Shown here: positions 1 to 39,289 of the stretch, in pieces
How positions within the stretch are numbered: the first letter of the stretch is position 1
Layout: each line of letters begins with the position of its first letter
Origin: Candidatus Nomurabacteria bacterium
Lineage (GTDB): Bacteria > Patescibacteriota > Minisyncoccia > Phycocordibacterales > UBA9973
Length of the DNA: 39,289 nucleotides
NCBI GenBank assembly: GCA_023267315.1
Contig: JAHFNN010000007.1
Coordinates: 1-39,289 of the forward strand
Direction of reading: 5' to 3'
Program-made: the position numbers and the translations under genes
The notes under the pieces: model-generated
Seen by the model: only the letters and a program-made list of their open reading frames with translations
The model's database searches: none
What the model was told of the DNA's origin: nothing

Positions 1-62
1 TTTTTTGCCGAAATTCCTTTGAGCTCTGGGATATTAAATTGTTTTGCAGTAAACGTTTCCAT
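1..62 (-). CDS. 5-prime end of an unidentified CDS running off the left edge (METFTAKQFNIPELKGISAKK...)
   Basis: Minus-strand ATG at 62..60 with an open frame to position 1. Only about 20 codons are visible, so no family call is possible. Confidence 0.3.
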   Translation of the reverse strand, partial: METFTAKQFNIPELKGISAK

Positions 63-129
63 ATATAGATATGAGTTAATTCGTATAAAATTTGCGACTT
101 TCCATATTATACTCTTAATGTAATCATTT

Positions 130-990
130 ATGCCATATCTCAAGAAATACAAATGGGTTATCCTTTTTACCCTCATTTTTGTTGATATTTTTGTGTGGTC
201 GTCCAGTGATTCTGCCCAATCAGCGACCTTGAAAGTAGTGTTTCTTGATATTGGCCAAGGAGACAGCATATATATCGAAGCCCCAAATGGTCGGCAGGTT
301 ATGTTTGATGCTGGGCGTGACCAGAGTGTATTACGACGGTTGGGTGAAGTCATGCCGCTGTTTGACCGATCAATAGACATGGTCGTGGATACTAATCCAG
401 ACGCCGATCACATCGGTGGATTTATTCCGATACTTGGAAAATATACAGTCGGCGCACTACTTGAATCAGGAACATTCAATTCTAGTAAGACATACGCGAC
501 GCTAGAGAACATGGCCGCAGAGAAAAAAATTCCAGACATTTTACTTCGGCGTGGAATGAAGATTATTCTTGATTCAAAAAATAATGTGTATATTGATGTG
601 CTTTTCCCCGACCGGGACGTCAGTTCATGGACGAGCAATGATGGGTCGGTTGTCGCACGACTGGTGTACGGGAATGATTCGGTGCTGCTCACTGGTGATG
701 CCACGAAACTTACCGAAGGAATATTACTGCAAGAAGAAAAAGATACTCTCGCATCAGAAGTATTGAAGGCTGGTCATCATGGATCGCACACTTCAAGTGG
801 GGCTGACTTTGTGAAAGCCGTACATCCTACTTATGCGATTATCTCGGTCGGTGCGGGTAATAAATATGGTCATCCGCACCAAGAGACACTCGACACTCTT
901 GCAAGTGCTGGTGTACACGTGCTTCGTACAGACCAGTTGGGGACTATCGTTATGGAATCGGAGGGTGATGGTTTTACTATCGTAAAATAA
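130..990 (+). CDS. Membrane-anchored metallo-beta-lactamase-fold protein, ComEC/Rec2 C-terminal-domain-like (stand-alone)
   Basis: 286-aa ORF with an N-terminal hydrophobic anchor (WVILFTLIFVDIFVW). Motifs VFLDIGQGDS, NPDADHIGG, LTGD, KAGHHGSHTSS and YGHPH are typical of the ComEC MBL domain. Confidence 0.75.
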   Translation: MPYLKKYKWVILFTLIFVDIFVWSSSDSAQSATLKVVFLDIGQGDSIYIEAPNGRQVMFDAGRDQSVLRRLGEVMPLFDRSIDMVVDTNPDADHIGGFIPILGKYTVGALLESGTFNSSKTYATLENMAAEKKIPDILLRRGMKIILDSKNNVYIDVLFPDRDVSSWTSNDGSVVARLVYGNDSVLLTGDATKLTEGILLQEEKDTLASEVLKAGHHGSHTSSGADFVKAVHPTYAIISVGAGNKYGHPHQETLDTLASAGVHVLRTDQLGTIVMESEGDGFTIVK

Positions 991-1120
991 CGACTCTGTA
1001 ATATCGAGAATTATGACTCGTCTCATATGGTAAGTATATGTACTCCACTTCTCTCAACTATGAATAAAGTTGGGGTAGAGGTACAATATCTATACGCTTT
1101 ATTACTATCAATTTTAATAT

Positions 1121-2158
1121 ATGAATTACAAAAAAGGATTTAGTGTGTTTGCTGCAATACTCGTCGTGATTATTATCATTGCGGTTGGTTTTGCTGCGTA
1201 TTTGATTGGGAAGAATACGAATCAAAAAATAGCTGATACAAATCAGAATAATACGGGCACGACTGTCGGATGTACGAAGTACACGCCCGATGACTGGAAT
1301 ATATTGGTGCCACAGGTTCGCACTGAATTTTTGAAAGCATATGGAAAGTCTATGTTTGAACAAAATGGGACGCTCACTGCTTCGAGTATCGTAAAAACAG
1401 GAGATGTTACTGGAGATTGCACGAACGAAGCGCTTATTGGTCTTGAATCTGGCGGTGCATCGAATGAAGCATTTGGTATTGCCATGTATCAAAATGGTGC
1501 GGTTGTTGTCCCCCAGACGAAGGAAGATGACGGAACAATAAATCCAGCAGCTCTTTTGCGTGGTGGATCAGTTATGCATCAAGAAAATGGAGATTTTATT
1601 GATGGTGTTGGGTATTACACGATTGAGAAGCAAAATGATGGAACAACAGGGCAAGTTGCTTCTTGTACGGTCACTGCATATCAGTGGAATTCGGTATCAA
1701 ACATGTTTGAATACGCCACCGATCTTACTACCAAGTGGCAGAAAAATTTGTGTGGAGATACACCAAGCGTTTCCGATGCTGGAAATAGTAATCAGAGTGC
1801 CACTGCATGTAAAAATTCTGATGGCGGTCGGGCAATCATTACCAATTTGTCGAAAAATTCTGGGAAAATTGGAGACACAGTTACCGTTTCAGGATGTAAT
1901 TTCCGTGGCTTTGAAGGACAGGCGAATGTTGGGATTGAAAATAGTAAAGGGGTGAGTGGTATTCTTTTTACGAAAGTAATCCCGCTTAGCCAAACCACTG
2001 ATAGTATTATGTTCAAATTACAGTCACCGATCTGTCAGCAAGACAATTCATACAGTGGTAATCCATGCACTTCTTGGCTCACACTTTCGCCGGGTACGTA
2101 CAACATTATTGTTTCTGGATGGAACACAAGCAATAAAATGCCGTTTATTATAAATTAG
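1121..2158 (+). CDS. Hypothetical membrane-anchored surface protein with a C-terminal IPT/TIG-like beta-sandwich
   Basis: 345-aa ORF. N-terminus MNYKKGFSVFAAILVVIIIIAVGF is a signal anchor. The C-terminal segment ITNLSKNSGKIGDTVTVSGCNFRGF resembles IPT/TIG. It is a paralogous neighbour of 2181..3164. Confidence 0.6.
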   Translation: MNYKKGFSVFAAILVVIIIIAVGFAAYLIGKNTNQKIADTNQNNTGTTVGCTKYTPDDWNILVPQVRTEFLKAYGKSMFEQNGTLTASSIVKTGDVTGDCTNEALIGLESGGASNEAFGIAMYQNGAVVVPQTKEDDGTINPAALLRGGSVMHQENGDFIDGVGYYTIEKQNDGTTGQVASCTVTAYQWNSVSNMFEYATDLTTKWQKNLCGDTPSVSDAGNSNQSATACKNSDGGRAIITNLSKNSGKIGDTVTVSGCNFRGFEGQANVGIENSKGVSGILFTKVIPLSQTTDSIMFKLQSPICQQDNSYSGNPCTSWLTLSPGTYNIIVSGWNTSNKMPFIIN

Positions 2159-2180
2159 TAATTAAGTATTTTTTAAAAAA

Positions 2181-3164
2181 ATGAACTATAAAAAAGGATT
2201 GAGTACCATACAGACTGTTGTTATCGTGATTGTTGTGCTTCTCGCCATTTTCTTGGCGTATAAGATTGGGACGAATAAATCAACCAATCAAAATACTCAA
2301 AATTCAACCACGCAGGAATCAGCGACCCAGAATACTGGGCAGACGAATAATACTTCATCAGGTACACAGAATACTGGCACCTCAAATGGATCTTCTGTTT
2401 CTGTTAGTGGTGGTATTGTTTCACCAAGTACCGAGACAGCTACCTGTAAGATGAATACTCCCGCATCAATCACCGTACTTTCTCCAAATGGCGGAGAGTC
2501 GTATAAGGCAGGGCAGAAAATTACAGTGAAATGGAAGAGCTGCAATCTTCCTTCAACGACAAAACTCTCAATTGATATTGTTCCATCAAGTGCGGTCTTG
2601 TCTCAATGGTCGCTACAGCATGCGTGTTGTGGTGTATTTACAAACTCAGCAACAAATACTGGGTCGGGTATATTCGACCTTCCTACAGTAAATAATTTCC
2701 AGGGCGGAGCACTTATGTATGGCAAATACTATAAAATTAAAGTGACCGAGCAAACAGCACAAAATGGTATTCAACTCAGTGATGTATCAGATGGAATGTT
2801 TTCTATTACTGGGATTAGTATTGCTCTCCCGACTCCCTATATCAGCGTACAGGGAACATGGCCTCCAGTAATTCAGAGTTACTACAATGGGTATTCGTGC
2901 AATAAAGTGCATTCCGATATGATAGATACGGCATCACGTGTGATTAATGGTACGACCTATTGCGTGACTGACTTACATGAAGCTTCGGCCGGCACGATCC
3001 ATCACACATTTACATATGTGACGAGGGCGTACAGTGGAACAGGTACCAAGACAACGAATTTCACCTTGAACTATCAAAGCTGTGATCTTTCACAGACAGA
3101 CTGTAAGACAGCTCAGGCAAATTTCAACCTCGATGCGATTATCGATACGCTCATGAATCAGTAA
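2181..3164 (+). CDS. Hypothetical membrane-anchored surface protein with a Ser/Thr/Asn/Gln-rich linker
   Basis: 327-aa ORF. N-terminus MNYKKGLSTIQTVVIVIVVLLAIF matches the upstream gene. A low-complexity STNQ linker is followed by a beta-rich region (SITVLSPNGGESYKAGQKITVKWKSC). Confidence 0.6.
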   Translation: MNYKKGLSTIQTVVIVIVVLLAIFLAYKIGTNKSTNQNTQNSTTQESATQNTGQTNNTSSGTQNTGTSNGSSVSVSGGIVSPSTETATCKMNTPASITVLSPNGGESYKAGQKITVKWKSCNLPSTTKLSIDIVPSSAVLSQWSLQHACCGVFTNSATNTGSGIFDLPTVNNFQGGALMYGKYYKIKVTEQTAQNGIQLSDVSDGMFSITGISIALPTPYISVQGTWPPVIQSYYNGYSCNKVHSDMIDTASRVINGTTYCVTDLHEASAGTIHHTFTYVTRAYSGTGTKTTNFTLNYQSCDLSQTDCKTAQANFNLDAIIDTLMNQ

Positions 3165-3173
3165 ATTAAATAT

Positions 3174-3214
3174 AAATAAAGAAACCCCGACCGAGGTCGG
3201 GGTTTCTTTATTTG
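3174..3214. terminator. Bidirectional intrinsic terminator
   Basis: 11-bp perfect stem gaaaccccgac/gtcggggtttc (3181..3191 with 3196..3206), with an A-run on the 5-prime side and a T-run on the 3-prime side. It sits between convergent genes. Confidence 0.8.
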
Positions 3215-3220
3215 AGAATG

Positions 3221-3466
3221 TTATTTAATGATTCCAGCTTTCTTTAAGGTAGCGTATGCGCCATTCTTATTGATAGTGCGGATTGCTTCAGTTGAGATTA
3301 GGAGATTGAAAGTCTTTCCAAGTTCTGGAACGAAGATCTTTTTCTTCTGGAGATTTGGATATTTTCGTACTTGCGGGGTAGGGGTAAAGATGGTCGCACG
3401 GGTGCGGTTTGCAAGTTTTCCTCCCATCTGGGAACCTTTTTTAGTTATTTCGCATACTCTCGACAT
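3221..3466 (-). CDS. rpmB: 50S ribosomal protein L28
   Basis: 81 aa. MSRVCEITKKGSQMGGKLANRTRATIF...ISTEAIRTINKNG matches the conserved L28 pattern (MSRVC..TGK......N..S.....T.R.F.PNL). Confidence 0.85.
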   Translation of the reverse strand: MSRVCEITKKGSQMGGKLANRTRATIFTPTPQVRKYPNLQKKKIFVPELGKTFNLLISTEAIRTINKNGAYATLKKAGIIK

Positions 3467-3565
3467 ATATTTATTATTCGATAACGTTCCCGTATGCTAA
3501 CATATAGAGCGTGGCGATGCAAGCGCTTTATACTAAAACAGCGTAGAGCTACCCTCACATTATTT

Positions 3566-4189
3566 ATGGATATTCAAACTTCGTTATTTTATATCATTGT
3601 TCTCATAATGTCAGTCATTGTGCATGAGGTCGCCCATGGATATGCGGCCCTCTATATGGGTGACCAAACTGCTCGCCGTCTTGGACGACTCACACTCAAC
3701 CCGCTCAAACACTTGGACCCTTTTGGGTCAGTTATTCTACCACTCCTTCTCATTCTTTCGGGTACGGGTATCGTATTTGGCTGGGCAAAACCAGTCCCTT
3801 ACAATCCGAATAACCTTACAAATCGAAGAAAGGGGACATTGGTGGTTGCCAGTGCTGGTATTATTGCCAATATTTGCCTTGCTCTCTTTTTCTCATTAGC
3901 TATACGACTCGCACCAGTCTTAGGTATTGCAAATGGTCATTTTATAGCGATATGTGGGATTATTGTCTTGGTAAATATAGTCTTGGCTGTGTTTAACATC
4001 ATCCCGATTCCTCCATTAGATGGTTCACGGATGTTATTTGCCCTTCTACCTGCGAGGTACCATTATATTGAGACGTTTTTTGACCAGTACGGCTTCGTTG
4101 TACTTATTTTCATCGTGTTTTTCGTCTGGCAGTACGTAGCACCTATCCTTATGCACCTCTTTAGTCTACTTACCGGGCTTCCGTTTTAG
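3566..4189 (+). CDS. Site-2 protease family zinc metalloprotease (peptidase M50)
   Basis: HEVAHG zinc motif in the first TM helix, a second motif FNIIPIPPLDGSRM, and multiple TM segments. The start is placed at ATG 3566 (MDIQTS...) rather than the ORF-track start at 3494, which would overlap the rpmB promoter region. Confidence 0.8.
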   Translation: MDIQTSLFYIIVLIMSVIVHEVAHGYAALYMGDQTARRLGRLTLNPLKHLDPFGSVILPLLLILSGTGIVFGWAKPVPYNPNNLTNRRKGTLVVASAGIIANICLALFFSLAIRLAPVLGIANGHFIAICGIIVLVNIVLAVFNIIPIPPLDGSRMLFALLPARYHYIETFFDQYGFVVLIFIVFFVWQYVAPILMHLFSLLTGLPF

Positions 4190-4304
4190 TTAAAAATGAA
4201 ATAATGGAACCAGAATCGAAAAAGAACGTTTTCTGAGCTTGCTTTTTTTTAGCGACTATAGTAAAGTACCGCTTACGTAGTCCTTGTGACTATTTTTGTT
4301 TTAA

Positions 4305-4727
4305 ATGCCTACAATCAATCAATTAGTTAAAAAAAGCCGAAAGAAAGTATCCCGCAAATCAAAGGCGGTTGCTTTGGCTCGTGGATTCAATGCAATCAAG
4401 AACCGACCAGTATATTACCCTGCTCCATTTAAGCGTGGTGTGTGCGTGAAGGTTACGACAACAACTCCAAAGAAGCCTAACTCAGCGCTCCGAAAGATTG
4501 CCCGCGTACGTCTTACAAACGGTATGGAAGTGACTGCATATATCCCAGGAGAAGGACATAACCTCCAAGAACACTCAGTGGTGATGCTTCGTGGTGGTCG
4601 TGTGAAGGACTTGATCGGAGTACGATACCACATCGTTCGCGGTGTGCTTGATGCAACCGGTGTTGAAAAGAGACGACAGGGCCGTTCACGATACGGTAAC
4701 AAGCGCCCAAAGGCAGCAAAAGCATAA
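4305..4727 (+). CDS. rpsL: 30S ribosomal protein S12
   Basis: MPTINQL..., [13 protein letters not shown] and [13 protein letters not shown] are hallmark S12 motifs. Confidence 0.97.
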
Positions 4728-4752
4728 TCTAATTTTTATATCTATATAAACC

Positions 4753-5223
4753 ATGCGTAGAAAAGTAAACAATCGAAATATCGTAAAGCCAGACATTAAA
4801 TACAACTCTCCAAAGGTTGGGAAGTTTATTAACAATGTCATGAACTCTGGTAAGAAAGAAACCGCACGACGCGTTGTGTACAAGGCTTTTGATGTAATCA
4901 AAGAAAAGACTGGAAATTCAAATCCACTTGAAGTCTTCGATCTCGCAATCAAGAACGCAAGCCCACTCGTTGAAGTTCGCTCACGTCGTATCGGTGGTGC
5001 AAACTACCAAGTGCCTCGTGATGTTCGCCCAGAACGACGAAATGCACTCGCAATTCGCTGGATTCTCCTTGCTGCTCGCTCAAAGAAAGGACAGCCAATG
5101 CATATCAAACTCGCTGATGAATTAATTGCTGCATCAAAAAATGAAGGTACTGCCGTGAAGAAGCGTGATGATACCCACAAGATGGCAGAATCAAACAAAG
5201 CATTTGCTCACTTTGCTTGGTAA
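4753..5223 (+). CDS. rpsG: 30S ribosomal protein S7
   Basis: 156 aa. Contains GKK..A..I.Y.A, VEVRSRRIGGANYQVP and a C-terminal NKAFAHFAW, as in the S7 family. It lies directly after rpsL. Confidence 0.97.
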   Translation: MRRKVNNRNIVKPDIKYNSPKVGKFINNVMNSGKKETARRVVYKAFDVIKEKTGNSNPLEVFDLAIKNASPLVEVRSRRIGGANYQVPRDVRPERRNALAIRWILLAARSKKGQPMHIKLADELIAASKNEGTAVKKRDDTHKMAESNKAFAHFAW

Positions 5224-5243
5224 TACTAAAACAATTAAAAAAT

Positions 5244-5271
5244 AAAACCCCCCGCTAAAGCGGGGGGTTTT
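5244..5271 (+). terminator. Intrinsic terminator after rpsG
   Basis: aaaaccccccgc-taaa-gcggggggtttt: a GC-rich perfect stem followed by a T-run. Confidence 0.85.
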
Positions 5272-5424
5272 GTGGTTATACACACTTTTTGTTTTTTACT
5301 CAATCAAAAAAGCATATAATATACGTAAGTTAAAAATACCAGCATGTCCGTCGAACGCATGCTGTATCATTTTATAAATTAATCATTAATTAGTAGTTCA
5401 CTTTTTATGAAGTGAAAAGTTATT

Positions 5425-6228
5425 ATGGAAAATATGAATAGTAATTCAAAACAAAATCCAATCATCATGATCCTCCTCGTAGTGATCTTGGCATTGGTTG
5501 CGTACCTCGTAATTAATAGTACAACAAAGACCACACCAGTTGGTGAGAATCAGTCAGCGGCAGCAGGAAAGCCAAAAACTAATTCGAATACTAAGCATAC
5601 TACACACAACAACTTCGTTGTGGATACTATTGCTCCAGTTATAACATCATTTACAACTCCTTCTACCAGTCATTCATTGTCGATACCTTATAGTATTGTT
5701 GCAACCGATGATAGCGGTATTGTAACTGGTTACATTGTTACTATGGGTACACGACCAACAGCAAGTGATCTAGGTTGGACAACTAGTGCTTCTGGCACAT
5801 ACGTATTACCAGCATCTGTTGATGGTAAAATGATGACACTCAATGCGTATGCAAAAGATGCAGCTGGAAATATCTCAAATGCATTCTCTTCGCCTACAAT
5901 TTACGTAACCCTATCAGGTGGCACTCCAGACACTATTCCTCCTACTGTTAATATTACATCTCCAATGGATGGTGATGTTGTATCAGGAATTGTACCGTTT
6001 ACTGTTAGTGTTACTGATAATATTGCTGTCAAAAGCGTATATTTCTATGCTGATAATGGTGCTATTAATGTGGGTAGGTGTGATGCTGGTCAAGCTTGTA
6101 ATTCCCTTAGTGAATACAAGGCGTACTTAGATACTACGAAGCTCACTCCTGGAATGCACTGGCTTACTGTTCAAGCGTATGATACAACCGGCAACGAAAA
6201 TGAGCAGTGGATTCAAGTTACTATCTAG
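5425..6228 (+). CDS. Membrane-anchored exoprotein with two Ig-like domains
   Basis: 267 aa with an N-terminal anchor IIMILLVVILALVAYLVI. Domain 1 (VVDTIAPVITSF...AYAKDAAGNISNA) matches a domain of the neighbouring giant subtilase. Domain 2 (DTIPPTVNITSP...VYFYADNG...LDTTKLTPGMHWLTVQAYDTTGNE) matches domains in 14932..15744 and 23826..27581. Confidence 0.75.
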   Translation: MENMNSNSKQNPIIMILLVVILALVAYLVINSTTKTTPVGENQSAAAGKPKTNSNTKHTTHNNFVVDTIAPVITSFTTPSTSHSLSIPYSIVATDDSGIVTGYIVTMGTRPTASDLGWTTSASGTYVLPASVDGKMMTLNAYAKDAAGNISNAFSSPTIYVTLSGGTPDTIPPTVNITSPMDGDVVSGIVPFTVSVTDNIAVKSVYFYADNGAINVGRCDAGQACNSLSEYKAYLDTTKLTPGMHWLTVQAYDTTGNENEQWIQVTI

Positions 6229-6248
6229 TCGTAATAAATATTAACCAC

Positions 6249-6284
6249 AAAAAATCCCTCGCTTTAGCGGGGGATTTTTGTTTT
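6249..6284 (+). terminator. Intrinsic terminator
   Basis: aaaatccctcgc-ttta-gcgggggatttt with one G-U pair, followed by a T-run. Confidence 0.75.
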
Positions 6285-6372
6285 CCACATATCAATTGTG
6301 CTGTATCACCTTGATAGTTCTATACTGTAGATACCTTTATATTAATAATTATCCTTAGTGCATTATTTAAAA

Positions 6373-9300
6373 ATGAAAAAAACAAAGATATTTCTTGCGG
6401 TAGGAGTTTTTATCGCCGTAATCCTCGTCGTAGTTTTAGGGCGCATAATGCTCAATCAAAAGTTCAATGGTAATCAACAGGCTGCTGCTAATTCTGCCAT
6501 TGTGACATCATCCGATGGGCGTATCTTGTCAAAAGAAATGCAGGTTGGTTTGCTTGGTGTAGACGCAGAATACGGAGTTAACTCTGGCGTCTCGCTTATT
6601 CCAGGGAAAGGATATATTGAAGAGCCCGAACTTTCTTCTGAATCTCTTGGTGTGATGGTCGTCCTCAAAGATGATCCTCTTGGTAAAAATTATGAACAGT
6701 TGCATAAGAATGGACTCTCGAAGGCAGATATTAAATCAAAAATTGCACTAAAGGCACAGGATATTAGATCAAAACACGAAGCACTGAAGTCTTTTATTAA
6801 ACAAAAAACAAAAAAGAACCTCATTGGTCCTGGTCAAAAACAAAATGGTGCGCTTCGCATTCAAGAATACAAAAATGCATTGAATGCTATTTCTTTCCGA
6901 GATATTTCGTATGAAGAAGCCAAAACACTTTTTGCTGGAAGGACAGATATTGCAAGTATTTCTCGAAATAAATTAGTGAGTATTGATTTAAACGATTCAG
7001 TACCGCAGATGGATGTCCCTGATGTTTGGAAATTGTATGGCCCTGTAGGTGTTCCACTTGATGGTACCGGGACGACAATAGGGATTATTGATTCGGGTGT
7101 GCAGTATACTCATCCAGATTTAGGTGGATGTTATGGGAACAATAATCCGTTATCTACCTGCAAGGTTGTTGGGGGATATGATTTTGTAAACCATGACAAT
7201 GACCCGACAGACGACAATGGGCACGGTACACACGTTGCTGCTACTGCTGCAGGGAATGGAACTCTTATAACTGACACTGGAACGATTCCTCTTCCTGGTG
7301 TTGCTCCTGGTGCAAAAATATATGCCTATAAAGTAATGAATAATCGAGGGAGTGGTGGATCGGATGACATTATCGCTGGTATTGAACGCTGTACTGATCC
7401 AAACCAAGATGGAGATTTATCCGATCATTTGGATGTTTGTAGTATGAGTCTTGGTAGCTCTTCAGGTGATCCTGATGATGACATGTCTATTGCTGTTGAT
7501 AATGCAAGTGCTGTTGGAACTGTCTTCACAATTGCAGCAGGTAATAGTGGACCTGGTGCTCAAACGATAGGTTCTCCTGGTACTTCTCGTAGTGCAATTA
7601 CCGTAGCGGCAAGTTGTAAAACAGCACAAATTGGAAAAGATGGACAATGCACAACACCAATCGCAAATTTCTCATCCCGTGGCCCTGTTAAATGGACAGA
7701 CGCAGGAGGTATAGATCAGACACTTATGAAGCCAGATATTGCAGCTGTTGGCCATATGATTTGTGCAGCAAAAGCTTCATTTGTTGTTGGAGGCTCTCCA
7801 TGTGGTCCAGACCATTTTGCAATTTCAGGTACATCTATGGCTACCCCTCATGTTGCTGGAGCGGCAGCTATTGTTCGTGAAGCTCATCCTGAATTTTCAG
7901 CAGCAGAAATTAAAAAGGCACTTATGGATCACGCACGAGATCTAGGATTGCCGGGAACTGTTCAAGGAGCGGGGGAAGTTGATCTTGCAGGAACAATTAA
8001 TGCAATCAGTATTTCAACAAATGAAGTAGATATCCAAGGTTCCCCAGTTACTTTTGCAGATCCTACTACTTCTTTAACCCAAACCTTTACAAAAAATGTT
8101 AGTTTGAAAAATAAAACCAACGCGCCTGTCACTGCAACTTTTAGTCTTGTAAATAATCAGGCAGGGTACGATATGGTTCTTAATGATACAAACGGTAAGG
8201 CTATTTCATCAGCTGTTTTGCCTGCTAATGCTACAGTTTCATTTACTGTCTCTGTTACTGTTCATCATGATGTTGCACGTACTGCGAATATATTTAGTGG
8301 TCTTGTTAAAATTTCAACAGGACCTGCTACAAATCAGAAATTACAATTTTCTGTTGTTGTGACCTCGGATCATCGAATTTCTTCAACTATTACTTCATTC
8401 AATTATGATCTAGTTGCACCTTCTGGTGATACAAAGAATGAATCATTTACGATCACAAACAAACTCATAGATGCTCCAGTAACACTCACTGCGAAGGTTC
8501 GTTGTTGTACATCGGGCTCAGGGGTGATGACTGATCTTGGAGGGACAATCAATAGTCAGGCATCGTATAGTTTTACCTTAGCGAAAGGAGAACAAAAAAC
8601 ACTTGCCATGAAATTAGCAATTCCAAGTAGTCTGATGAATACAAATTATACTGGATATATTGATATCACCTCTTCGTTGGAAAACTTCTCAATACCCATT
8701 ACTTTCTTCAAGGGATATAAAATTTCCATTGATTTTGATGCGGTGCGTCCAACAGTCATAAATATGAAGAATGAATTGACTGGGGGGTCAATGGCGATAT
8801 GGTTGCCTGGTAACAGTCAAACTAATTTATACTTCGGTACGAATGGCCCGTATGATGTCATGGCGTTATGGAATGACACCACTCTTAATAAATGGGATAC
8901 AATCGTTGTTCGTGATTCAATTGATCCTGCCGTTACACCACGAATTTCTCTCAAAAAATCTGACGCTGTTTATGAACAGAAATTCGACTTTAGAGATAGG
9001 TATAATAATGCTGTGGTTGGGAATTATATGGGGTCAGTTTTGACTGCCTCAAAAGGTACAAAAGGATTCTCGTTTTGGGCATCGACTTCTCTTTCATCTT
9101 TATGGACGAATGCGATGCCAGACACATATACTATCGAATATGCTGCATTCAAAAATAACCCCGCAACTGTTTTTGGGGCTGCAATAAAAGGGGTGACTGC
9201 TAGTAAAACATTTACAAATAGTCCGAATGATTTAAAAAAGTTCATAGCCAAATCATTTGATCCAAACATTCCGAATTTCTCTTTCGAGGTTGGCGCGCAG

Positions 9301-12300
9301 ATGGTCGGGCCAGTTTCACCTGCTTCTACTCGATATAATATTTGGGCTGATTCATTACTTGGATCATTCACTACGTCAGATCGTTATTTTGGGATAAATG
9401 GAATGGGTCAATTTGATGTGTATATGGCGCAACAATCTGATCCAGAAATTACAGGGACACTTGAGTATCCAATCTTTGATATCCTAGGACAGAATAAAGA
9501 TGGTGTTATTGTTTATAAGACACCAGCATATACACTTGCGCCTAGTGGTGTTTTGCGAGGTCTTTCCACTGGACACACATTCAGATCTTCTCTGTATAAT
9601 GGTTTGTATCAAAATATAAAGACTCCTTCTACTTCATACTTTATACCAATTGCACAAGGTCCAATGATTGATACGTCTGTTTGGGGTGTAAACGCAAACA
9701 ATTCTGGAGGTATGATTTCTGCGCTGCCAGAGACGAACTCATTATATGTAAACCAAGGAAGAGGGAACGATTTCTGGGGGTACTATAATTCTCCTAGTTT
9801 CCATGATTATTCGATTCCATATACTATTAGTATTGATGGAAAGCTAACGAAAACTGGAAATATTCCATACAACACTTCGACTGGATATTATCCTTCTCTC
9901 ACCCTTGATCAAAGCACTGATCCAATCCCAAAAACACAGTCAGGTTTATATTCTGTTACTACTACTCACAACTATCAAACTCAAGGAATTCCTCTTACCG
10001 CCAAAACAACTGTTACATTTACTGTAAGTGCAACTCCACATGACGCAAATCCTCCACGATTAATCGATTTACAGATACGAGGTGGTGGATATACACAAGA
10101 GGTGATTGATAGTAATCTTGCAAATACATTAGCATTTAGTCTAGATCATGTTGCTGGTGTAACGGGATGGCCGGAAGAGACGGTTCTTACAGGAGGTTCA
10201 CTTGCCTCTGTTTCCGCTTCATACAAATCTCATACGGATTCAAATTGGACAAATCTTTCTATTGCACAAACCTCTGGTGAATATACCGCTCCAATTTCAG
10301 TAATTTCTGGTGCTGCATTGTATGATTTCAAGATTTTTGCAAAGGATCAGGATGGTAATACTTATACGTATGAGTTCAGTGTTCCGTCAGGGTCAGGTGT
10401 TTCATTACCAAGTGCCACTGATGACACCACTCCACCCTCAGCGCCAGCAAATGTTTTGGTTACCACAACAGGCACTACTGCCACTATTACTTGGGATCCA
10501 TCTACTGATACAGGTGGCTCGGGTCTTGCGGGCTATAATGTTTTCAAAAAAAATCCTGATACTTCAAGAACAAATCTAAATACTACACCGGTTACTGGAA
10601 CTTCGTATACTGTCACGGGGCTTACTCCTTCGAAGGCGTATGTTATGGGGGTAGAATCTATAGATAAAGCAGGCAATGTATCTCAGGAAGTTGTATTTTT
10701 CGCAATAACAACATCGGATACTACAGCTCCATCGGTTCCTACTAATCTTGTTTCTTCAAGTAAAACGACCTCAAGTGTCTCTCTTTCATGGTCAGCGTCG
10801 ACAGATGATGTTGGTGTAACTGGTTATGAAGTATTTAAAAATGGTCAATCGGTCGGCACAACAACTACTACCTCATTCACTGCATCAAATCTCCTTGCTG
10901 GTACTCAATATTCATTTACAGTTCGAGCACGTGATGCTGTTGGTAATTATTCTGCTCAGTCTAGTGCCTTACTTGTAACAACAAATAATGCAGCTGACAC
11001 AACCCCACCAGTAATTTCTGCCATAAGCGCCTCATCAATTACTTCAAGTGGTGCTGTAGTTAAATTTACTACAGATGAAAGTGCTAATACGGAAATATAT
11101 TATGGTACTGTGTCATCGACATATCCATTTTCACTTGTCGATAATTCAATGGCCATTTCCCACAACATTACTCTTTCGGGTCTTTCTGCAAATACAAAAT
11201 ATTATTACATTGTTAAATCAAAAGATGGAGTGGGAAATCCAAGTACTTCGTCAGAAAACTCATTCACTACACTTACTGCATCTGACACAACACTTCCTAT
11301 TGTTACCGCATTCACTATTCCTGCTACTAATGGATCATTAGTAGTTCCAATAACCACATTTACTGCAAGTGATAATATTGGTGTCACTGGATATTTGGTG
11401 AATGAATCATCAACTAAACCAACAATCGGCGCTTCTGGCTGGAGCACAACAAAACAAACAAGTTATACTTTTGTATCAGCTGGTACAAAAACAATCTATG
11501 CTTGGGTGAAAGATGCTGCAGGAAATATTTCAGCAAGTAGAAGTGCTTCTGTTACCATATCTATTACTACAAACATTCCTCCGTCAATTACTCCACTTTC
11601 TTCAGTAACCCTCTCTCTCCCAACGCACACTCTCGCACTCTCTCCAGTTGTGAGTGATGACAACTATAATGGTTCAAAAGTTACGGCAACGTGGAGTGGT
11701 ACGAACGTTGTTTTTACTCCAATAACAACAACTGGGACTGCGCCAATCACTGCTGCAACCACTGCAACTTTCCCAAGTACCGCTGGGTCGTACCCAATTA
11801 CTCTTACCGCAACAGATGGTACCTTAGTTACTACTGTAACTATGATGGTTACTATAGCCACAGCGGGTACGTGTGCATCTCCATTTTCAGATAATTTCAA
11901 TACCACAACACTCAATTCTTGTTGGAGTAAGGTTTCTGGTGGCTGGAGTATCCTAAACAATCAACTTACCAATGGGGCGACCGCGACTACTCAACTTATT
12001 ACTATCCCAACAATTGTAGGTTCAACTCAATCAGTAACTGTTACGATTACTCCAACAAATACCCAAGCTACAAAGATGGGTGTTGTTCTTCGACAGCAGG
12101 CAGGGAACTACTATATCTGTGATAAGGAATATGGTGGTTCTGCGATCTACCGTATATCTAAAGTTACAAATAATACTGCCCCTGTCTCACTTGCAACGAT
12201 TGCCTCAAATAATACTCTTGGTTCCTACACTTTCACCTGTTCAATTTCAGGGTCAACAATCACTATAACGACCCCTGTGGGCACTAAAACAATTACAGAT

Positions 12301-12390
12301 ACTTCATTCACTACTGGTGCCACTGGTCTTTATTATGCTGGTCCAGCAGTCGCGCAGAAGTATGATGATGTCAGTGTAAGTGTTCAATAA
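6373..12390 (+). CDS. Giant membrane-anchored subtilisin-like serine protease (peptidase S8) with Fn3, Ig-like, PKD-like and C-terminal lectin/LamG-like domains
   Basis: Catalytic triad motifs: GIIDSGV (Asp codon 7090..7092), HGTHVAATAAG (His 7222..7224) and GTSMATPHVAG (Ser 7834..7836). N-terminal anchor FLAVGVFIAVILVVVL. Fn3 repeats begin with DTTPPSAP / DTTAPSVP. ATG 6373 is preferred over the GTG at 6358 used by the ORF track. Confidence 0.9.
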   Translation: MKKTKIFLAVGVFIAVILVVVLGRIMLNQKFNGNQQAAANSAIVTSSDGRILSKEMQVGLLGVDAEYGVNSGVSLIPGKGYIEEPELSSESLGVMVVLKDDPLGKNYEQLHKNGLSKADIKSKIALKAQDIRSKHEALKSFIKQKTKKNLIGPGQKQNGALRIQEYKNALNAISFRDISYEEAKTLFAGRTDIASISRNKLVSIDLNDSVPQMDVPDVWKLYGPVGVPLDGTGTTIGIIDSGVQYTHPDLGGCYGNNNPLSTCKVVGGYDFVNHDNDPTDDNGHGTHVAATAAGNGTLITDTGTIPLPGVAPGAKIYAYKVMNNRGSGGSDDIIAGIERCTDPNQDGDLSDHLDVCSMSLGSSSGDPDDDMSIAVDNASAVGTVFTIAAGNSGPGAQTIGSPGTSRSAITVAASCKTAQIGKDGQCTTPIANFSSRGPVKWTDAGGIDQTLMKPDIAAVGHMICAAKASFVVGGSPCGPDHFAISGTSMATPHVAGAAAIVREAHPEFSAAEIKKALMDHARDLGLPGTVQGAGEVDLAGTINAISISTNEVDIQGSPVTFADPTTSLTQTFTKNVSLKNKTNAPVTATFSLVNNQAGYDMVLNDTNGKAISSAVLPANATVSFTVSVTVHHDVARTANIFSGLVKISTGPATNQKLQFSVVVTSDHRISSTITSFNYDLVAPSGDTKNESFTITNKLIDAPVTLTAKVRCCTSGSGVMTDLGGTINSQASYSFTLAKGEQKTLAMKLAIPSSLMNTNYTGYIDITSSLENFSIPITFFKGYKISIDFDAVRPTVINMKNELTGGSMAIWLPGNSQTNLYFGTNGPYDVMALWNDTTLNKWDTIVVRDSIDPAVTPRISLKKSDAVYEQKFDFRDRYNNAVVGNYMGSVLTASKGTKGFSFWASTSLSSLWTNAMPDTYTIEYAAFKNNPATVFGAAIKGVTASKTFTNSPNDLKKFIAKSFDPNIPNFSFEVGAQMVGPVSPASTRYNIWADSLLGSFTTSDRYFGINGMGQFDVYMAQQSDPEITGTLEYPIFDILGQNKDGVIVYKTPAYTLAPSGVLRGLSTGHTFRSSLYNGLYQNIKTPSTSYFIPIAQGPMIDTSVWGVNANNSGGMISALPETNSLYVNQGRGNDFWGYYNSPSFHDYSIPYTISIDGKLTKTGNIPYNTSTGYYPSLTLDQSTDPIPKTQSGLYSVTTTHNYQTQGIPLTAKTTVTFTVSATPHDANPPRLIDLQIRGGGYTQEVIDSNLANTLAFSLDHVAGVTGWPEETVLTGGSLASVSASYKSHTDSNWTNLSIAQTSGEYTAPISVISGAALYDFKIFAKDQDGNTYTYEFSVPSGSGVSLPSATDDTTPPSAPANVLVTTTGTTATITWDPSTDTGGSGLAGYNVFKKNPDTSRTNLNTTPVTGTSYTVTGLTPSKAYVMGVESIDKAGNVSQEVVFFAITTSDTTAPSVPTNLVSSSKTTSSVSLSWSASTDDVGVTGYEVFKNGQSVGTTTTTSFTASNLLAGTQYSFTVRARDAVGNYSAQSSALLVTTNNAADTTPPVISAISASSITSSGAVVKFTTDESANTEIYYGTVSSTYPFSLVDNSMAISHNITLSGLSANTKYYYIVKSKDGVGNPSTSSENSFTTLTASDTTLPIVTAFTIPATNGSLVVPITTFTASDNIGVTGYLVNESSTKPTIGASGWSTTKQTSYTFVSAGTKTIYAWVKDAAGNISASRSASVTISITTNIPPSITPLSSVTLSLPTHTLALSPVVSDDNYNGSKVTATWSGTNVVFTPITTTGTAPITAATTATFPSTAGSYPITLTATDGTLVTTVTMMVTIATAGTCASPFSDNFNTTTLNSCWSKVSGGWSILNNQLTNGATATTQLITIPTIVGSTQSVTVTITPTNTQATKMGVVLRQQAGNYYICDKEYGGSAIYRISKVTNNTAPVSLATIASNNTLGSYTFTCSISGSTITITTPVGTKTITDTSFTTGATGLYYAGPAVAQKYDDVSVSVQ

Positions 12391-12398
12391 GAGAAAAT

Positions 12399-12448
12399 AA
12401 ACCACCCAGCAAAAAACTCCCTTGAGGGAGTTTTTTGCTGGGTGGTTT
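12399..12448 (+). terminator. Very strong intrinsic terminator
   Basis: Perfect ~23-bp stem aaaccacccagcaaaaaactccc / gggagttttttgctgggtggttt with a 4-nt loop. Confidence 0.85.
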
Positions 12449-12475
12449 GCAAAAAACCAGTATATGTCATATAGT
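12447..12475 (+). promoter_or_regulatory. Candidate sigma70-type promoter for fusA
   Basis: TTGCAA (12447..12452), a 17-nt spacer, then TATAGT (12470..12475), about 130 nt upstream of the fusA ATG. Confidence 0.4.
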
Positions 12476-12608
12476 ATTGGCACGACTTTCCGGAGTCGTT
12501 TTTTATTATGACGAGCGATAGATGTGTGGCAGTGTACTCACTGACAGGATATCTGAGTGATGTCGTATTAATGTACTCATTATTACTTTTAAGCAAAATA
12601 AGTTATTT

Positions 12609-14759
12609 ATGGAACGAGATTATCCACTAGAGAAAGTACGAAATATTGGAATTATTGCCCACATTGATGCGGGTAAAACTACGACCACCGAACGTGTGCT
12701 CTACTACACGGGTGTGTCACACAAGATTGGTGAAGTGCACGATGGTGAAACTACCACCGACTGGATGGAGCAGGAACGAGAACGTGGCATCACGATTACT
12801 TCAGCTGCGGTTACTTGTTTTTGGACACCAACATACGCACTCACTGATAAGACAAAAAAGAATCGCTTTAACATCATTGATACCCCTGGACACATCGACT
12901 TTACCGTCGAAGTGAAGCGCTCACTTCGCGTGCTCGACGGTGCAGTGGTTGTATTTGACGGTGTTGCAGGAGTAGAACCGCAATCTGAAACCAACTGGCG
13001 TTACGCTGATGAAGCAATGGTGCCACGTATTTGTTTCATAAACAAACTCGATCGTACCGGTGCTTCATTTGAACATTCATACAAGACGATTCTTGAACGT
13101 CTTTCAAAGAAAGCTGTTCGTATGCAGATCCCGATCGGTCTTGAAGAAAAGCATGAAGGTGTGATCGACTTACTCCGTATGAAGGCGTACTACTTCGAAG
13201 GGGACATGGGTAACAAAGTAATAGAAAAAGATATTCCGGAAGAATATAAAGCTGATGCGGAAAAATACCACAGCGAACTCATTGAAACCATTGTTTCTCA
13301 TGATGATGCAGCAATGACTGCATATCTTGATGGAAAGACTCCAGATCTTGATGCATTGAAAAAGATTCTTCGAAAAGCGGTAATCGCAAATGAAGTATTC
13401 CCAGTATTTGCAGGATCAGCGCTTAAAAATAAAGGAGTACAGCTTGTACTCGACGGTGTTGTTGACTACTTGCCAGCTCCTACAGATATTAAACCAGTGA
13501 CTGGTATCAATCCTGACAACGACCAGCCTGTATCACGAAGCGCATCTGACTCTGAACCATTTGCTGCGCTCGCGTTTAAGGTGGCGACTGATCCATTCGT
13601 AGGACAACTCATCTTCTTCCGCGTGTACTCTGGTACGCTCACTGCTGGATCATATGTATACAATCCTCGTACTCGTAATAAAGAGCGCATCGGCCGAATT
13701 CTTCGAATGCATGCAAATGATCGAGAAGAAGTGAAGAAAGTATTTGCAGGAGAAATCGCAGCAGCGGTAGGACTCAAAGATACAATTACTTCAGATACTA
13801 TCTGTGAAGAAGAAAATCCGATCGAACTTGATCGTATTGTCTTCCCTGAACCAGTTATTTCACTTCGTATTGAACCAAAGACAAAAGCTGACCAAGAAAA
13901 AATGGGTATGGCACTCAACCGTCTTGCACAAGAAGACCCAACATTCCGTGTATCAACTGATCAAGAAACAAATGAAACAATTATCGCTGGAATGGGAGAA
14001 CTCCATTTGGAAATCATTGTTGATCGTATGAAGCGTGAATTTACCGTTGAAGCAAACGTTGGTAAACCACAAGTTGCGTATCGTGAGACGATTACGGGTG
14101 AAGCTGATGCTGAAGGTAAATACATTAAGCAGTCCGGAGGACGTGGAAACTATGGTCACGTGAAGATCAAAGTGAAGCCAATGGATATGACTCTTACGAA
14201 AGAAGAAATTGAAGATCTACCAAAGAATGTTAAACGTGAAGCACACTTTGAATTTATCAATGACATCAAAGGAGGTGCGATTCCACAAGAGTATATTGCT
14301 CCATCAGAAAAAGGATTCCGTGAAGGTTTGGACCGTGGAATCTTAGCAGGATTTAAAATGGTGGATGTTTCCGTGACCCTCTGGGATGGATCATTCCATG
14401 AAGTGGACTCAAACGAAATGGCCTTCAAGATTGCTGCTTCAATGGCAATTCAAGATGCAGCACGACGTGCTCGACCTGTTATTCTTGAACCAATGATGAA
14501 GGTGGAAGTGATTACCCCTGATAAATTCATGGGAGACGTCACGGGGAACCTCTCGTCAAAGCGTGGACTTATTGAAGGAATGGAAGATCGTGGTATGAAC
14601 AAAGTCGTGAAGGCGGTGGTACCACTTTCGGAAATGTTCGGATACATGACCTCACTTCGTTCAATGACTGAAGGACGCGCAGGATTCACAATGGAATTCT
14701 TGAGATATGATATCGTGCCACAAAACGTTGCTGACGAAATCATTAAGAACAGAAAATAA
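12609..14759 (+). CDS. fusA: Translation elongation factor G
   Basis: 716 aa. GTPase motifs [14 protein letters not shown] and NKLD, plus the conserved EF-G domain IV/V sequence ([18 protein letters not shown]). Confidence 0.97.
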
Positions 14760-14770
14760 TTATATAAATA

Positions 14771-14804
14771 AAAATCATCCGTAAATCGGATGATTTTTAT
14801 TTTA
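14771..14804 (+). terminator. Intrinsic terminator after fusA
   Basis: aaaatcatccg-taaat-cggatgatttt followed by a T-run. Confidence 0.8.
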
Positions 14805-14931
14805 GTAAGATATCAGTGCTGTGTATAACTTTTTTGCAGTACTGAGAAAAAAAGACTATTGTAGTATATATAAGAATTAGTTCGAGTCGAAAGTATTTAC
14901 TACATTAAAGTTTACTAGTCATAAACAATTT

Positions 14932-15744
14932 ATGAACAAATCAAAAAGCAATTCAATTATTATCGCGCTTCTTTGCATTATTATCATTTTTCTAGTGATT
15001 TTGGTATTTGGTGGAACCAAAAACGGTATGAATGTCGCAGTTAATGCAGATGATCAGTCCGCAGCAGCAGGAGGAAAAACTCCACCACCACCAATTATAA
15101 CCAATACTTTCCCAGTTACGGTTGGTAATCCAGGTGTCGGAAGAGACATTCCGGATCAAGGGTCAATCAGTAATTATCCTAATCGAAATGGGAATAACTT
15201 ACTAGAATTCCAGTATCCTTTAGGAACACCACTGAGTAAAATAGATCTATACGTAGATTCTGCACTTTATCAATCAAGAACTTTTGGTCCTACAGATGCA
15301 GCCACTAATACGATAATGTTTCTTATTAACCATGATACGGCTGCGATAGGAAAAGGTATGCACTCAGTATATGCATTGGCGTATGCGACCGATGGAAATA
15401 TTTCACAGTCGAACACTATACACATCTATGTGAATAACACGACTCATTTCAATGGATGGAATATCTTTAATCCAAAAAATGGCGCAACAATTTCCGGTAC
15501 CTATACCCTCCGAAGCGGTGCATTCTTAGCTCAAAATTCTGGTACAGTAACGAAAGTTGAATTCTATGCTGATGGAAAATTGCTCGGTAATGGAACCGCG
15601 TATACTCTTGTGGCAGGGATATATGAATATGTTTTGGACACAACCAAACTTTCAAATGGTACGCATCAACTTATGGTAAAAGCATACGGATCAGGTGGTG
15701 ATGTTGTTACATCGCTTCCGGATACGGTTACTGTTGCAAACTAA
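14932..15744 (+). CDS. Membrane-anchored exoprotein with Ig-like domains (paralogous to 5425..6228)
   Basis: 270 aa with anchor IIIALLCIIIIFLVILVF and the juxtamembrane motif DDQSAAAGG. The C-terminal domain VEFYADGKLLG...LDTTKLSNGTHQLMVKAYGSGGD parallels 5425..6228 and the Ig-like domains of 23826..27581. Confidence 0.7.
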   Translation: MNKSKSNSIIIALLCIIIIFLVILVFGGTKNGMNVAVNADDQSAAAGGKTPPPPIITNTFPVTVGNPGVGRDIPDQGSISNYPNRNGNNLLEFQYPLGTPLSKIDLYVDSALYQSRTFGPTDAATNTIMFLINHDTAAIGKGMHSVYALAYATDGNISQSNTIHIYVNNTTHFNGWNIFNPKNGATISGTYTLRSGAFLAQNSGTVTKVEFYADGKLLGNGTAYTLVAGIYEYVLDTTKLSNGTHQLMVKAYGSGGDVVTSLPDTVTVAN

Positions 15745-15782
15745 TCAAAGAAGATATTGTATTTGTAATACAGGATATCAAC

Positions 15783-15810
15783 AATCGCTCGGATTCATAT
15801 CCGAGCGATT
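15783..15810 (+). terminator. Hairpin after the exoprotein gene (possible terminator with a weak U-tract)
   Basis: 12-bp perfect stem aatcgctcggat / atccgagcgatt. The downstream T-run is poor (ctgatat). Confidence 0.45.
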
Positions 15811-15865
15811 CTGATATAATAACTATGCATTACATTGGTCGAAAAAATAATTTCAAATTATAACT

Positions 15866-16090
15866 ATGGAAAATCAACAAATGAATGTCTGTGCTTCAGG
15901 TAACTGTGGATGCACTCACCATCACATCCTGCCAATCTTCATGATCTTGATTGGTGCAACATTCCTATTGGGAGCATGTAAGGCGATTGATCCAGTGATG
16001 GTAAGTTATATCTGGCCATTCCTTCTTATCGTTGGCGGTATCGCTAAAATGTTTTCACACGGATGCGGTTGTGGTGAAAAGAAAAATTAA
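15866..16090 (+). CDS. Small two-TM membrane protein with Cys/His-rich termini
   Basis: 74 aa. The N-terminus carries CASGNCGCTHHH, followed by two hydrophobic helices, and the C-terminus carries HGCGCGEKKN. A terminator follows. Confidence 0.55.
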   Translation: MENQQMNVCASGNCGCTHHHILPIFMILIGATFLLGACKAIDPVMVSYIWPFLLIVGGIAKMFSHGCGCGEKKN

Positions 16091-16108
16091 GTTCTGTTTT
16101 TGTCTACT

Positions 16109-16141
16109 AAAAAACACCCCACTTTATCGGGGGTGTTTTTA
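16109..16141 (+). terminator. Intrinsic terminator
   Basis: aaaaacacccc...gggggtgttttt: a GC stem followed by a T-run. Confidence 0.75.
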
Positions 16142-16212
16142 CATAGATGGCTGTTTACTAAATATGATCATTCGTTTACAATTGATGTATTATAAACAAT
16201 CTAATTTTTTTT

Positions 16213-16365
16213 ATGCAAAATAACAACTTTTTCTCAAAGCATTCCAATTTACCAATTCTTCTCTTAGTGCTCTTGGTTGTCATCGGTCTCTCAATCAGTA
16301 TTATGGTGACGATCCAAGCTGACGCTGGAGTGCCTTCAACAACAGCGTCTGCTGGGCAGTACTAA
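16213..16365 (+). CDS. Candidate 50-aa single-TM peptide (below the ORF-track cutoff)
   Basis: My own translation is MQNNNFFSKHSNLPILLLVLLVVIGLSISIMVTIQADAGVPSTTASAGQY-stop. A hairpin terminator follows at 16395..16426. Confidence 0.35.
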   Translation: MQNNNFFSKHSNLPILLLVLLVVIGLSISIMVTIQADAGVPSTTASAGQY

Positions 16366-16394
16366 ATATCTCGTCAGCGTCATTTTGAAATATA

Positions 16395-16426
16395 AAAAGG
16401 CATCCCGCGGAAGCGTGATGCCTTTT
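16395..16426. terminator. Bidirectional hairpin between the small peptide ORF and purD
   Basis: aaaaaggcatc...gatgcctttt, lying between convergent genes. Confidence 0.6.
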
Positions 16427-16451
16427 ACTGTATTTAATTAAAATCAAATCA

Positions 16452-17777
16452 TTAAGATACGGCTTCCAGAGCCAGAATATCTTCTCCAATGTCTGTTCGG
16501 CATGTTTTACGATCGAATGTTATTTTCGCTTCGTTCTCATAGCAGATACTGCGCGCTTCGTTGATGTCTGCTCCGTGGGCAGTGAGTGCAATTACTCTGC
16601 CGCCCGAAGTTACGATCGTTTCTCCATCAGCAAGAAGTGCTGTGCCTGCGTGTTGCACTCTGCAGTTGGTTACCTGGTTGAGTCCAGTAATTACTTTACC
16701 TTTTTCATATAAACCAGGATATCCGCCTGAGCAGAGTATGAGCGTAACTGAAACACCTCTTTCAAAATCAATAGTACATTCATCAATGTTATTCTTTGCA
16801 ACTCCGAGCAGGAGTTGCATGAATCCATCACCTTTGATTTGAGGTAGTTGATTTTCAGTTTCCGGATCACCGCCACGGGAGTTGATTTCCAGCACCCATA
16901 CGTGTCCATGTATATCAAGAATGCATCCGATATACAGGAATCCTTTGTAGGGGGTGCGGCGTTGTTTCATTCCATAAATTACCTTGTTGATAATTGTGTG
17001 GATCTGATCATCAACTCTTTTTGTTATGAATGGAAGTGAACTGACAATTCCCATACCACCTGTCATAGGTCCTTGGTCACCATCCTGCGCCCTCTTGTAA
17101 TCCTTTACGTAAGGCAGCATTTTATAGTTATTTCCGTCGGTTAGACAGATTGCTGAAAACTCAGTACCTTTGATGAATTCTTCAATTAATACCGGACCAG
17201 TCACGAATTCTTTGAAAAGTGATCGCATGTCTTCTTTCGCACCACCAAGATACGTAGAGATCCTCACTCCCTTACCAAGGGCCGGGCCGTCCTTTTTTAG
17301 TACATACGGACTATGATATCTTGTGTGCTCCAGTACGTGCAGTCCTTCTTCGACAGAATCAACGGCGCTGTATGATGCCGTTGGTATGCCGAATTCAATC
17401 ATGAATTTTTTTGCAAACAGTTTGCTTGTTTCAAGCATGGCTGCTTTTTTTGTCGGGCCAACGAGGAGAATTTCTCTCACCTTGCGATCACCATCGTTCA
17501 TAAAACTGTCGATAATGCCTTTTTGCAAGTATTCTTCCGAGCCGACTACAAGCATCGTAGCTTTTTGTTTAAGCATGAATGTTTTCAACTCCTCCCACTC
17601 ATTTTTGTGATTGAGTGGAATGACCACATCTTTCGGGGTCCATCCTCGCAGTATCGTGCCAGCATTACCTGGTAATACGATAGGAGCACCTCCTCCTTGT
17701 TCAACAGCTTCTGCCATTGCAAATCCGCGACCACCAGCATCGATGATCACTACTTTTTTCAGGGCTTTCTTTGCCAT
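16452..17777 (-). CDS. purD: Phosphoribosylamine-glycine ligase (GAR synthetase)
   Basis: 441 aa. N-terminus VVIIDAGGRGFAMAEAV...LPGNAGT, with an ATP-grasp core (EEFIKGTEFS, LEINSRGGDPE), as in the PurD family. Confidence 0.85.
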   Translation of the reverse strand: MAKKALKKVVIIDAGGRGFAMAEAVEQGGGAPIVLPGNAGTILRGWTPKDVVIPLNHKNEWEELKTFMLKQKATMLVVGSEEYLQKGIIDSFMNDGDRKVREILLVGPTKKAAMLETSKLFAKKFMIEFGIPTASYSAVDSVEEGLHVLEHTRYHSPYVLKKDGPALGKGVRISTYLGGAKEDMRSLFKEFVTGPVLIEEFIKGTEFSAICLTDGNNYKMLPYVKDYKRAQDGDQGPMTGGMGIVSSLPFITKRVDDQIHTIINKVIYGMKQRRTPYKGFLYIGCILDIHGHVWVLEINSRGGDPETENQLPQIKGDGFMQLLLGVAKNNIDECTIDFERGVSVTLILCSGGYPGLYEKGKVITGLNQVTNCRVQHAGTALLADGETIVTSGGRVIALTAHGADINEARSICYENEAKITFDRKTCRTDIGEDILALEAVS

Positions 17778-17817
17778 ACGCTTTTGATTTTAATTAAGTT
17801 ATGAAATGAATTTACCG

Positions 17818-17835
17818 TTGATGCCTCTGCATCAA
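17818..17835. promoter_or_regulatory. Perfect inverted repeat in the divergent purD/purN intergenic region (candidate operator)
   Basis: TTGATGC-ctct-GCATCAA at 17818..17835, centred in the 134-nt divergent promoter region. Confidence 0.3.
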
Positions 17836-17911
17836 TTCCGTTCATTTATACCCGCTTGCGTGCGTGGTGTCAATGCGTTATGCTCCAACTGAAACTTAAA
17901 ATCTGAACGTT

Positions 17912-18553
17912 ATGAAATCAAATAGTATGCAAATAGGAGTAGCAATTTCTGGTACCGGAAGTACTATGCAGTATCTTCACAAGTCTACTCTTTCTGGTAA
18001 GTTGGCTGGAAAAGTTGAAATGAGTTGTATCGCGTGCAATAACCCAAAGGCGAAAGGGTTGGAATACGCTCTGCGAGCAAATATTCCTTTTGAAGTCTTT
18101 CCAAAAAAAGAATTTGGGGGAAATATTGAACTACGTGATAAGGCGATGTCAGACTTCTTCTTTAAGCATGGAGTTCGTTACATTACACTGGCTGGGTACG
18201 ACACCGAATTAACCAAGGAATTTGTGGAGCCAAACAAGGGACGCATTATCAATCAGCATCCAGCAGACGACCTCGTTCGTTTTGGTGGTCATGGTATGTG
18301 CGGATTACGAGTACACGAAGCGGTTCTTGCTTCAGATGTGGCTACGACCGGTTGCACGATTCATTTTATCGATGATGATCCTAATGTTATTGATGGCGGT
18401 GAAATCATCTATCAGCACAAGGGAATACCGATATATCGCGAAACCGACACTCCAGAGATTTTACGCCAAAGGGTGCTTCCATATGAACATGCTGTGTATG
18501 AAGAAGCACTTCTAATCATATATGAGCGCTTTCAGCGATCTTTTGCTTTTTGA
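17912..18553 (+). CDS. purN: Phosphoribosylglycinamide formyltransferase-like (formyl_transf_N family)
   Basis: 213 aa. ISGTGSTMQ corresponds to SG.GSNLQ, INQHPA to N.HPS (the Asn/His catalytic pair), and GCTIHFIDDD...DGGEII to the Asp loop. It is divergent from purD. Confidence 0.7.
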   Translation: MKSNSMQIGVAISGTGSTMQYLHKSTLSGKLAGKVEMSCIACNNPKAKGLEYALRANIPFEVFPKKEFGGNIELRDKAMSDFFFKHGVRYITLAGYDTELTKEFVEPNKGRIINQHPADDLVRFGGHGMCGLRVHEAVLASDVATTGCTIHFIDDDPNVIDGGEIIYQHKGIPIYRETDTPEILRQRVLPYEHAVYEEALLIIYERFQRSFAF

Positions 18554-18573
18554 TATTCCAGACATTGTCTGGT

Positions 18574-18612
18574 GAAACCTTCCGTATTTTTATGCGGGAG
18601 GTTTTCTTTTTA
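18574..18612 (+). terminator. Intrinsic terminator after purN
   Basis: Stem 18574..18584 pairs with 18595..18606 (gaaaccttccg / cgggaggttttc, with wobble pairs), followed by a T-run. Confidence 0.55.
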
Positions 18613-18620
18613 TATAAAAT

Positions 18621-18648
18621 AAAAAAAGGGGAATGGATACCCCTTTTA
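18621..18648 (-). terminator. Intrinsic terminator for the minus-strand gene 18666..18983
   Basis: The minus strand reads aaaagggg-tatccatt-cccctttttttatttt. Confidence 0.6.
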
Positions 18649-18665
18649 ATGGACTTAATATTTTT

Positions 18666-18983
18666 TCAATAGCGCCCGGATTCGCGAATAAATTTACCAG
18701 CTCTTTTTGATGGAGAATAAATTCCATGCCACCAATTAGTCTTACCGTCATATTCAAACTTGAAACGGATGTTCCATTTGCCCCGGGTCTCCCTTCTTAT
18801 TGACATAACAAAGGTCTTAAAAGAGTATTCTGTGAAATACATTTTTGTTTCAGTCAGAATTGTGAAGCTAACCTTGCGCTTATATCGCAGAGAGTTGAAT
18901 AACACTTTCTCTGAAGGTCCGCGTAGTAAGTCTCCTTCGCGGAGATTTTTATATTTTCTAGGTATTTTTACCACTTTTGTCAT
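18666..18983 (-). CDS. Hypothetical small basic protein
   Basis: 105-aa ORF rich in Lys and Arg, with no recognisable motif. It has its own terminator and is divergent from tuf. Confidence 0.5.
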   Translation of the reverse strand: MTKVVKIPRKYKNLREGDLLRGPSEKVLFNSLRYKRKVSFTILTETKMYFTEYSFKTFVMSIRRETRGKWNIRFKFEYDGKTNWWHGIYSPSKRAGKFIRESGRY

Positions 18984-19170
18984 GGCGTAATTTGTTTTAA
19001 AGTACCTCTCGAATTATAGGGGAGAGTTGCCCACGTACTATGAAGCACTGAGTGATTCATACGTAAATTTAGCCTATTATGTTAGATTTTATGATTTTGT
19101 CAATAAATATACCCCAAAGGGTTCTTGACGGTCACAGAAAGTTGGGTTGCAACCGAGTCTAAGCGAACCT

Positions 19171-19254
19171 TTTTTGCCTGAAGACCTCGGGAGGAGCGAC
19201 GGCGACGGACGGAGCAATCTGTCAGCAGGTAGATTGCGTGTCTTCAGGCAAAAA
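19171..19254. other. 84-nt nested hairpin, candidate structured RNA or DNA element
   Basis: The outer stem is a perfect 15 bp: tttttgcctgaagac (19171..19185) with gtcttcaggcaaaaa (19240..19254). The inner stem is 7 bp: gcaatct (19214..19220) with agattgc (19231..19237). The interior is GC-rich (gaggagcgacggcgacggacggagc) within an AT-rich intergenic region. Confidence 0.4.
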
Positions 19255-19269
19255 TAGGCGAGCGACCAT

Positions 19270-19297
19270 TTGACAATTAGTTTTATTTTGCTAGTAT
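19270..19297 (+). promoter_or_regulatory. Strong sigma70-type promoter for the tuf-rpsJ-rplCDWB block
   Basis: TTGACA (19270..19275), a 16-nt spacer, then TGc-TAGTAT (-10 hexamer at 19292..19297). It is nearly duplicated at 32169..32196, including the upstream GCGAGC. Confidence 0.7.
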
Positions 19298-19453
19298 GTA
19301 TGGCAGTCGCACTTTTGCGCTATTTTTGTTTCTGGCTGTTTCGATAGCTAGACAATCACGCGGGGTGTCGAAATTATTAATCTAAATATAATGGTACTCG
19401 ATAGCCAGTAGCGTGTTCTCGTATATTGACTATCTCGTATCAAAAACATATAT

Positions 19454-20653
19454 ATGGCAGAAGTATTTAAAAGAGACAAACCTCACGTAAACGTAGGTAC
19501 TATCGGTCACGTTGACCACGGTAAGACTACATTAACAGCAGCTATCCTCTCAGTCTTGGGCCGAGCAGGTAATGGCTATTCTTCAAAGATGAAGGGTGTT
19601 GACCAGATTGACTCAGCTCCTGAAGAAAAGGCTCGTGGAATCACGATCGCTCTTTCTCACAATGAGTATGAGACTCCTACTCGTCACTACGCTCACATCG
19701 ACGCTCCTGGACACGCTGACTACATCAAAAACATGATTACTGGTGCTGCTCAAATGGACGGCGCTATTATCGTAGTTGCTGCGACTGACGGTGTTATGCC
19801 TCAGACTCGTGAACACATCCTCCTTGCAAAGCAGGTTGGAGTGCCAAAGATTGTCGTCTTCTTAAACAAATGCGACATGGTAGATGATAAAGACCTCATT
19901 GAACTCGTTGAAGAAGAAGTTCGTGAACTCCTTACAAAACAAGGTTTTGATGGTGCAGGATGCCCAGTTATTCGTGGATCAGCACTTAAGGCTCTTGAAT
20001 CAGCAAACAATGAAGATGAATGGGCAAAGAAAGTGCTCGATCTCGCAAATGCGCTCGATACTTACATCCCAGTTCCTGAACGTGATGTTTCAAAGCCTTT
20101 CCTTATGCCTATCGAAGACATCTTTTCAATTGAAGGACGCGGTACAGTAGTAACCGGCCGTATTGAAAGAGGAGTAGTAAAGGTTGGTGAAGAAATCGAA
20201 ATCGTCGGTATCAAGCCAATCCAAAAGACTACTGTTACTGGTATCGAAATGTTCAACAAGCAGTTGAATGAAGGTATGGCTGGAGACAACGCAGGTATCT
20301 TGCTCCGAGGTGTTAAGAAAGAAGAACTTACTCGTGGACAAGTTATTGCAAAAACTGGAACTGTTACTCCTCACTCTGAATTCGAATGTGAAGTGTACAT
20401 CTTGAAGAAAGAAGAAGGTGGTCGTCACACTCCATTCTTCTCTGGATACAAGCCTCAGTTCTACATCCGTACAACGGACGTAACTGGAGAATCAACACTT
20501 GCACCAGGAGTAGAAATGGTTATGCCAGGAGACACCGTGAAGCTTACAGTAAAATTGGTAACCCCAGTTGCGCTTGAAGCTCAACAGCGTTTCGCTATCC
20601 GTGAAGGAGGTAAGACTGTCGGCGCAGGAGTCGTAACAAAGATCATCGCATAA
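19454..20653 (+). CDS. tuf: Translation elongation factor Tu
   Basis: 399 aa. Contains [14 protein letters not shown] and NKCD, with overall EF-Tu conservation to the C-terminus. Confidence 0.98.
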
Positions 20654-20686
20654 GGTCTTCGGGTGTATAACCCACAATTAGTTCAT

Positions 20687-21094
20687 ATGGCAACTTTAAA
20701 ACCAAAAACAACAAAAGAAAGTGGAGCTGCAAAAACTGTTAAGCCGAAAGCAAAAGCAGTCAAAGTATCTGTAGGCAAAGAAGATGGAAAGGTATTACTC
20801 CGAATCCGTGTTCGAGCATACGAGAACAAGATACTTGATGCATCAGTCAAGCAGATTATGGATACCGCACTTCGATATGATGCCAATGTATTGGGACCAG
20901 TTCCAATACCAACAGAAATCAAGAAGTACACCGTCAATCGTTCTCCATTCATCTACAAGAATACCCGCGAACAGTTTGAAATCCGCACACACAAGAGATT
21001 AATCGATATTGTGAATCCGTCTCCAAAGACGATTGAAGCACTCACAAACCTCTCATTGCCTTCAGGTGTTGAGATTGATGTGAAGATGTTGTAG
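20687..21094 (+). CDS. rpsJ: 30S ribosomal protein S10 with a Lys-rich N-terminal extension
   Basis: The core [14 protein letters not shown]...GPVPIPT...[12 protein letters not shown] matches S10. ATG 20687 is preferred to the GTG at 20663. About 35 extra N-terminal residues ([26 protein letters not shown]...). Confidence 0.9.
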
Positions 21095-21151
21095 TATCAC
21101 TGTACACATAAGATGGCACGCAGAGCGATCTGCGTACCGCATATTAAATTT

Positions 21152-21766
21152 ATGAAATTCATACTTGGAACAAAACAGCATATGACAGAATACTTTACCG
21201 AAGACGGTAAGGTTGTTCCAGCAACCTTGATTGCTGCCGGACCAACTGTCGTTACGCAAGTAAAGACAAAGGACTCTGATGGATACACTGCAGTACAGGT
21301 TGGTTTTGGCGACCGAAATCCAAAGAATATTTCAAAGGCTGTAAAAGGTCACGTGAAAGAGCTTGGTAATTTCCGTCACATCAAAGAATTTCGTATTGAA
21401 GGAGCTGCTGACTGCAAGGTTGGTGATAAGTTCAACATTAGTGATATCTTCAAGAAAGGGGATGTCATTGTAGTCTCAGGCACTTCAAAAGGTAAAGGTT
21501 TCCAGAGTGTTATTAAACGCCATGGATTCCACGGTGGACCACGATCACACGGACAGAAACACTCAGAACGCGAACCAGGATCAATCGGTGGAGGTCTTCG
21601 TAATCGTGTACCAAAAGGTATGCGCATGGCAGGACGCACGGGTTCAGACACAATCACAATCAAGAATTTGAAAGTATTAGAGGTTGATGCAGAAAACAAT
21701 GCGCTTCTCGTATCTGGTGCTGTACCAGGTCGCCGAGGGACATTACTTCGCGTCGTCGGTGAATAA
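21152..21766 (+). CDS. rplC: 50S ribosomal protein L3
   Basis: MKFILGTKQHMTEYFTEDGKVVPATLIAAGPTVVTQVKT matches the L3 N-terminus. The start at ATG 21152 is internal to the ORF-track start at 21113. Confidence 0.93.
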   Translation: MKFILGTKQHMTEYFTEDGKVVPATLIAAGPTVVTQVKTKDSDGYTAVQVGFGDRNPKNISKAVKGHVKELGNFRHIKEFRIEGAADCKVGDKFNISDIFKKGDVIVVSGTSKGKGFQSVIKRHGFHGGPRSHGQKHSEREPGSIGGGLRNRVPKGMRMAGRTGSDTITIKNLKVLEVDAENNALLVSGAVPGRRGTLLRVVGE

Positions 21767-21789
21767 TTTTCAGGACAGATATAAATAAC

Positions 21790-22458
21790 ATGGAAGCAAA
21801 AGTATACAATCAAAAAGGAAAAGAAGTTGGAAAGGTAAGTCTCCCTGAGACAATTTTCGGATTGCCATGGAATGGCGACTTGGTTCACCAGGTTGTTATG
21901 AGTATGCGATCAAACACTCGTGCTGGTACTGCAAATGCACGTACGCGTGGAGAAGTTTCTGGTGGAGGTAAGAAGCCATGGAAACAAAAAGGTACTGGTC
22001 GTGCTCGTCATGGATCAACTCGCTCACCACTATGGGTTGGCGGAGGTGTCACACACGGTCCACTTTCTGAAAAGAACTACGACAAGAAGATCAACAAGAA
22101 GATGAAGACTAAGGCGCTCTACACGATCCTTTCTTCAAAACTTCGCGATGGAGAAATTCTTTTCCTCGACAGTGTTTCTTTGAGTTCTATCAAGACCAAG
22201 GATGCACAAGATGTTTTAAACTCTCTTTCAAAGATCACTGGATTTGAACGTCTTGGTACAAAGCGAAAAAATACTGCATTCATGTCTATTCCTGCAAAAG
22301 ATACGACTCTTGTAAAGAGCTTCAACAACCTTCCAGTTATCTCAGTCGATGAAATCCGAAATATCAATCCGCTTCTTTTGGTTGAAAACAAATTTGTCGT
22401 TATGACAAATCCAGAAGAGACACTTAAAGTGCTTTCAAAGAAGGCAACAGTAAAATAA
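21790..22458 (+). CDS. rplD: 50S ribosomal protein L4
   Basis: 222 aa. RGEVSGGGKKPWKQKGTGRARHGS is the L4 signature, and the operon position agrees. Confidence 0.95.
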   Translation: MEAKVYNQKGKEVGKVSLPETIFGLPWNGDLVHQVVMSMRSNTRAGTANARTRGEVSGGGKKPWKQKGTGRARHGSTRSPLWVGGGVTHGPLSEKNYDKKINKKMKTKALYTILSSKLRDGEILFLDSVSLSSIKTKDAQDVLNSLSKITGFERLGTKRKNTAFMSIPAKDTTLVKSFNNLPVISVDEIRNINPLLLVENKFVVMTNPEETLKVLSKKATVK

Positions 22459-22467
22459 TCATCGTAT

Positions 22468-22809
22468 ATGGCTACCAAAAAAGCACAAAAGAATACAGCA
22501 GTAAAAGAAGTTACTACAAAGACGAGCAAGGTTGCAACATCACAATCATTTCTTCTTGGTCCACGTGTTACTGAAAAGGCTTCGATGAATGCTGAGAGAA
22601 ATGTATTTACATTCAACGTAAATCCTCGTGCGACTGCTCCAGAGATCAAAAAGGAAATCAAGCAGTTGTACAAGATTAGCCCACTTAAGGTTCGCATGAT
22701 CACGATTCCACGAAAGAACGTTTTTATTCGCGGAAAGAAGGGTGTTCGTGGGGGAGGCAAGAAAGCGCTCGTGTATCTTAAGAAGGGCGACACGATTGAA
22801 TTAGCATAA
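22468..22809 (+). CDS. rplW: 50S ribosomal protein L23 with an N-terminal extension
   Basis: 113 aa. Contains LLGPRVTEKA...FTFNVNPRATAPEIKKEI...V and lies between rplD and rplB. Confidence 0.9.
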   Translation: MATKKAQKNTAVKEVTTKTSKVATSQSFLLGPRVTEKASMNAERNVFTFNVNPRATAPEIKKEIKQLYKISPLKVRMITIPRKNVFIRGKKGVRGGGKKALVYLKKGDTIELA

Positions 22810-22828
22810 CAATTTTTAAATATATTTC

Positions 22829-23680
22829 ATGAAATCCTATAAACCTACAAGTCCATCACGCAGACAAATGACCACGGTAACCTACCGAGGTGTTTTGACT
22901 GAATCTAAGCCACACAAGGCACTCACTAAGGGTCGCAAGCGTGCAATGGGCCGCAACAGCATGGGTCGCATTACTACCAACCACAAAGGTGGAGGTAACA
23001 AGCGTGCGTACCGTGATGTTGATTTTATGTACAACAAGATCGATATCCCAGCAACAATCAAGTCTGTTGAATACGATCCAAACCGTTCAGGATTTATCGG
23101 ACTTGCGTTTTATCGAGATGGAGAAAAGCGCTATGTGCTTCTTCCAAAGTCAGTTGGTGTTGGTAGTACCTTCCTCGTATCTGAAAAGGCCCCAGTCACC
23201 CCAGGAAATCGTCTTCCACTCAAAGGTATTCCTGTTGGAACATTTGTATACAATATCGAATTGAAGCCAAAAGGTGGTGCAAAAATTGCCCGCTCAGCAG
23301 GAATATTCGCACAAGTTGTTGCGAACAGTGATGGTCAGACACATTTAAAGATGCCATCAACTGAAGTTCGAAAAGTTTCTGAAAATGCATGGGCATCAGT
23401 TGGAGAAGTTTCAAACGAAGAACATCATTTGGTAAATTACGGAAAGGCAGGACGATCACGATGGCGTGGTATCCGCCCAACAGTGCGCGGAACAGCTATG
23501 AACCCAGTAGACCATCCATACGGTGGAGGTGAAGGACGCCAAGGACGTGGTACACGTCGACCAAAGACCCGTCACGGAAAGATTACTGGTGGACGAAAGT
23601 CACGAACTCCAAAGAAATACTCGAATCCATTTATCGTTTCTCGCCGAAAGACAGGCAAAAATCGAAAACAACAAGGATAA
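22829..23680 (+). CDS. rplB: 50S ribosomal protein L2
   Basis: 283 aa. Contains GRNSMGRITTNHKGGGNKR and RGTAMNPVDHPYGGGEG, which are L2 signatures. Confidence 0.97.
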   Translation: MKSYKPTSPSRRQMTTVTYRGVLTESKPHKALTKGRKRAMGRNSMGRITTNHKGGGNKRAYRDVDFMYNKIDIPATIKSVEYDPNRSGFIGLAFYRDGEKRYVLLPKSVGVGSTFLVSEKAPVTPGNRLPLKGIPVGTFVYNIELKPKGGAKIARSAGIFAQVVANSDGQTHLKMPSTEVRKVSENAWASVGEVSNEEHHLVNYGKAGRSRWRGIRPTVRGTAMNPVDHPYGGGEGRQGRGTRRPKTRHGKITGGRKSRTPKKYSNPFIVSRRKTGKNRKQQG

Positions 23681-23683
23681 AAT

Positions 23684-23716
23684 AAAAAGACCCCGCCAAA
23701 GCGGGGTCTTTTTATT
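23684..23716 (+). terminator. Intrinsic terminator immediately after rplB
   Basis: aaaaagaccccgc-caaa-gcggggtcttttt followed by attt. Confidence 0.85.
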
Positions 23717-23825
23717 TCCCCAAAAATGCTTCAGATATATTCTAAACTCAGGTACAATGAGTACTAGTACTAAGGGGAGTGCTTACTCATCTTAATTATC
23801 TATTATCATTTTATTATAATTTTCT

Positions 23826-26800
23826 ATGCGAAATAAAAATTCAGTAGTTGTTGTAGTTATTTTAGTACTTGTACTTGGTGTTGTTTTTTATTTGCTAAAC
23901 AAAAAAACAGTTCAACCAGAAGATACCACGCCTAAGACGAACGTTGCCGAAAAAACTGGCGGACGTGTATCTGAGCAAGTTCGTGTATTGAAAGATCAGG
24001 GTATTGTTTTTAAACCAGTCGACCTACTTACCCCGAGTACGAAAGTCTTTAAAAAAATGGACTCGATCTCTTATAACGCGTTCACTCCTAAAGAGGCTAT
24101 CGTAAAGGACTTACTAAAAAACAAAGATCAATACATTGCTATCCAAATTCCACTTATGCATTCGACAAATACTGCGAGTGCTGCAAGTGCGGATGATATC
24201 GCGACACTGAACCTCTATCGTGTAGATAGTGACCCTACTAATATTATGACTAGTAGTGGTAAAAAAATTGTTGATGAGACGCTTTCGTACCGCGGGGATG
24301 TAGATGGATCTACTACTGACTCACTTGCGAGTGTAACTGTTACACCATCGGGTGAAATGTATGGATTAATTTCTGATGGTACCAACACTTATAATATTCA
24401 ACCAATAGATAGGCATGATCTTAGTACAGGGGAGACTGTGACTACACCAACAATAGTTGTTTTTAATGTATTAGATGCTGGACCAAACCCTTTGCAACGT
24501 AACGACAAGCATCTTGATGTTCCAGGCGTTGAAACACAAGAACATCCAAGTTTTGATTATTTTAATCTTCCTGTTGCTCATGCTGCTGTCACAAGTACAA
24601 GTAGGGTTGTGCAATGGTACTGGGAAACTGACTACGATCTTTTTGTAGATAAAGGTAGTGCTGCAAATGTTAATACGTATATCCAGGGTGTTTTCAATCA
24701 AGTAAAGACGTTGTATGCAAATGATGGTATCCCAATCAACCTTAAGACTTTGTATATATGGACAACTCAAGATCCGTATACTGGAACAACAACGGATGCT
24801 TATTTAAATCAATTTGGCTCATATCGTACGTCGTTTGATGGTAATCTTGCGACTCTTATCGGGTATCATGGAAGCGGTGGTATTGCGTATCTTGGTACAC
24901 TTGGTTTTTCAACTACTCAATATCGAATGTCGTATTGTGGAATTAGTTCTAGTTATAGTGGTGTTCCTTCGTATTCATGGACGGTTGAGTGTATCGCACA
25001 CGAAGAAGGGCATTTACTTGGTCCAAATCACACACATGATTGTGTGTGGAATGGAAATGCAACAAAGATAGATGAATGTGGAGATGTCGCAGGATATAAG
25101 TCAGGCACTTGCCTTCCGGATCCAGTACCACAGTTGCCTGTAGGGGGAGGAACTATTATGAGTTATTGTGATCTTACAAGTGCAGGTATCAATTTCACAA
25201 AAGGATTTGGACCACAGCCTGCGCAGCTTATGGTAAATGTGATTGAAAATTGTCATAGTGCCGATCCTAATCTTTGTCCTACGGTGACAAGTACTGATAC
25301 CACTCCACCAGTTGTTTCCAACGTAACTGTTTCAAATATTACTTCAGCGACAGCAACTATTCATTGGACGACCGATGACGCATCTGATAGTTGGGTGATG
25401 TACTACAGTGATCCGAATGTCATTACAGGTATTCCTGGAAATACTAATACTACTGATCATATTGCTAACATTTCATCACTTCTACCATCTACAACTTATT
25501 ATTATTCTGTTAAATCTACAAATAGCGCTAACCTCACCAGTACCCCAACGCCCTTTGTGATGTTTAAAACAACAACTCCTGATTCAACCCCTCCCTCAGC
25601 TCCAAAAAATCTTTCTGCTACTAATACGACCGCTTCAACCACTACGCTGTCTTGGGGTGCTTCCAGTGATGGTACGGGCTCAGGGGTTGCAGGATATTTT
25701 ATCTATGAAAATGGATCAACAAATCCTATCAACTCTACCGCAATCACGGCGACAAGCTATGTAGTTTCAGGTTTAAGCTACTCCACTACATATACATTTC
25801 AGGTGTTAGCAAAAGACTTATCTGGTAACCCTTCAGCTTTGAGTAACCAGATATCTGTGACAACACTACCACCAGCAGTCCCATTCATTGTCTCTGGTCC
25901 AACGGTTTCATCCATAACAGCAACAGCAGCAACGATTACCTGGGATACAGATGTTGTTGCTGATACGCAAGTATTTTTCAGTACAACTGCTGGAGGTCCA
26001 TATACAACAAAAACTGATCCAGCTCTTGTTACACATCATTCAGTTTCGATTAGTGGACTTTCATCGAACACCAAATATTACTTCTTGGCAAAATCAGTGA
26101 ATGTATCAGGTACTGCAACGTCTGCTGAATTGAACTTCACTACGTTGGATACTCCTGATACCACTGCTCCAACTGTATCGATTACTGCTCCAACAGGAAG
26201 TTCATATCAAAAAGGAGCAGTTGTTGTAACTGCAACCTCGGCGGATAATGTTGGAGGGAAGGGGGTGCGAGATGTACAGTTCTTTGTTGACTCAACCACG
26301 AGTACAGCTATCGGTGTTGATGCAACTCTCCCATATTCTGTAACCATCGATACTACAAAATACACCAATGCTTCTCATAAACTCTATGCAATTGCCTGCG
26401 ACAACAATTTACCAACACCAAACTGTCGAACATCTGCTGCTGTTTCGTTCTATGTAGATAATCTAGTCCCTGTAACGGCAGTGACTGCTCCGACTTCAAA
26501 TCAGACAATCACCGGTACAACCTTCACACTTAAAGCTTCTGCGACTGATACTGGATCCGCTGTTTCTAAAGTTGATTTCTATGCTGATGGAAATCTTTTG
26601 GGTACTGATACAACCAGTGCGTATACATTCGCGTGGAATATTACCACTGTTACTGGAACCCACCGTATTACCTCGGTCGCAACTGACAAGGCTGGTAACA
26701 CTACAACATCATCTCCGGTTAGCGTAATCGTTAATCCTGCGGCAACAAACCAGCCACCACAAGTGAATGCTGGATCTGATCAAACTATCTATCTACCAAC

Positions 26801-27581
26801 ATTGAGTACCACACTTAATGGATTTGCGACGGATGATAATTTTGGAGGATCAACACTTACGACGAGTTGGACAAAAGTATCTGGACCTGGAACCGTGGCG
26901 TTTGGTACGCCAAATGTAGTTACTACGACCGCCATGTTCTCTACTTCGGGGAGTTACACACTTCAGCTTTATGCAACGGATGGGACATTGGCTGCGAGTG
27001 ATACTATTGTTATTAATATTACACCTAAACCAGCAGGATTCTTTGATGATTTTAATCGATCAGACAGTTCTGTGGTTGGAAATGGGTGGCAGACCATAGC
27101 CGGTTCTTTTGGAATAAAAAATAATAAGCTGACTTCTACATCTGGGGTGCAATCTAGAATTATTCAGCCAGCATCCTTTGTTGATCAAACAGTCTCAGCG
27201 ACATTCCAAAGATATAATTCTACTGGAGCAAGTAAGTTTTGCTTACTTCTTAGATACAAGGATGCGAATAATTATATGGATGCCTGTCAGACGTTTGGTG
27301 GATCTCAACAAATATATATGGCAAAAGTTGCCAATGGTTCAACCACCTTCAATTACGTAAAAGCAACGAATGGCTCCAATCTAAATACGGGAAACTACTA
27401 TACTCCGTTTACCATAAAGGCAAGCGCTATTGGTTCGACTTATTCAATGACTCTTACAAATCAGGACGGTACATATAACCTAGTACCATTTACCGACACC
27501 ACCTTAACTCAAGGAATGTCGGGAATCATGATCGGAGCATCTGCTGGTCTTGATACGATTGACGAATTCAATATTCAATAA
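23826..27581 (+). CDS. Giant membrane-anchored metzincin-type zinc metalloprotease (reprolysin-like) with Fn3, Ig-like, PKD-like and C-terminal lectin/LamG-like domains
   Basis: HEEGHLLGPNH (an HExxHxxGxxH motif) at 24999..25031, with a Met-turn GTIMSYC (Met codon 25158..25160). N-terminal anchor VVVVVILVLVLGVVFYLL. Fn3 repeats carry DSTPPSAPKNL...GSGVAGY. The C-terminal ~270 aa are collinear with the C-terminus of 6373..12390. Confidence 0.85.
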   Translation: MRNKNSVVVVVILVLVLGVVFYLLNKKTVQPEDTTPKTNVAEKTGGRVSEQVRVLKDQGIVFKPVDLLTPSTKVFKKMDSISYNAFTPKEAIVKDLLKNKDQYIAIQIPLMHSTNTASAASADDIATLNLYRVDSDPTNIMTSSGKKIVDETLSYRGDVDGSTTDSLASVTVTPSGEMYGLISDGTNTYNIQPIDRHDLSTGETVTTPTIVVFNVLDAGPNPLQRNDKHLDVPGVETQEHPSFDYFNLPVAHAAVTSTSRVVQWYWETDYDLFVDKGSAANVNTYIQGVFNQVKTLYANDGIPINLKTLYIWTTQDPYTGTTTDAYLNQFGSYRTSFDGNLATLIGYHGSGGIAYLGTLGFSTTQYRMSYCGISSSYSGVPSYSWTVECIAHEEGHLLGPNHTHDCVWNGNATKIDECGDVAGYKSGTCLPDPVPQLPVGGGTIMSYCDLTSAGINFTKGFGPQPAQLMVNVIENCHSADPNLCPTVTSTDTTPPVVSNVTVSNITSATATIHWTTDDASDSWVMYYSDPNVITGIPGNTNTTDHIANISSLLPSTTYYYSVKSTNSANLTSTPTPFVMFKTTTPDSTPPSAPKNLSATNTTASTTTLSWGASSDGTGSGVAGYFIYENGSTNPINSTAITATSYVVSGLSYSTTYTFQVLAKDLSGNPSALSNQISVTTLPPAVPFIVSGPTVSSITATAATITWDTDVVADTQVFFSTTAGGPYTTKTDPALVTHHSVSISGLSSNTKYYFLAKSVNVSGTATSAELNFTTLDTPDTTAPTVSITAPTGSSYQKGAVVVTATSADNVGGKGVRDVQFFVDSTTSTAIGVDATLPYSVTIDTTKYTNASHKLYAIACDNNLPTPNCRTSAAVSFYVDNLVPVTAVTAPTSNQTITGTTFTLKASATDTGSAVSKVDFYADGNLLGTDTTSAYTFAWNITTVTGTHRITSVATDKAGNTTTSSPVSVIVNPAATNQPPQVNAGSDQTIYLPTLSTTLNGFATDDNFGGSTLTTSWTKVSGPGTVAFGTPNVVTTTAMFSTSGSYTLQLYATDGTLAASDTIVINITPKPAGFFDDFNRSDSSVVGNGWQTIAGSFGIKNNKLTSTSGVQSRIIQPASFVDQTVSATFQRYNSTGASKFCLLLRYKDANNYMDACQTFGGSQQIYMAKVANGSTTFNYVKATNGSNLNTGNYYTPFTIKASAIGSTYSMTLTNQDGTYNLVPFTDTTLTQGMSGIMIGASAGLDTIDEFNIQ

Positions 27582-27597
27582 AAATAATGATGTAACA

Positions 27598-27625
27598 TAA
27601 AGACCCGCCTAGTGGCGGGTTTTTA
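27598..27625 (+). terminator. Intrinsic terminator
   Basis: aaagacccgcc-tagt-ggcgggttttt. Confidence 0.85.
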
Positions 27626-27640
27626 TGTTATAATTTTCGT

Positions 27641-28039
27641 GTGAATATGGAGGAAAAAAATGAGAAAAAATTTACAGGACTCGTATCTCATGCAAAGAGC
27701 ATGAGCAATGCCGTCCGTGGTATTCGGATTTTTATATTTAGTACCCCGAACGCATGGGTAGAGCTTGCGTTTGGTATCCTTGTTTTTACCCTCGGTATGT
27801 ATTTCTCTATATCTGCAACACAATGGCTGCTTCTTTTTGTAGTTGTCTTTCTGGTGCTTGCGGCGGAAGCATTTAATACTGCTATTGAAGTACATATGGA
27901 TCTTACATCACCACAGTATCATCCATTTGCTCGTGACACGAAAGATATTGCTGCTGGGGCGGTATTGATACTCTCGATCTTAGCTCTTATTGTTGCGTTT
28001 GGTATCTTTTTTCCAAAAATTTTCCCGTATTGTTTCTAG
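27641..28039 (+). CDS. dgkA: Diacylglycerol/undecaprenol kinase family protein (DgkA-like)
   Basis: 132 aa with three TM helices and the conserved EAFNTAIE and ...KDIAAGAVL motifs. The start could instead be ATG 27647. Confidence 0.75.
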   Translation: MNMEEKNEKKFTGLVSHAKSMSNAVRGIRIFIFSTPNAWVELAFGILVFTLGMYFSISATQWLLLFVVVFLVLAAEAFNTAIEVHMDLTSPQYHPFARDTKDIAAGAVLILSILALIVAFGIFFPKIFPYCF

Positions 28040-28049
28040 AAGTAATCTT

Positions 28050-28079
28050 AAAAAAGCCCTGCAATCGCAGGGTTTTTTA
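28050..28079 (+). terminator. Intrinsic terminator
   Basis: aaaaaagccctgc-aat-cgcagggtttttt. Confidence 0.85.
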
Positions 28080-28081
28080 GT

Positions 28082-28110
28082 TTGACTTCAATCTCTTTGA
28101 ATGGTATTCT
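28082..28110 (+). promoter_or_regulatory. Candidate promoter for pyrF
   Basis: TTGACT (28082..28087), a 17-nt spacer ending in TGg, then TATTCT (28105..28110). Confidence 0.4.
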
Positions 28111-28158
28111 GACCCCGAATTAGAAATCTATTGTTAAACAAGTTAAAAACTAAAAATT

Positions 28159-28944
28159 ATGAATCTCAGTCATCGCCTATCAGAGGCATTAAAGAAAGTT
28201 ATTTTTGCACTTGATATAAGTGATCTTGAAAAGGCAAAAGAACTCCTTATGAAAATTGGCCCGCATGTTGGAGGAATCAAAATTGGGCTTGAAACTCAAA
28301 CAGAATTTGGCGGACCGGTAATAATCAATTTGGTTGCTGGAGCGAATGGTAAAATATTTTATGATGGTAAATGGAACGATATTATGAAAACCATTGAAAA
28401 TGCTACTAAAGCACTTGCAACAAAAAAGAGCATAACCATGTTTAATGTGCATGCAACAAGTGGGGATGCTGCGATTCAGGCTGCAGTTCAAAATTGTGGA
28501 GATGCTATCGTTCTCGTGGTGACAGTTCTTACTTCAATTTCACCGGAGGAGTGTTATGAAATATTTCGGGATACTCCGGAAAATGTGGTATTGAAATTTG
28601 CGCGCAAAGCAAAGAGGAACGGCGCTCATGGTGTCATTTGTTCCGCGAAGGAATTACCGTTACTTATGGCAAATCCTGACGTGAAGGACTTGATTAAAGT
28701 AACGCCTGGCATTCAGCCCGAATGGATGAATTCGAATGATCAAAAAAGAGTAATGTCACCTGGTGAAGCAATTATGGCCGGGGCTGATTATGTTGTTATT
28801 GGTAGAGCTATATCCTCTCCTGATCCTAAGGCGGGTTGGGTGGATGCTCCTGCCAAAGGTGACTCACTTGCAGCTCTTAAGTTGATAGCTGAAGAAATTG
28901 CTCAGGCGATGGATGAATTGAAAGCTGTAGAGGGAAAAGTATAG
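28159..28944 (+). CDS. pyrF: Orotidine 5-prime-phosphate decarboxylase
   Basis: 261 aa. Contains ALDISDLEKA, GGIKIGLE, DGKWNDIMKT (corresponding to K.hDI..T), VTVLTS, and TPGIQ...GADYVVIGRAI. Confidence 0.85.
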   Translation: MNLSHRLSEALKKVIFALDISDLEKAKELLMKIGPHVGGIKIGLETQTEFGGPVIINLVAGANGKIFYDGKWNDIMKTIENATKALATKKSITMFNVHATSGDAAIQAAVQNCGDAIVLVVTVLTSISPEECYEIFRDTPENVVLKFARKAKRNGAHGVICSAKELPLLMANPDVKDLIKVTPGIQPEWMNSNDQKRVMSPGEAIMAGADYVVIGRAISSPDPKAGWVDAPAKGDSLAALKLIAEEIAQAMDELKAVEGKV

Positions 28945-28964
28945 TTTTGGTTTTGAATACAAAA

Positions 28965-29004
28965 TAAAAAAGGATAACCCCGATGTTTCGGTGTTATCCT
29001 TTTC
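28965..29004. terminator. Bidirectional terminator between pyrF and pyrE
   Basis: aaaaaaggataac-cccgatgtttcgg-tgttatcctttt, between convergent genes. Confidence 0.7.
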
Positions 29005-29029
29005 TTTTTGCCTTAAATTACAAATTAAA

Positions 29030-29710
29030 TTATTTTCCCCAACTCGCCGGGTTTTTTCTCCACGCCTGCAACGTTTCAAGATCGCTATTGCTAACGAATC
29101 CTCCTTGAATCGCTACTTCTATCAGCGTGTTGTAGTCGCATAATGAATAGTGTGGGCATCGTGCTTTGTCGAATTGCTCTTCAGCCACATCAAATCCATA
29201 AGTGAAAATTGAAATTAATCCTTTGACGTTCACGCCTCTCTCACGTAATGCCGCTACCGCTTTTAGTGAGCTGCCCCCGGTTGAGATTAAATCTTCAACC
29301 ACTACTGCTGATTGGCTGTCATTAATTTCTCCCTCGATCATGTTTTCTTTACCGTGGTCTTTTGGAGCTGAGCGAATATATGGCGCCGGAAGTTTTAGTG
29401 ACTCGGCCATAAGGGTTCCCCATGGTATTCCTGCTGTTGCAACTGATGCGACAACATCAAAAGGGGAGTAGAATTTTACAGCCCGGCGTGTCATTGATTG
29501 CCAAACAAATTCCCTGATTGTGGGGCGTGTGAGTGCCATCCTGTTATCACAATAAATGGGTGATTTCCATCCGGATGCCCAGGTGAATGGTTCATTCGGC
29601 TGTAATTTTATCGCCTTAATTTTTAAGAGAAATTCGGCTACTTGTTGCGCGATTTCTTTGTCAGTAAGAACCTCAGATTTGAGGTCAAATGCTTGGGTAT
29701 TCATAATCAA
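29030..29710 (-). CDS. pyrE: Orotate phosphoribosyltransferase
   Basis: 226 aa. PRPP-binding loop VVVEDLISTGGSS, plus N-terminal FTWASGWKSPIYCDNR, which is typical of type-I OPRTases. Confidence 0.85.
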   Translation of the reverse strand: MIMNTQAFDLKSEVLTDKEIAQQVAEFLLKIKAIKLQPNEPFTWASGWKSPIYCDNRMALTRPTIREFVWQSMTRRAVKFYSPFDVVASVATAGIPWGTLMAESLKLPAPYIRSAPKDHGKENMIEGEINDSQSAVVVEDLISTGGSSLKAVAALRERGVNVKGLISIFTYGFDVAEEQFDKARCPHYSLCDYNTLIEVAIQGGFVSNSDLETLQAWRKNPASWGK

Positions 29711-29787
29711 TTAGAATTTAGAGTTTAAATGATTTATTTCAAATTTACCCATTTCTACCATACAAAAGGTGGTAAGGCAATCAAAAT

Positions 29788-29824
29788 AAAAAAGTGGAAT
29801 CCAGTACAACTGAATTCCACTTTT
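29788..29824 (-). terminator. Intrinsic terminator after the dihydroorotase-like gene (minus strand)
   Basis: gtggaat...attccac stem. The minus strand continues with ttttttatttt. Confidence 0.65.
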
Positions 29825-29861
29825 GTGCGTATCTTTTGATACAGTTTAATTAAATGTGCGA

Positions 29862-31223
29862 CTATCTGCTAAATACCAACTCCATTGCTGGCGATTCAAA
29901 GGATGGAAATAATGGACTCACTTCTGTCACATCATCATGGTAGACAATAGTGCCATTAACAATCGTCATCATTACTTTACCTTTAAAGCTATGCCCTTCA
30001 AGAGGGCTCCATCCGCATTTGTAATGGATGTTTTTCTTTCCCACGTTCCATTTTATGCGCGGATCATAAATAGCGATATCAGCATAGTATCCCTCCTTAA
30101 TTTCTCCACGATCTCGTATACCAAAAATGTATGCTTGGTTCCGTGAAGTTTTTTCAGCGATCTGCGGATAGGTCATGTATCCTTTTCGTTGCCACTCGCA
30201 AAGCATGTCTAAACGATGTTGTACCAAAGGAAGTCCTGATGGGCATTTAAAGTATGGAAGGGCTTTTTCTTCAACCGTATGCGGAGCATGATCCGTGTTT
30301 ATCACATCAGTGTCAACGAGTGCTTTGAGAAGTGCCTGCTGGTGTCGTGCATCTTTAATTGCCGGGTTGCATTTTATCCAGGAACCCAAACGTTCATAAT
30401 CATCAGCGTTGAACCACGGGTGGTGCACGCATAATTCCATGAATATTCGCTTCTCCATTATCGGGGTAGCAAAATCAAATAACTTAAGTTCTTCGGCAGT
30501 GCTTATATGATAGATAAGTAGATGTGTACCGAACTCTTTTGCTAATGAAAATGCAAGTGAACTACTTTTAAGACATGCTTCCATTGGCCTAATCAGCGGG
30601 TGGTCGCTCATAAGGATCTCATCTTTTTCAGCGTAGAGATTCTCGTTGAATTTGATCATTTTTTCATCTTCGCAATGAGTGATTACGAGCTTGCCCAATT
30701 TAAAGATTCCTTCCAGTACACTTCTGTTATCTACCAGCATATTGCCAGTAGAAGAACCCATGAATACTTTTATGCCAGGTATTCGGTCGCGATGCATTTC
30801 TATTGCGAGCTGCAGTTCAGGAAGATTTTCGTTGGTTGCGCCTAAATTACAAGAGTAATTAATAAGCGATGTTTGTTTTGCCAACTTTAGTCTTTCATAC
30901 AAACGAGCTATTGTTGTTACTGCAGGATTGGTGTTTGGTTGCTCAATATATGAAGTAACACCTCCTGCTGCAGCTGCGCGTGTTTCACTGAAAATTGTCG
31001 CTTTATAATCCTGAAGTTCATCACGGAAATGTACTTGGCCATCGATGAGACCAGGGAATATGAGCATCCCATAGCATTTGATAATCACTGCATCTGCCGG
31101 ATTTGCTGAAATGTTTTCGGCAATCTTTATAATGAGCTTACCTTCAATAAGAATGTCGGCTCGGAGAAATCCGAGATGGGTAACAATAGTGCCACCTTTA
31201 AGTAATGTCTGATTTTTTTTCAT
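29862..31223 (-). CDS. pyrC: Dihydroorotase-like cyclic amidohydrolase
   Basis: 453 aa. Contains PGLIDGQVHFRD (in place of the canonical D.HVH.R), GIKVFMG, ITHCED, IYHIST and NTDHAPH, consistent with the amidohydrolase superfamily dihydroorotase/allantoinase branch. Confidence 0.75.
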   Translation of the reverse strand: MKKNQTLLKGGTIVTHLGFLRADILIEGKLIIKIAENISANPADAVIIKCYGMLIFPGLIDGQVHFRDELQDYKATIFSETRAAAAGGVTSYIEQPNTNPAVTTIARLYERLKLAKQTSLINYSCNLGATNENLPELQLAIEMHRDRIPGIKVFMGSSTGNMLVDNRSVLEGIFKLGKLVITHCEDEKMIKFNENLYAEKDEILMSDHPLIRPMEACLKSSSLAFSLAKEFGTHLLIYHISTAEELKLFDFATPIMEKRIFMELCVHHPWFNADDYERLGSWIKCNPAIKDARHQQALLKALVDTDVINTDHAPHTVEEKALPYFKCPSGLPLVQHRLDMLCEWQRKGYMTYPQIAEKTSRNQAYIFGIRDRGEIKEGYYADIAIYDPRIKWNVGKKNIHYKCGWSPLEGHSFKGKVMMTIVNGTIVYHDDVTEVSPLFPSFESPAMELVFSR

Positions 31224-31391
31224 GACGGTATATGGATTTTAGTTGGTTATTTTAGTTGTGAATTTGTCTTCATACTACGTATTTTTGCTTAAAAGGCAAA
31301 TAGAAAAAGATAATTAAAAACTTTACTTTGTATAAGAATAAGCTTACTATTTCTTAGGTTTAGAACTATATAAAACTTAAAATCAACCGCT

Positions 31392-31931
31392 ATGAATATA
31401 CCTACTAGTACTCTTTTTACCCAGGAAAATTTCTGGGGCACTCATTTTAAAAAAGTTGCTCTTCTGAAAAATTTCCCTCGAATTGAGGGGGTTATACATT
31501 ATTCCGATGTGATTGGCACCGATTCTGTATATCTCAAATTCTATAATGAAACTACGAATGAGTTCCAATACAAGTATTTTCATTTAGAGGATTTTCAGAT
31601 TGTGCAAGATTGTTCGAGATTATTTTTTAAAAACCTTGATGCTTTTGCAGAAAAAATAAAAATTGGTCCGGCAAGAGTTTTTAAAGAAAAAATTGCTGAG
31701 ATTCAAATTACAGATACCCATAGAGAGCTCCTTCTTTTTGCTGAATATTTATACGTATGTGGCAGATATAAGTGGGCACAACCGCTTTTATTTAAAGATA
31801 TGGCAAAGGATTTAAGAGTCGCCAGAATGAAAGGTCTATTAAAAGATTGCAGTGAAGTACATGTCGAACTTCTGCTTCGACTTGTTGCAGCTCGTATCGG
31901 GTATGTATTAGGGAATCATCCCGGAGACTAA
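31392..31931 (+). CDS. Hypothetical cytoplasmic protein
   Basis: 179-aa ORF with no TM segment and no recognisable motif. It is followed by a terminator. Confidence 0.5.
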   Translation: MNIPTSTLFTQENFWGTHFKKVALLKNFPRIEGVIHYSDVIGTDSVYLKFYNETTNEFQYKYFHLEDFQIVQDCSRLFFKNLDAFAEKIKIGPARVFKEKIAEIQITDTHRELLLFAEYLYVCGRYKWAQPLLFKDMAKDLRVARMKGLLKDCSEVHVELLLRLVAARIGYVLGNHPGD

Positions 31932-31948
31932 GCGGTAATGATATTCAA

Positions 31949-31985
31949 GAAGCCCAATATACTAAAAAGTATGTTGGGTTTTTTA
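31949..31985 (+). terminator. Intrinsic terminator
   Basis: cccaatatact-aaaa-agtatgttggg with one G-U pair, followed by tttttta. Confidence 0.7.
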
Positions 31986-32168
31986 TTTTAACCCTAATTG
32001 GTACTATTTTTAGTAAAACTATCAAAAATGACTCAAAAGTAGTGGTATGAACCTATCTCATTGACGCGATACTCTACTTATAAATATCGTGTAGTCTATC
32101 GATATATAGGTAGAGTCTTAGCTAAGGCGCGATCCCTGTGTTTTAAAGGGGAAATAAGCGAGCAATAT

Positions 32169-32196
32169 TTGACATTATTATAGGATTTGCTAGTAT
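32169..32196 (+). promoter_or_regulatory. Strong sigma70-type promoter for the rpsS...rplE block
   Basis: TTGACA (32169..32174), a 16-nt spacer, then TGc-TAGTAT (32191..32196). The architecture and flanks match the tuf promoter (gcgagc..atttgaca.tta.t.ta...tttgctagtatg). Confidence 0.7.
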
Positions 32197-32235
32197 GAAC
32201 CCACTGGCTCTAGAGGAGCTATTTTAATTAGTCAC

Positions 32236-32583
32236 ATGACACGATCACTTAAAAAAGGACCATATGTAGACCTACGCCTTCTCAAGAAGATTGAGGGCAA
32301 AAAGCCTTTGGATACAGGGGTTATTAAGACTTGGGCTCGAGCATCACAGATCTCTCCAGAAATGGTGGGTTTCATCTTTGGTGTCCACAATGGTAAAAAC
32401 CACGTTGAAGTACTCGTTACTGAAGACATGGTAGGTCATCGATTGGGTGAATTTTCCCTTACTCGTAAGTTCGTCCGTCATGGAGGTCAAATGCAGAAGG
32501 CTATTGAAGCGAAGCAGAAAGAGTCTGAAATTGCAGCTGCTCAAGCAGCTAAGGCTTCTGTCTCTGATAAGGCTAAGAAATAA
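32236..32583 (+). CDS. rpsS: 30S ribosomal protein S19 with a C-terminal extension
   Basis: [12 protein letters not shown]...VHNGK..V.V..T..MVGH.LGEF..TR is the S19 pattern. About 20 extra C-terminal residues. Confidence 0.95.
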
Positions 32584-32601
32584 TTTTTTTATATATAAAC
32601 C

Positions 32602-33057
32602 ATGCGCGCTACACTTACAAACTACAGACAATCACCTCGAAAGGTTCGCCTCGTTGCAAACCTCATAAAAGGGAAGAGTGTTGATCAGGCTAATACAGAG
32701 CTCTCATTTTTGGCTAAGCGTGCGTCATTGCCATTCCAAAAGCTACTTCAGTCAGCTGTTGCAAACGCAAAACAGAACTCTGGTATAGATGCAGCAAATC
32801 TTTTTGTAGTCGATGCACGTGTTGATAAGGGTGTTGTTATGAAGCGCAGTATGCCTCGCGCGATGGGATCTGCTTCACGAATCAACAAGCGTTCAAGTCA
32901 CGTTACAATCGTGCTTGGAGAGCGTGGTGCGGTAGTCGCACCAAAGGCTAAAAAGGTTTCATTGAAGGTTGAAAAGACAGAAAAGGTTGCTGAGAAAAAG
33001 GTAGTAAAAGCTAAAACAGCCGTTAAAAAAGTTACCAAGAAAGAAAAAGCAAAATAA
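32602..33057 (+). CDS. rplV: 50S ribosomal protein L22 with a Lys-rich C-terminal tail
   Basis: 151 aa. Contains RQSPRKVRLVANLIKG and GVVMKRSMPRAMGSASRINKRSSHVTIVL, followed by a ~40-aa KKV-rich tail. Confidence 0.95.
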   Translation: MRATLTNYRQSPRKVRLVANLIKGKSVDQANTELSFLAKRASLPFQKLLQSAVANAKQNSGIDAANLFVVDARVDKGVVMKRSMPRAMGSASRINKRSSHVTIVLGERGAVVAPKAKKVSLKVEKTEKVAEKKVVKAKTAVKKVTKKEKAK

Positions 33058-33060
33058 TAT

Positions 33061-33732
33061 ATGTCAAAAATCGTTCACCCATATGCGCATAGATTGATTA
33101 TTCTCCGAGACTGGAAGTCTCGCTGGTTTGCGCTTGATAAAAAGTACAAGGATTACTTGAAAGGAGATGTCCTTCTTCGAGAATACCTCACGAAGAAACT
33201 TCGTGGTTTTTACGTTTCATCTATTGAAATGGAACGCAGTCCAAAATCAACCAAGATCATTATCCGTACTTCACGCCCAGGTATGATTATTGGACGTTCT
33301 GGTGAAGGTGCAGTCAAACTCAAACAAGATATCATTCGCACAATGAAGAAAATGAAAGTGAGTGTTCCAGAGGAACTCAAAGTTGATATTGTTGAAATCC
33401 CAGTACCAGAAGCTGATGCTGCAATTGTTGCATACATGGTCGCTGAAGGACTTGAAAAGCGTATGCCGTATCGTCGTGTCATGAAACAGACGATTGAAAA
33501 GGTGATGAATGCACGTGGTGTGCAGGGAGCACGTGTGGTGCTTGGTGGCCGCTTGGGTGGAGCTGAAATTTCTCGTGGGGAAGAGTTGAAGCGTGGTTCT
33601 ATTCCACTTCAGACCTTCCGTGCAGATATCGATTTCGCTCGCGAGAAGGCACACATGACATACGGAGACATCGGAATCAAGGTCTGGATTTACCGAGGAG
33701 AAGTTTTTGCTGAGAAAAAAGCAGTTAAATAA
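33061..33732 (+). CDS. rpsC: 30S ribosomal protein S3
   Basis: 223 aa. KH-domain sequence IIIRTSRPGMIIGRSGEG and a C-terminal domain LGGAEISR.E....GSIPLQTFRADIDF. Confidence 0.96.
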   Translation: MSKIVHPYAHRLIILRDWKSRWFALDKKYKDYLKGDVLLREYLTKKLRGFYVSSIEMERSPKSTKIIIRTSRPGMIIGRSGEGAVKLKQDIIRTMKKMKVSVPEELKVDIVEIPVPEADAAIVAYMVAEGLEKRMPYRRVMKQTIEKVMNARGVQGARVVLGGRLGGAEISRGEELKRGSIPLQTFRADIDFAREKAHMTYGDIGIKVWIYRGEVFAEKKAVK

Positions 33733-33737
33733 TATTT

Positions 33738-34157
33738 ATGTTGGTACCAAAAAAAGTAAAACATCGAAAATGGCACTCGGATCGTAAGAATCCAAAGACA
33801 ACAACACCTGACACACGAGGTACGACTCTTTCATTTGGTTCATTTGGATTGAAAGCTATCACTGGTACACGTGTCCGTTCAAACCAAATCGAGTCTGCTC
33901 GTAAAGCAATGGCGCGTAGTGTTTCAAAGACTGGCCGTGTCTGGATTCGTATTTTCCCTGATCGACCATATACCTCAAAGCCACCAGAAGTGGGAATGGG
34001 AAAAGGAAAGGGTGATCCACAAGGATACTGTTTTGAAGTACGCCCAGGACGAATCATTTTTGAAGTTGATGGAGTTGAAGAAGCTGTTGCGCGTGAAGCA
34101 CTTCGAAAGGCAGGTACCAAATTGCCAATCAAGACTCGCGTAGTAAGCCGAGCATAA
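33738..34157 (+). CDS. rplP: 50S ribosomal protein L16
   Basis: MLVPKKVKHRKWH..., RIFPD.P.T.KP.EVGMGKGKG.P and the operon position. Confidence 0.96.
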   Translation: MLVPKKVKHRKWHSDRKNPKTTTPDTRGTTLSFGSFGLKAITGTRVRSNQIESARKAMARSVSKTGRVWIRIFPDRPYTSKPPEVGMGKGKGDPQGYCFEVRPGRIIFEVDGVEEAVAREALRKAGTKLPIKTRVVSRA

Positions 34158-34166
34158 TACATTTTT

Positions 34167-34355
34167 ATGGAAGACATTAAAAAGATGAATGACAACGAAA
34201 TAAAGAAGTCGATTACTGAGAAACAAGAAAAGTTGCGATCATTTCGATTTGGTATTTCAGGCGGAAAGACAAAGAACGTCAAAGAAGGACGAACTCTTCG
34301 CCGAGAAATCGCGCAGCTATTTACTGAACTTACTTCACGTGCATTACAAGCGTAA
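34167..34355 (+). CDS. rpmC: 50S ribosomal protein L29
   Basis: 62 aa, helical and Lys/Glu-rich (EKLRSFRF....GKTKNV...R.LRREIAQL), lying between rplP and rpsQ. Confidence 0.88.
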   Translation: MEDIKKMNDNEIKKSITEKQEKLRSFRFGISGGKTKNVKEGRTLRREIAQLFTELTSRALQA

Positions 34356-34364
34356 TATTTATAT

Positions 34365-34616
34365 ATGAAAGAAAAAGTTGAAATAACAAAAAATAAGAAA
34401 GCGCTTCGCGGTACGGTTGTATCTGACAAGATGGATAAGACTGTTGTCGTTTCAGTAACTCGCTTCGTAAAGCACCCTAAGTACAAGAAGCACATCAAAA
34501 AGAGTAAGCGATACAAGGCGCATGATGAGAATAATACCTATAAAGTAGGTGACATTGTGACGATTCAAGAAACACGACCAATGTCGAAAGATAAGCATTT
34601 TAAAGTATTAGCATAA
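34365..34616 (+). CDS. rpsQ: 30S ribosomal protein S17
   Basis: 83 aa. Contains [18 protein letters not shown]...HP.Y.K......K...HDE.N....GD.V.I.E.RP.SK. Confidence 0.95.
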
Positions 34617-34620
34617 TTAT

Positions 34621-34992
34621 ATGATTCAAGACGGAACAGTAGTAAAAATTACAGATAACGCCGGCGGTAAGATCGGCAAGGTATTCAAAGTGCTCGGTGG
34701 TTCACGCCGACGCTATGCTTCTATTGGCGACCGCGTCATCATTTCTATCAAGATCGCAGAACCTCGTAAGGCAGTAAAGAAAAAGGATGTACATCAAGCT
34801 GTGGTTGTTCGCGTACGAAATGCGTTCCGCCGAAAAGATGGATCATATATTCGTTTTGATGATAACGCTGTCGTGATTTTAGAAAAAGATAAACAAGAAC
34901 CAAAGGCAGGACGCGTCTTCGGTCCAATTCCTCGTGAATTGGGTGAGAAGGGCTATCAGAAGATTATTTCTTTGGCACCTGAGGTTATTTAA
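34621..34992 (+). CDS. rplN: 50S ribosomal protein L14
   Basis: MIQDGTVVKITDNAGGK...V.V.....R.DGS.IRFD.NA.V....GPI.REL is the L14 signature. Confidence 0.96.
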   Translation: MIQDGTVVKITDNAGGKIGKVFKVLGGSRRRYASIGDRVIISIKIAEPRKAVKKKDVHQAVVVRVRNAFRRKDGSYIRFDDNAVVILEKDKQEPKAGRVFGPIPRELGEKGYQKIISLAPEVI

Positions 34993-34996
34993 TACT

Positions 34997-35302
34997 ATGA
35001 ATATCAAGAAAGGAGACAACGTAATAGTTATCGCTGGTAAAGACAAAGGCAAGAAGGCTAAGGTATTGGGAGTATTCGCAAGTCAGAACCGCGTATTGGT
35101 TGAAGGCATCAACATGAAGAAGAAACACCAAAAGCCTCGCCGCACCAATGAGAAAGGTCAAACAATCGAAGTCGCAACACCACTCCACATTTCAAACGTT
35201 ATGCTTATTGATTCAAAATCAGGAAAGCAGACACGTGTTGGTTCAAAGATGGCAGGTGGTAAGAAGATTCGAGTTAGTAAGAAGTCAGGAAATGAAATTT
35301 AA
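34997..35302 (+). CDS. rplX: 50S ribosomal protein L24
   Basis: MNIKKGDNVIVIAGKDKGKKAKV (KOW motif). The start at ATG 34997 is internal to the ORF-track start at 34934, which would overlap rplN. Confidence 0.93.
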   Translation: MNIKKGDNVIVIAGKDKGKKAKVLGVFASQNRVLVEGINMKKKHQKPRRTNEKGQTIEVATPLHISNVMLIDSKSGKQTRVGSKMAGGKKIRVSKKSGNEI

Positions 35303-35307
35303 ATCAT

Positions 35308-35856
35308 ATGAGTAAACATCTTACAGTAAAAGAAAAAGAGCAGAAGTCCTACGAATCAATGAAGGGCGTATTCGGCTACAAGAATAAAATGGCTGCTCCA
35401 CGTCTCGTGAAGATTGTGGTTGCATCTGGAACAGGATCAGGACTCAAGCGTGATAAGAATCGAAATGATTTGATCATTGATCGTTTGGGTAAGATCACTG
35501 GTCAGCGTTCAGCTGTGCGTGCTGCAAAGAAATCTATCGCATCATTCAAAATTCGTCAGGGAGATCCTGTCGGCGTGATGGTTACACTTCGTGGTGCACG
35601 TATGTATGGATTCTTGGACAAGCTCATCAATGTATCAATTCCTCGAACAAAAGACTTCCGTGGCGTTGATCGAAAGATAGTAGATAATATCGGTAATCTT
35701 ACGATGAGTATTAAGGAGCACACTATTTTCCCAGAAACGGGGGATGAAGAATTGAAAGACGTGTTCGGAATGGCAGTGACGGTGGTGACGACAGCAAAGA
35801 CTAAACCTGAAGCAATCGCATTTTTTGAGAATCTCGGATTTCCATTTAAGAAATAA
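35308..35856 (+). CDS. rplE: 50S ribosomal protein L5
   Basis: 182 aa. Contains PRLVKIVV..G.G, FKIRQGDPVGV.VTLRG..MY.FLDKLI....PR..DFRG, and the operon position. Confidence 0.96.
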   Translation: MSKHLTVKEKEQKSYESMKGVFGYKNKMAAPRLVKIVVASGTGSGLKRDKNRNDLIIDRLGKITGQRSAVRAAKKSIASFKIRQGDPVGVMVTLRGARMYGFLDKLINVSIPRTKDFRGVDRKIVDNIGNLTMSIKEHTIFPETGDEELKDVFGMAVTVVTTAKTKPEAIAFFENLGFPFKK

Positions 35857-35864
35857 GAAAAAAT

Positions 35865-35900
35865 AAAAAACACCCTGATATACAGGGTGTTTTTTATTTT
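35865..35900 (+). terminator. Intrinsic terminator immediately after rplE
   Basis: aaaaaacaccctg-atata-cagggtgtttttt followed by atttt. Confidence 0.85.
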
Positions 35901-35988
35901 AGTCCTTTTTACTGTTGTGATAATAGCTAAAACTGCTACTATTGATATATAACATTAATAACTCATTGTTGTTACCTTGATTGAATAT

Positions 35989-38900
35989 ATGAAAAAACAC
36001 ATAGTCTCTACTTCAATATTATTTGTGGTGCTTGTTATTCTTATTGTGTTTTTTCATGGTTCGTTCGGGTCATTATGGAAAAATTTGATGGGGGCTGCTC
36101 GTAATGCTTTTTTGAACTCGACAACACCTTCTACTGGGGTAGTTGCGACCTCTCCAAATCAATTTAAAGGTGTATCTGTCTACAGTAATGAATTTTTTAT
36201 AAAATTGAAAAAAAATACAAGTCCAACGTCGACTGATTTTAAAAATATAAATAAAAAATATGGGGTTACGTCATTCACGCAAGCTGTTAAACCACTCGCT
36301 ACTTCTAATTCATCTGCCGATGTATTTTTATGGTATAAGGTGACACTACCATACACAAAAGAAGCACTCACGCTTGATGGATCCAGGAACGATACAAATA
36401 TGACCACACAGGATAAGTTGGGAAAACTGTTCCGTGCCATTGAAGATTATAAAAAATTGAGTGGATTATCAAAGATAGAACCATCTCTGGTGTACTATCA
36501 ATTTAATAGTCCGAATGATTCATACTTTACTTCTTCTGGTAGTTGGGGACAACCGACTGATGATTTATGGAATCTTAAAAAGATAAATATGCCACTTGCG
36601 TGGGATCAAAGTACTGGAGGCAATGTGTTAGTTGCTGATATTGATACTGGACTTGATGGTGCCAATCCTGATATTTCGGGCAATGTGGTTCCTGGATTTG
36701 ATTTTTGTACGAACCTTGCAACGGGAGTGACTACTGATAACGATAAAGTTGGTCATGGTACACACACCGCAGGTATTATTGGTGCAACTGGAAATAATAC
36801 GTTGGGTATTGTTGGGATCAACTGGAAAGTTAAAATTATGCCCCTTGCTATCTTTGATAGCAATAATCACTACTGTTCTGGGGCAGGACCTACGGCTGTG
36901 ATATATGCAGCTGATAATGGCGCAAGGGTTACTAATAATAGTTGGGGAGCAATAAGTTATGATCCGCTTCTTGATGATGCATTTAGGTATGCCTATGATA
37001 AAGGTGTCATTTCTGTTGCTGCTGCGGGAAACAATAATATAGATGCACTTGCGGTATCGCCCGCTTCATTCCCATGGGTTATAACAGTTTCAGCAACTGA
37101 TTATCAGGATCAAAGAGCTTCTTTCTCTAACTGGGGAGCAAAAATTGATGTGGCGGCACCAGGAGTGGACATACTTTCACTACGTGCTTCTATGACTGAT
37201 TTTTATAATGATGGTGGGTCGCACTTTGTGCCACCATACGATTTTTCTACAAATTATATGCGCATGAGTGGTACTTCTATGGCGGCACCTCATGTTACTG
37301 GCCTCGCAGCATTACTCCTTGCAAAGTACCCAACTCTTTCAGTCGAAGGAGTTCGTCAAATAATTCGTACGAACACTCTTGATCTACTTCCGGCTGGCAA
37401 AGATGATTCTTTTGGATATGGACGAATAGATGCTGGAAGTACAATGGTGAATGCCATTACGTTACCACTTGAACCTGTTATTACGAGTCCTAAAAATGAT
37501 AGTGCGGTTGTTTCCGGGAGTGTCCCTATCTTAGGAGGTGTTGTTGGTCCTAATTTTAAATCGTACTCATTAGATTATGGAATAGGGCACTCGCCATCAT
37601 CTTGGAATAATATAGTTACCAGTACAAATCAGATCACGAGTGGTACATTGGGAACTTTTTCTGCAAATACGGTTCCTGATGGTTCGTATACGATACGTCT
37701 CACGGCAACCAACACTTCAGGTAAGACATTTGAATTTGCTGTCTATAATGTCATCGTTAATAATTTTACGATTTCGATCGTTAATCCGGTAGATTATGTT
37801 TCAAAAACTACCGCAATGCCTATTTCAGGAACGGTTAATGCAATCGCTGGTGTCACGCTTCAGTCTTACATCGTTGAATACGCTCCGGGGATCAACCCGA
37901 ATTCTGGGTGGATAACAATCGGTACAAATACAAATACCGTTGTTGATAGAACGCTTGCTTCATGGAATACCTCAGCACTTGCGTTAGGTGCGTATACTAT
38001 TCGGGTTACCGCCACGACTTCAACTGGTGCGGGAGCTACTCAACAATTTCATGTGAATGTTGACCCCGAAATGGTTCCTGGTTGGCCAAAACTTCTTTCA
38101 TATTCATGTAACGTCTGGTATCAGTGTTCTATGATGCCTGCATTTGGTGATCTCTTGGGGAATAAACAGAGAGAATTGGTGACTGCAAGTAAAAATATTC
38201 TTCATGCATATAAAAAAGATGGTAGTGAATTACCTGGCTTTCCCGTTACCCTTTCTTCAGGAGAATATTTCAACCGTGCGATAACATTAGATGATCTTGA
38301 TGGTGATGGTAAAAAAGAAATTATTGTTCCTGTTTGTCCACCAGCATATCCTGACGGTACTGCCGGAGATTGTCATATCAATATTTTCACTTCTTCTGGA
38401 GCAAGTTATCCTGGATGGACTAAACCAAAAGTTCAATTTACGTACTATATTTATCAAGGAGAAGCACTTGGTCCTGCAATCTATGATCTTGATGGTGACG
38501 GCAATAAAGAGATAGTTTTTTATGATCATTATGGTTCTTTGCATGCATATAAACTCAATGGCACAGAAATTTCTGGTTTCCCTGTGGCAACCGCGGCTCT
38601 GTTTGCATTGAAGACATCGCCAGGGGAGACTCCGTATGTATCAATTGCTGATATGGATCAAGATGGTAAACCAGAAATTGCAATGACGGTTTTAAATGGT
38701 GTTGGTGGACAGCTTAGAGTTGCTCTTTTAGATAATAAAGGAGCGGTTGTTCCTGGGTGGCCTGTCTCTATCCCAATAAGCCCAAATGCAAATCCTCCGG
38801 TTCCTTCTTCGGCTCCTACCTTCGCGGATCTTTTGGGTGATAAAAATCTTGAGATAGTTGTACCTATTGGTACGTATAATATGAAAGCAGGTGGTGATTA

Positions 38901-39289
38901 TCCTATCCACGCGTGGGCAAAAGATGGAAGCGAGGTTTCTGGATGGCCGAAGTCGTATCACAGTGATTATTTTGCCGGTGGAATTGCAGGAGGTGTTATC
39001 GCTCCCGTCGCGGCTGATTTAGATTATGATTTTAGAGACAATATTATCTATAACTTGAATGATCACTTCTTTATGTATTCACAATTAGGATCAGTGACGG
39101 ATTTTGCTGATCCATGGATACAAGGAAATCTGACGTCTCGACCGGTTGGTAATGTGAACGGTGATAACCATCTTGATTTTATTGATGCTGCATTGAGTCC
39201 TTGGTTTGGAGGCAAAGGAACAACTGGATTGGGGATTGTTGATGACACTGGAAAGGTTACGTGGCAACGAAGTTTTGATTGCGGAGATC
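35989..39289 (+). CDS. Third giant membrane-anchored subtilisin-like protease (S8) with tandem Ig-like domains and FG-GAP/VCBS-like repeats. It is 3-prime partial (no stop codon in the window) and absent from the ORF track.
   Basis: My own translation from ATG 35989 stays open for 1100 codons to the window end. N-terminal anchor ILFVVLVILIVFF. Triad motifs: VADIDTGLD (Asp 36643..36645), HGTHTAGIIGA (His 36754..36756) and SGTSMAAPHVTG (Ser 37276..37278). Repeats: LDDLDGDGKKEI, YDLDGDGNKEIV, ADMDQDGKPEIA. Confidence 0.85.
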   Translation, partial: MKKHIVSTSILFVVLVILIVFFHGSFGSLWKNLMGAARNAFLNSTTPSTGVVATSPNQFKGVSVYSNEFFIKLKKNTSPTSTDFKNINKKYGVTSFTQAVKPLATSNSSADVFLWYKVTLPYTKEALTLDGSRNDTNMTTQDKLGKLFRAIEDYKKLSGLSKIEPSLVYYQFNSPNDSYFTSSGSWGQPTDDLWNLKKINMPLAWDQSTGGNVLVADIDTGLDGANPDISGNVVPGFDFCTNLATGVTTDNDKVGHGTHTAGIIGATGNNTLGIVGINWKVKIMPLAIFDSNNHYCSGAGPTAVIYAADNGARVTNNSWGAISYDPLLDDAFRYAYDKGVISVAAAGNNNIDALAVSPASFPWVITVSATDYQDQRASFSNWGAKIDVAAPGVDILSLRASMTDFYNDGGSHFVPPYDFSTNYMRMSGTSMAAPHVTGLAALLLAKYPTLSVEGVRQIIRTNTLDLLPAGKDDSFGYGRIDAGSTMVNAITLPLEPVITSPKNDSAVVSGSVPILGGVVGPNFKSYSLDYGIGHSPSSWNNIVTSTNQITSGTLGTFSANTVPDGSYTIRLTATNTSGKTFEFAVYNVIVNNFTISIVNPVDYVSKTTAMPISGTVNAIAGVTLQSYIVEYAPGINPNSGWITIGTNTNTVVDRTLASWNTSALALGAYTIRVTATTSTGAGATQQFHVNVDPEMVPGWPKLLSYSCNVWYQCSMMPAFGDLLGNKQRELVTASKNILHAYKKDGSELPGFPVTLSSGEYFNRAITLDDLDGDGKKEIIVPVCPPAYPDGTAGDCHINIFTSSGASYPGWTKPKVQFTYYIYQGEALGPAIYDLDGDGNKEIVFYDHYGSLHAYKLNGTEISGFPVATAALFALKTSPGETPYVSIADMDQDGKPEIAMTVLNGVGGQLRVALLDNKGAVVPGWPVSIPISPNANPPVPSSAPTFADLLGDKNLEIVVPIGTYNMKAGGDYPIHAWAKDGSEVSGWPKSYHSDYFAGGIAGGVIAPVAADLDYDFRDNIIYNLNDHFFMYSQLGSVTDFADPWIQGNLTSRPVGNVNGDNHLDFIDAALSPWFGGKGTTGLGIVDDTGKVTWQRSFDCGD

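Follow-up and report, generated by a model that had tools for sequence, protein, structure and literature searches.

Gene order and gene content

The window (the whole analysed stretch of 39,289 nucleotides of contig JAHFNN010000007.1) is a str-S10-spc ribosomal region from the Patescibacteria (CPR); the genome is of the Parcubacteria/Paceibacteria type and stands near Nomurabacteria. The ribosomal genes are arranged as rpsL-rpsG, fusA, tuf-rpsJ-rplCDWB and rpsS…rplE, with a break after each of these blocks; the four breaks (5224–12608, 14760–19453, 23681–32235 and 35857 onward) were located identically in the initial annotation. The fourth gap ends beyond the window; in related genomes, the spc genes restart with rpsN-rpsH after 0–5 kb. 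S12 and S7 were named by Pfam, and EF-G, EF-Tu, S10, L3, L4, L23, L2, S19, L22 and S3 by NCBIfam equivalogs; L16, L29, S17, L14, L24 and L5 were named via Pfam on contig L081, which is 99.99 per cent identical to the window. The gene content is as follows.

4305–4727 (+): rpsL, block 1 (Pfam Ribosom_S12_S23, 8e-37)
4753–5223 (+): rpsG, block 1 (Ribosomal_S7, 3e-59)
5425–6228 (+): Big7a, N-anchored protein of 267 aa with DUF7743 and Big_7 (Pfam, N-terminal helix; GC3 0.284)
6358–12390 (+): giant N-anchored S8 subtilase with fn3-type repeats (Peptidase_S8 7.7e-55, fn3 1.5e-23)
12609–14759 (+): fusA (EF-G), block 2 (TIGR00484, 1069.6 bits)
14932–15744 (+): Big7b, N-anchored Big_7 protein of 270 aa (Pfam Big_7 1.3e-12)
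16452–17777 (−): purD (Pfam GARS_A/C/N)
17912–18553 (+): purN (Pfam Formyl_trans_N)
18666–18983 (−): 105-aa ORF, without a match in the family search
19454–23680 (+): tuf, rpsJ (about 20790–21094), rplC, rplD, rplW and rplB, block 3 (NCBIfam equivalogs)
23826–27581 (+): N-anchored M12 (reprolysin-like) metalloprotease of 1251 aa with fn3, Big_7 and PKD domains (Reprolysin_5 4.4e-16, Big_7 3e-25)
27641–31931: dgkA (+), pyrF (+), PRTase (−), amidohydrolase (−) and a 179-aa ORF (+) (Pfam)
32236–35856 (+): rpsS, rplV, rpsC, rplP, rpmC, rpsQ, rplN, rplX and rplE, block 4
35989–39289 (+): S8b, N-anchored subtilase with FG-GAP repeats, more than 1100 aa, running past the window end (Peptidase_S8 6.8e-51, FG-GAP_3 7.6e-16)

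Of the exoproteins, two are S8 subtilases, one is an M12 metalloprotease and the remaining two are small Big_7 proteins. All five genes are on the + strand, and their products begin with a Lys-rich segment and one hydrophobic helix. The catalytic motifs of the giant subtilase (D245/H289/S491; 2010 aa counted from the GTG at 6358, the ATG at 6373 being the likely start), of S8b (D219/H256/S428) and of the metalloprotease (HEEGHLLGPNH at residue 392) are intact. The gaps had been described as filled with exoprotein or protease genes sharing domain cassettes. This is true of the first genes, but the description left out eight other genes (purD, purN, dgkA, pyrF, the PRTase, the amidohydrolase and two unknown ORFs); the domain types are indeed shared, but at 29–37 per cent identity, and they are not recent duplicates.

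The window does not look like the product of ordinary mobile-element insertion, as was already thought: there are no transposase or integrase families among its genes and no tRNA, and its only repeats are terminator hairpins, with no att-like repeat and no other target duplications.

It is also extremely improbable that the junctions are artefacts of chimeric assembly, fusing ribosomal fragments to unrelated contigs. The window is metagenome-derived and its exact EF-G and L2 proteins are not recorded elsewhere, but four contigs from other sources (the assemblies or read sets ERZ27279942, ERZ27279977 and SRR14366796) are 99.95–100 per cent identical to it. L083 spans rpsG, Big7a and the start of the giant S8 gene, L084 spans fusA, Big7b and purD, L081 runs from the amidohydrolase through rpsS and rplE to S8b, and L082 spans rplE/S8b. 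Each junction is supported on one side by an independent assembly; the left side of junction 3 (rplB/M12) and, at junctions 1 and 2, the right side lie outside these contigs. Together with about 100 related contigs broken at the same junctions, they effectively refute a chimera.

Interruptions in related genomes

The ribosomal junctions were compared in 160 related loci of Parcubacteria/Paceibacteria-like genomes. The gaps are junction-specific, being almost confined to rpsG/fusA, fusA/tuf, rpsJ/rplC, rplB/rpsS and rplE/rpsN; the pattern is non-random, as had been claimed. Among 80 genome loci around fusA, gaps larger than 400 bp are found at rpsG/fusA in 19 of 66, fusA/tuf in 44 of 55, rpsJ/rplC in 12 of 48 and rplB/rpsS in 10 of 29, with 0–1 at each other junction. 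The 80 metagenome loci around rplE have gaps larger than 600 bp at rplB/rpsS (22/38) and rplE/rpsH (26/48), with 0–2 at junctions within blocks; fusA/tuf is open in five of the six metagenome loci extending that far. By contrast, the operon borders of E. coli, tuf/rpsJ and rpsQ/rplN, are essentially never open in these relatives.

The positions of the interruptions are conserved; the inserted genes are not. Gap contents are heterogeneous, and wholly different even in relatives at 81–87 per cent EF-G identity. Ninety-nine gap ORFs of the relatives fall into 71 Pfam families, including one S8 and one Big_7, and gap ORFs are mostly singletons (191 blastp singletons among gap ORFs and window proteins). 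Housekeeping genes also change place. At least 15 related loci have dgkA at rplB/rpsS, as the window does, but an amidohydrolase homologue occupies the fusA/tuf gap in L001, and pyrF is immediately upstream of tuf in L109, L112, L130, L132 and L134, whereas both are in the rplB/rpsS gap here.

Predicted terminators, promoters and leaders

Each ribosomal block ends in a predicted hairpin followed by a U-tract, directly 3' of its last gene. The predicted signals are listed below; z-scores were computed against shuffles.

5244–5271: terminator 3' of rpsG, bidirectional, 12-bp G+C stem (−25.8 kcal/mol, z = −5.2)
6248–6284: Big7a terminator
12400–12447: terminator 3' of the giant subtilase, 24-bp stem (−42.2 kcal/mol, z = −10.4)
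12447–12475 (+): fusA promoter-like site TTGCAA-N17-TATAGT
12482–12499 (+): fusA leader hairpin and U-run (whole promoter/leader region 12447–12608)
14766–14802: terminator 3' of fusA, 16-bp stem (−18.5 kcal/mol, z = −6.7)
16108–16139: Big7b terminator
19270–19297 (+): tuf promoter TTGACA-N16-TGCTAGTAT
19390–19444 (+), approximately: conserved hairpin of the 156-nt tuf leader, loop GUUCUCGUA (region 19270–19453)
23680–23717: terminator 3' of rplB, 17-bp stem (−25.8 kcal/mol, z = −8.2)
27591–27632: M12 metalloprotease terminator
32169–32196 (+): rpsS promoter TTGACA-N16-TGCTAGTAT
32205–32221 (+): short rpsS leader, hairpin and U-run (promoter/leader region 32169–32235)
35860–35900: terminator 3' of rplE, 18-bp stem (−22.8 kcal/mol, z = −7.3)

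The initial annotation was right that a strong terminator (z −5 to −8) and a co-directional gene for a membrane-anchored exoprotein, recognizable by its N-terminal helix, follow at each break. However, almost all transcription units here have flanking terminators (33 were found versus 14 expected; 23 versus 12), so being terminator-bounded is a general trait of the region.

The pattern TTGACA-N16-TGCTAGTAT occurs twice in the window, with 0.03 occurrences expected. The tuf and rpsS sites are the only two scoring above 30 in a PWM scan of the window (32.5 and 33.6), scores that are partly circular since the PWM was derived from pattern matches. In relatives, the tuf promoter is present in 16 of 50 loci by the strict and 24 of 50 by the relaxed pattern (background 1.6% and 6.5%), and the rpsS promoter in 17 and 34 of 40. 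The lineage consensus at tuf, rpsS and rpsN, TTGACa/t-N16-17-TGcTAgTAT, is of sigma-70 type with an extended −10. Upstream of fusA, several relatives share with the window the motif TTGCaAAAAA…TATAGTAT, in many followed by a hairpin and U-run.

The leaders are conserved as well. The tuf leader hairpin has 19 pairs, 16 of them with compensatory changes, and no Rfam match; in the rpsN leader, 13 of 19 pairs show such changes, and the rpsS leader hairpin is kept in relatives as GGCUC/GAGCC variants.

These signals are also found where no genes are inserted. In uninterrupted close relatives, the rplB-rpsS spacer of 70–170 nt holds the rpsS promoter and hairpin leader, and several (L001, L109, L134 and L161) have a terminator hairpin before the promoter. 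An extended −10 promoter precedes rpsN in 16 of 19 uninterrupted and 26 of 29 interrupted loci (rplE identity of at least 64 per cent). In more distant loci it is found in 1–2 of 12 (median spacer 11.5 nt), and the rplB-rpsS spacer of more distant CPR genomes is 8–41 nt, without a promoter. The seams thus appear to exist independently of the insertions, promoter and leader being present in uninterrupted relatives.

Placement and origin of the exoprotein genes

It had been suggested that a protease and adhesin repertoire was selected into the ribosomal gaps, with terminator read-through coupling its dosage to ribosome synthesis. Several features agree with this. The five genes are co-directional, 130–200 bp behind a ribosomal-gene terminator, and the PWM scan of the window shows none of them with the strong promoter type of the lineage. 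Predicted N-anchored proteins are about twice as frequent in the gaps of relatives (61/192 and 13/37 gap ORFs, 0.32–0.35) as in the upstream flank (55/354, 0.16; Fisher 1.6e-5 and 5e-3), although the anchors were predicted from hydropathy, a heuristic to which MBL and dgkA also test positive, and the ORF calls are crude (longest ORF). In a few relatives (L005, L021 and L051), the fusA/tuf gap encodes large proteins of fn3 or S8 type.

Nevertheless, selection for this placement is poorly compatible with the diversity of gap families in relatives. None of the 160 loci has an orthologue of the five exoproteins, the only hits being domains of fn3 type (L005 and L021) and one S8 domain of 34% identity (L051), and three S8 homologue contexts elsewhere (L165–L167) adjoin Fic, PriA and other S8/Big_7 genes, none of them ribosomal. 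The ribosomal terminators have long, perfectly paired stems followed by U-tracts (−18 to −26 kcal/mol), and 75–84 per cent of all ORFs in the related loci are co-directional anyway. GC3 reaches its lowest values of the window in the exoprotein genes (0.26–0.28), which differ in this from the ribosomal genes (p = 0.002), as the suggested comparison of base composition brought out. Selected coupling of the exoproteins to ribosome synthesis therefore seems unlikely; some dependence on read-through may exist, because the genes lack the strong promoter type.

The same low GC3 also differs from that of the other non-ribosomal genes (0.27–0.41; Mann–Whitney p = 0.007), among which the 179-aa ORF alone has so low a value. 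The exoprotein genes might have been acquired horizontally in recent times, with DPANN archaea or other CPR bacteria of the same habitat as possible donors; they would have entered through recombination in the strongly conserved ribosomal genes on either side or by way of an unrecognized terminator-targeting element. We regard this as a possibility, though a rather doubtful one. The genes are absent from the relatives at 81–87 per cent EF-G identity, and the terminators on either side of Big7a resemble each other (37 nt, 84% complementary). The closest relatives of the giant subtilase S8 domain, the one exoprotein domain covered by the source search, mostly bear Woese-, Nano-, Pace- and Aenigm-archaeota names (DPANN), with some CPR (36–57% identity over the aligned part); these names derive from metagenome bins and are possibly incorrect. 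On the other hand, overall G+C is native-like (0.39–0.41), mobility genes and target duplications beyond the terminator hairpins are absent, and low GC3 could instead stem from rapid evolution, weak expression or the amino-acid composition. Such acquisition concerns only the arrival of the genes and is compatible with the modular organization proposed below.

A proposed chain of operons with permissive seams

The region is probably not one superoperon cut apart: this lineage would have a chain of separately promoted ribosomal operons, rpsL-rpsG, fusA, tuf-rpsJ-rplCDWB, rpsS…rplE and rpsN…, with an extra boundary at rpsJ/rplC in some relatives. Each boundary would consist of an intrinsic terminator, then a strong promoter of sigma-70 type with a conserved leader behind it, fusA using the variant promoter. 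We infer that these predicted signals are functional and that they are the reason why insertions are tolerated. DNA added between a terminator and the next promoter would leave ribosomal gene expression undisturbed, making the seams permissive: unrelated genes would enter, disappear and relocate there again and again.

This organization leaves unexplained that all four seams of the window start with a co-directional anchored exoprotein. In relatives only 18 of 81 gaps do so; four in a row would have a probability of about 0.002–0.01, a post-hoc estimate assuming independence. Nor does pure neutrality predict the twofold frequency of anchored proteins in gaps, unless accessory genes are generally rich in surface proteins. 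A literature search found no description of such a split ribosomal arrangement in CPR bacteria, in line with the earlier impression that it is not a described system.

In the genome studied here, the four seams would have acquired large N-anchored exoproteases and Ig-domain proteins beside purine, pyrimidine and lipid housekeeping genes. The seams are common to the whole lineage; their occupancy by proteases is specific to this genome.

Gene organization of the ribosomal region

The organization of the region, based on the ORF listing and on family scans, is as follows.

130–990, plus strand: MBL-fold hydrolase (upstream flank)
1121–2158 and 2181–3164, plus strand: two paralogous N-anchored proteins (upstream flank)
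3221–3466, minus strand: rpmB (L28) (upstream flank)
3494–4189, plus strand: M50 peptidase (upstream flank)
4305–5223, plus strand: block 1, rpsL and rpsG
5425–6228, plus strand: gap 1, exoprotein Big7a
6358/6373–12390, plus strand: gap 1, S8 giant
12609–14759, plus strand: block 2, fusA
14932–15744, plus strand: gap 2, exoprotein Big7b
Rest of gap 2: purD (minus strand), purN (plus strand) and a 105-aa ORF (18666–18983, minus strand)
19454–23680, plus strand: block 3, tuf, rpsJ, rplC, rplD, rplW and rplB
23826–27581, plus strand: gap 3, M12 protease
Rest of gap 3: dgkA and pyrF (plus strand), PRTase and amidohydrolase (minus strand) and a 179-aa ORF (31392–31931, plus strand)
32236–35856, plus strand: block 4, rpsS through rplE
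35989 to past the window end, plus strand: gap 4, S8/FG-GAP protease (S8b), gene incomplete

All genes of the universal order rpsL-rpsG-fusA-tuf-rpsJ-rplCDWB-rpsS-rplV-rpsC-rplP-rpmC-rpsQ-rplNXE are present, in order and on the plus strand. They are not physically contiguous: gaps of 7.4, 4.7 and 8.6 kb separate the blocks, and one of more than 3.4 kb follows rplE. The four interruptions described in the initial annotation are borne out by the ORF map, the family scans and independent contigs, as is their common layout of a strong terminator followed by a co-directional anchored exoprotein, found at all four gaps. The G+C content is even across the window (0.34–0.45 per kb). The EF-G is 81–87% identical to that of MAGs labelled Nomurabacteria, Paceibacterota or Patescibacteria, which identifies the source as a CPR bacterium of the Parcubacteria/Paceibacteria type.

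The tandem anchored proteins at 1121–2158 and 2181–3164 both begin with MNYKKG…, followed by low-complexity N/Q/T-rich linkers, and match no Pfam family; as this pair illustrates, anchored surface proteins are also common elsewhere in this genome, beyond the gaps. A 90-aa plus-strand ORF (3228–3500), seemingly conserved in relatives, was rejected as the antisense shadow of rpmB. Neither the 105-aa nor the 179-aa ORF matches any family, and neither has a homologue among the 160 related loci. The 105-aa ORF has a near-consensus promoter (TTGACA-16-CATAAT, 19103–19076) and its own terminator (18647–18624).

At the end of every ribosomal block is a long, perfectly paired hairpin flanked by A and U tracts (−18.5 to −25.8 kcal/mol; z = −5 to −8 against shuffles). 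Similar terminators lie 3′ of most inserted plus-strand genes, and terminator-like sites are about twice as numerous as in shuffled sequence (33 versus 14 and 23 versus 12 in two scans), so that being bounded by terminators is a trait of the region in general. Over 37 nt, the two terminators flanking Big7a (5238–5274 and 6248–6284) are 84% complementary. Such a resemblance may have arisen by chance between G+C-rich hairpins that converged, or it may be left over from the insertion of the gene.

One side of each junction is also covered, with 99.95–100% identity, by four contigs assembled independently (ERZ27279942, ERZ27279977 and SRR14366796), and misassembly is effectively excluded for these independently covered sides; the sides without an independent assembly are rplB|M12 and those where fusA and tuf resume. 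Exact-sequence records exist elsewhere for S7, L5 and Big7b, and none were found for EF-G and L2. The only repeats in the window are the terminator hairpins and one 40-nt Big_7 stretch. Family scans and a repeat search of the window revealed no integrase, transposase or recombinase gene, no tRNA and no att-type direct repeat at the gap borders, and no ribosomal gene is duplicated there. An origin by mobile-element insertion, already doubted in the initial annotation, is rejected because none of the genes or repeats that would support it was found in the window.

Recurrent interruptions in related genomes

The window proteins were mapped onto two sets of 80 loci each, one from genomes and centred on fusA, the other from metagenomes and centred on rplE.

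Table. Junctions of the ribosomal gene order interrupted in related loci (gaps >400 bp in the fusA-centred set and >600 bp in the rplE-centred set).
Junction; fusA-centred; rplE-centred
rpsG|fusA; 19/66; not covered
fusA|tuf; 44/55; 5/6
rpsJ|rplC; 12/48; 0/32
rplB|rpsS; 10/29; 22/38
rplE|rpsH; not scored; 26/48
Each remaining junction; 0–1; 0–2

The inserts at rplE|rpsH lie between rplE and a 61-aa rpsN. At tuf|rpsJ and rpsQ|rplN, where E. coli has its operon borders, essentially every locus is closed. Given these recurrent gaps in relatives, the four breaks of the window are four of the five recurrent break points of the lineage; the window is not unique, and the ribosomal operon is broken at recurrent junctions in related genomes too. 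Gap 4 very probably closes with rpsN-rpsH-rplF… past the window end. The uninterrupted order is mostly kept in more distant CPR genomes (EF-G identity ≤63%), with spacers of 2–41 nt. Matches of more than 3 kb in the fusA of relatives, considered as inteins or introns, were rejected, the EF-G query also matching the GTPase domain of the adjacent tuf.

Predicted promoters and leaders at the operon borders

In the window, tuf and rpsS are preceded by near-identical predicted promoters, GCGAGC…ATTTGACA-N16-TGCTAGTATG, a pattern that occurs twice versus 0.03 times expected. These two sites are also the only high scorers in the window with a matrix built from the promoters of the lineage. Among relatives, this promoter type is found upstream of tuf in 16/50 loci under strict and 24/50 under relaxed matching, and upstream of rpsS in 17/40 and 34/40, against a background of 1.6% and 6.5% for 300-nt windows drawn at random from these loci. 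The fusA gene has its own conserved promoter variant, TTGCaAAAAA…TATAGTAT, with a hairpin/U-run leader (12447–12499).

The promoters are present with or without an insert. In uninterrupted close relatives, where rplB and rpsS are 70–170 nt apart, the promoter lies in the spacer together with a short hairpin/U-run leader, and in several of them a terminator hairpin comes first; the rplB–rpsS spacers of more distant CPR genomes have 8–41 nt and no promoter. Similarly, within the close group the promoter precedes rpsN in 16 of 19 uninterrupted and 26 of 29 interrupted loci, and in distant loci in 1–2 of 12, with a median rplE–rpsN spacer of 11.5 nt. Judged by predicted terminators and conserved promoters, the region would comprise at least five transcription units, versus the canonical three (str, S10 and spc). 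The simplest reading is that the cluster was already divided into separately promoted operons in the ancestor of the lineage, and that the DNA from the terminator of one operon to the promoter of the next (here called a seam) would accept insertions harmlessly.

Conserved structures follow several of these promoters. The predicted leaders of fusA, tuf and rpsS start with a short hairpin and U-run just past the promoter (12482–12499, about 19303–19325 and 32205–32221), which look like candidate promoter-proximal attenuators. Those of rpsS and tuf are conserved in most relatives examined, the pairing of the rpsS stem being kept through variants (AGCUC/GAGCU, GGCUC/GAGCC), and a similar hairpin lies 3′ of the fusA promoter in many relatives. 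In the tuf leader (19298–19453), the early hairpin and U-run are accompanied by a long hairpin (about 19390–19444) conserved in 28 sequences, with compensatory changes in 16 of 19 pairs and a conserved apical loop (consensus GGUUCUCGUA). This loop may be partly complementary to the sarcin–ricin loop sequence of 23S rRNA, the EF-Tu/EF-G site, a match that may be due to chance.

Outside the window, Paceibacteria-type relatives carry a conserved leader of about 75 nt between the strong promoter and rpsN (e.g. L109:10586–10702, L125:8754–8870, L134:10586–10704 and L161:10598–10712, all related loci). It has an invariant AUC…UCUCC / AAGAAA…GAUAU core and 19 predicted pairs, 13 of them with compensatory changes, and may be a candidate S8 or S14 binding site autoregulating the rpsN-rpsH operon. 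Rfam searches of the window at E ≤ 1 gave nothing credible, only terminator-like chance matches below gathering scores, and seven related loci gave nothing at gathering; neither the rpsN nor the tuf leader has an Rfam match.

The inserted exoproteins

A Lys-rich stretch and one hydrophobic helix form the N-terminus of all five exoproteins. The S8 domains of the S8 giant and S8b exceed the Pfam cut-off (186.7 and 173.7 bits), with the Asp-His-Ser motifs DSG/DTG, HGTH and GTSMA intact; by domain, triad and N-terminal helix as predicted export signal, both proteins qualify as putative subtilase exoproteases. The M12 protein is a reprolysin/adamalysin-like zinc metalloprotease by its HExxHxxGxxH motif (HEEGHLLGPNH at residue 392) in a Reprolysin_5 domain (60.1 bits versus a cut-off of 27). 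The domain cassettes that the five were said to share are common as domain types; they do not reflect recent shared ancestry, identity being 29–37% and confined to fn3/Big_7 or S8 regions. Recent duplication among them is rejected on these values and because the 40-nt Big_7 stretch is the only DNA repeat.

The GC3 of the five exoprotein genes is 0.26–0.28, against 0.27–0.45 for all other window genes, of which only rplP (0.271) and the 179-aa ORF (0.272) fall in the exoprotein range. It is lower than that of the ribosomal genes (p = 0.002) and of the other genes (p = 0.007, Mann–Whitney). Overall G+C is native-like. The closest homologues of the subtilase domain of the S8 giant (6358–8157) are 36–57% identical over the aligned part and are mostly named as DPANN archaea (Woese-, Nano-, Pace-, Aenigm- and Micr-archaeota), plus a few CPR bacteria. 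The low GC3 and these names suggest that the exoprotein genes are accessory and possibly horizontally acquired. The names also hint that the protease family of the S8 giant is exchanged among ultra-small episymbionts.

The S8 homologues seen in other genomic contexts (L165–L167) are not next to ribosomal genes; they belong to S8/Big_7/PKD clusters, with Fic or PriA as neighbours. S8 subtilases are clustered with Big_7 or PKD proteins at L165:1570–7454 and L167:2841–12589, comparable to the pair formed by Big7a and the S8 giant. Such genes may travel as small exoprotein cassettes.

Gene content of the gaps in relatives

An all-against-all blastp of the gap ORFs and window proteins left 191 sequences as singletons. 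The 99 gap ORFs of at least 150 aa match 71 Pfam families, including PG_binding_1 (5), DUF3298 (4), dgkA (2), APH (2), asparaginase, ABC transporter, HepT and pyr genes. Gap content is wholly different even in relatives with 81–87% EF-G identity. Some genes recur or change place: at least 15 loci have dgkA between rplB and rpsS, five have pyrF directly upstream of tuf and one (L001) has an amidohydrolase homologue in its fusA|tuf gap. All three genes are found together in the rplB|rpsS gap of the window. The gaps have the character of core-gene-flanked hotspots, the same flanking core genes enclosing different content in related genomes.

The initial annotation proposed that selection had placed a repertoire of secreted proteases or adhesins in the gaps, where, for example, terminator read-through would couple exoprotease expression to ribosome synthesis. 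The exoprotein genes are indeed co-directional with the ribosomal genes, lie directly behind ribosomal terminators and lack the strong promoter type of the lineage. However, 75–84% of all ORFs in the related loci are co-directional anyway, the terminators of the ribosomal blocks are strong and the GC3 of the five genes sets them apart from the ribosomal and other genes. Moreover, exoprotease occupancy of the gaps is not conserved: the 160 related loci contain no orthologue of the window exoproteins, the only matches being fn3-type domains (L005, L021) and a 34%-identical S8 domain (L051), and exoprotein-type domains among the 99 gap ORFs amount to one S8, one fn3 and one Big_7. The S8 homologues found away from ribosomal genes also speak against such a system.

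Predicted N-anchored proteins make up 61/192 and 13/37 of the gap ORFs, about double their share in the 10-kb flank upstream (55/354; Fisher p = 1.6e-5 and 5e-3), as scored by a crude hydropathy rule and against an imperfect control, the flank consisting of conserved neighbours. This enrichment may only reflect that accessory genes often encode surface proteins in these organisms. Placement for read-through coupling is mostly unsupported, and the arrangement is best read as a modular operon architecture, found throughout the lineage, whose permissive seams are occupied in this genome by exoproteases.

A reading that joins both ideas seems to us improbable. In Paceibacteria-type CPR bacteria the superoperon would have been rebuilt as five or six operons that rely on one common type of strong promoter and on structured leaders not described before (fusA, tuf, rpsS and rpsN), and its seams would be the preferred site of the lineage for surface or secreted genes expressed via residual read-through. 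If true, it would tie host-facing or scavenging surface proteins to growth, free of a regulator, in a reduced genome.

Comparison with known systems

Gammaproteobacteria and Bacilli provide described cases of multigene insertion into the translation-gene cluster and its subsequent separation. Such insertions lie between canonical operons (e.g. rpoBC–str and str–S10) and are infrequent, many lineages having stayed stable for billions of years; duplications or transposable elements are often associated with them (PMC8046335; PMC6735719). The present case is similar in that unrelated multigene segments, including nucleotide and amino-acid biosynthesis genes, lie between conserved translation genes and between transcription units, and the inserted order is not kept in relatives. 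As in invasion–separation (Brandis 2021), the segments are unrelated and smaller than 10 kb and cluster order is otherwise kept. In contrast to it, the breaks split the canonical str, S10 and spc operons internally (rpsG|fusA, fusA|tuf, rplB|rpsS and rplE|rpsN), although they coincide with the predicted operon borders of this lineage. They are also common to a CPR lineage, with their own conserved promoters and leaders, and show fast content turnover and no transposon or duplication traces.

Integration hotspots flanked by core genes are familiar from E. coli (Touchon et al. 2009, PMC2617782), where one conserved gene pair likewise brackets varying accessory content and many hotspots are without mobile-element genes. 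The sites described here differ in lying inside the most conserved bacterial gene cluster and in extending across genera or families, not strains.

A regrouping of transcription units within an unchanged universal order, with boundaries differing from those of E. coli, also has parallels. The tuf–rpsJ pair is tight in the present lineage, and cyanobacteria, plastids and archaea have rpsJ joined to the str operon; in mycobacteria, non-ribosomal genes separate tuf from rpsJ and rpsQ from rplN. We know of no described L2/S19 or L5/S14 split with a dedicated promoter. No description of fragmented CPR ribosomal operons was found in a literature search whose coverage left out most subscription journals.

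Autoregulatory leaders are known for ribosomal operons, such as the E. coli S10 leader with its L4 attenuator, the S8 site of the spc operon and the Rfam r-leaders. The leaders described here resemble r-protein leaders (PMC7247131) as structured, covarying 5′ elements upstream of the first gene of an operon, some with an attenuator-like hairpin and U-run; unlike the known ones, they match no Rfam family. Eckert & Weinberg 2020 (PMC7247131) make no mention of CPR, rpsN, uS8, uS14 or uS19.

For the specific claim of ribosome-coupled exoproteases, the result is mostly negative. The wider result concerns the gene cluster itself. The str-S10-spc region serves as the textbook case of a gene order that bacteria have conserved, and the 16 'syntenic' ribosomal proteins of the block are the standard markers that place CPR genomes in the tree of life. 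In this lineage, the block is split at fixed internal points (L2|S19, L5|S14, S7|EF-G and EF-G|EF-Tu), each with its own predicted promoter and leader, which indicates that order is constrained by co-transcription units and not by the whole cluster. A by-product is a set of candidate new regulatory RNA leaders. In these very small genomes, which lack recognizable mobile elements, the seams are natural places at which rapid gene turnover is predictable.

Follow-up and report, generated by a model that had tools for sequence, protein, structure and literature searches.

A multidomain adamalysin-fold metzincin encoded among ribosomal protein genes on a Candidatus Nomurabacteria contig

Introduction

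A large open reading frame lies between the ribosomal protein genes rplB and rpsS in the window analysed here, the whole stretch of DNA under study (39,289 nt). A preliminary description had taken its product for a reprolysin-like metzincin built on the same scaffold as an S8 subtilase of the same window, which raises the questions of what this protein is, where its parts came from, and whether the two proteases have exchanged them.

23826..27581, + strand: metzincin gene, 1251 aa plus stop codon (ORF, Pfam match, neighbour junctions confirmed in independent contigs)

The reading that we prefer, at a probability of roughly 0.7, is that the protein is a Sec-exported multidomain zinc endopeptidase zymogen with a lectin-like tail for targeting, in which a head probably acquired from Bacteroidota sits on a CPR module set. 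From the N-terminus, it consists of a signal anchor that looks uncleaved, a prodomain resembling those of ADAMs, a catalytic domain, six beta-sandwich modules and a ConA-like domain.

Results

The catalytic head

24600..25259, + strand: catalytic domain, residues 259–478, Pfam Reprolysin_5 (profile match, homologue alignment)
24999..25031, + strand: zinc-binding motif HEEGHLLGPNH, residues 392–402, followed by T403-H404-D405 (sequence, family alignment)
25149..25169, + strand: Met-turn segment GTIMSYC, residues 442–448 (sequence, family alignment)

Both sequence hallmarks claimed for the head, an intact HExxHxxGxxH motif and the Met-turn GTIMSYC, are present, and in an alignment of the window metzincin with 40 homologues the zinc-site residues H392, E393, H396 and H402 are invariant across all 41 sequences, as are G442, T443, M445, S446 and Y447, with M445 lying 43 residues past H402. 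Its description as reprolysin-like is likewise backed by profile, sequence and fold. Specifically, Reprolysin_5 (PF13688) matches at 60.1 bits (E 4.4e-16; gathering cut-off 27), the head has 1081 homologues at E<=1e-3 (best E 1e-109), and adamalysin II and VAP1 show weak sequence similarity over residues 258–408. The AF2 model of the head (pLDDT 80.3, pTM 0.83) has more than 100 PDB matches in Foldseek at E<1e-3, mostly adamalysin-type metzincins with TM of at most 0.75 on target length, and the top matches are zymogen ADAM17 (411–483 columns, E 2e-13, prodomain included), snake-venom metalloproteinases, ADAM8/33, ADAMTS-5 and profragilysin. The protein has the zinc motif, the Met-turn methionine and the catalytic fold of the metzincin clan, and its head is an adamalysin-fold metzincin, which NCBI names ‘M12 family metallo-peptidase’.

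The adamalysins (MEROPS M12B: ADAMs, ADAMTS and snake-venom metalloproteinases) share the HExxHxxGxxH motif and a Met-turn with this head and provide its best fold matches, but the likeness has limits. Adamalysins typically have an Asp after the third zinc-binding His (HExxHxxGxxHD), whereas here H402 is followed by T403, invariant in the bacterial family, with an H-D pair at 404–405. The Met-turn reads C-I/V-M in adamalysins and S-x-M-x-Y, with the Tyr, in astacins and serralysins; the metzincin has T-I-M-S-Y, unlike the adamalysin form. It also lacks a cysteine-switch Cys and disintegrin or Cys-rich domains, and PF01421 (Reprolysin) does not match it at E<=0.01, although some homologues do match. 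Judged from its sequence, the protein would thus fall outside M12B in the strict sense, which calls for the Asp after the third His, the cysteine-switch Cys and a PF01421 match.

The signal anchor and prodomain

23826..23903, + strand: N-terminal signal anchor, residues 1–26, MRNKNS-VVVVVILVLVLGVVFYLL-NK (sequence; AF2 helix at residues 4–24)
23958..24599, + strand: prodomain (about residues 45–225) and low-confidence linker (228–253) (homologue alignment, AF2, Foldseek)

No obvious cleavage motif (small-x-small) follows the signal anchor in the metzincin sequence. The prodomain has an ADAM-prodomain-like fold in the AF2 model and Foldseek matches. All 40 aligned homologues carry a Cys about 35 residues ahead of the catalytic domain, a putative switch in those proteins; the window metzincin has N226, contains no Cys anywhere in residues 1–370, and is without four family-conserved cysteines in all, the prodomain Cys among them. 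With these residues gone, latency could be maintained in another way or not at all, or the enzyme could be less stable.

The stalk and the ConA-like tail

25290..25577, + strand: PAPN-like/Fn3-like module P1, residues 489–584 (Pur_ac_phosph_N match at 499–573)
25578..25868, + strand: Fn3 module, residues 585–681 (43–44% identity to both S8 Fn3 modules)
25869..26159, + strand: PAPN-like module P2, residues 682–778 (36% identity to the S8 PAPN-like module)
26160..26744, + strand: two Big_7 Ig-like modules, residues 779–873 and 874–973 (Pfam, module comparison)
26745..27026, + strand: K319L-like PKD module, residues 974–1067 (60% identity to P0146, 40% to the S8 PKD)
27027..27578, + strand: C-terminal ConA-like (lectin/glucanase-fold) domain, residues 1068–1251 (model, Foldseek, family search)

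Downstream of the head, modules in the order PAPN-Fn3-PAPN-Big_7-Big_7-PKD-ConA-like make up 61% of the metzincin. The last of them had been called lectin-like, and the model and Foldseek together lend this moderate support: with a two-sequence alignment as input, the domain is predicted as all-beta with 12 strands (pLDDT 65.5, pTM 0.67), and the model matches legume lectins, a GH43 C-terminal domain, galectins and CBM66 (probability about 1.0, TM about 0.5, E 3e-5 to 4e-4). We therefore assign it, with moderate confidence, a ConA-like beta-sandwich (jelly-roll) fold. Because sequence identity to solved lectins is 7–15%, their binding site cannot be transferred to it. The domain carries the family motif F-D-x-F-N-R-x-D-S...G-x-G-W, and its relatives give weak Pfam matches to GH43_C2, DUF7257 and 3keto-disac_hyd. 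The family is widespread, with 783 representatives at E<1e-3, and is usually C-terminal (115 of the best 150 of these 783), with a PKD module immediately upstream in 19 of the same 150. It often occurs on peptidases: among 58 members surveyed with Pfam, it accompanies Peptidase_M11 (15), Reprolysin_5 (10), S8 (2), astacin (2) and C1. The common targeting logic that had been proposed for the two proteases of the window is made plausible by this recurrence on M11, M12, S8, astacin and C1 heads.

With so much of the protein given over to stalk and tail, display at the surface could be its main role, the head being inactive or self-processing and the stalk and lectin tail attaching an epibiont to its host. 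In a patescibacterial epibiont, large membrane-associated proteins carrying Fn3 and ConA domains have been put forward as candidates for host recognition (PMC13059738), and the loss of the four conserved cysteines, that of the prodomain included, is also consistent with such a role. We nevertheless consider it unlikely that the metzincin is mainly an adhesin. H392, E393, H396, H402, M445 and Y447 are kept and the head is 66–71% identical to presumably active homologues; a pseudo-enzyme is not expected, because all catalytic and structural hallmark residues are conserved. Moreover, the anchor adjoins the head, whereas typical adhesins have theirs at the opposite end.

Comparison with the S8 subtilase

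10408..12390, + strand: S8 subtilase stalk and tail, residues 1351–2010: Fn3, Fn3, PAPN-like, DUF7743-like Ig, PKD-like, ConA-like (Pfam, BLASTP, module comparison)

The S8 subtilase (2010 aa, 6358..12390) resembles the metzincin in that its anchor is N-terminal and its protease head lies near that end, with Fn3, PAPN-like, Ig-like, PKD-like and ConA-like modules after it. The pairwise alignment suggested in the preliminary description is colinear over about 700 residues (BLASTP, metzincin 557–1250 against S8 1337–2007, 29% identity, E 3e-32), and the short strings it had quoted, NTKYYFLAKS/NTKYYYIVKS and GSGVAGY/GSGLAGY, occur in the two proteins. Behind the two unrelated heads, M12 and S8, the Fn3, PAPN-like, K319L-PKD and ConA-like modules are homologous and follow one another in a common relative order. 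The scaffold is not, however, the same one throughout. The subtilase is a serine protease with an 800-aa unannotated middle region after its head, its stalk starts F-F-P (two Fn3 and one PAPN-like module) where that of the metzincin starts P-F-P, and domain annotation finds one DUF7743-like Ig in place of two Big_7. The metzincin Big_7 modules have no specific counterpart in the subtilase and are most closely related to modules of P0035, P0146 and P0192 and to the small Big_7 proteins of the window. By sequence comparison the two scaffolds appear similar, not identical.

These similarities bear on the proposal that the two genes swapped their stalk-tail cassette directly and recently in this genome, so as to carry one identical scaffold. 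The colinear alignment speaks for such a swap, as do the Fn3, PAPN-like, PKD and ConA-like modules, which are reciprocal best matches within the window, and the low GC3 (0.26–0.28) common to all large surface-protein genes of the window. Against it, the module identities between the two proteins are 29–44%, neither blastn nor dc-megablast detects DNA similarity between the two genes, and the Ig families differ. The nearest-relative test, which covered the PKD and ConA-like tail modules against outside proteins, also argues against it: the metzincin PKD is closer to that of P0146 (60%) than to that of the subtilase (40%), its ConA-like domain is closer to P0126 (39%) than to that of the subtilase (29%), and the S8 ConA-like domain likewise has closer relatives outside the window. 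Recency is thus largely refuted by the identities, the DNA and the nearest relatives, and we regard a direct exchange between the two genes as quite improbable.

P0146, a 1326-aa protein from a related CPR bacterium (locus L083, GCA_040384045.1), is the best match to the Big_7-PKD-ConA-like tail of the metzincin (residues 655–1249, 34% identity over 616 aa, 213 bits). Like the metzincin, it starts with a hydrophobic anchor and an HExxH head and continues through Big_7 repeats and a K319L-PKD module to a C-terminal ConA-like domain; its gene, too, has genes of the ribosome and of translation as neighbours (secY-adk-map, infC-rpmI-rplT). Its head, however, is another zincin (HEIGHLLDLEH), which gives no Reprolysin match, and its stalk contains five copies of Big_7 but neither Fn3 nor PAPN-like modules. 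SecY of the P0146 locus is 85.6% identical to SecY of a locus in the same CPR set.

The origin of the head

The catalytic domain is 66–71% identical to the M12 peptidases P0001–P0007. Most matches carry no taxonomic label, and those that can be assigned, by name or by context, are Bacteroidota: P0007 is named Ferruginibacter, and the neighbours of P0001 carry Por_Secre_tail. In an unbootstrapped neighbour-joining tree, the window domain is sister to P0001 and lies inside the family. We found no M12 head among 80 related CPR loci. The identity and the nesting among Bacteroidota M12 peptidases suggest a transfer across phyla, the direction of which rests on the taxonomic distribution of the matches and on this tree, and acquisition of the head from Bacteroidota appears most likely.

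The bacterial Reprolysin_5 M12 family is homologous to the metzincin over 87–97% of the head, prodomain and catalytic domain alike, with invariant HExxHxxGxxH-T-H, C406, C418, C429 and GT-x-MSY; a literature search found no biochemically characterised member. Those of its members that could be assigned by name or context are mostly Bacteroidota, and in many of them PKD_6 and a C-terminal T9SS sorting domain are present (for example P0001, P0002, P0007 Ferruginibacter and P0115 Flavobacterium). The metzincin, unlike them, has no PKD_6 or T9SS domain. Instead, it has Fn3, PAPN-like, Big_7, PKD and ConA-like modules, an N-terminal signal anchor and a CPR host.

The locus and the gene cassette

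23679..23718, both strands usable: terminator-like hairpin directly after the rplB stop (23680), palindromic and G+C-rich, flanked by an A-run and a T-run, AAAAAGACCCCGCcaaaGCGGGGTCTTTTTATTT
23730..23758, + strand: promoter-like site TTCAGA-17-TACAAT, about 68 nt 5′ of the metzincin start codon (consensus match only, 9/12)
27591..27632, + strand: intrinsic-terminator-like hairpin with a 19-pair stem and a T-run behind it, 10 nt past the metzincin stop codon

Between the end of rplB (23680) and the start of rpsS (32236) lies a gap of 8.6 kb with six genes. The metzincin gene had been described as inserted between the two, which is true in a loose sense: it is one of six tenants of a variable gap, the others being dgkA, pyrF, a phosphoribosyltransferase (− strand), an amidohydrolase (− strand) and a 179-aa ORF. 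The upstream hairpin has a stem of 18 pairs, 7 of them GC, and no Shine-Dalgarno sequence was found near the metzincin start codon. In this arrangement terminator, promoter-like site, gene and second terminator would form an independent cassette. The gene would be insulated and monocistronic, and this gap in the S10 ribosomal cluster is hypervariable in the clade. Metatranscriptomes of the same study, when searched, gave cross-hits in tuf only.

The best match to rplB is a Candidatus Nomurabacteria MAG (81% identity), and the remaining matches, with identities as low as 64%, come from MAGs of Nomurabacteria, Paceibacterota and other Patescibacteria, which points to a Candidatus Nomurabacteria/Paceibacteria-type CPR bacterium of groundwater as the host. 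Chimeric metagenome assembly, joining a Bacteroidota protease fragment to a CPR contig, would fit the roughly 70% catalytic-domain identity to Bacteroidota proteins and the low metagenome coverage at the locus (2–5x), but it is very improbable and effectively refuted, as independently assembled contigs from two groundwater metagenome runs span both junctions with zero mismatches (rplB to metzincin, 23088–24183; metzincin to dgkA/pyrF, 27514–28739 and 27424–27798), the composition of the gene (GC 0.41, GC3 0.28) matches that of the contig's other surface-protein genes, and the same ORF runs on into modules whose nearest relative is in a related CPR genome.

Discussion

Under the preferred reading of an exported zinc endopeptidase zymogen, the N-terminal helix would hold the protein at the membrane after export, as far as sequence features can indicate. 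The prodomain would keep the zinc site latent, here without the Cys common to all aligned homologues. Its removal would also cut the only membrane anchor; both cleavage and anchor loss are assumed by analogy to ADAMs and subtilases. Because that step would sever the sole anchor, the mature enzyme may need its ConA-like domain at the tip of the stalk, by which it would attach to a surface ligand, a glycan or another, displayed by the bacterium's own envelope, by a host cell or by the substrate. In the S8 subtilase the anchor and pro-region are also N-terminal, so that the same solution would be required, which could explain why the two proteins share a PKD and ConA-like tail. The substrates of the metzincin may be extracellular proteins or proteins of the host surface, whose degradation would serve to scavenge nutrients or to interact with a host.

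In evolutionary terms, the PKD_6 and T9SS sorting tail that is usual in the closest homologues is missing, and modules that circulate among related CPR bacteria take its place. Since related bacteria attach this stalk-tail module set to several kinds of protease, we regard the metzincin as an interesting mosaic, not as a new kind of system. We further speculate, tentatively and as something possible rather than probable, that Paceibacteria-type CPR keep a lineage-specific display ‘chassis’ of N-terminal anchor, Ig/Fn3/PKD rods and ConA-like end, onto which heads of any class (M12, M11-like, S8, C1) are grafted, some from other phyla such as Bacteroidota, and which is carried as terminator-insulated cassettes in hypervariable gaps of a ribosomal cluster, str-S10-spc, that is conserved elsewhere along its length, the ConA-like tail serving as a common address label. 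If so, that tail would direct released proteases to a surface glycan of the host or of the cell itself.

The metzincin gene and its locus

The open reading frame at 23826..27581 (+) is real and encodes a 1251-residue protein with a zinc motif, HEEGHLLGPNH, at residues 392-402 (nt 24999-25031, in agreement with the preliminary description) and a GTIMSYC Met-turn at residues 442-448. Pfam assigns it a Reprolysin_5 domain (residues 259-448, E 4.4e-16, 60 bits vs a cut-off of 27), followed in order by a Pur_ac_phosph_N-like unit, fn3, a further Fn3-like unit, two Big_7 domains and a K319L-like PKD domain, with the final ~185 residues left without a Pfam match. An assembly chimera was ruled out because the rplB/metzincin junction (23088-24183) and the metzincin/dgkA/pyrF junction (27514-28739 and 27424-27798) both recur, without mismatch, in independently assembled contigs from two groundwater-metagenome runs. 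An exact-sequence look-up of the protein returned no other contigs, its 90% cluster has a single member, on this 39,289-bp contig, a metagenome scan with the full protein as query returned no relatives, and in metatranscriptomes from the same study the matches were short cross-hits confined to tuf.

The gene lies in a str-S10-spc ribosomal cluster with several interruptions, in which Rfam and tRNA scans gave no matches:

Gene order along the window
rpsL, rpsG, 267-aa DUF7743 + Big_7 protein, 2010-aa S8 subtilase (6358..12390), fusA
270-aa Big_7 protein, purD (- strand), purN, tuf, rpsJ, rplC, rplD, rplW, rplB
metzincin, dgkA, pyrF, phosphoribosyltransferase (- strand), amidohydrolase (- strand), 179-aa ORF
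rpsS, rplV, rpsC, rplP, rpsQ, rplN, rplX, rplE, then an S8 + FG-GAP ORF running off the contig end

The earlier placement of the gene between rplB and rpsS therefore holds loosely, but not as a simple insertion, as the gap measures 8556 bp and contains six genes. The last ORF, which follows rplE, is a third large protease gene, a partial frame from ~35989 to 39289 (+) whose product, of 1100 aa or more, has an N-terminal anchor, FG-GAP repeats and a Peptidase_S8 domain (E 7e-51; DTG, HGTH, SGTSMAAPH). Candidate transcription signals flank the metzincin gene and rpsS:

Transcription signals around the metzincin gene and rpsS
23679-23718: strong palindromic hairpin with A- and T-run flanks, directly after the rplB stop codon
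23730-23758: promoter-like site 5′ of the metzincin gene
27591-27632: terminator hairpin of 19 pairs, 3′ of the metzincin stop codon
32169..32196 (+): promoter-like site, a good sigma-70-like match (TTGACA-16-TAGTAT with an upstream TG), ~40 nt before rpsS

Judging by these signals, the metzincin gene appears to be transcribed on its own, as an insulated monocistronic unit outside the S10 operon transcript, and the hairpin after rplB together with the promoter match before rpsS suggests that the S10 operon is split here into two transcription units.

A clade-wide variable site between rplB and rpsS

The rplB-rpsS junction is normally contiguous in the S10 operon. The rplB product has its best match, at 81% identity, in a Candidatus Nomurabacteria MAG, and the remaining 79 matches (down to 64%) come from Nomurabacteria, Paceibacterota and other Patescibacteria MAGs. 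In the 61 related loci with both rplB and rpsS, the two genes lie 22 bp to 8.1 kb apart (median 927 bp); the spacing is below 200 bp in 13, above 2 kb in 19 and above 5 kb in 5. A dgkA gene lies 3′ of rplB in 16 loci, within 200 bp in 10 of them, and the phosphoribosyltransferase and amidohydrolase are also recurrent in the gap; the bigger gaps hold a 1439-aa Big_7 + peptidoglycan-binding protein, PKD- and TSP1-domain proteins, glycosyltransferases and a CHASE2 cyclase. Relatives of the metzincin head (prodomain plus catalytic domain) occur in none of the 80 related rplB loci. Because the cargo is diverse and the head absent from all of these loci, the rplB-rpsS site is variable throughout the clade, and the metzincin, set between rplB and the commoner tenant dgkA, is specific to its lineage. 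Literature searches returned nothing on ribosomal-operon interruptions in Patescibacteria. The variability matters to users of the syntenic ribosomal block as a marker set for phylogenomics, as in this clade the block is broken by up to 8.6 kb of variable cargo, which on this single contig includes three protease genes.

A reprolysin-like head with Bacteroidota relatives

An AF2 model of the head, built from 41 sequences, reached pLDDT 80.3 and pTM 0.83; its only low-confidence parts are the post-anchor linker, residues 228-253 and the C-terminal end. Its best PDB match is zymogen ADAM17, covering prodomain and catalytic domain (411-483 columns, E 2e-13), followed by VAP1, ADAM8, acutolysins, BaP1, adamalysin II, ADAM33 and ADAMTS-5; the model also matches the profragilysin and metalloproteinase II zymogens of B. 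fragilis. Both the Reprolysin_5 match and the fold of the model thus bear out the reprolysin-like metzincin assignment. Judged on its sequence, however, the protein is best not regarded as a canonical M12B member. An Asp after the third His is typical of adamalysins, whereas the window protein has a Thr that is invariant in its bacterial family; its Met-turn reads T-I-M-S-Y, and S-x-M-x-Y turns resemble those of astacins and serralysins. In Pfam, PF01421 does not match the protein. Literature searches found no characterised Reprolysin_5 members.

Unlike all 40 aligned homologues, the window protein lacks four family-conserved cysteines, and it contains no Cys at all before residue 371:

Family-conserved cysteines missing from the window protein
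Position 226 (prodomain): N in the window protein, Cys in 40/40 homologues
Position 261: V in the window protein, Cys in 36/40 homologues
Position 360: G in the window protein, Cys in 38/40 homologues
After position 475: gap in the window protein, Cys in 40/40 homologues

The position of the homologues' prodomain Cys suggests that it acts as a cysteine switch, in which case latency of the window protein would need a different basis or be lacking.

At E<=1e-3, 1081 homologues match the first 490 residues, and the best of them are 41-46% identical over 87-97% of the query. Those that carry a name at source are mostly Bacteroidota (Ferruginibacter, Flavobacteriales, Saprospiraceae, Flavobacterium). 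Most of the best matches carry PKD_6 and the T9SS sorting domain PF18962, and the genes neighbouring the best match, P0001, also encode Por_Secre_tail. Against the homologues P0001-P0007, the catalytic domain (259-475) is 66-71% identical and the prodomain 18-27%. A separate, chimeric origin of the prodomain was dropped as an explanation for this jump, because fast evolution of the prodomain is general in the family: among pairs whose catalytic domains are 60-70% identical, the prodomains are 19-53% identical (mean 29%), and the metzincin prodomain lies at the low end of the family range. An unbootstrapped neighbour-joining tree of the catalytic domains places the window sequence within the family, with P0001 as its sister. 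Given this nesting, the mostly Bacteroidota labels and the lack of such a head in all 80 CPR loci, the simplest reading is that the head passed from Bacteroidota into this CPR lineage, a reading drawn from a tree without bootstraps and a match set in which many members are unlabelled.

The next-nearest heads in the tree, P0031 (locus L082, 6001..8217) and P0035, are M12 + Big_7 + Fn3 proteins with D-T-T-A-P-type linkers and, as in the window protein, without the ‘KCV’ Cys. If these two are CPR proteins, acquisition of the M12 head by the group may predate this lineage.

A stalk related to that of the S8 subtilase

In Pfam, the 6358..12390 product has a Peptidase_S8 domain (E 8e-55) followed by two fn3 domains and a Pur_ac_phosph_N-like unit. 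BLASTP joins it to the metzincin in a single colinear alignment (residues 1337-2007 and 557-1250, respectively; 29% identity), and at E 3e-32 the likeness goes far beyond chance. We cut both proteins at their D-T-T-x-P-type linkers and compared the modules all-against-all:

Modules of the two proteins (P, PAPN-like; F, Fn3; Ig, DUF7743-like; K, K319L-like PKD; C, C-terminal ConA-like)
Metzincin: P1(489-584) - F(585-681) - P2(682-778) - Big_7a(779-873) - Big_7b(874-973) - K(974-1067) - C(1068-1251)
Subtilase: Fa(1351-1449) - Fb(1450-1543) - P(1544-1641) - Ig(1642-1738) - K(1739-1835) - C(1836-2010)

Within the window, the modules that match each other best in both directions are the metzincin F and the subtilase Fa and Fb (43-44% identity), followed by the P2/P (36%), K/K (40%) and C/C (29-32%) pairs. 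The Ig module of the subtilase falls outside Big_7 and best matches the DUF7743 domain of the 5425..6228 protein (40% over 98 aa, 67 bits), and the metzincin Big_7 modules best match those of the two small window proteins (5425..6228 and 14932..15744). The two proteins, described earlier as built on the same scaffold, thus draw on overlapping sets of modules and arrange them in the same relative order, but the scaffolds are not identical, as the Ig families differ and one begins P-F-P where the other begins Fa-Fb-P.

Direct or recent exchange of cassettes between the two genes, which had been proposed, is unlikely given the absence of nucleotide similarity between them and the closer relatives that their K and C modules have elsewhere. 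Among the proteins recovered, these modules are not mutual nearest relatives: the metzincin K is 60% identical to that of P0146, 50% to P0126 and 49% to P0250, its C is 39% identical to that of P0126, and the subtilase C is nearest to P0157 and P0143 (34-35%). The S8 protein is still the best match to the Fn3 and PAPN-like modules, a result of little weight in a comparison set that was not sampled for Fn3 domains.

P0146, a protein of a related CPR bacterium, aligns with metzincin residues 655-1249 at 34% identity and scores 213 bits, compared with 124 bits when the metzincin is aligned with the S8 protein. Like the metzincin it has an N-terminal anchor, a K319L-PKD and a ConA-like tail, but it differs in having another HExxH head and five Big_7 repeats. 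It belongs to the same broad clade, since the SecY encoded on its contig is 85.6% identical to that of one related CPR locus.

A ConA-like tail joined to unrelated peptidases

A word-indexed homology search with the C-terminal domain alignment gave no matches, and one with PKD plus C-domain gave matches to the PKD only; an exhaustive profile (HMM) search with the C-terminal domain recovered 783 representatives at E<1e-3. An AF2 model of the tail, made from only two sequences, is all-beta (pLDDT 65.5, pTM 0.67), and Foldseek places it with legume lectins, the ConA-like C-terminal domain of GH43 xylosidase, galectins and CBM66 (E 3e-5 to 4e-4, TM ~0.5). Relatives of the tail have weak matches to GH43_C2, DUF7257 and 3-keto-disaccharide-hydrolase domains. 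The lectin-like character ascribed to this end of the protein is therefore supported as a predicted fold.

Among the best 150 of the 783 representatives, the ConA-like domain is at the very C-terminus in 115, and a K319L-type PKD directly precedes it in 19, both window proteins included. A Pfam survey of 58 long members found Peptidase_M11 (15), Reprolysin_5 (10), S8 (2) and astacin (2) domains; P0126 combines a C1 papain head with this tail, and P0056, a homologue of the M12 head, also has PKD and ConA-like domains. The pairing of unrelated protease heads with a common tail thus extends well beyond this genome. With hundreds of representatives, repeatedly joined to peptidases of unrelated classes, the ConA-like family is a good candidate for a general targeting module.

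Proposed function and significance

CPR bacteria (Patescibacteria) get by on a minimal metabolism and probably live off other cells; to our knowledge, how they acquire amino acids and engage their hosts is largely unknown. The metzincin, apparently an active secreted protease on sequence grounds, is a candidate effector in which a Bacteroidota-like origin of the head can be read from the sequence, as can its re-tailoring with a CPR-type stalk and lectin tail and the loss of the T9SS signal and conserved cysteines. From sequence and model, the protein starts at its N-terminus with a hydrophobic helix and a prodomain, continues with an intact metzincin site and six beta-sandwich modules, and ends in a ConA-like domain. 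We propose that it would be exported via the Sec pathway and held latent by the prodomain, and that activation would cut off the prodomain together with the sole membrane anchor. The lectin-like C-terminal domain would then set the destination of the mature enzyme, which may be its own envelope, a host surface or a glycosylated substrate. The layout of the S8 protein is the same, its anchor and pro-region being N-terminal and its ConA-like domain C-terminal, so the common tail may well have a functional reason.

The metzincin belongs to a known peptidase family but has a new architecture, and both its host and its place in the genome are unusual. It is a case of modular evolution of secreted proteases and leaves current understanding intact. 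In the preliminary description, the head identity, shared modular logic and lectin-like tail were read correctly; an identical scaffold, recent exchange and a simple insertion were not. A role of the metzincin in peptide scavenging or host interaction would accord with proposals made for the large surface proteins of Patescibacteria (PMC13059738).

Additional features of the window and related loci

Runs X1 and X2, the two groundwater metagenomes, contain loose contig ends at 23494 and 23536, in the 3′ part of rplB (23494..23616), and one X2 contig leaves out 67 nt (23529 to 23597) of the gene; these probably derive from related strains or species in the same samples that share the conserved rplB.

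The metzincin gene has a GC content of 0.41, like the contig, and a GC3 of 0.28, leaving no compositional trace of recent transfer. All five surface-protein genes (5425-6228, 6358-12390, 14932-15744, 23826-27581 and 35989-end) have a GC3 of 0.26-0.28; most housekeeping genes of the contig are higher, at 0.33-0.42, with similar total GC. The Thr/Ser-rich composition of the stalks may partly explain the low values. At the DNA level, the metzincin gene resembles other parts of the window at one place only, a 26-nt match (96% identity, blastn E 2e-5) between 26568..26593 in Big_7b and 15553..15578 in the small Big_7 gene, where V(D/E)FYADG(N/K)LLG is encoded.

The small secreted-looking proteins of 267 aa (5425..6228, +; DUF7743 + Big_7) and 270 aa (14932..15744, +; Big_7) adjoin ribosomal genes. 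The P0146 gene (L083, 5333..9313) also lies among translation genes, after secY-adk-map, infC-rpmI-rplT and truB, which hints that large protease genes tend to sit near ribosomal clusters in this clade. The rpsJ (20663..21094, +) and rplX (34934..35302, +) ORFs are longer than their Pfam domains, with the S10 domain starting at residue 47 of 143 in the former and a 59-nt overlap with rplN in the latter, and the true start codons of both probably lie further downstream.

Follow-up and report, generated by a model that had tools for sequence, protein, structure and literature searches.

We read the end of the window, the whole 39,289-nt stretch of DNA analyzed here, as the first 85%, counted from the 5′ end, of a gene encoding a secreted or surface-located pre-pro-subtilase, and we place that gene, as a separate transcription unit, in a slot between two ribosomal-protein operons in a member of the Paceibacteria (Patescibacteria), a reading to which we assign a probability of about 0.85. 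The features concerned, in window coordinates, are:

32169..32196, forward strand: promoter of the rpsS-to-rplE unit (TTGACA, 14 nt, TGCTAGTAT, extended −10), scoring 10/12 with TG in a consensus scan
32236..35856, forward strand: ribosomal block rpsS, rplV, rpsC, rplP, rpmC, rpsQ, rplN, rplX, rplE, assigned by NCBIfam equivalogs that all score above cutoff
35860..35900, either strand: intrinsic terminator ending the rpsS-to-rplE unit, a bidirectional hairpin of 18 pairs flanked by A and T runs (terminator scan)
35915..35942, forward strand: promoter-like site of the protease gene (TTGTGA, 14 nt, TGCTACTAT), a regular-expression match in the 132-nt intergenic region
35989..39289, forward strand: partial pre-pro-subtilase gene with Ig and FG-GAP propeller domains, an open frame of 1,100 of ~1,290 codons
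36001..36054, forward strand: hydrophobic signal anchor or signal peptide, aa 5–22, IVSTSILFVVLVILIVFF, following MKKH (sequence)
36172..36492, forward strand: subtilisin-type N-terminal propeptide, aa 62–168, beta-alpha-beta fold (model, Foldseek)
36556..37452, forward strand: S8A catalytic domain, aa 190–488, with D219, H256, N348 and S430 (Pfam PF00082)
37471..37758, forward strand: Ig-like beta-sandwich domain 1, aa 495–590 (model)
37765..38061, forward strand: Ig-like beta-sandwich domain 2, aa 593–691 (model; weak K319L-like PKD match, E = 0.0033)
38077..39288, forward strand: FG-GAP beta-propeller cut by the window end, with ~7 of the expected 8 blades (Pfam, model)

The frame that begins at ATG 35989 on the forward strand runs without a stop for 1,100 codons to the end of the window at 39289, as a preliminary description of this DNA had stated, an open length with a chance probability of ~6e-32 at the local base composition. 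That description had also remarked that the gene was missing from the accompanying open-reading-frame track; it is indeed missing, but as a listing artefact and not a biological feature, because the track holds internal frames only and omits those that reach either end of the sequence. Residues 1–1,100 share 52% identity with residues 1–1,096 of a 1,290-aa homolog (P0001). Because the window end cuts the gene, the stop codon, last propeller blade and C-terminal domain are read across from P0001, which would place ~190 residues beyond the window. A search for a longer contig through rplE returned only two shorter ones that do not reach the stop codon, and a metagenome scan with the protease as query yielded no close ortholog, with best matches at 27–41% identity.

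The encoded protein is a member of peptidase family S8. The Pfam profile Peptidase_S8 (PF00082) matches over positions 2–288 of 288 with 173.7 bits against a gathering cutoff of 21.8 (E = 6.8e-51), and the complete Asp-His-Ser triad lies, in that order, at exactly the nucleotides first proposed, with D219 (DTG) at 36643, H256 (HGTH) at 36754 and S430 (GTSMAAP) at 37276. The AlphaFold model of the entire protease has a clear domain layout (pLDDT 82.4), and its catalytic domain aligns in Foldseek with savinase, thermitase and subtilisin BPN′ at TM-scores of 0.89–0.92 normalized by target length. The N-terminal signal anchor proposed earlier is supported by the sequence itself, by a modeled helix at aa 8–43 and by alignment to P0001, which keeps the same N-terminus. 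The possible propeptide likewise gains support from a prodomain fold at aa 62–168, where pLDDT is mostly 82–96 and Foldseek alignments to fervidolysin, pro-subtilisin E and pro-Tk-subtilisin reach across the prodomain, and unprocessed pro-subtilisins are among the fold matches of the protein.

Downstream of the catalytic domain, two ~95-aa Ig-like domains had been placed at 37480..38065, and these match the two modeled beta-sandwiches. Strands of the first domain reach pLDDT >90, and this domain gives weak Pfam matches to Big_13, PKD and He_PIG and corresponds in Foldseek to one of the fervidolysin sandwich domains. The DxDGDGxxEI motifs that alternate with GxPGWP/SGFP/PGFP turns had been read as an FG-GAP propeller, and profiles, spacing and model agree with that reading. 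FG-GAP_3 (PF13517; 58.9 bits versus a cutoff of 26.9, E = 7.6e-16, three stretches) and FG-GAP (PF01839; 25.9 bits versus 22.1, E = 8.8e-6, two stretches) both exceed their gathering scores, four DxDxDG-type motifs (canonical at aa 769, 833 and 888, degenerate at 1010) are interleaved with six GWP/GFP/GWT turns at a spacing of ~55–60 aa, and the domain is modeled as regular beta blades (pLDDT 84.6, pTM 0.89). The family consensus and P0001 each contain eight DxDxDG repeats, and the window ends inside the propeller. The VCBS assignment suggested alongside FG-GAP did not hold, as Pfam gave no match to any VCBS family up to E = 1.

More than 3,100 homologs of 1,250–1,450 aa share this architecture under the source annotation 'S8 family serine peptidase', and close homologs are spread over distant phyla and archaea. 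The combination of S8, Ig/Big_7 and FG-GAP domains is found in P0001 and P0017 from Patescibacteria, P0034 from Methanolobus sediminis and P0033 from Nanoarchaeota. The window protein is collinear with the family from end to end (31–54% identity in a 44-sequence alignment; BLASTP query coverage mostly 85–100%), with a shared domain order and invariant catalytic and propeller residues. An acidic 18-aa loop (EIPxNGIDDDxNGYVDDYYGW) present in 39 of the 44 family members is absent from the window protein and P0001, a deletion that these two alone share, and the stability or Ca2+ dependence of both proteins may therefore differ from the rest of the family. Location in a ribosomal cluster is also found for the window protein and P0001 only; the neighborhoods of the four other members sampled (P0017, P0042, P0063 and P0002) are unrelated, ruling out ribosomal context as a family trait.

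Among proteins of known structure, the Fervidobacterium pennivorans keratinase fervidolysin (PDB 1R6V, MEROPS S8A) is both the top sequence match (E = 4.8e-50) and the top Foldseek fold match (E = 1.2e-26 over 711 aligned columns). The two proteins have a common four-part core with the same order of domains, starting with the propeptide at the N-terminus, continuing with the subtilisin catalytic domain and closing with a pair of beta-sandwiches, although identity in the structural alignment is only ~20%. The solved fervidolysin chain (671 residues) has no propeller; in the window protein this core is extended by ~500 aa of FG-GAP propeller and, judging from P0001, by a terminal Big_7 domain. 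Fervidolysin also comes from a thermophile, whereas the window DNA belongs to a mesophile-like member of the Paceibacteria/Nomurabacteria group of Patescibacteria. Fold matches of the propeller include Vibrio cholerae Bap1 (6MLT), CRTAC1 (9ETN), integrin αIIb (3FCU) and the fungal lectin PVL (4UP4), with Foldseek E-values of 2e-9 to 2e-5 and TM-scores of 0.41–0.54 normalized by query length. These are extracellular ligand- or glycan-binding modules, and the window copy likewise has DxDxDG Ca2+-type loops, but it is fused to a protease, truncated and only 10–16% identical to them.

The best NCBIfam match of the catalytic domain is mycosin, a type VII secretion-associated S8 peptidase (TIGR03921), but this identity is ruled out by a score of 199.7 bits, below the cutoff of 278.75. 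The neighborhood contains no type VII secretion genes, and the domain architecture is also different, as mycosins carry a C-terminal membrane anchor and are not known to have a propeller. An anti-phage defense subtilase is also ruled out, as the S8 domain matches only the generic PADLOC 'subtilase' model (E = 6.3e-30), partner genes are absent and a signal anchor is present; a PADLOC match of the protease to IetS is marginal (E = 4.7e-5). Our literature search found no experimental evidence on secretion, processing or activity for any family member, and nothing specific on the protease family or on breaks in the Patescibacteria ribosomal-protein cluster.

The preliminary description had placed the gene at the point where the spc operon normally continues. 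That is the arrangement in E. coli and Bacillus, but in this clade inserts are common and rpsN has its own promoter. Of 68 relatives, 63 have the motif TTGACw-N14-TGCTAGTAT ahead of rpsN, as do 20 of the 22 that lack an insert, and the distance from rplE to rpsN varies from 148 to 4,812 bp with mixed contents. Given this conserved promoter and variable gap, rplE|rpsN marks an ancestral operon boundary in the clade, a permissive variable slot and not an operon interior. The placement of the protease is thus much less anomalous than it first appeared and is explained by clade history. The complete arrangement can be followed at the orthologous locus of a related organism, L003, where rpsS to rplE are succeeded by a 1,290-aa ortholog of the protease, a Big_7 protein, a terminator and strong promoter that set the insert apart, and then rpsN, rpsH, rplF, rplR, rpsE, rplO and secY; by analogy, rpsN, rpsH and rplF would resume after the protease gene in the window genome. 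In Gammaproteobacteria and Bacilli, insertion of unrelated genes between transcription units is a documented route for break-up of the str-S10-spc-alpha cluster, as where bfd-bfr and ilv-leu separate str from S10 or nrdHEF interrupts rpoBC (Brandis 2021, Genome Biol Evol, PMC8046335). The breaks described there fall between classical operons, whereas the boundaries in the window clade fall inside them, within S10 (rplB|rpsS) and within spc (rplE|rpsN), and differ further in having a conserved clade-specific promoter and contents that vary from species to species.

A real possibility, if not the one we expect, is that the gene is recent flexible-genome cargo and not a long-standing resident. 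In that case horizontal transfer would have brought it in, and the conserved ribosomal genes on both flanks may have supplied the homology for recombination. Nearly every relative has different slot contents, among them a reverse transcriptase and toxin–antitoxin parts, no S8/FG-GAP gene occurs within 10 kb of rplE in any of 80 GTDB relatives, and the distant phyla and archaea that hold close homologs fit such a history. GC3 is also lower in the protease gene (0.278) and in the five further genes of the window that encode surface proteins or cargo (0.256–0.284) than in any ribosomal or housekeeping gene there (0.317–0.414), although low GC3 could equally reflect codon selection weaker than in highly expressed genes. 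Against recent arrival, the ortholog with the shared derived loop deletion sits in the same slot of L003, where ribosomal proteins are only ~75% and the proteases only 52% identical to those of the window, and the gene was therefore either resident before the lineages split or acquired in an old transfer. L003 falls in the sister clade of the window in ~70% of bootstrap replicates, and a neighbor-joining tree of eight ribosomal proteins groups the window, L003 and L032 in 50% of replicates, which is only moderate support. Signs of mobility are also missing, with no tRNA in a scan of the window, no integrase, transposase or other recombinase among the neighboring genes and no direct or inverted repeats flanking the complete L003 insert; a mobile element or genomic island is ruled out on the same grounds.

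The reading of the protease gene as a separate transcription unit draws on the intergenic region that follows rplE (35308–35856; NCBIfam 194 bits versus a cutoff of 186), where the gene was correctly described as lying just beyond a terminator. The hairpin has a predicted ΔG of −22.5 kcal/mol, compared to −3.5 ± 1.9 for shuffled sequences. The promoter-like site is a pattern match only, with the extended −10 of the ribosomal-protein promoters and a weaker −35, and we infer that it drives the protease gene; the TGCTAGTAT-type motif itself recurs upstream of tuf (19270) and of rpsN in L003. An Rfam scan of the window at gathering thresholds detected no structured RNA or ribosomal-protein leader. 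It is unlikely that the protease gene is instead co-transcribed with the ribosomal operon or functionally tied to it, so that transcripts reading through from the strong rpsS promoter would make protease output follow growth rate. The gene is co-directional with the ribosomal-protein genes and begins just 132 nt downstream of rplE. The window has three giant protease genes, all of them co-directional and directly following ribosomal blocks, and 68 of 82 cargo open reading frames in relatives have the same orientation. However, the very stable terminator with its T-run and the separate promoter-like site stand between rplE and the protease gene and set it outside a co-transcribed spc operon, all blocks and cargo genes in the window have terminators of their own, and the functions of the cargo are too diverse for a link to the ribosome.

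In the mechanism we propose for the protein, the N-terminal hydrophobic segment would direct Sec export and possibly tether the protein to the membrane, and the propeptide, like those of subtilisin E and fervidolysin, would fold and inhibit the S8 domain until it is cleaved off autocatalytically. Once mature, the enzyme would cut extracellular or host-surface proteins through D219, H256 and S430 with N348 forming the oxyanion hole, the two Ig-like domains would act as spacers, and the targeting module for a ligand or glycan would be the Ca2+-type FG-GAP propeller, with a Big_7 Ig domain on its C-terminal side just past the window. The likely role is peptide scavenging, remodeling of the host cell surface, or both. 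The window organism is probably unable to make its own amino acids, and a genome study of Gracilibacteria (Patescibacteria) infers that amino acids are obtained from external peptides degraded by its many peptidases (PMC6851277). We consider it very improbable that this is a pseudo-protease acting as a non-catalytic adhesin and maintained solely for the binding domains, propeller and Ig. Those domains account for over half of the protein and the catalytic domain has lost a near-universal family loop, yet D219, H256, the oxyanion-hole N348 and S430 are intact together with their motifs and show no variation across the 44-sequence alignment, and the catalytic domain is confidently modeled with a TM-score of ~0.9 to active subtilisins. 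An assembly chimera between a ribosomal-protein operon and an unrelated protease gene, as a metagenome source and a gene running off the contig end might suggest, is effectively refuted by agreement of three assemblies on the junction sequence, with ENA contig L001 99.99% identical over 8,063 bp and Logan contig L002 100% identical over 1,240 bp across it, and by the same gene order in two assemblies of a different organism (L003 and L004).

The protease is one more member of a large annotated family that has never been experimentally characterized, and its main value lies in being a candidate host-interaction or nutrient-scavenging factor of an uncultured ultra-small bacterium. Its context matters more, as a clade-wide modular ribosomal-protein cluster whose junctions gather surface-protein genes. 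Both rplB|rpsS and rplE|rpsN are genuine operon boundaries with variable inserts, and the assumption of an unbroken cluster that is used in marker-gene binning, contig-chimera checks and synteny annotation fails in this clade. A broader reading, which we regard as doubtful at present, is that the Paceibacteria str-S10-spc supercluster has been reorganized into fixed blocks (tuf to rplB, rpsS to rplE, and rpsN onward) under the near-identical TTGACw-N14-TGCTAGTAT promoters, that the junctions are fast-turnover slots with a preference for genes of surface or secreted proteins (pilin-like proteins, anchored Ig proteins and, in the window lineage, the three giant proteases), perhaps exchanged by homologous recombination via the conserved ribosomal flanks, and that the protease gene is one case of general surface diversification in episymbionts. 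If the slots are indeed preferred sites of surface-gene exchange, they would offer a simple, alignable place for tracking surface diversification across Patescibacteria. Anchored proteins are enriched among slot cargo with an odds ratio of 6.3 (p = 6e-10), a result that is only suggestive because the background is rich in ribosomal-protein genes.

The large S8 protease gene reported directly after rplE is confirmed. Its plus-strand frame, starting at ATG 35989, runs for 1100 codons without a stop up to the end of the window, and the probability of such an open frame at the given base composition is ~6e-32. The gene is indeed unlisted in the ORF track, which for 36.1-39.3 kb holds short internal ORFs only, yet its absence is a listing artefact of a procedure that skips ORFs running off the window. 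Two matching contigs, one from ENA (L001, window 30399-38461, 99.99% identity) and one from Logan (L002, window 34909-36148, 100%, reaching from rplX and rplE across the terminator into the beginning of the protease gene), are independent assemblies that reproduce the junction, and a chimeric assembly join between rplE and the protease gene is therefore ruled out.

Domain searches identified the encoded protein as an S8 protease (Pfam Peptidase_S8, E=6.8e-51, aa 211-478, whole profile length) with an FG-GAP propeller (FG-GAP_3, E=7.6e-16; FG-GAP, E=8.8e-6), all scoring above the gathering thresholds, and the alternative suggestion of VCBS repeats found no match in the same Pfam scan of the protein. 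The catalytic triad lies exactly where the preliminary description had placed it, with nt 36643 encoding D219, 36754 H256 and 37276 S430, each in its canonical motif, and these residues and the oxyanion-hole residue N348 are invariant across an alignment of 44 family members. We used this alignment to build an AlphaFold model of the window protein (mean pLDDT 82.4, pTM 0.72), which divides into the following segments:

aa 8-43, N-terminal helix with a hydrophobic core at aa 5-22
aa 62-168, beta-alpha-beta prodomain
aa ~190-488, catalytic domain
aa 495-590 and 593-691, two beta-sandwich domains
aa 700 onward, all-beta repeats

The two sandwiches bear out the proposed pair of Ig-like domains, and weak Pfam Ig-type matches (Big_13, PKD, K319L-like) fall at aa 540-690. 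Fervidolysin (1R6V) is the best Foldseek match (E=1.2e-26, 711 columns), in an alignment spanning the propeptide, the catalytic domain and both sandwich domains, and is also the best PDB match by sequence (E=4.8e-50). Unprocessed pro-subtilisin E and pro-Tk-subtilisin follow as the next Foldseek matches, and mature subtilisins match the model at a TM-score of ~0.9. Modelled separately (pLDDT 84.6, pTM 0.89), the last 406 residues form a propeller resembling FG-GAP/integrin-type binding modules including V. cholerae Bap1, CRTAC1, integrin alphaIIb and PVL lectin, in which DxDxDG-type motifs at aa 769, 833, 888 and 1010 (the last copy degenerate) are interleaved with GWP/GFP/GWT turns at aa 698, 750, 809, 863, 923 and 985. 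Two other identities were rejected: the NCBIfam mycosin model scored under its cutoff, and PADLOC matches to a defence-system subtilase reflect generic S8 similarity.

This architecture suggests that the N-terminal anchor would direct export through the Sec system, that the propeptide, as in pro-subtilisins and fervidolysin, would assist folding before autocleavage takes it off, and that the mature enzyme would act as an extracellular serine protease, with the Ig domains as putative spacers and the Ca2+-type propeller as the putative targeting module for a protein or glycan ligand. Bacteria of this group are generally viewed as obtaining amino acids from external peptides (a Gracilibacteria genome study, PMC6851277), and a role in peptide scavenging and/or host-surface remodelling is likely. 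Literature searches found no experimental test of any of these steps for any family member.

The window protease is an addition to a known, already annotated family. A homologue search (E<=1e-10) returned 3,106 proteins of S8, Ig/Big_7, FG-GAP architecture, usually 1,250-1,450 aa long, named "S8 family serine peptidase" in databases and originating from Patescibacteria, DPANN archaea, Methanosarcinales, Elusimicrobia and others; a close orthologue was not found in the JGI metagenome collection. The nearest homologue, P0001, has 1290 aa and 52% identity, and its aa 1-1096 align with window aa 1-1100. From this length and alignment, ~190 residues are therefore predicted to lie beyond the window, probably the last blade of the propeller plus a Big_7 domain at the C-terminus. 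Of the 44 aligned members, 39 have an acidic loop of 18 aa (EIPxNGIDDDxNGYVDDYYGW) that probably binds Ca2+, and its deletion is common to the window protein (36680-36760, aa 232-256) and P0001 (same region) only. By sequence comparison we interpret this deletion as a shared derived character and the two proteins as orthologues. In both, the loop is replaced by a short segment with a conserved cysteine (DFCTN), and ~55 residues further towards the C-terminus there is a second conserved cysteine (HYCSG in the window protease, NYCPG in P0001); the pair might form a compensating disulfide.

The gene was described as sitting where the spc operon normally continues. Its setting comprises:

rpsS, rplV, rpsC, rplP, rpmC, rpsQ, rplN, rplX, rplE, upstream of the protease gene
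35860-35900, hairpin terminator (dG -22.5 vs -3.5 +/- 1.9 for shuffles)
35915-35942, promoter-like site TTGTGA-N14-TGCTACTAT, a pattern match before the protease gene

By its rplE (best identity ~80%), the organism falls among Patescibacteria of the Paceibacteria/Nomurabacteria type. L003, a locus of another organism in the same sample whose r-proteins are ~75% identical to those of the window, carries rpsS through rplE, the 1290-aa orthologous protease, a 157-aa anchored Big_7 protein, a terminator and a promoter (TTGACA-N14-TGCTAGTAT, 10396-10424), followed by rpsN, rpsH, rplF, rplR, rpsE, rplO and secY. The ribosomal operon therefore resumes after the insert, and the expected return of rpsN/rpsH/rplF is seen in this orthologous locus as a proxy for the window. 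The L003 rpsN/rpsZ gene (10562-10747, plus strand, immediately before rpsH) encodes a 61-aa zinc-type S14 with CxxC...CxxC; the public gene call there is a 60-aa minus-strand ORF, on the wrong strand.

We surveyed the rplE|rpsN slot in 68 loci, consisting of informative GTDB relatives and L003. The rplE-to-rpsN distance ranges from 148 to 4,812 bp, with gaps of <=260 bp in 22 loci and >500 bp in ~45, and the rplB-to-rpsS distance is likewise variable (123 to 5,580 bp in 80 relatives). TTGACw-N14-TGCTAGTAT occurs <=260 nt upstream of rpsN in 63/68 loci, including 20 of the 22 insert-free loci, and at least 37/68 have a terminator after rplE. Because of this promoter and terminator conservation, we conclude that in this clade the junction is an ancestral boundary between operons and that the protease gene occupies an intergenic slot and not an operon interior. 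The wording about the spc operon thus holds for E. coli or Bacillus gene order, relative to which alone the placement looks anomalous. Along with the listing artefact and the unsupported VCBS assignment, this clade-specific sense of where the operon continues qualifies an interpretation that is otherwise supported. In Gammaproteobacteria and Bacilli, insertion of a few genes between transcription units is the usual first step of cluster break-up (PMC8046335).

Cargo in the surveyed gaps is mixed. The 83 ORFs of >=100 aa include ten pilin-like N_methyl proteins, guanylate and adenylate kinases, TruB, a reverse transcriptase, toxin-antitoxin parts and a sigma factor, and none of those in relatives is an S8/FG-GAP protease. 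N-terminal anchors occur in 24/82 cargo ORFs vs 91/1,480 other ORFs of the same loci (odds ratio 6.3, against a background biased by many rp genes), and 68/82 are co-directional with the rp genes. The main interest lies in an r-protein cluster that is modular throughout the clade and whose variable slots are rich in genes for surface proteins. Within the window, a ribosomal block followed by surface or other genes recurs four times:

rpsL-rpsG, then an anchored Big_7 protein and a 2010-aa S8 protease
fusA, then an anchored Big_7 protein, purD and purN
tuf-rpsJ-rplC-rplD-rplW-rplB, then a 1251-aa M12/reprolysin-like protein, DAGK, pyrF, PRTase, amidohydrolase and an orphan ORF
rpsS...rplE, then the window protease

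Intrinsic terminators follow rpsG, fusA, rplB and rplE, and likewise the first Big_7 gene, the 2010-aa S8 gene and the M12-like gene. TTGACA-N14-TGCTAGTAT opens the tuf (19270-19297) and rpsS (32169-32196) blocks, and every ribosomal block examined begins with a near-identical promoter of the extended -10 type (TTGACw, 14 nt, TGCTAGTAT), apparently a hallmark of strong promoters specific to this clade.

A neighbour-joining tree of eight r-proteins (988 columns, 75 taxa) places L003 in the sister clade of the window in ~70% of bootstrap replicates and groups both with L032, the locus of another relative, in 50%. Taken with the loop deletion common to both proteases and their identical slot, this tree favours a single old insertion of the protease gene. 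The L032 slot holds different cargo, which suggests a later replacement there. Neighbourhoods of four other sampled family members are unrelated and non-ribosomal. One signal may count against a single old insertion: GC3 is 0.256-0.284 in six surface or cargo genes of the window (three proteases, two Big_7 proteins and the 179-aa orphan), and every ribosomal or housekeeping gene has a higher value (0.317-0.414). Low GC3 can be read as foreign origin or as weak codon selection; the mobile-element marks looked for (tRNA, recombinase, flanking repeats) were not found.

The second giant S8 protease (2010 aa, 6358-12390), between rpsG and fusA, carries fn3 and purple-acid-phosphatase-N-like domains. 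Its C-terminal 440 aa share 60% identity with a partial L003 gene upstream of DAGK and rpsS, so its orthologue occupies a different slot there. The rplB|rpsS junction (23826-31931) holds 8.5 kb, in which the anchored 1251-aa M12/reprolysin-like protein (fn3, Big_7 and PKD domains) is accompanied by DAGK (27641-28039), pyrF, PRTase (minus strand), amidohydrolase (minus strand) and the 179-aa orphan ORF. Small N-terminally anchored single-Big_7 proteins recur beside giant protease genes and may be their partner or anchoring proteins:

5425-6228, 267-aa Big_7/DUF7743 protein ahead of the 2010-aa S8 gene, each gene with its own terminator
14932-15744, Big_7 protein after fusA
L003 9880-10353, Big_7 protein after the S8/FG-GAP orthologue

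By analogy, a small Big_7 gene is expected directly past the window end. An unannotated ORF (15866-16090) between the second Big_7 gene and purD encodes a 74-aa Cys/His-rich membrane protein (MENQQMNVCASGNCGCTHHH...GCGCGEKKN) that might be a metal-binding peptide. A long, stable hairpin with a poly-T/poly-A clamp (19170-19254, dG -37.4 kcal/mol) lies in a 470-nt non-coding stretch upstream of the tuf promoter; scans of the whole window matched neither an Rfam family nor a tRNA. Relative to the respective Pfam cores, S10 (20663-21094) and L23 (22468-22809) have ~46 and ~28 additional N-terminal residues, and L22 (32602-33057) has ~45 additional C-terminal residues.
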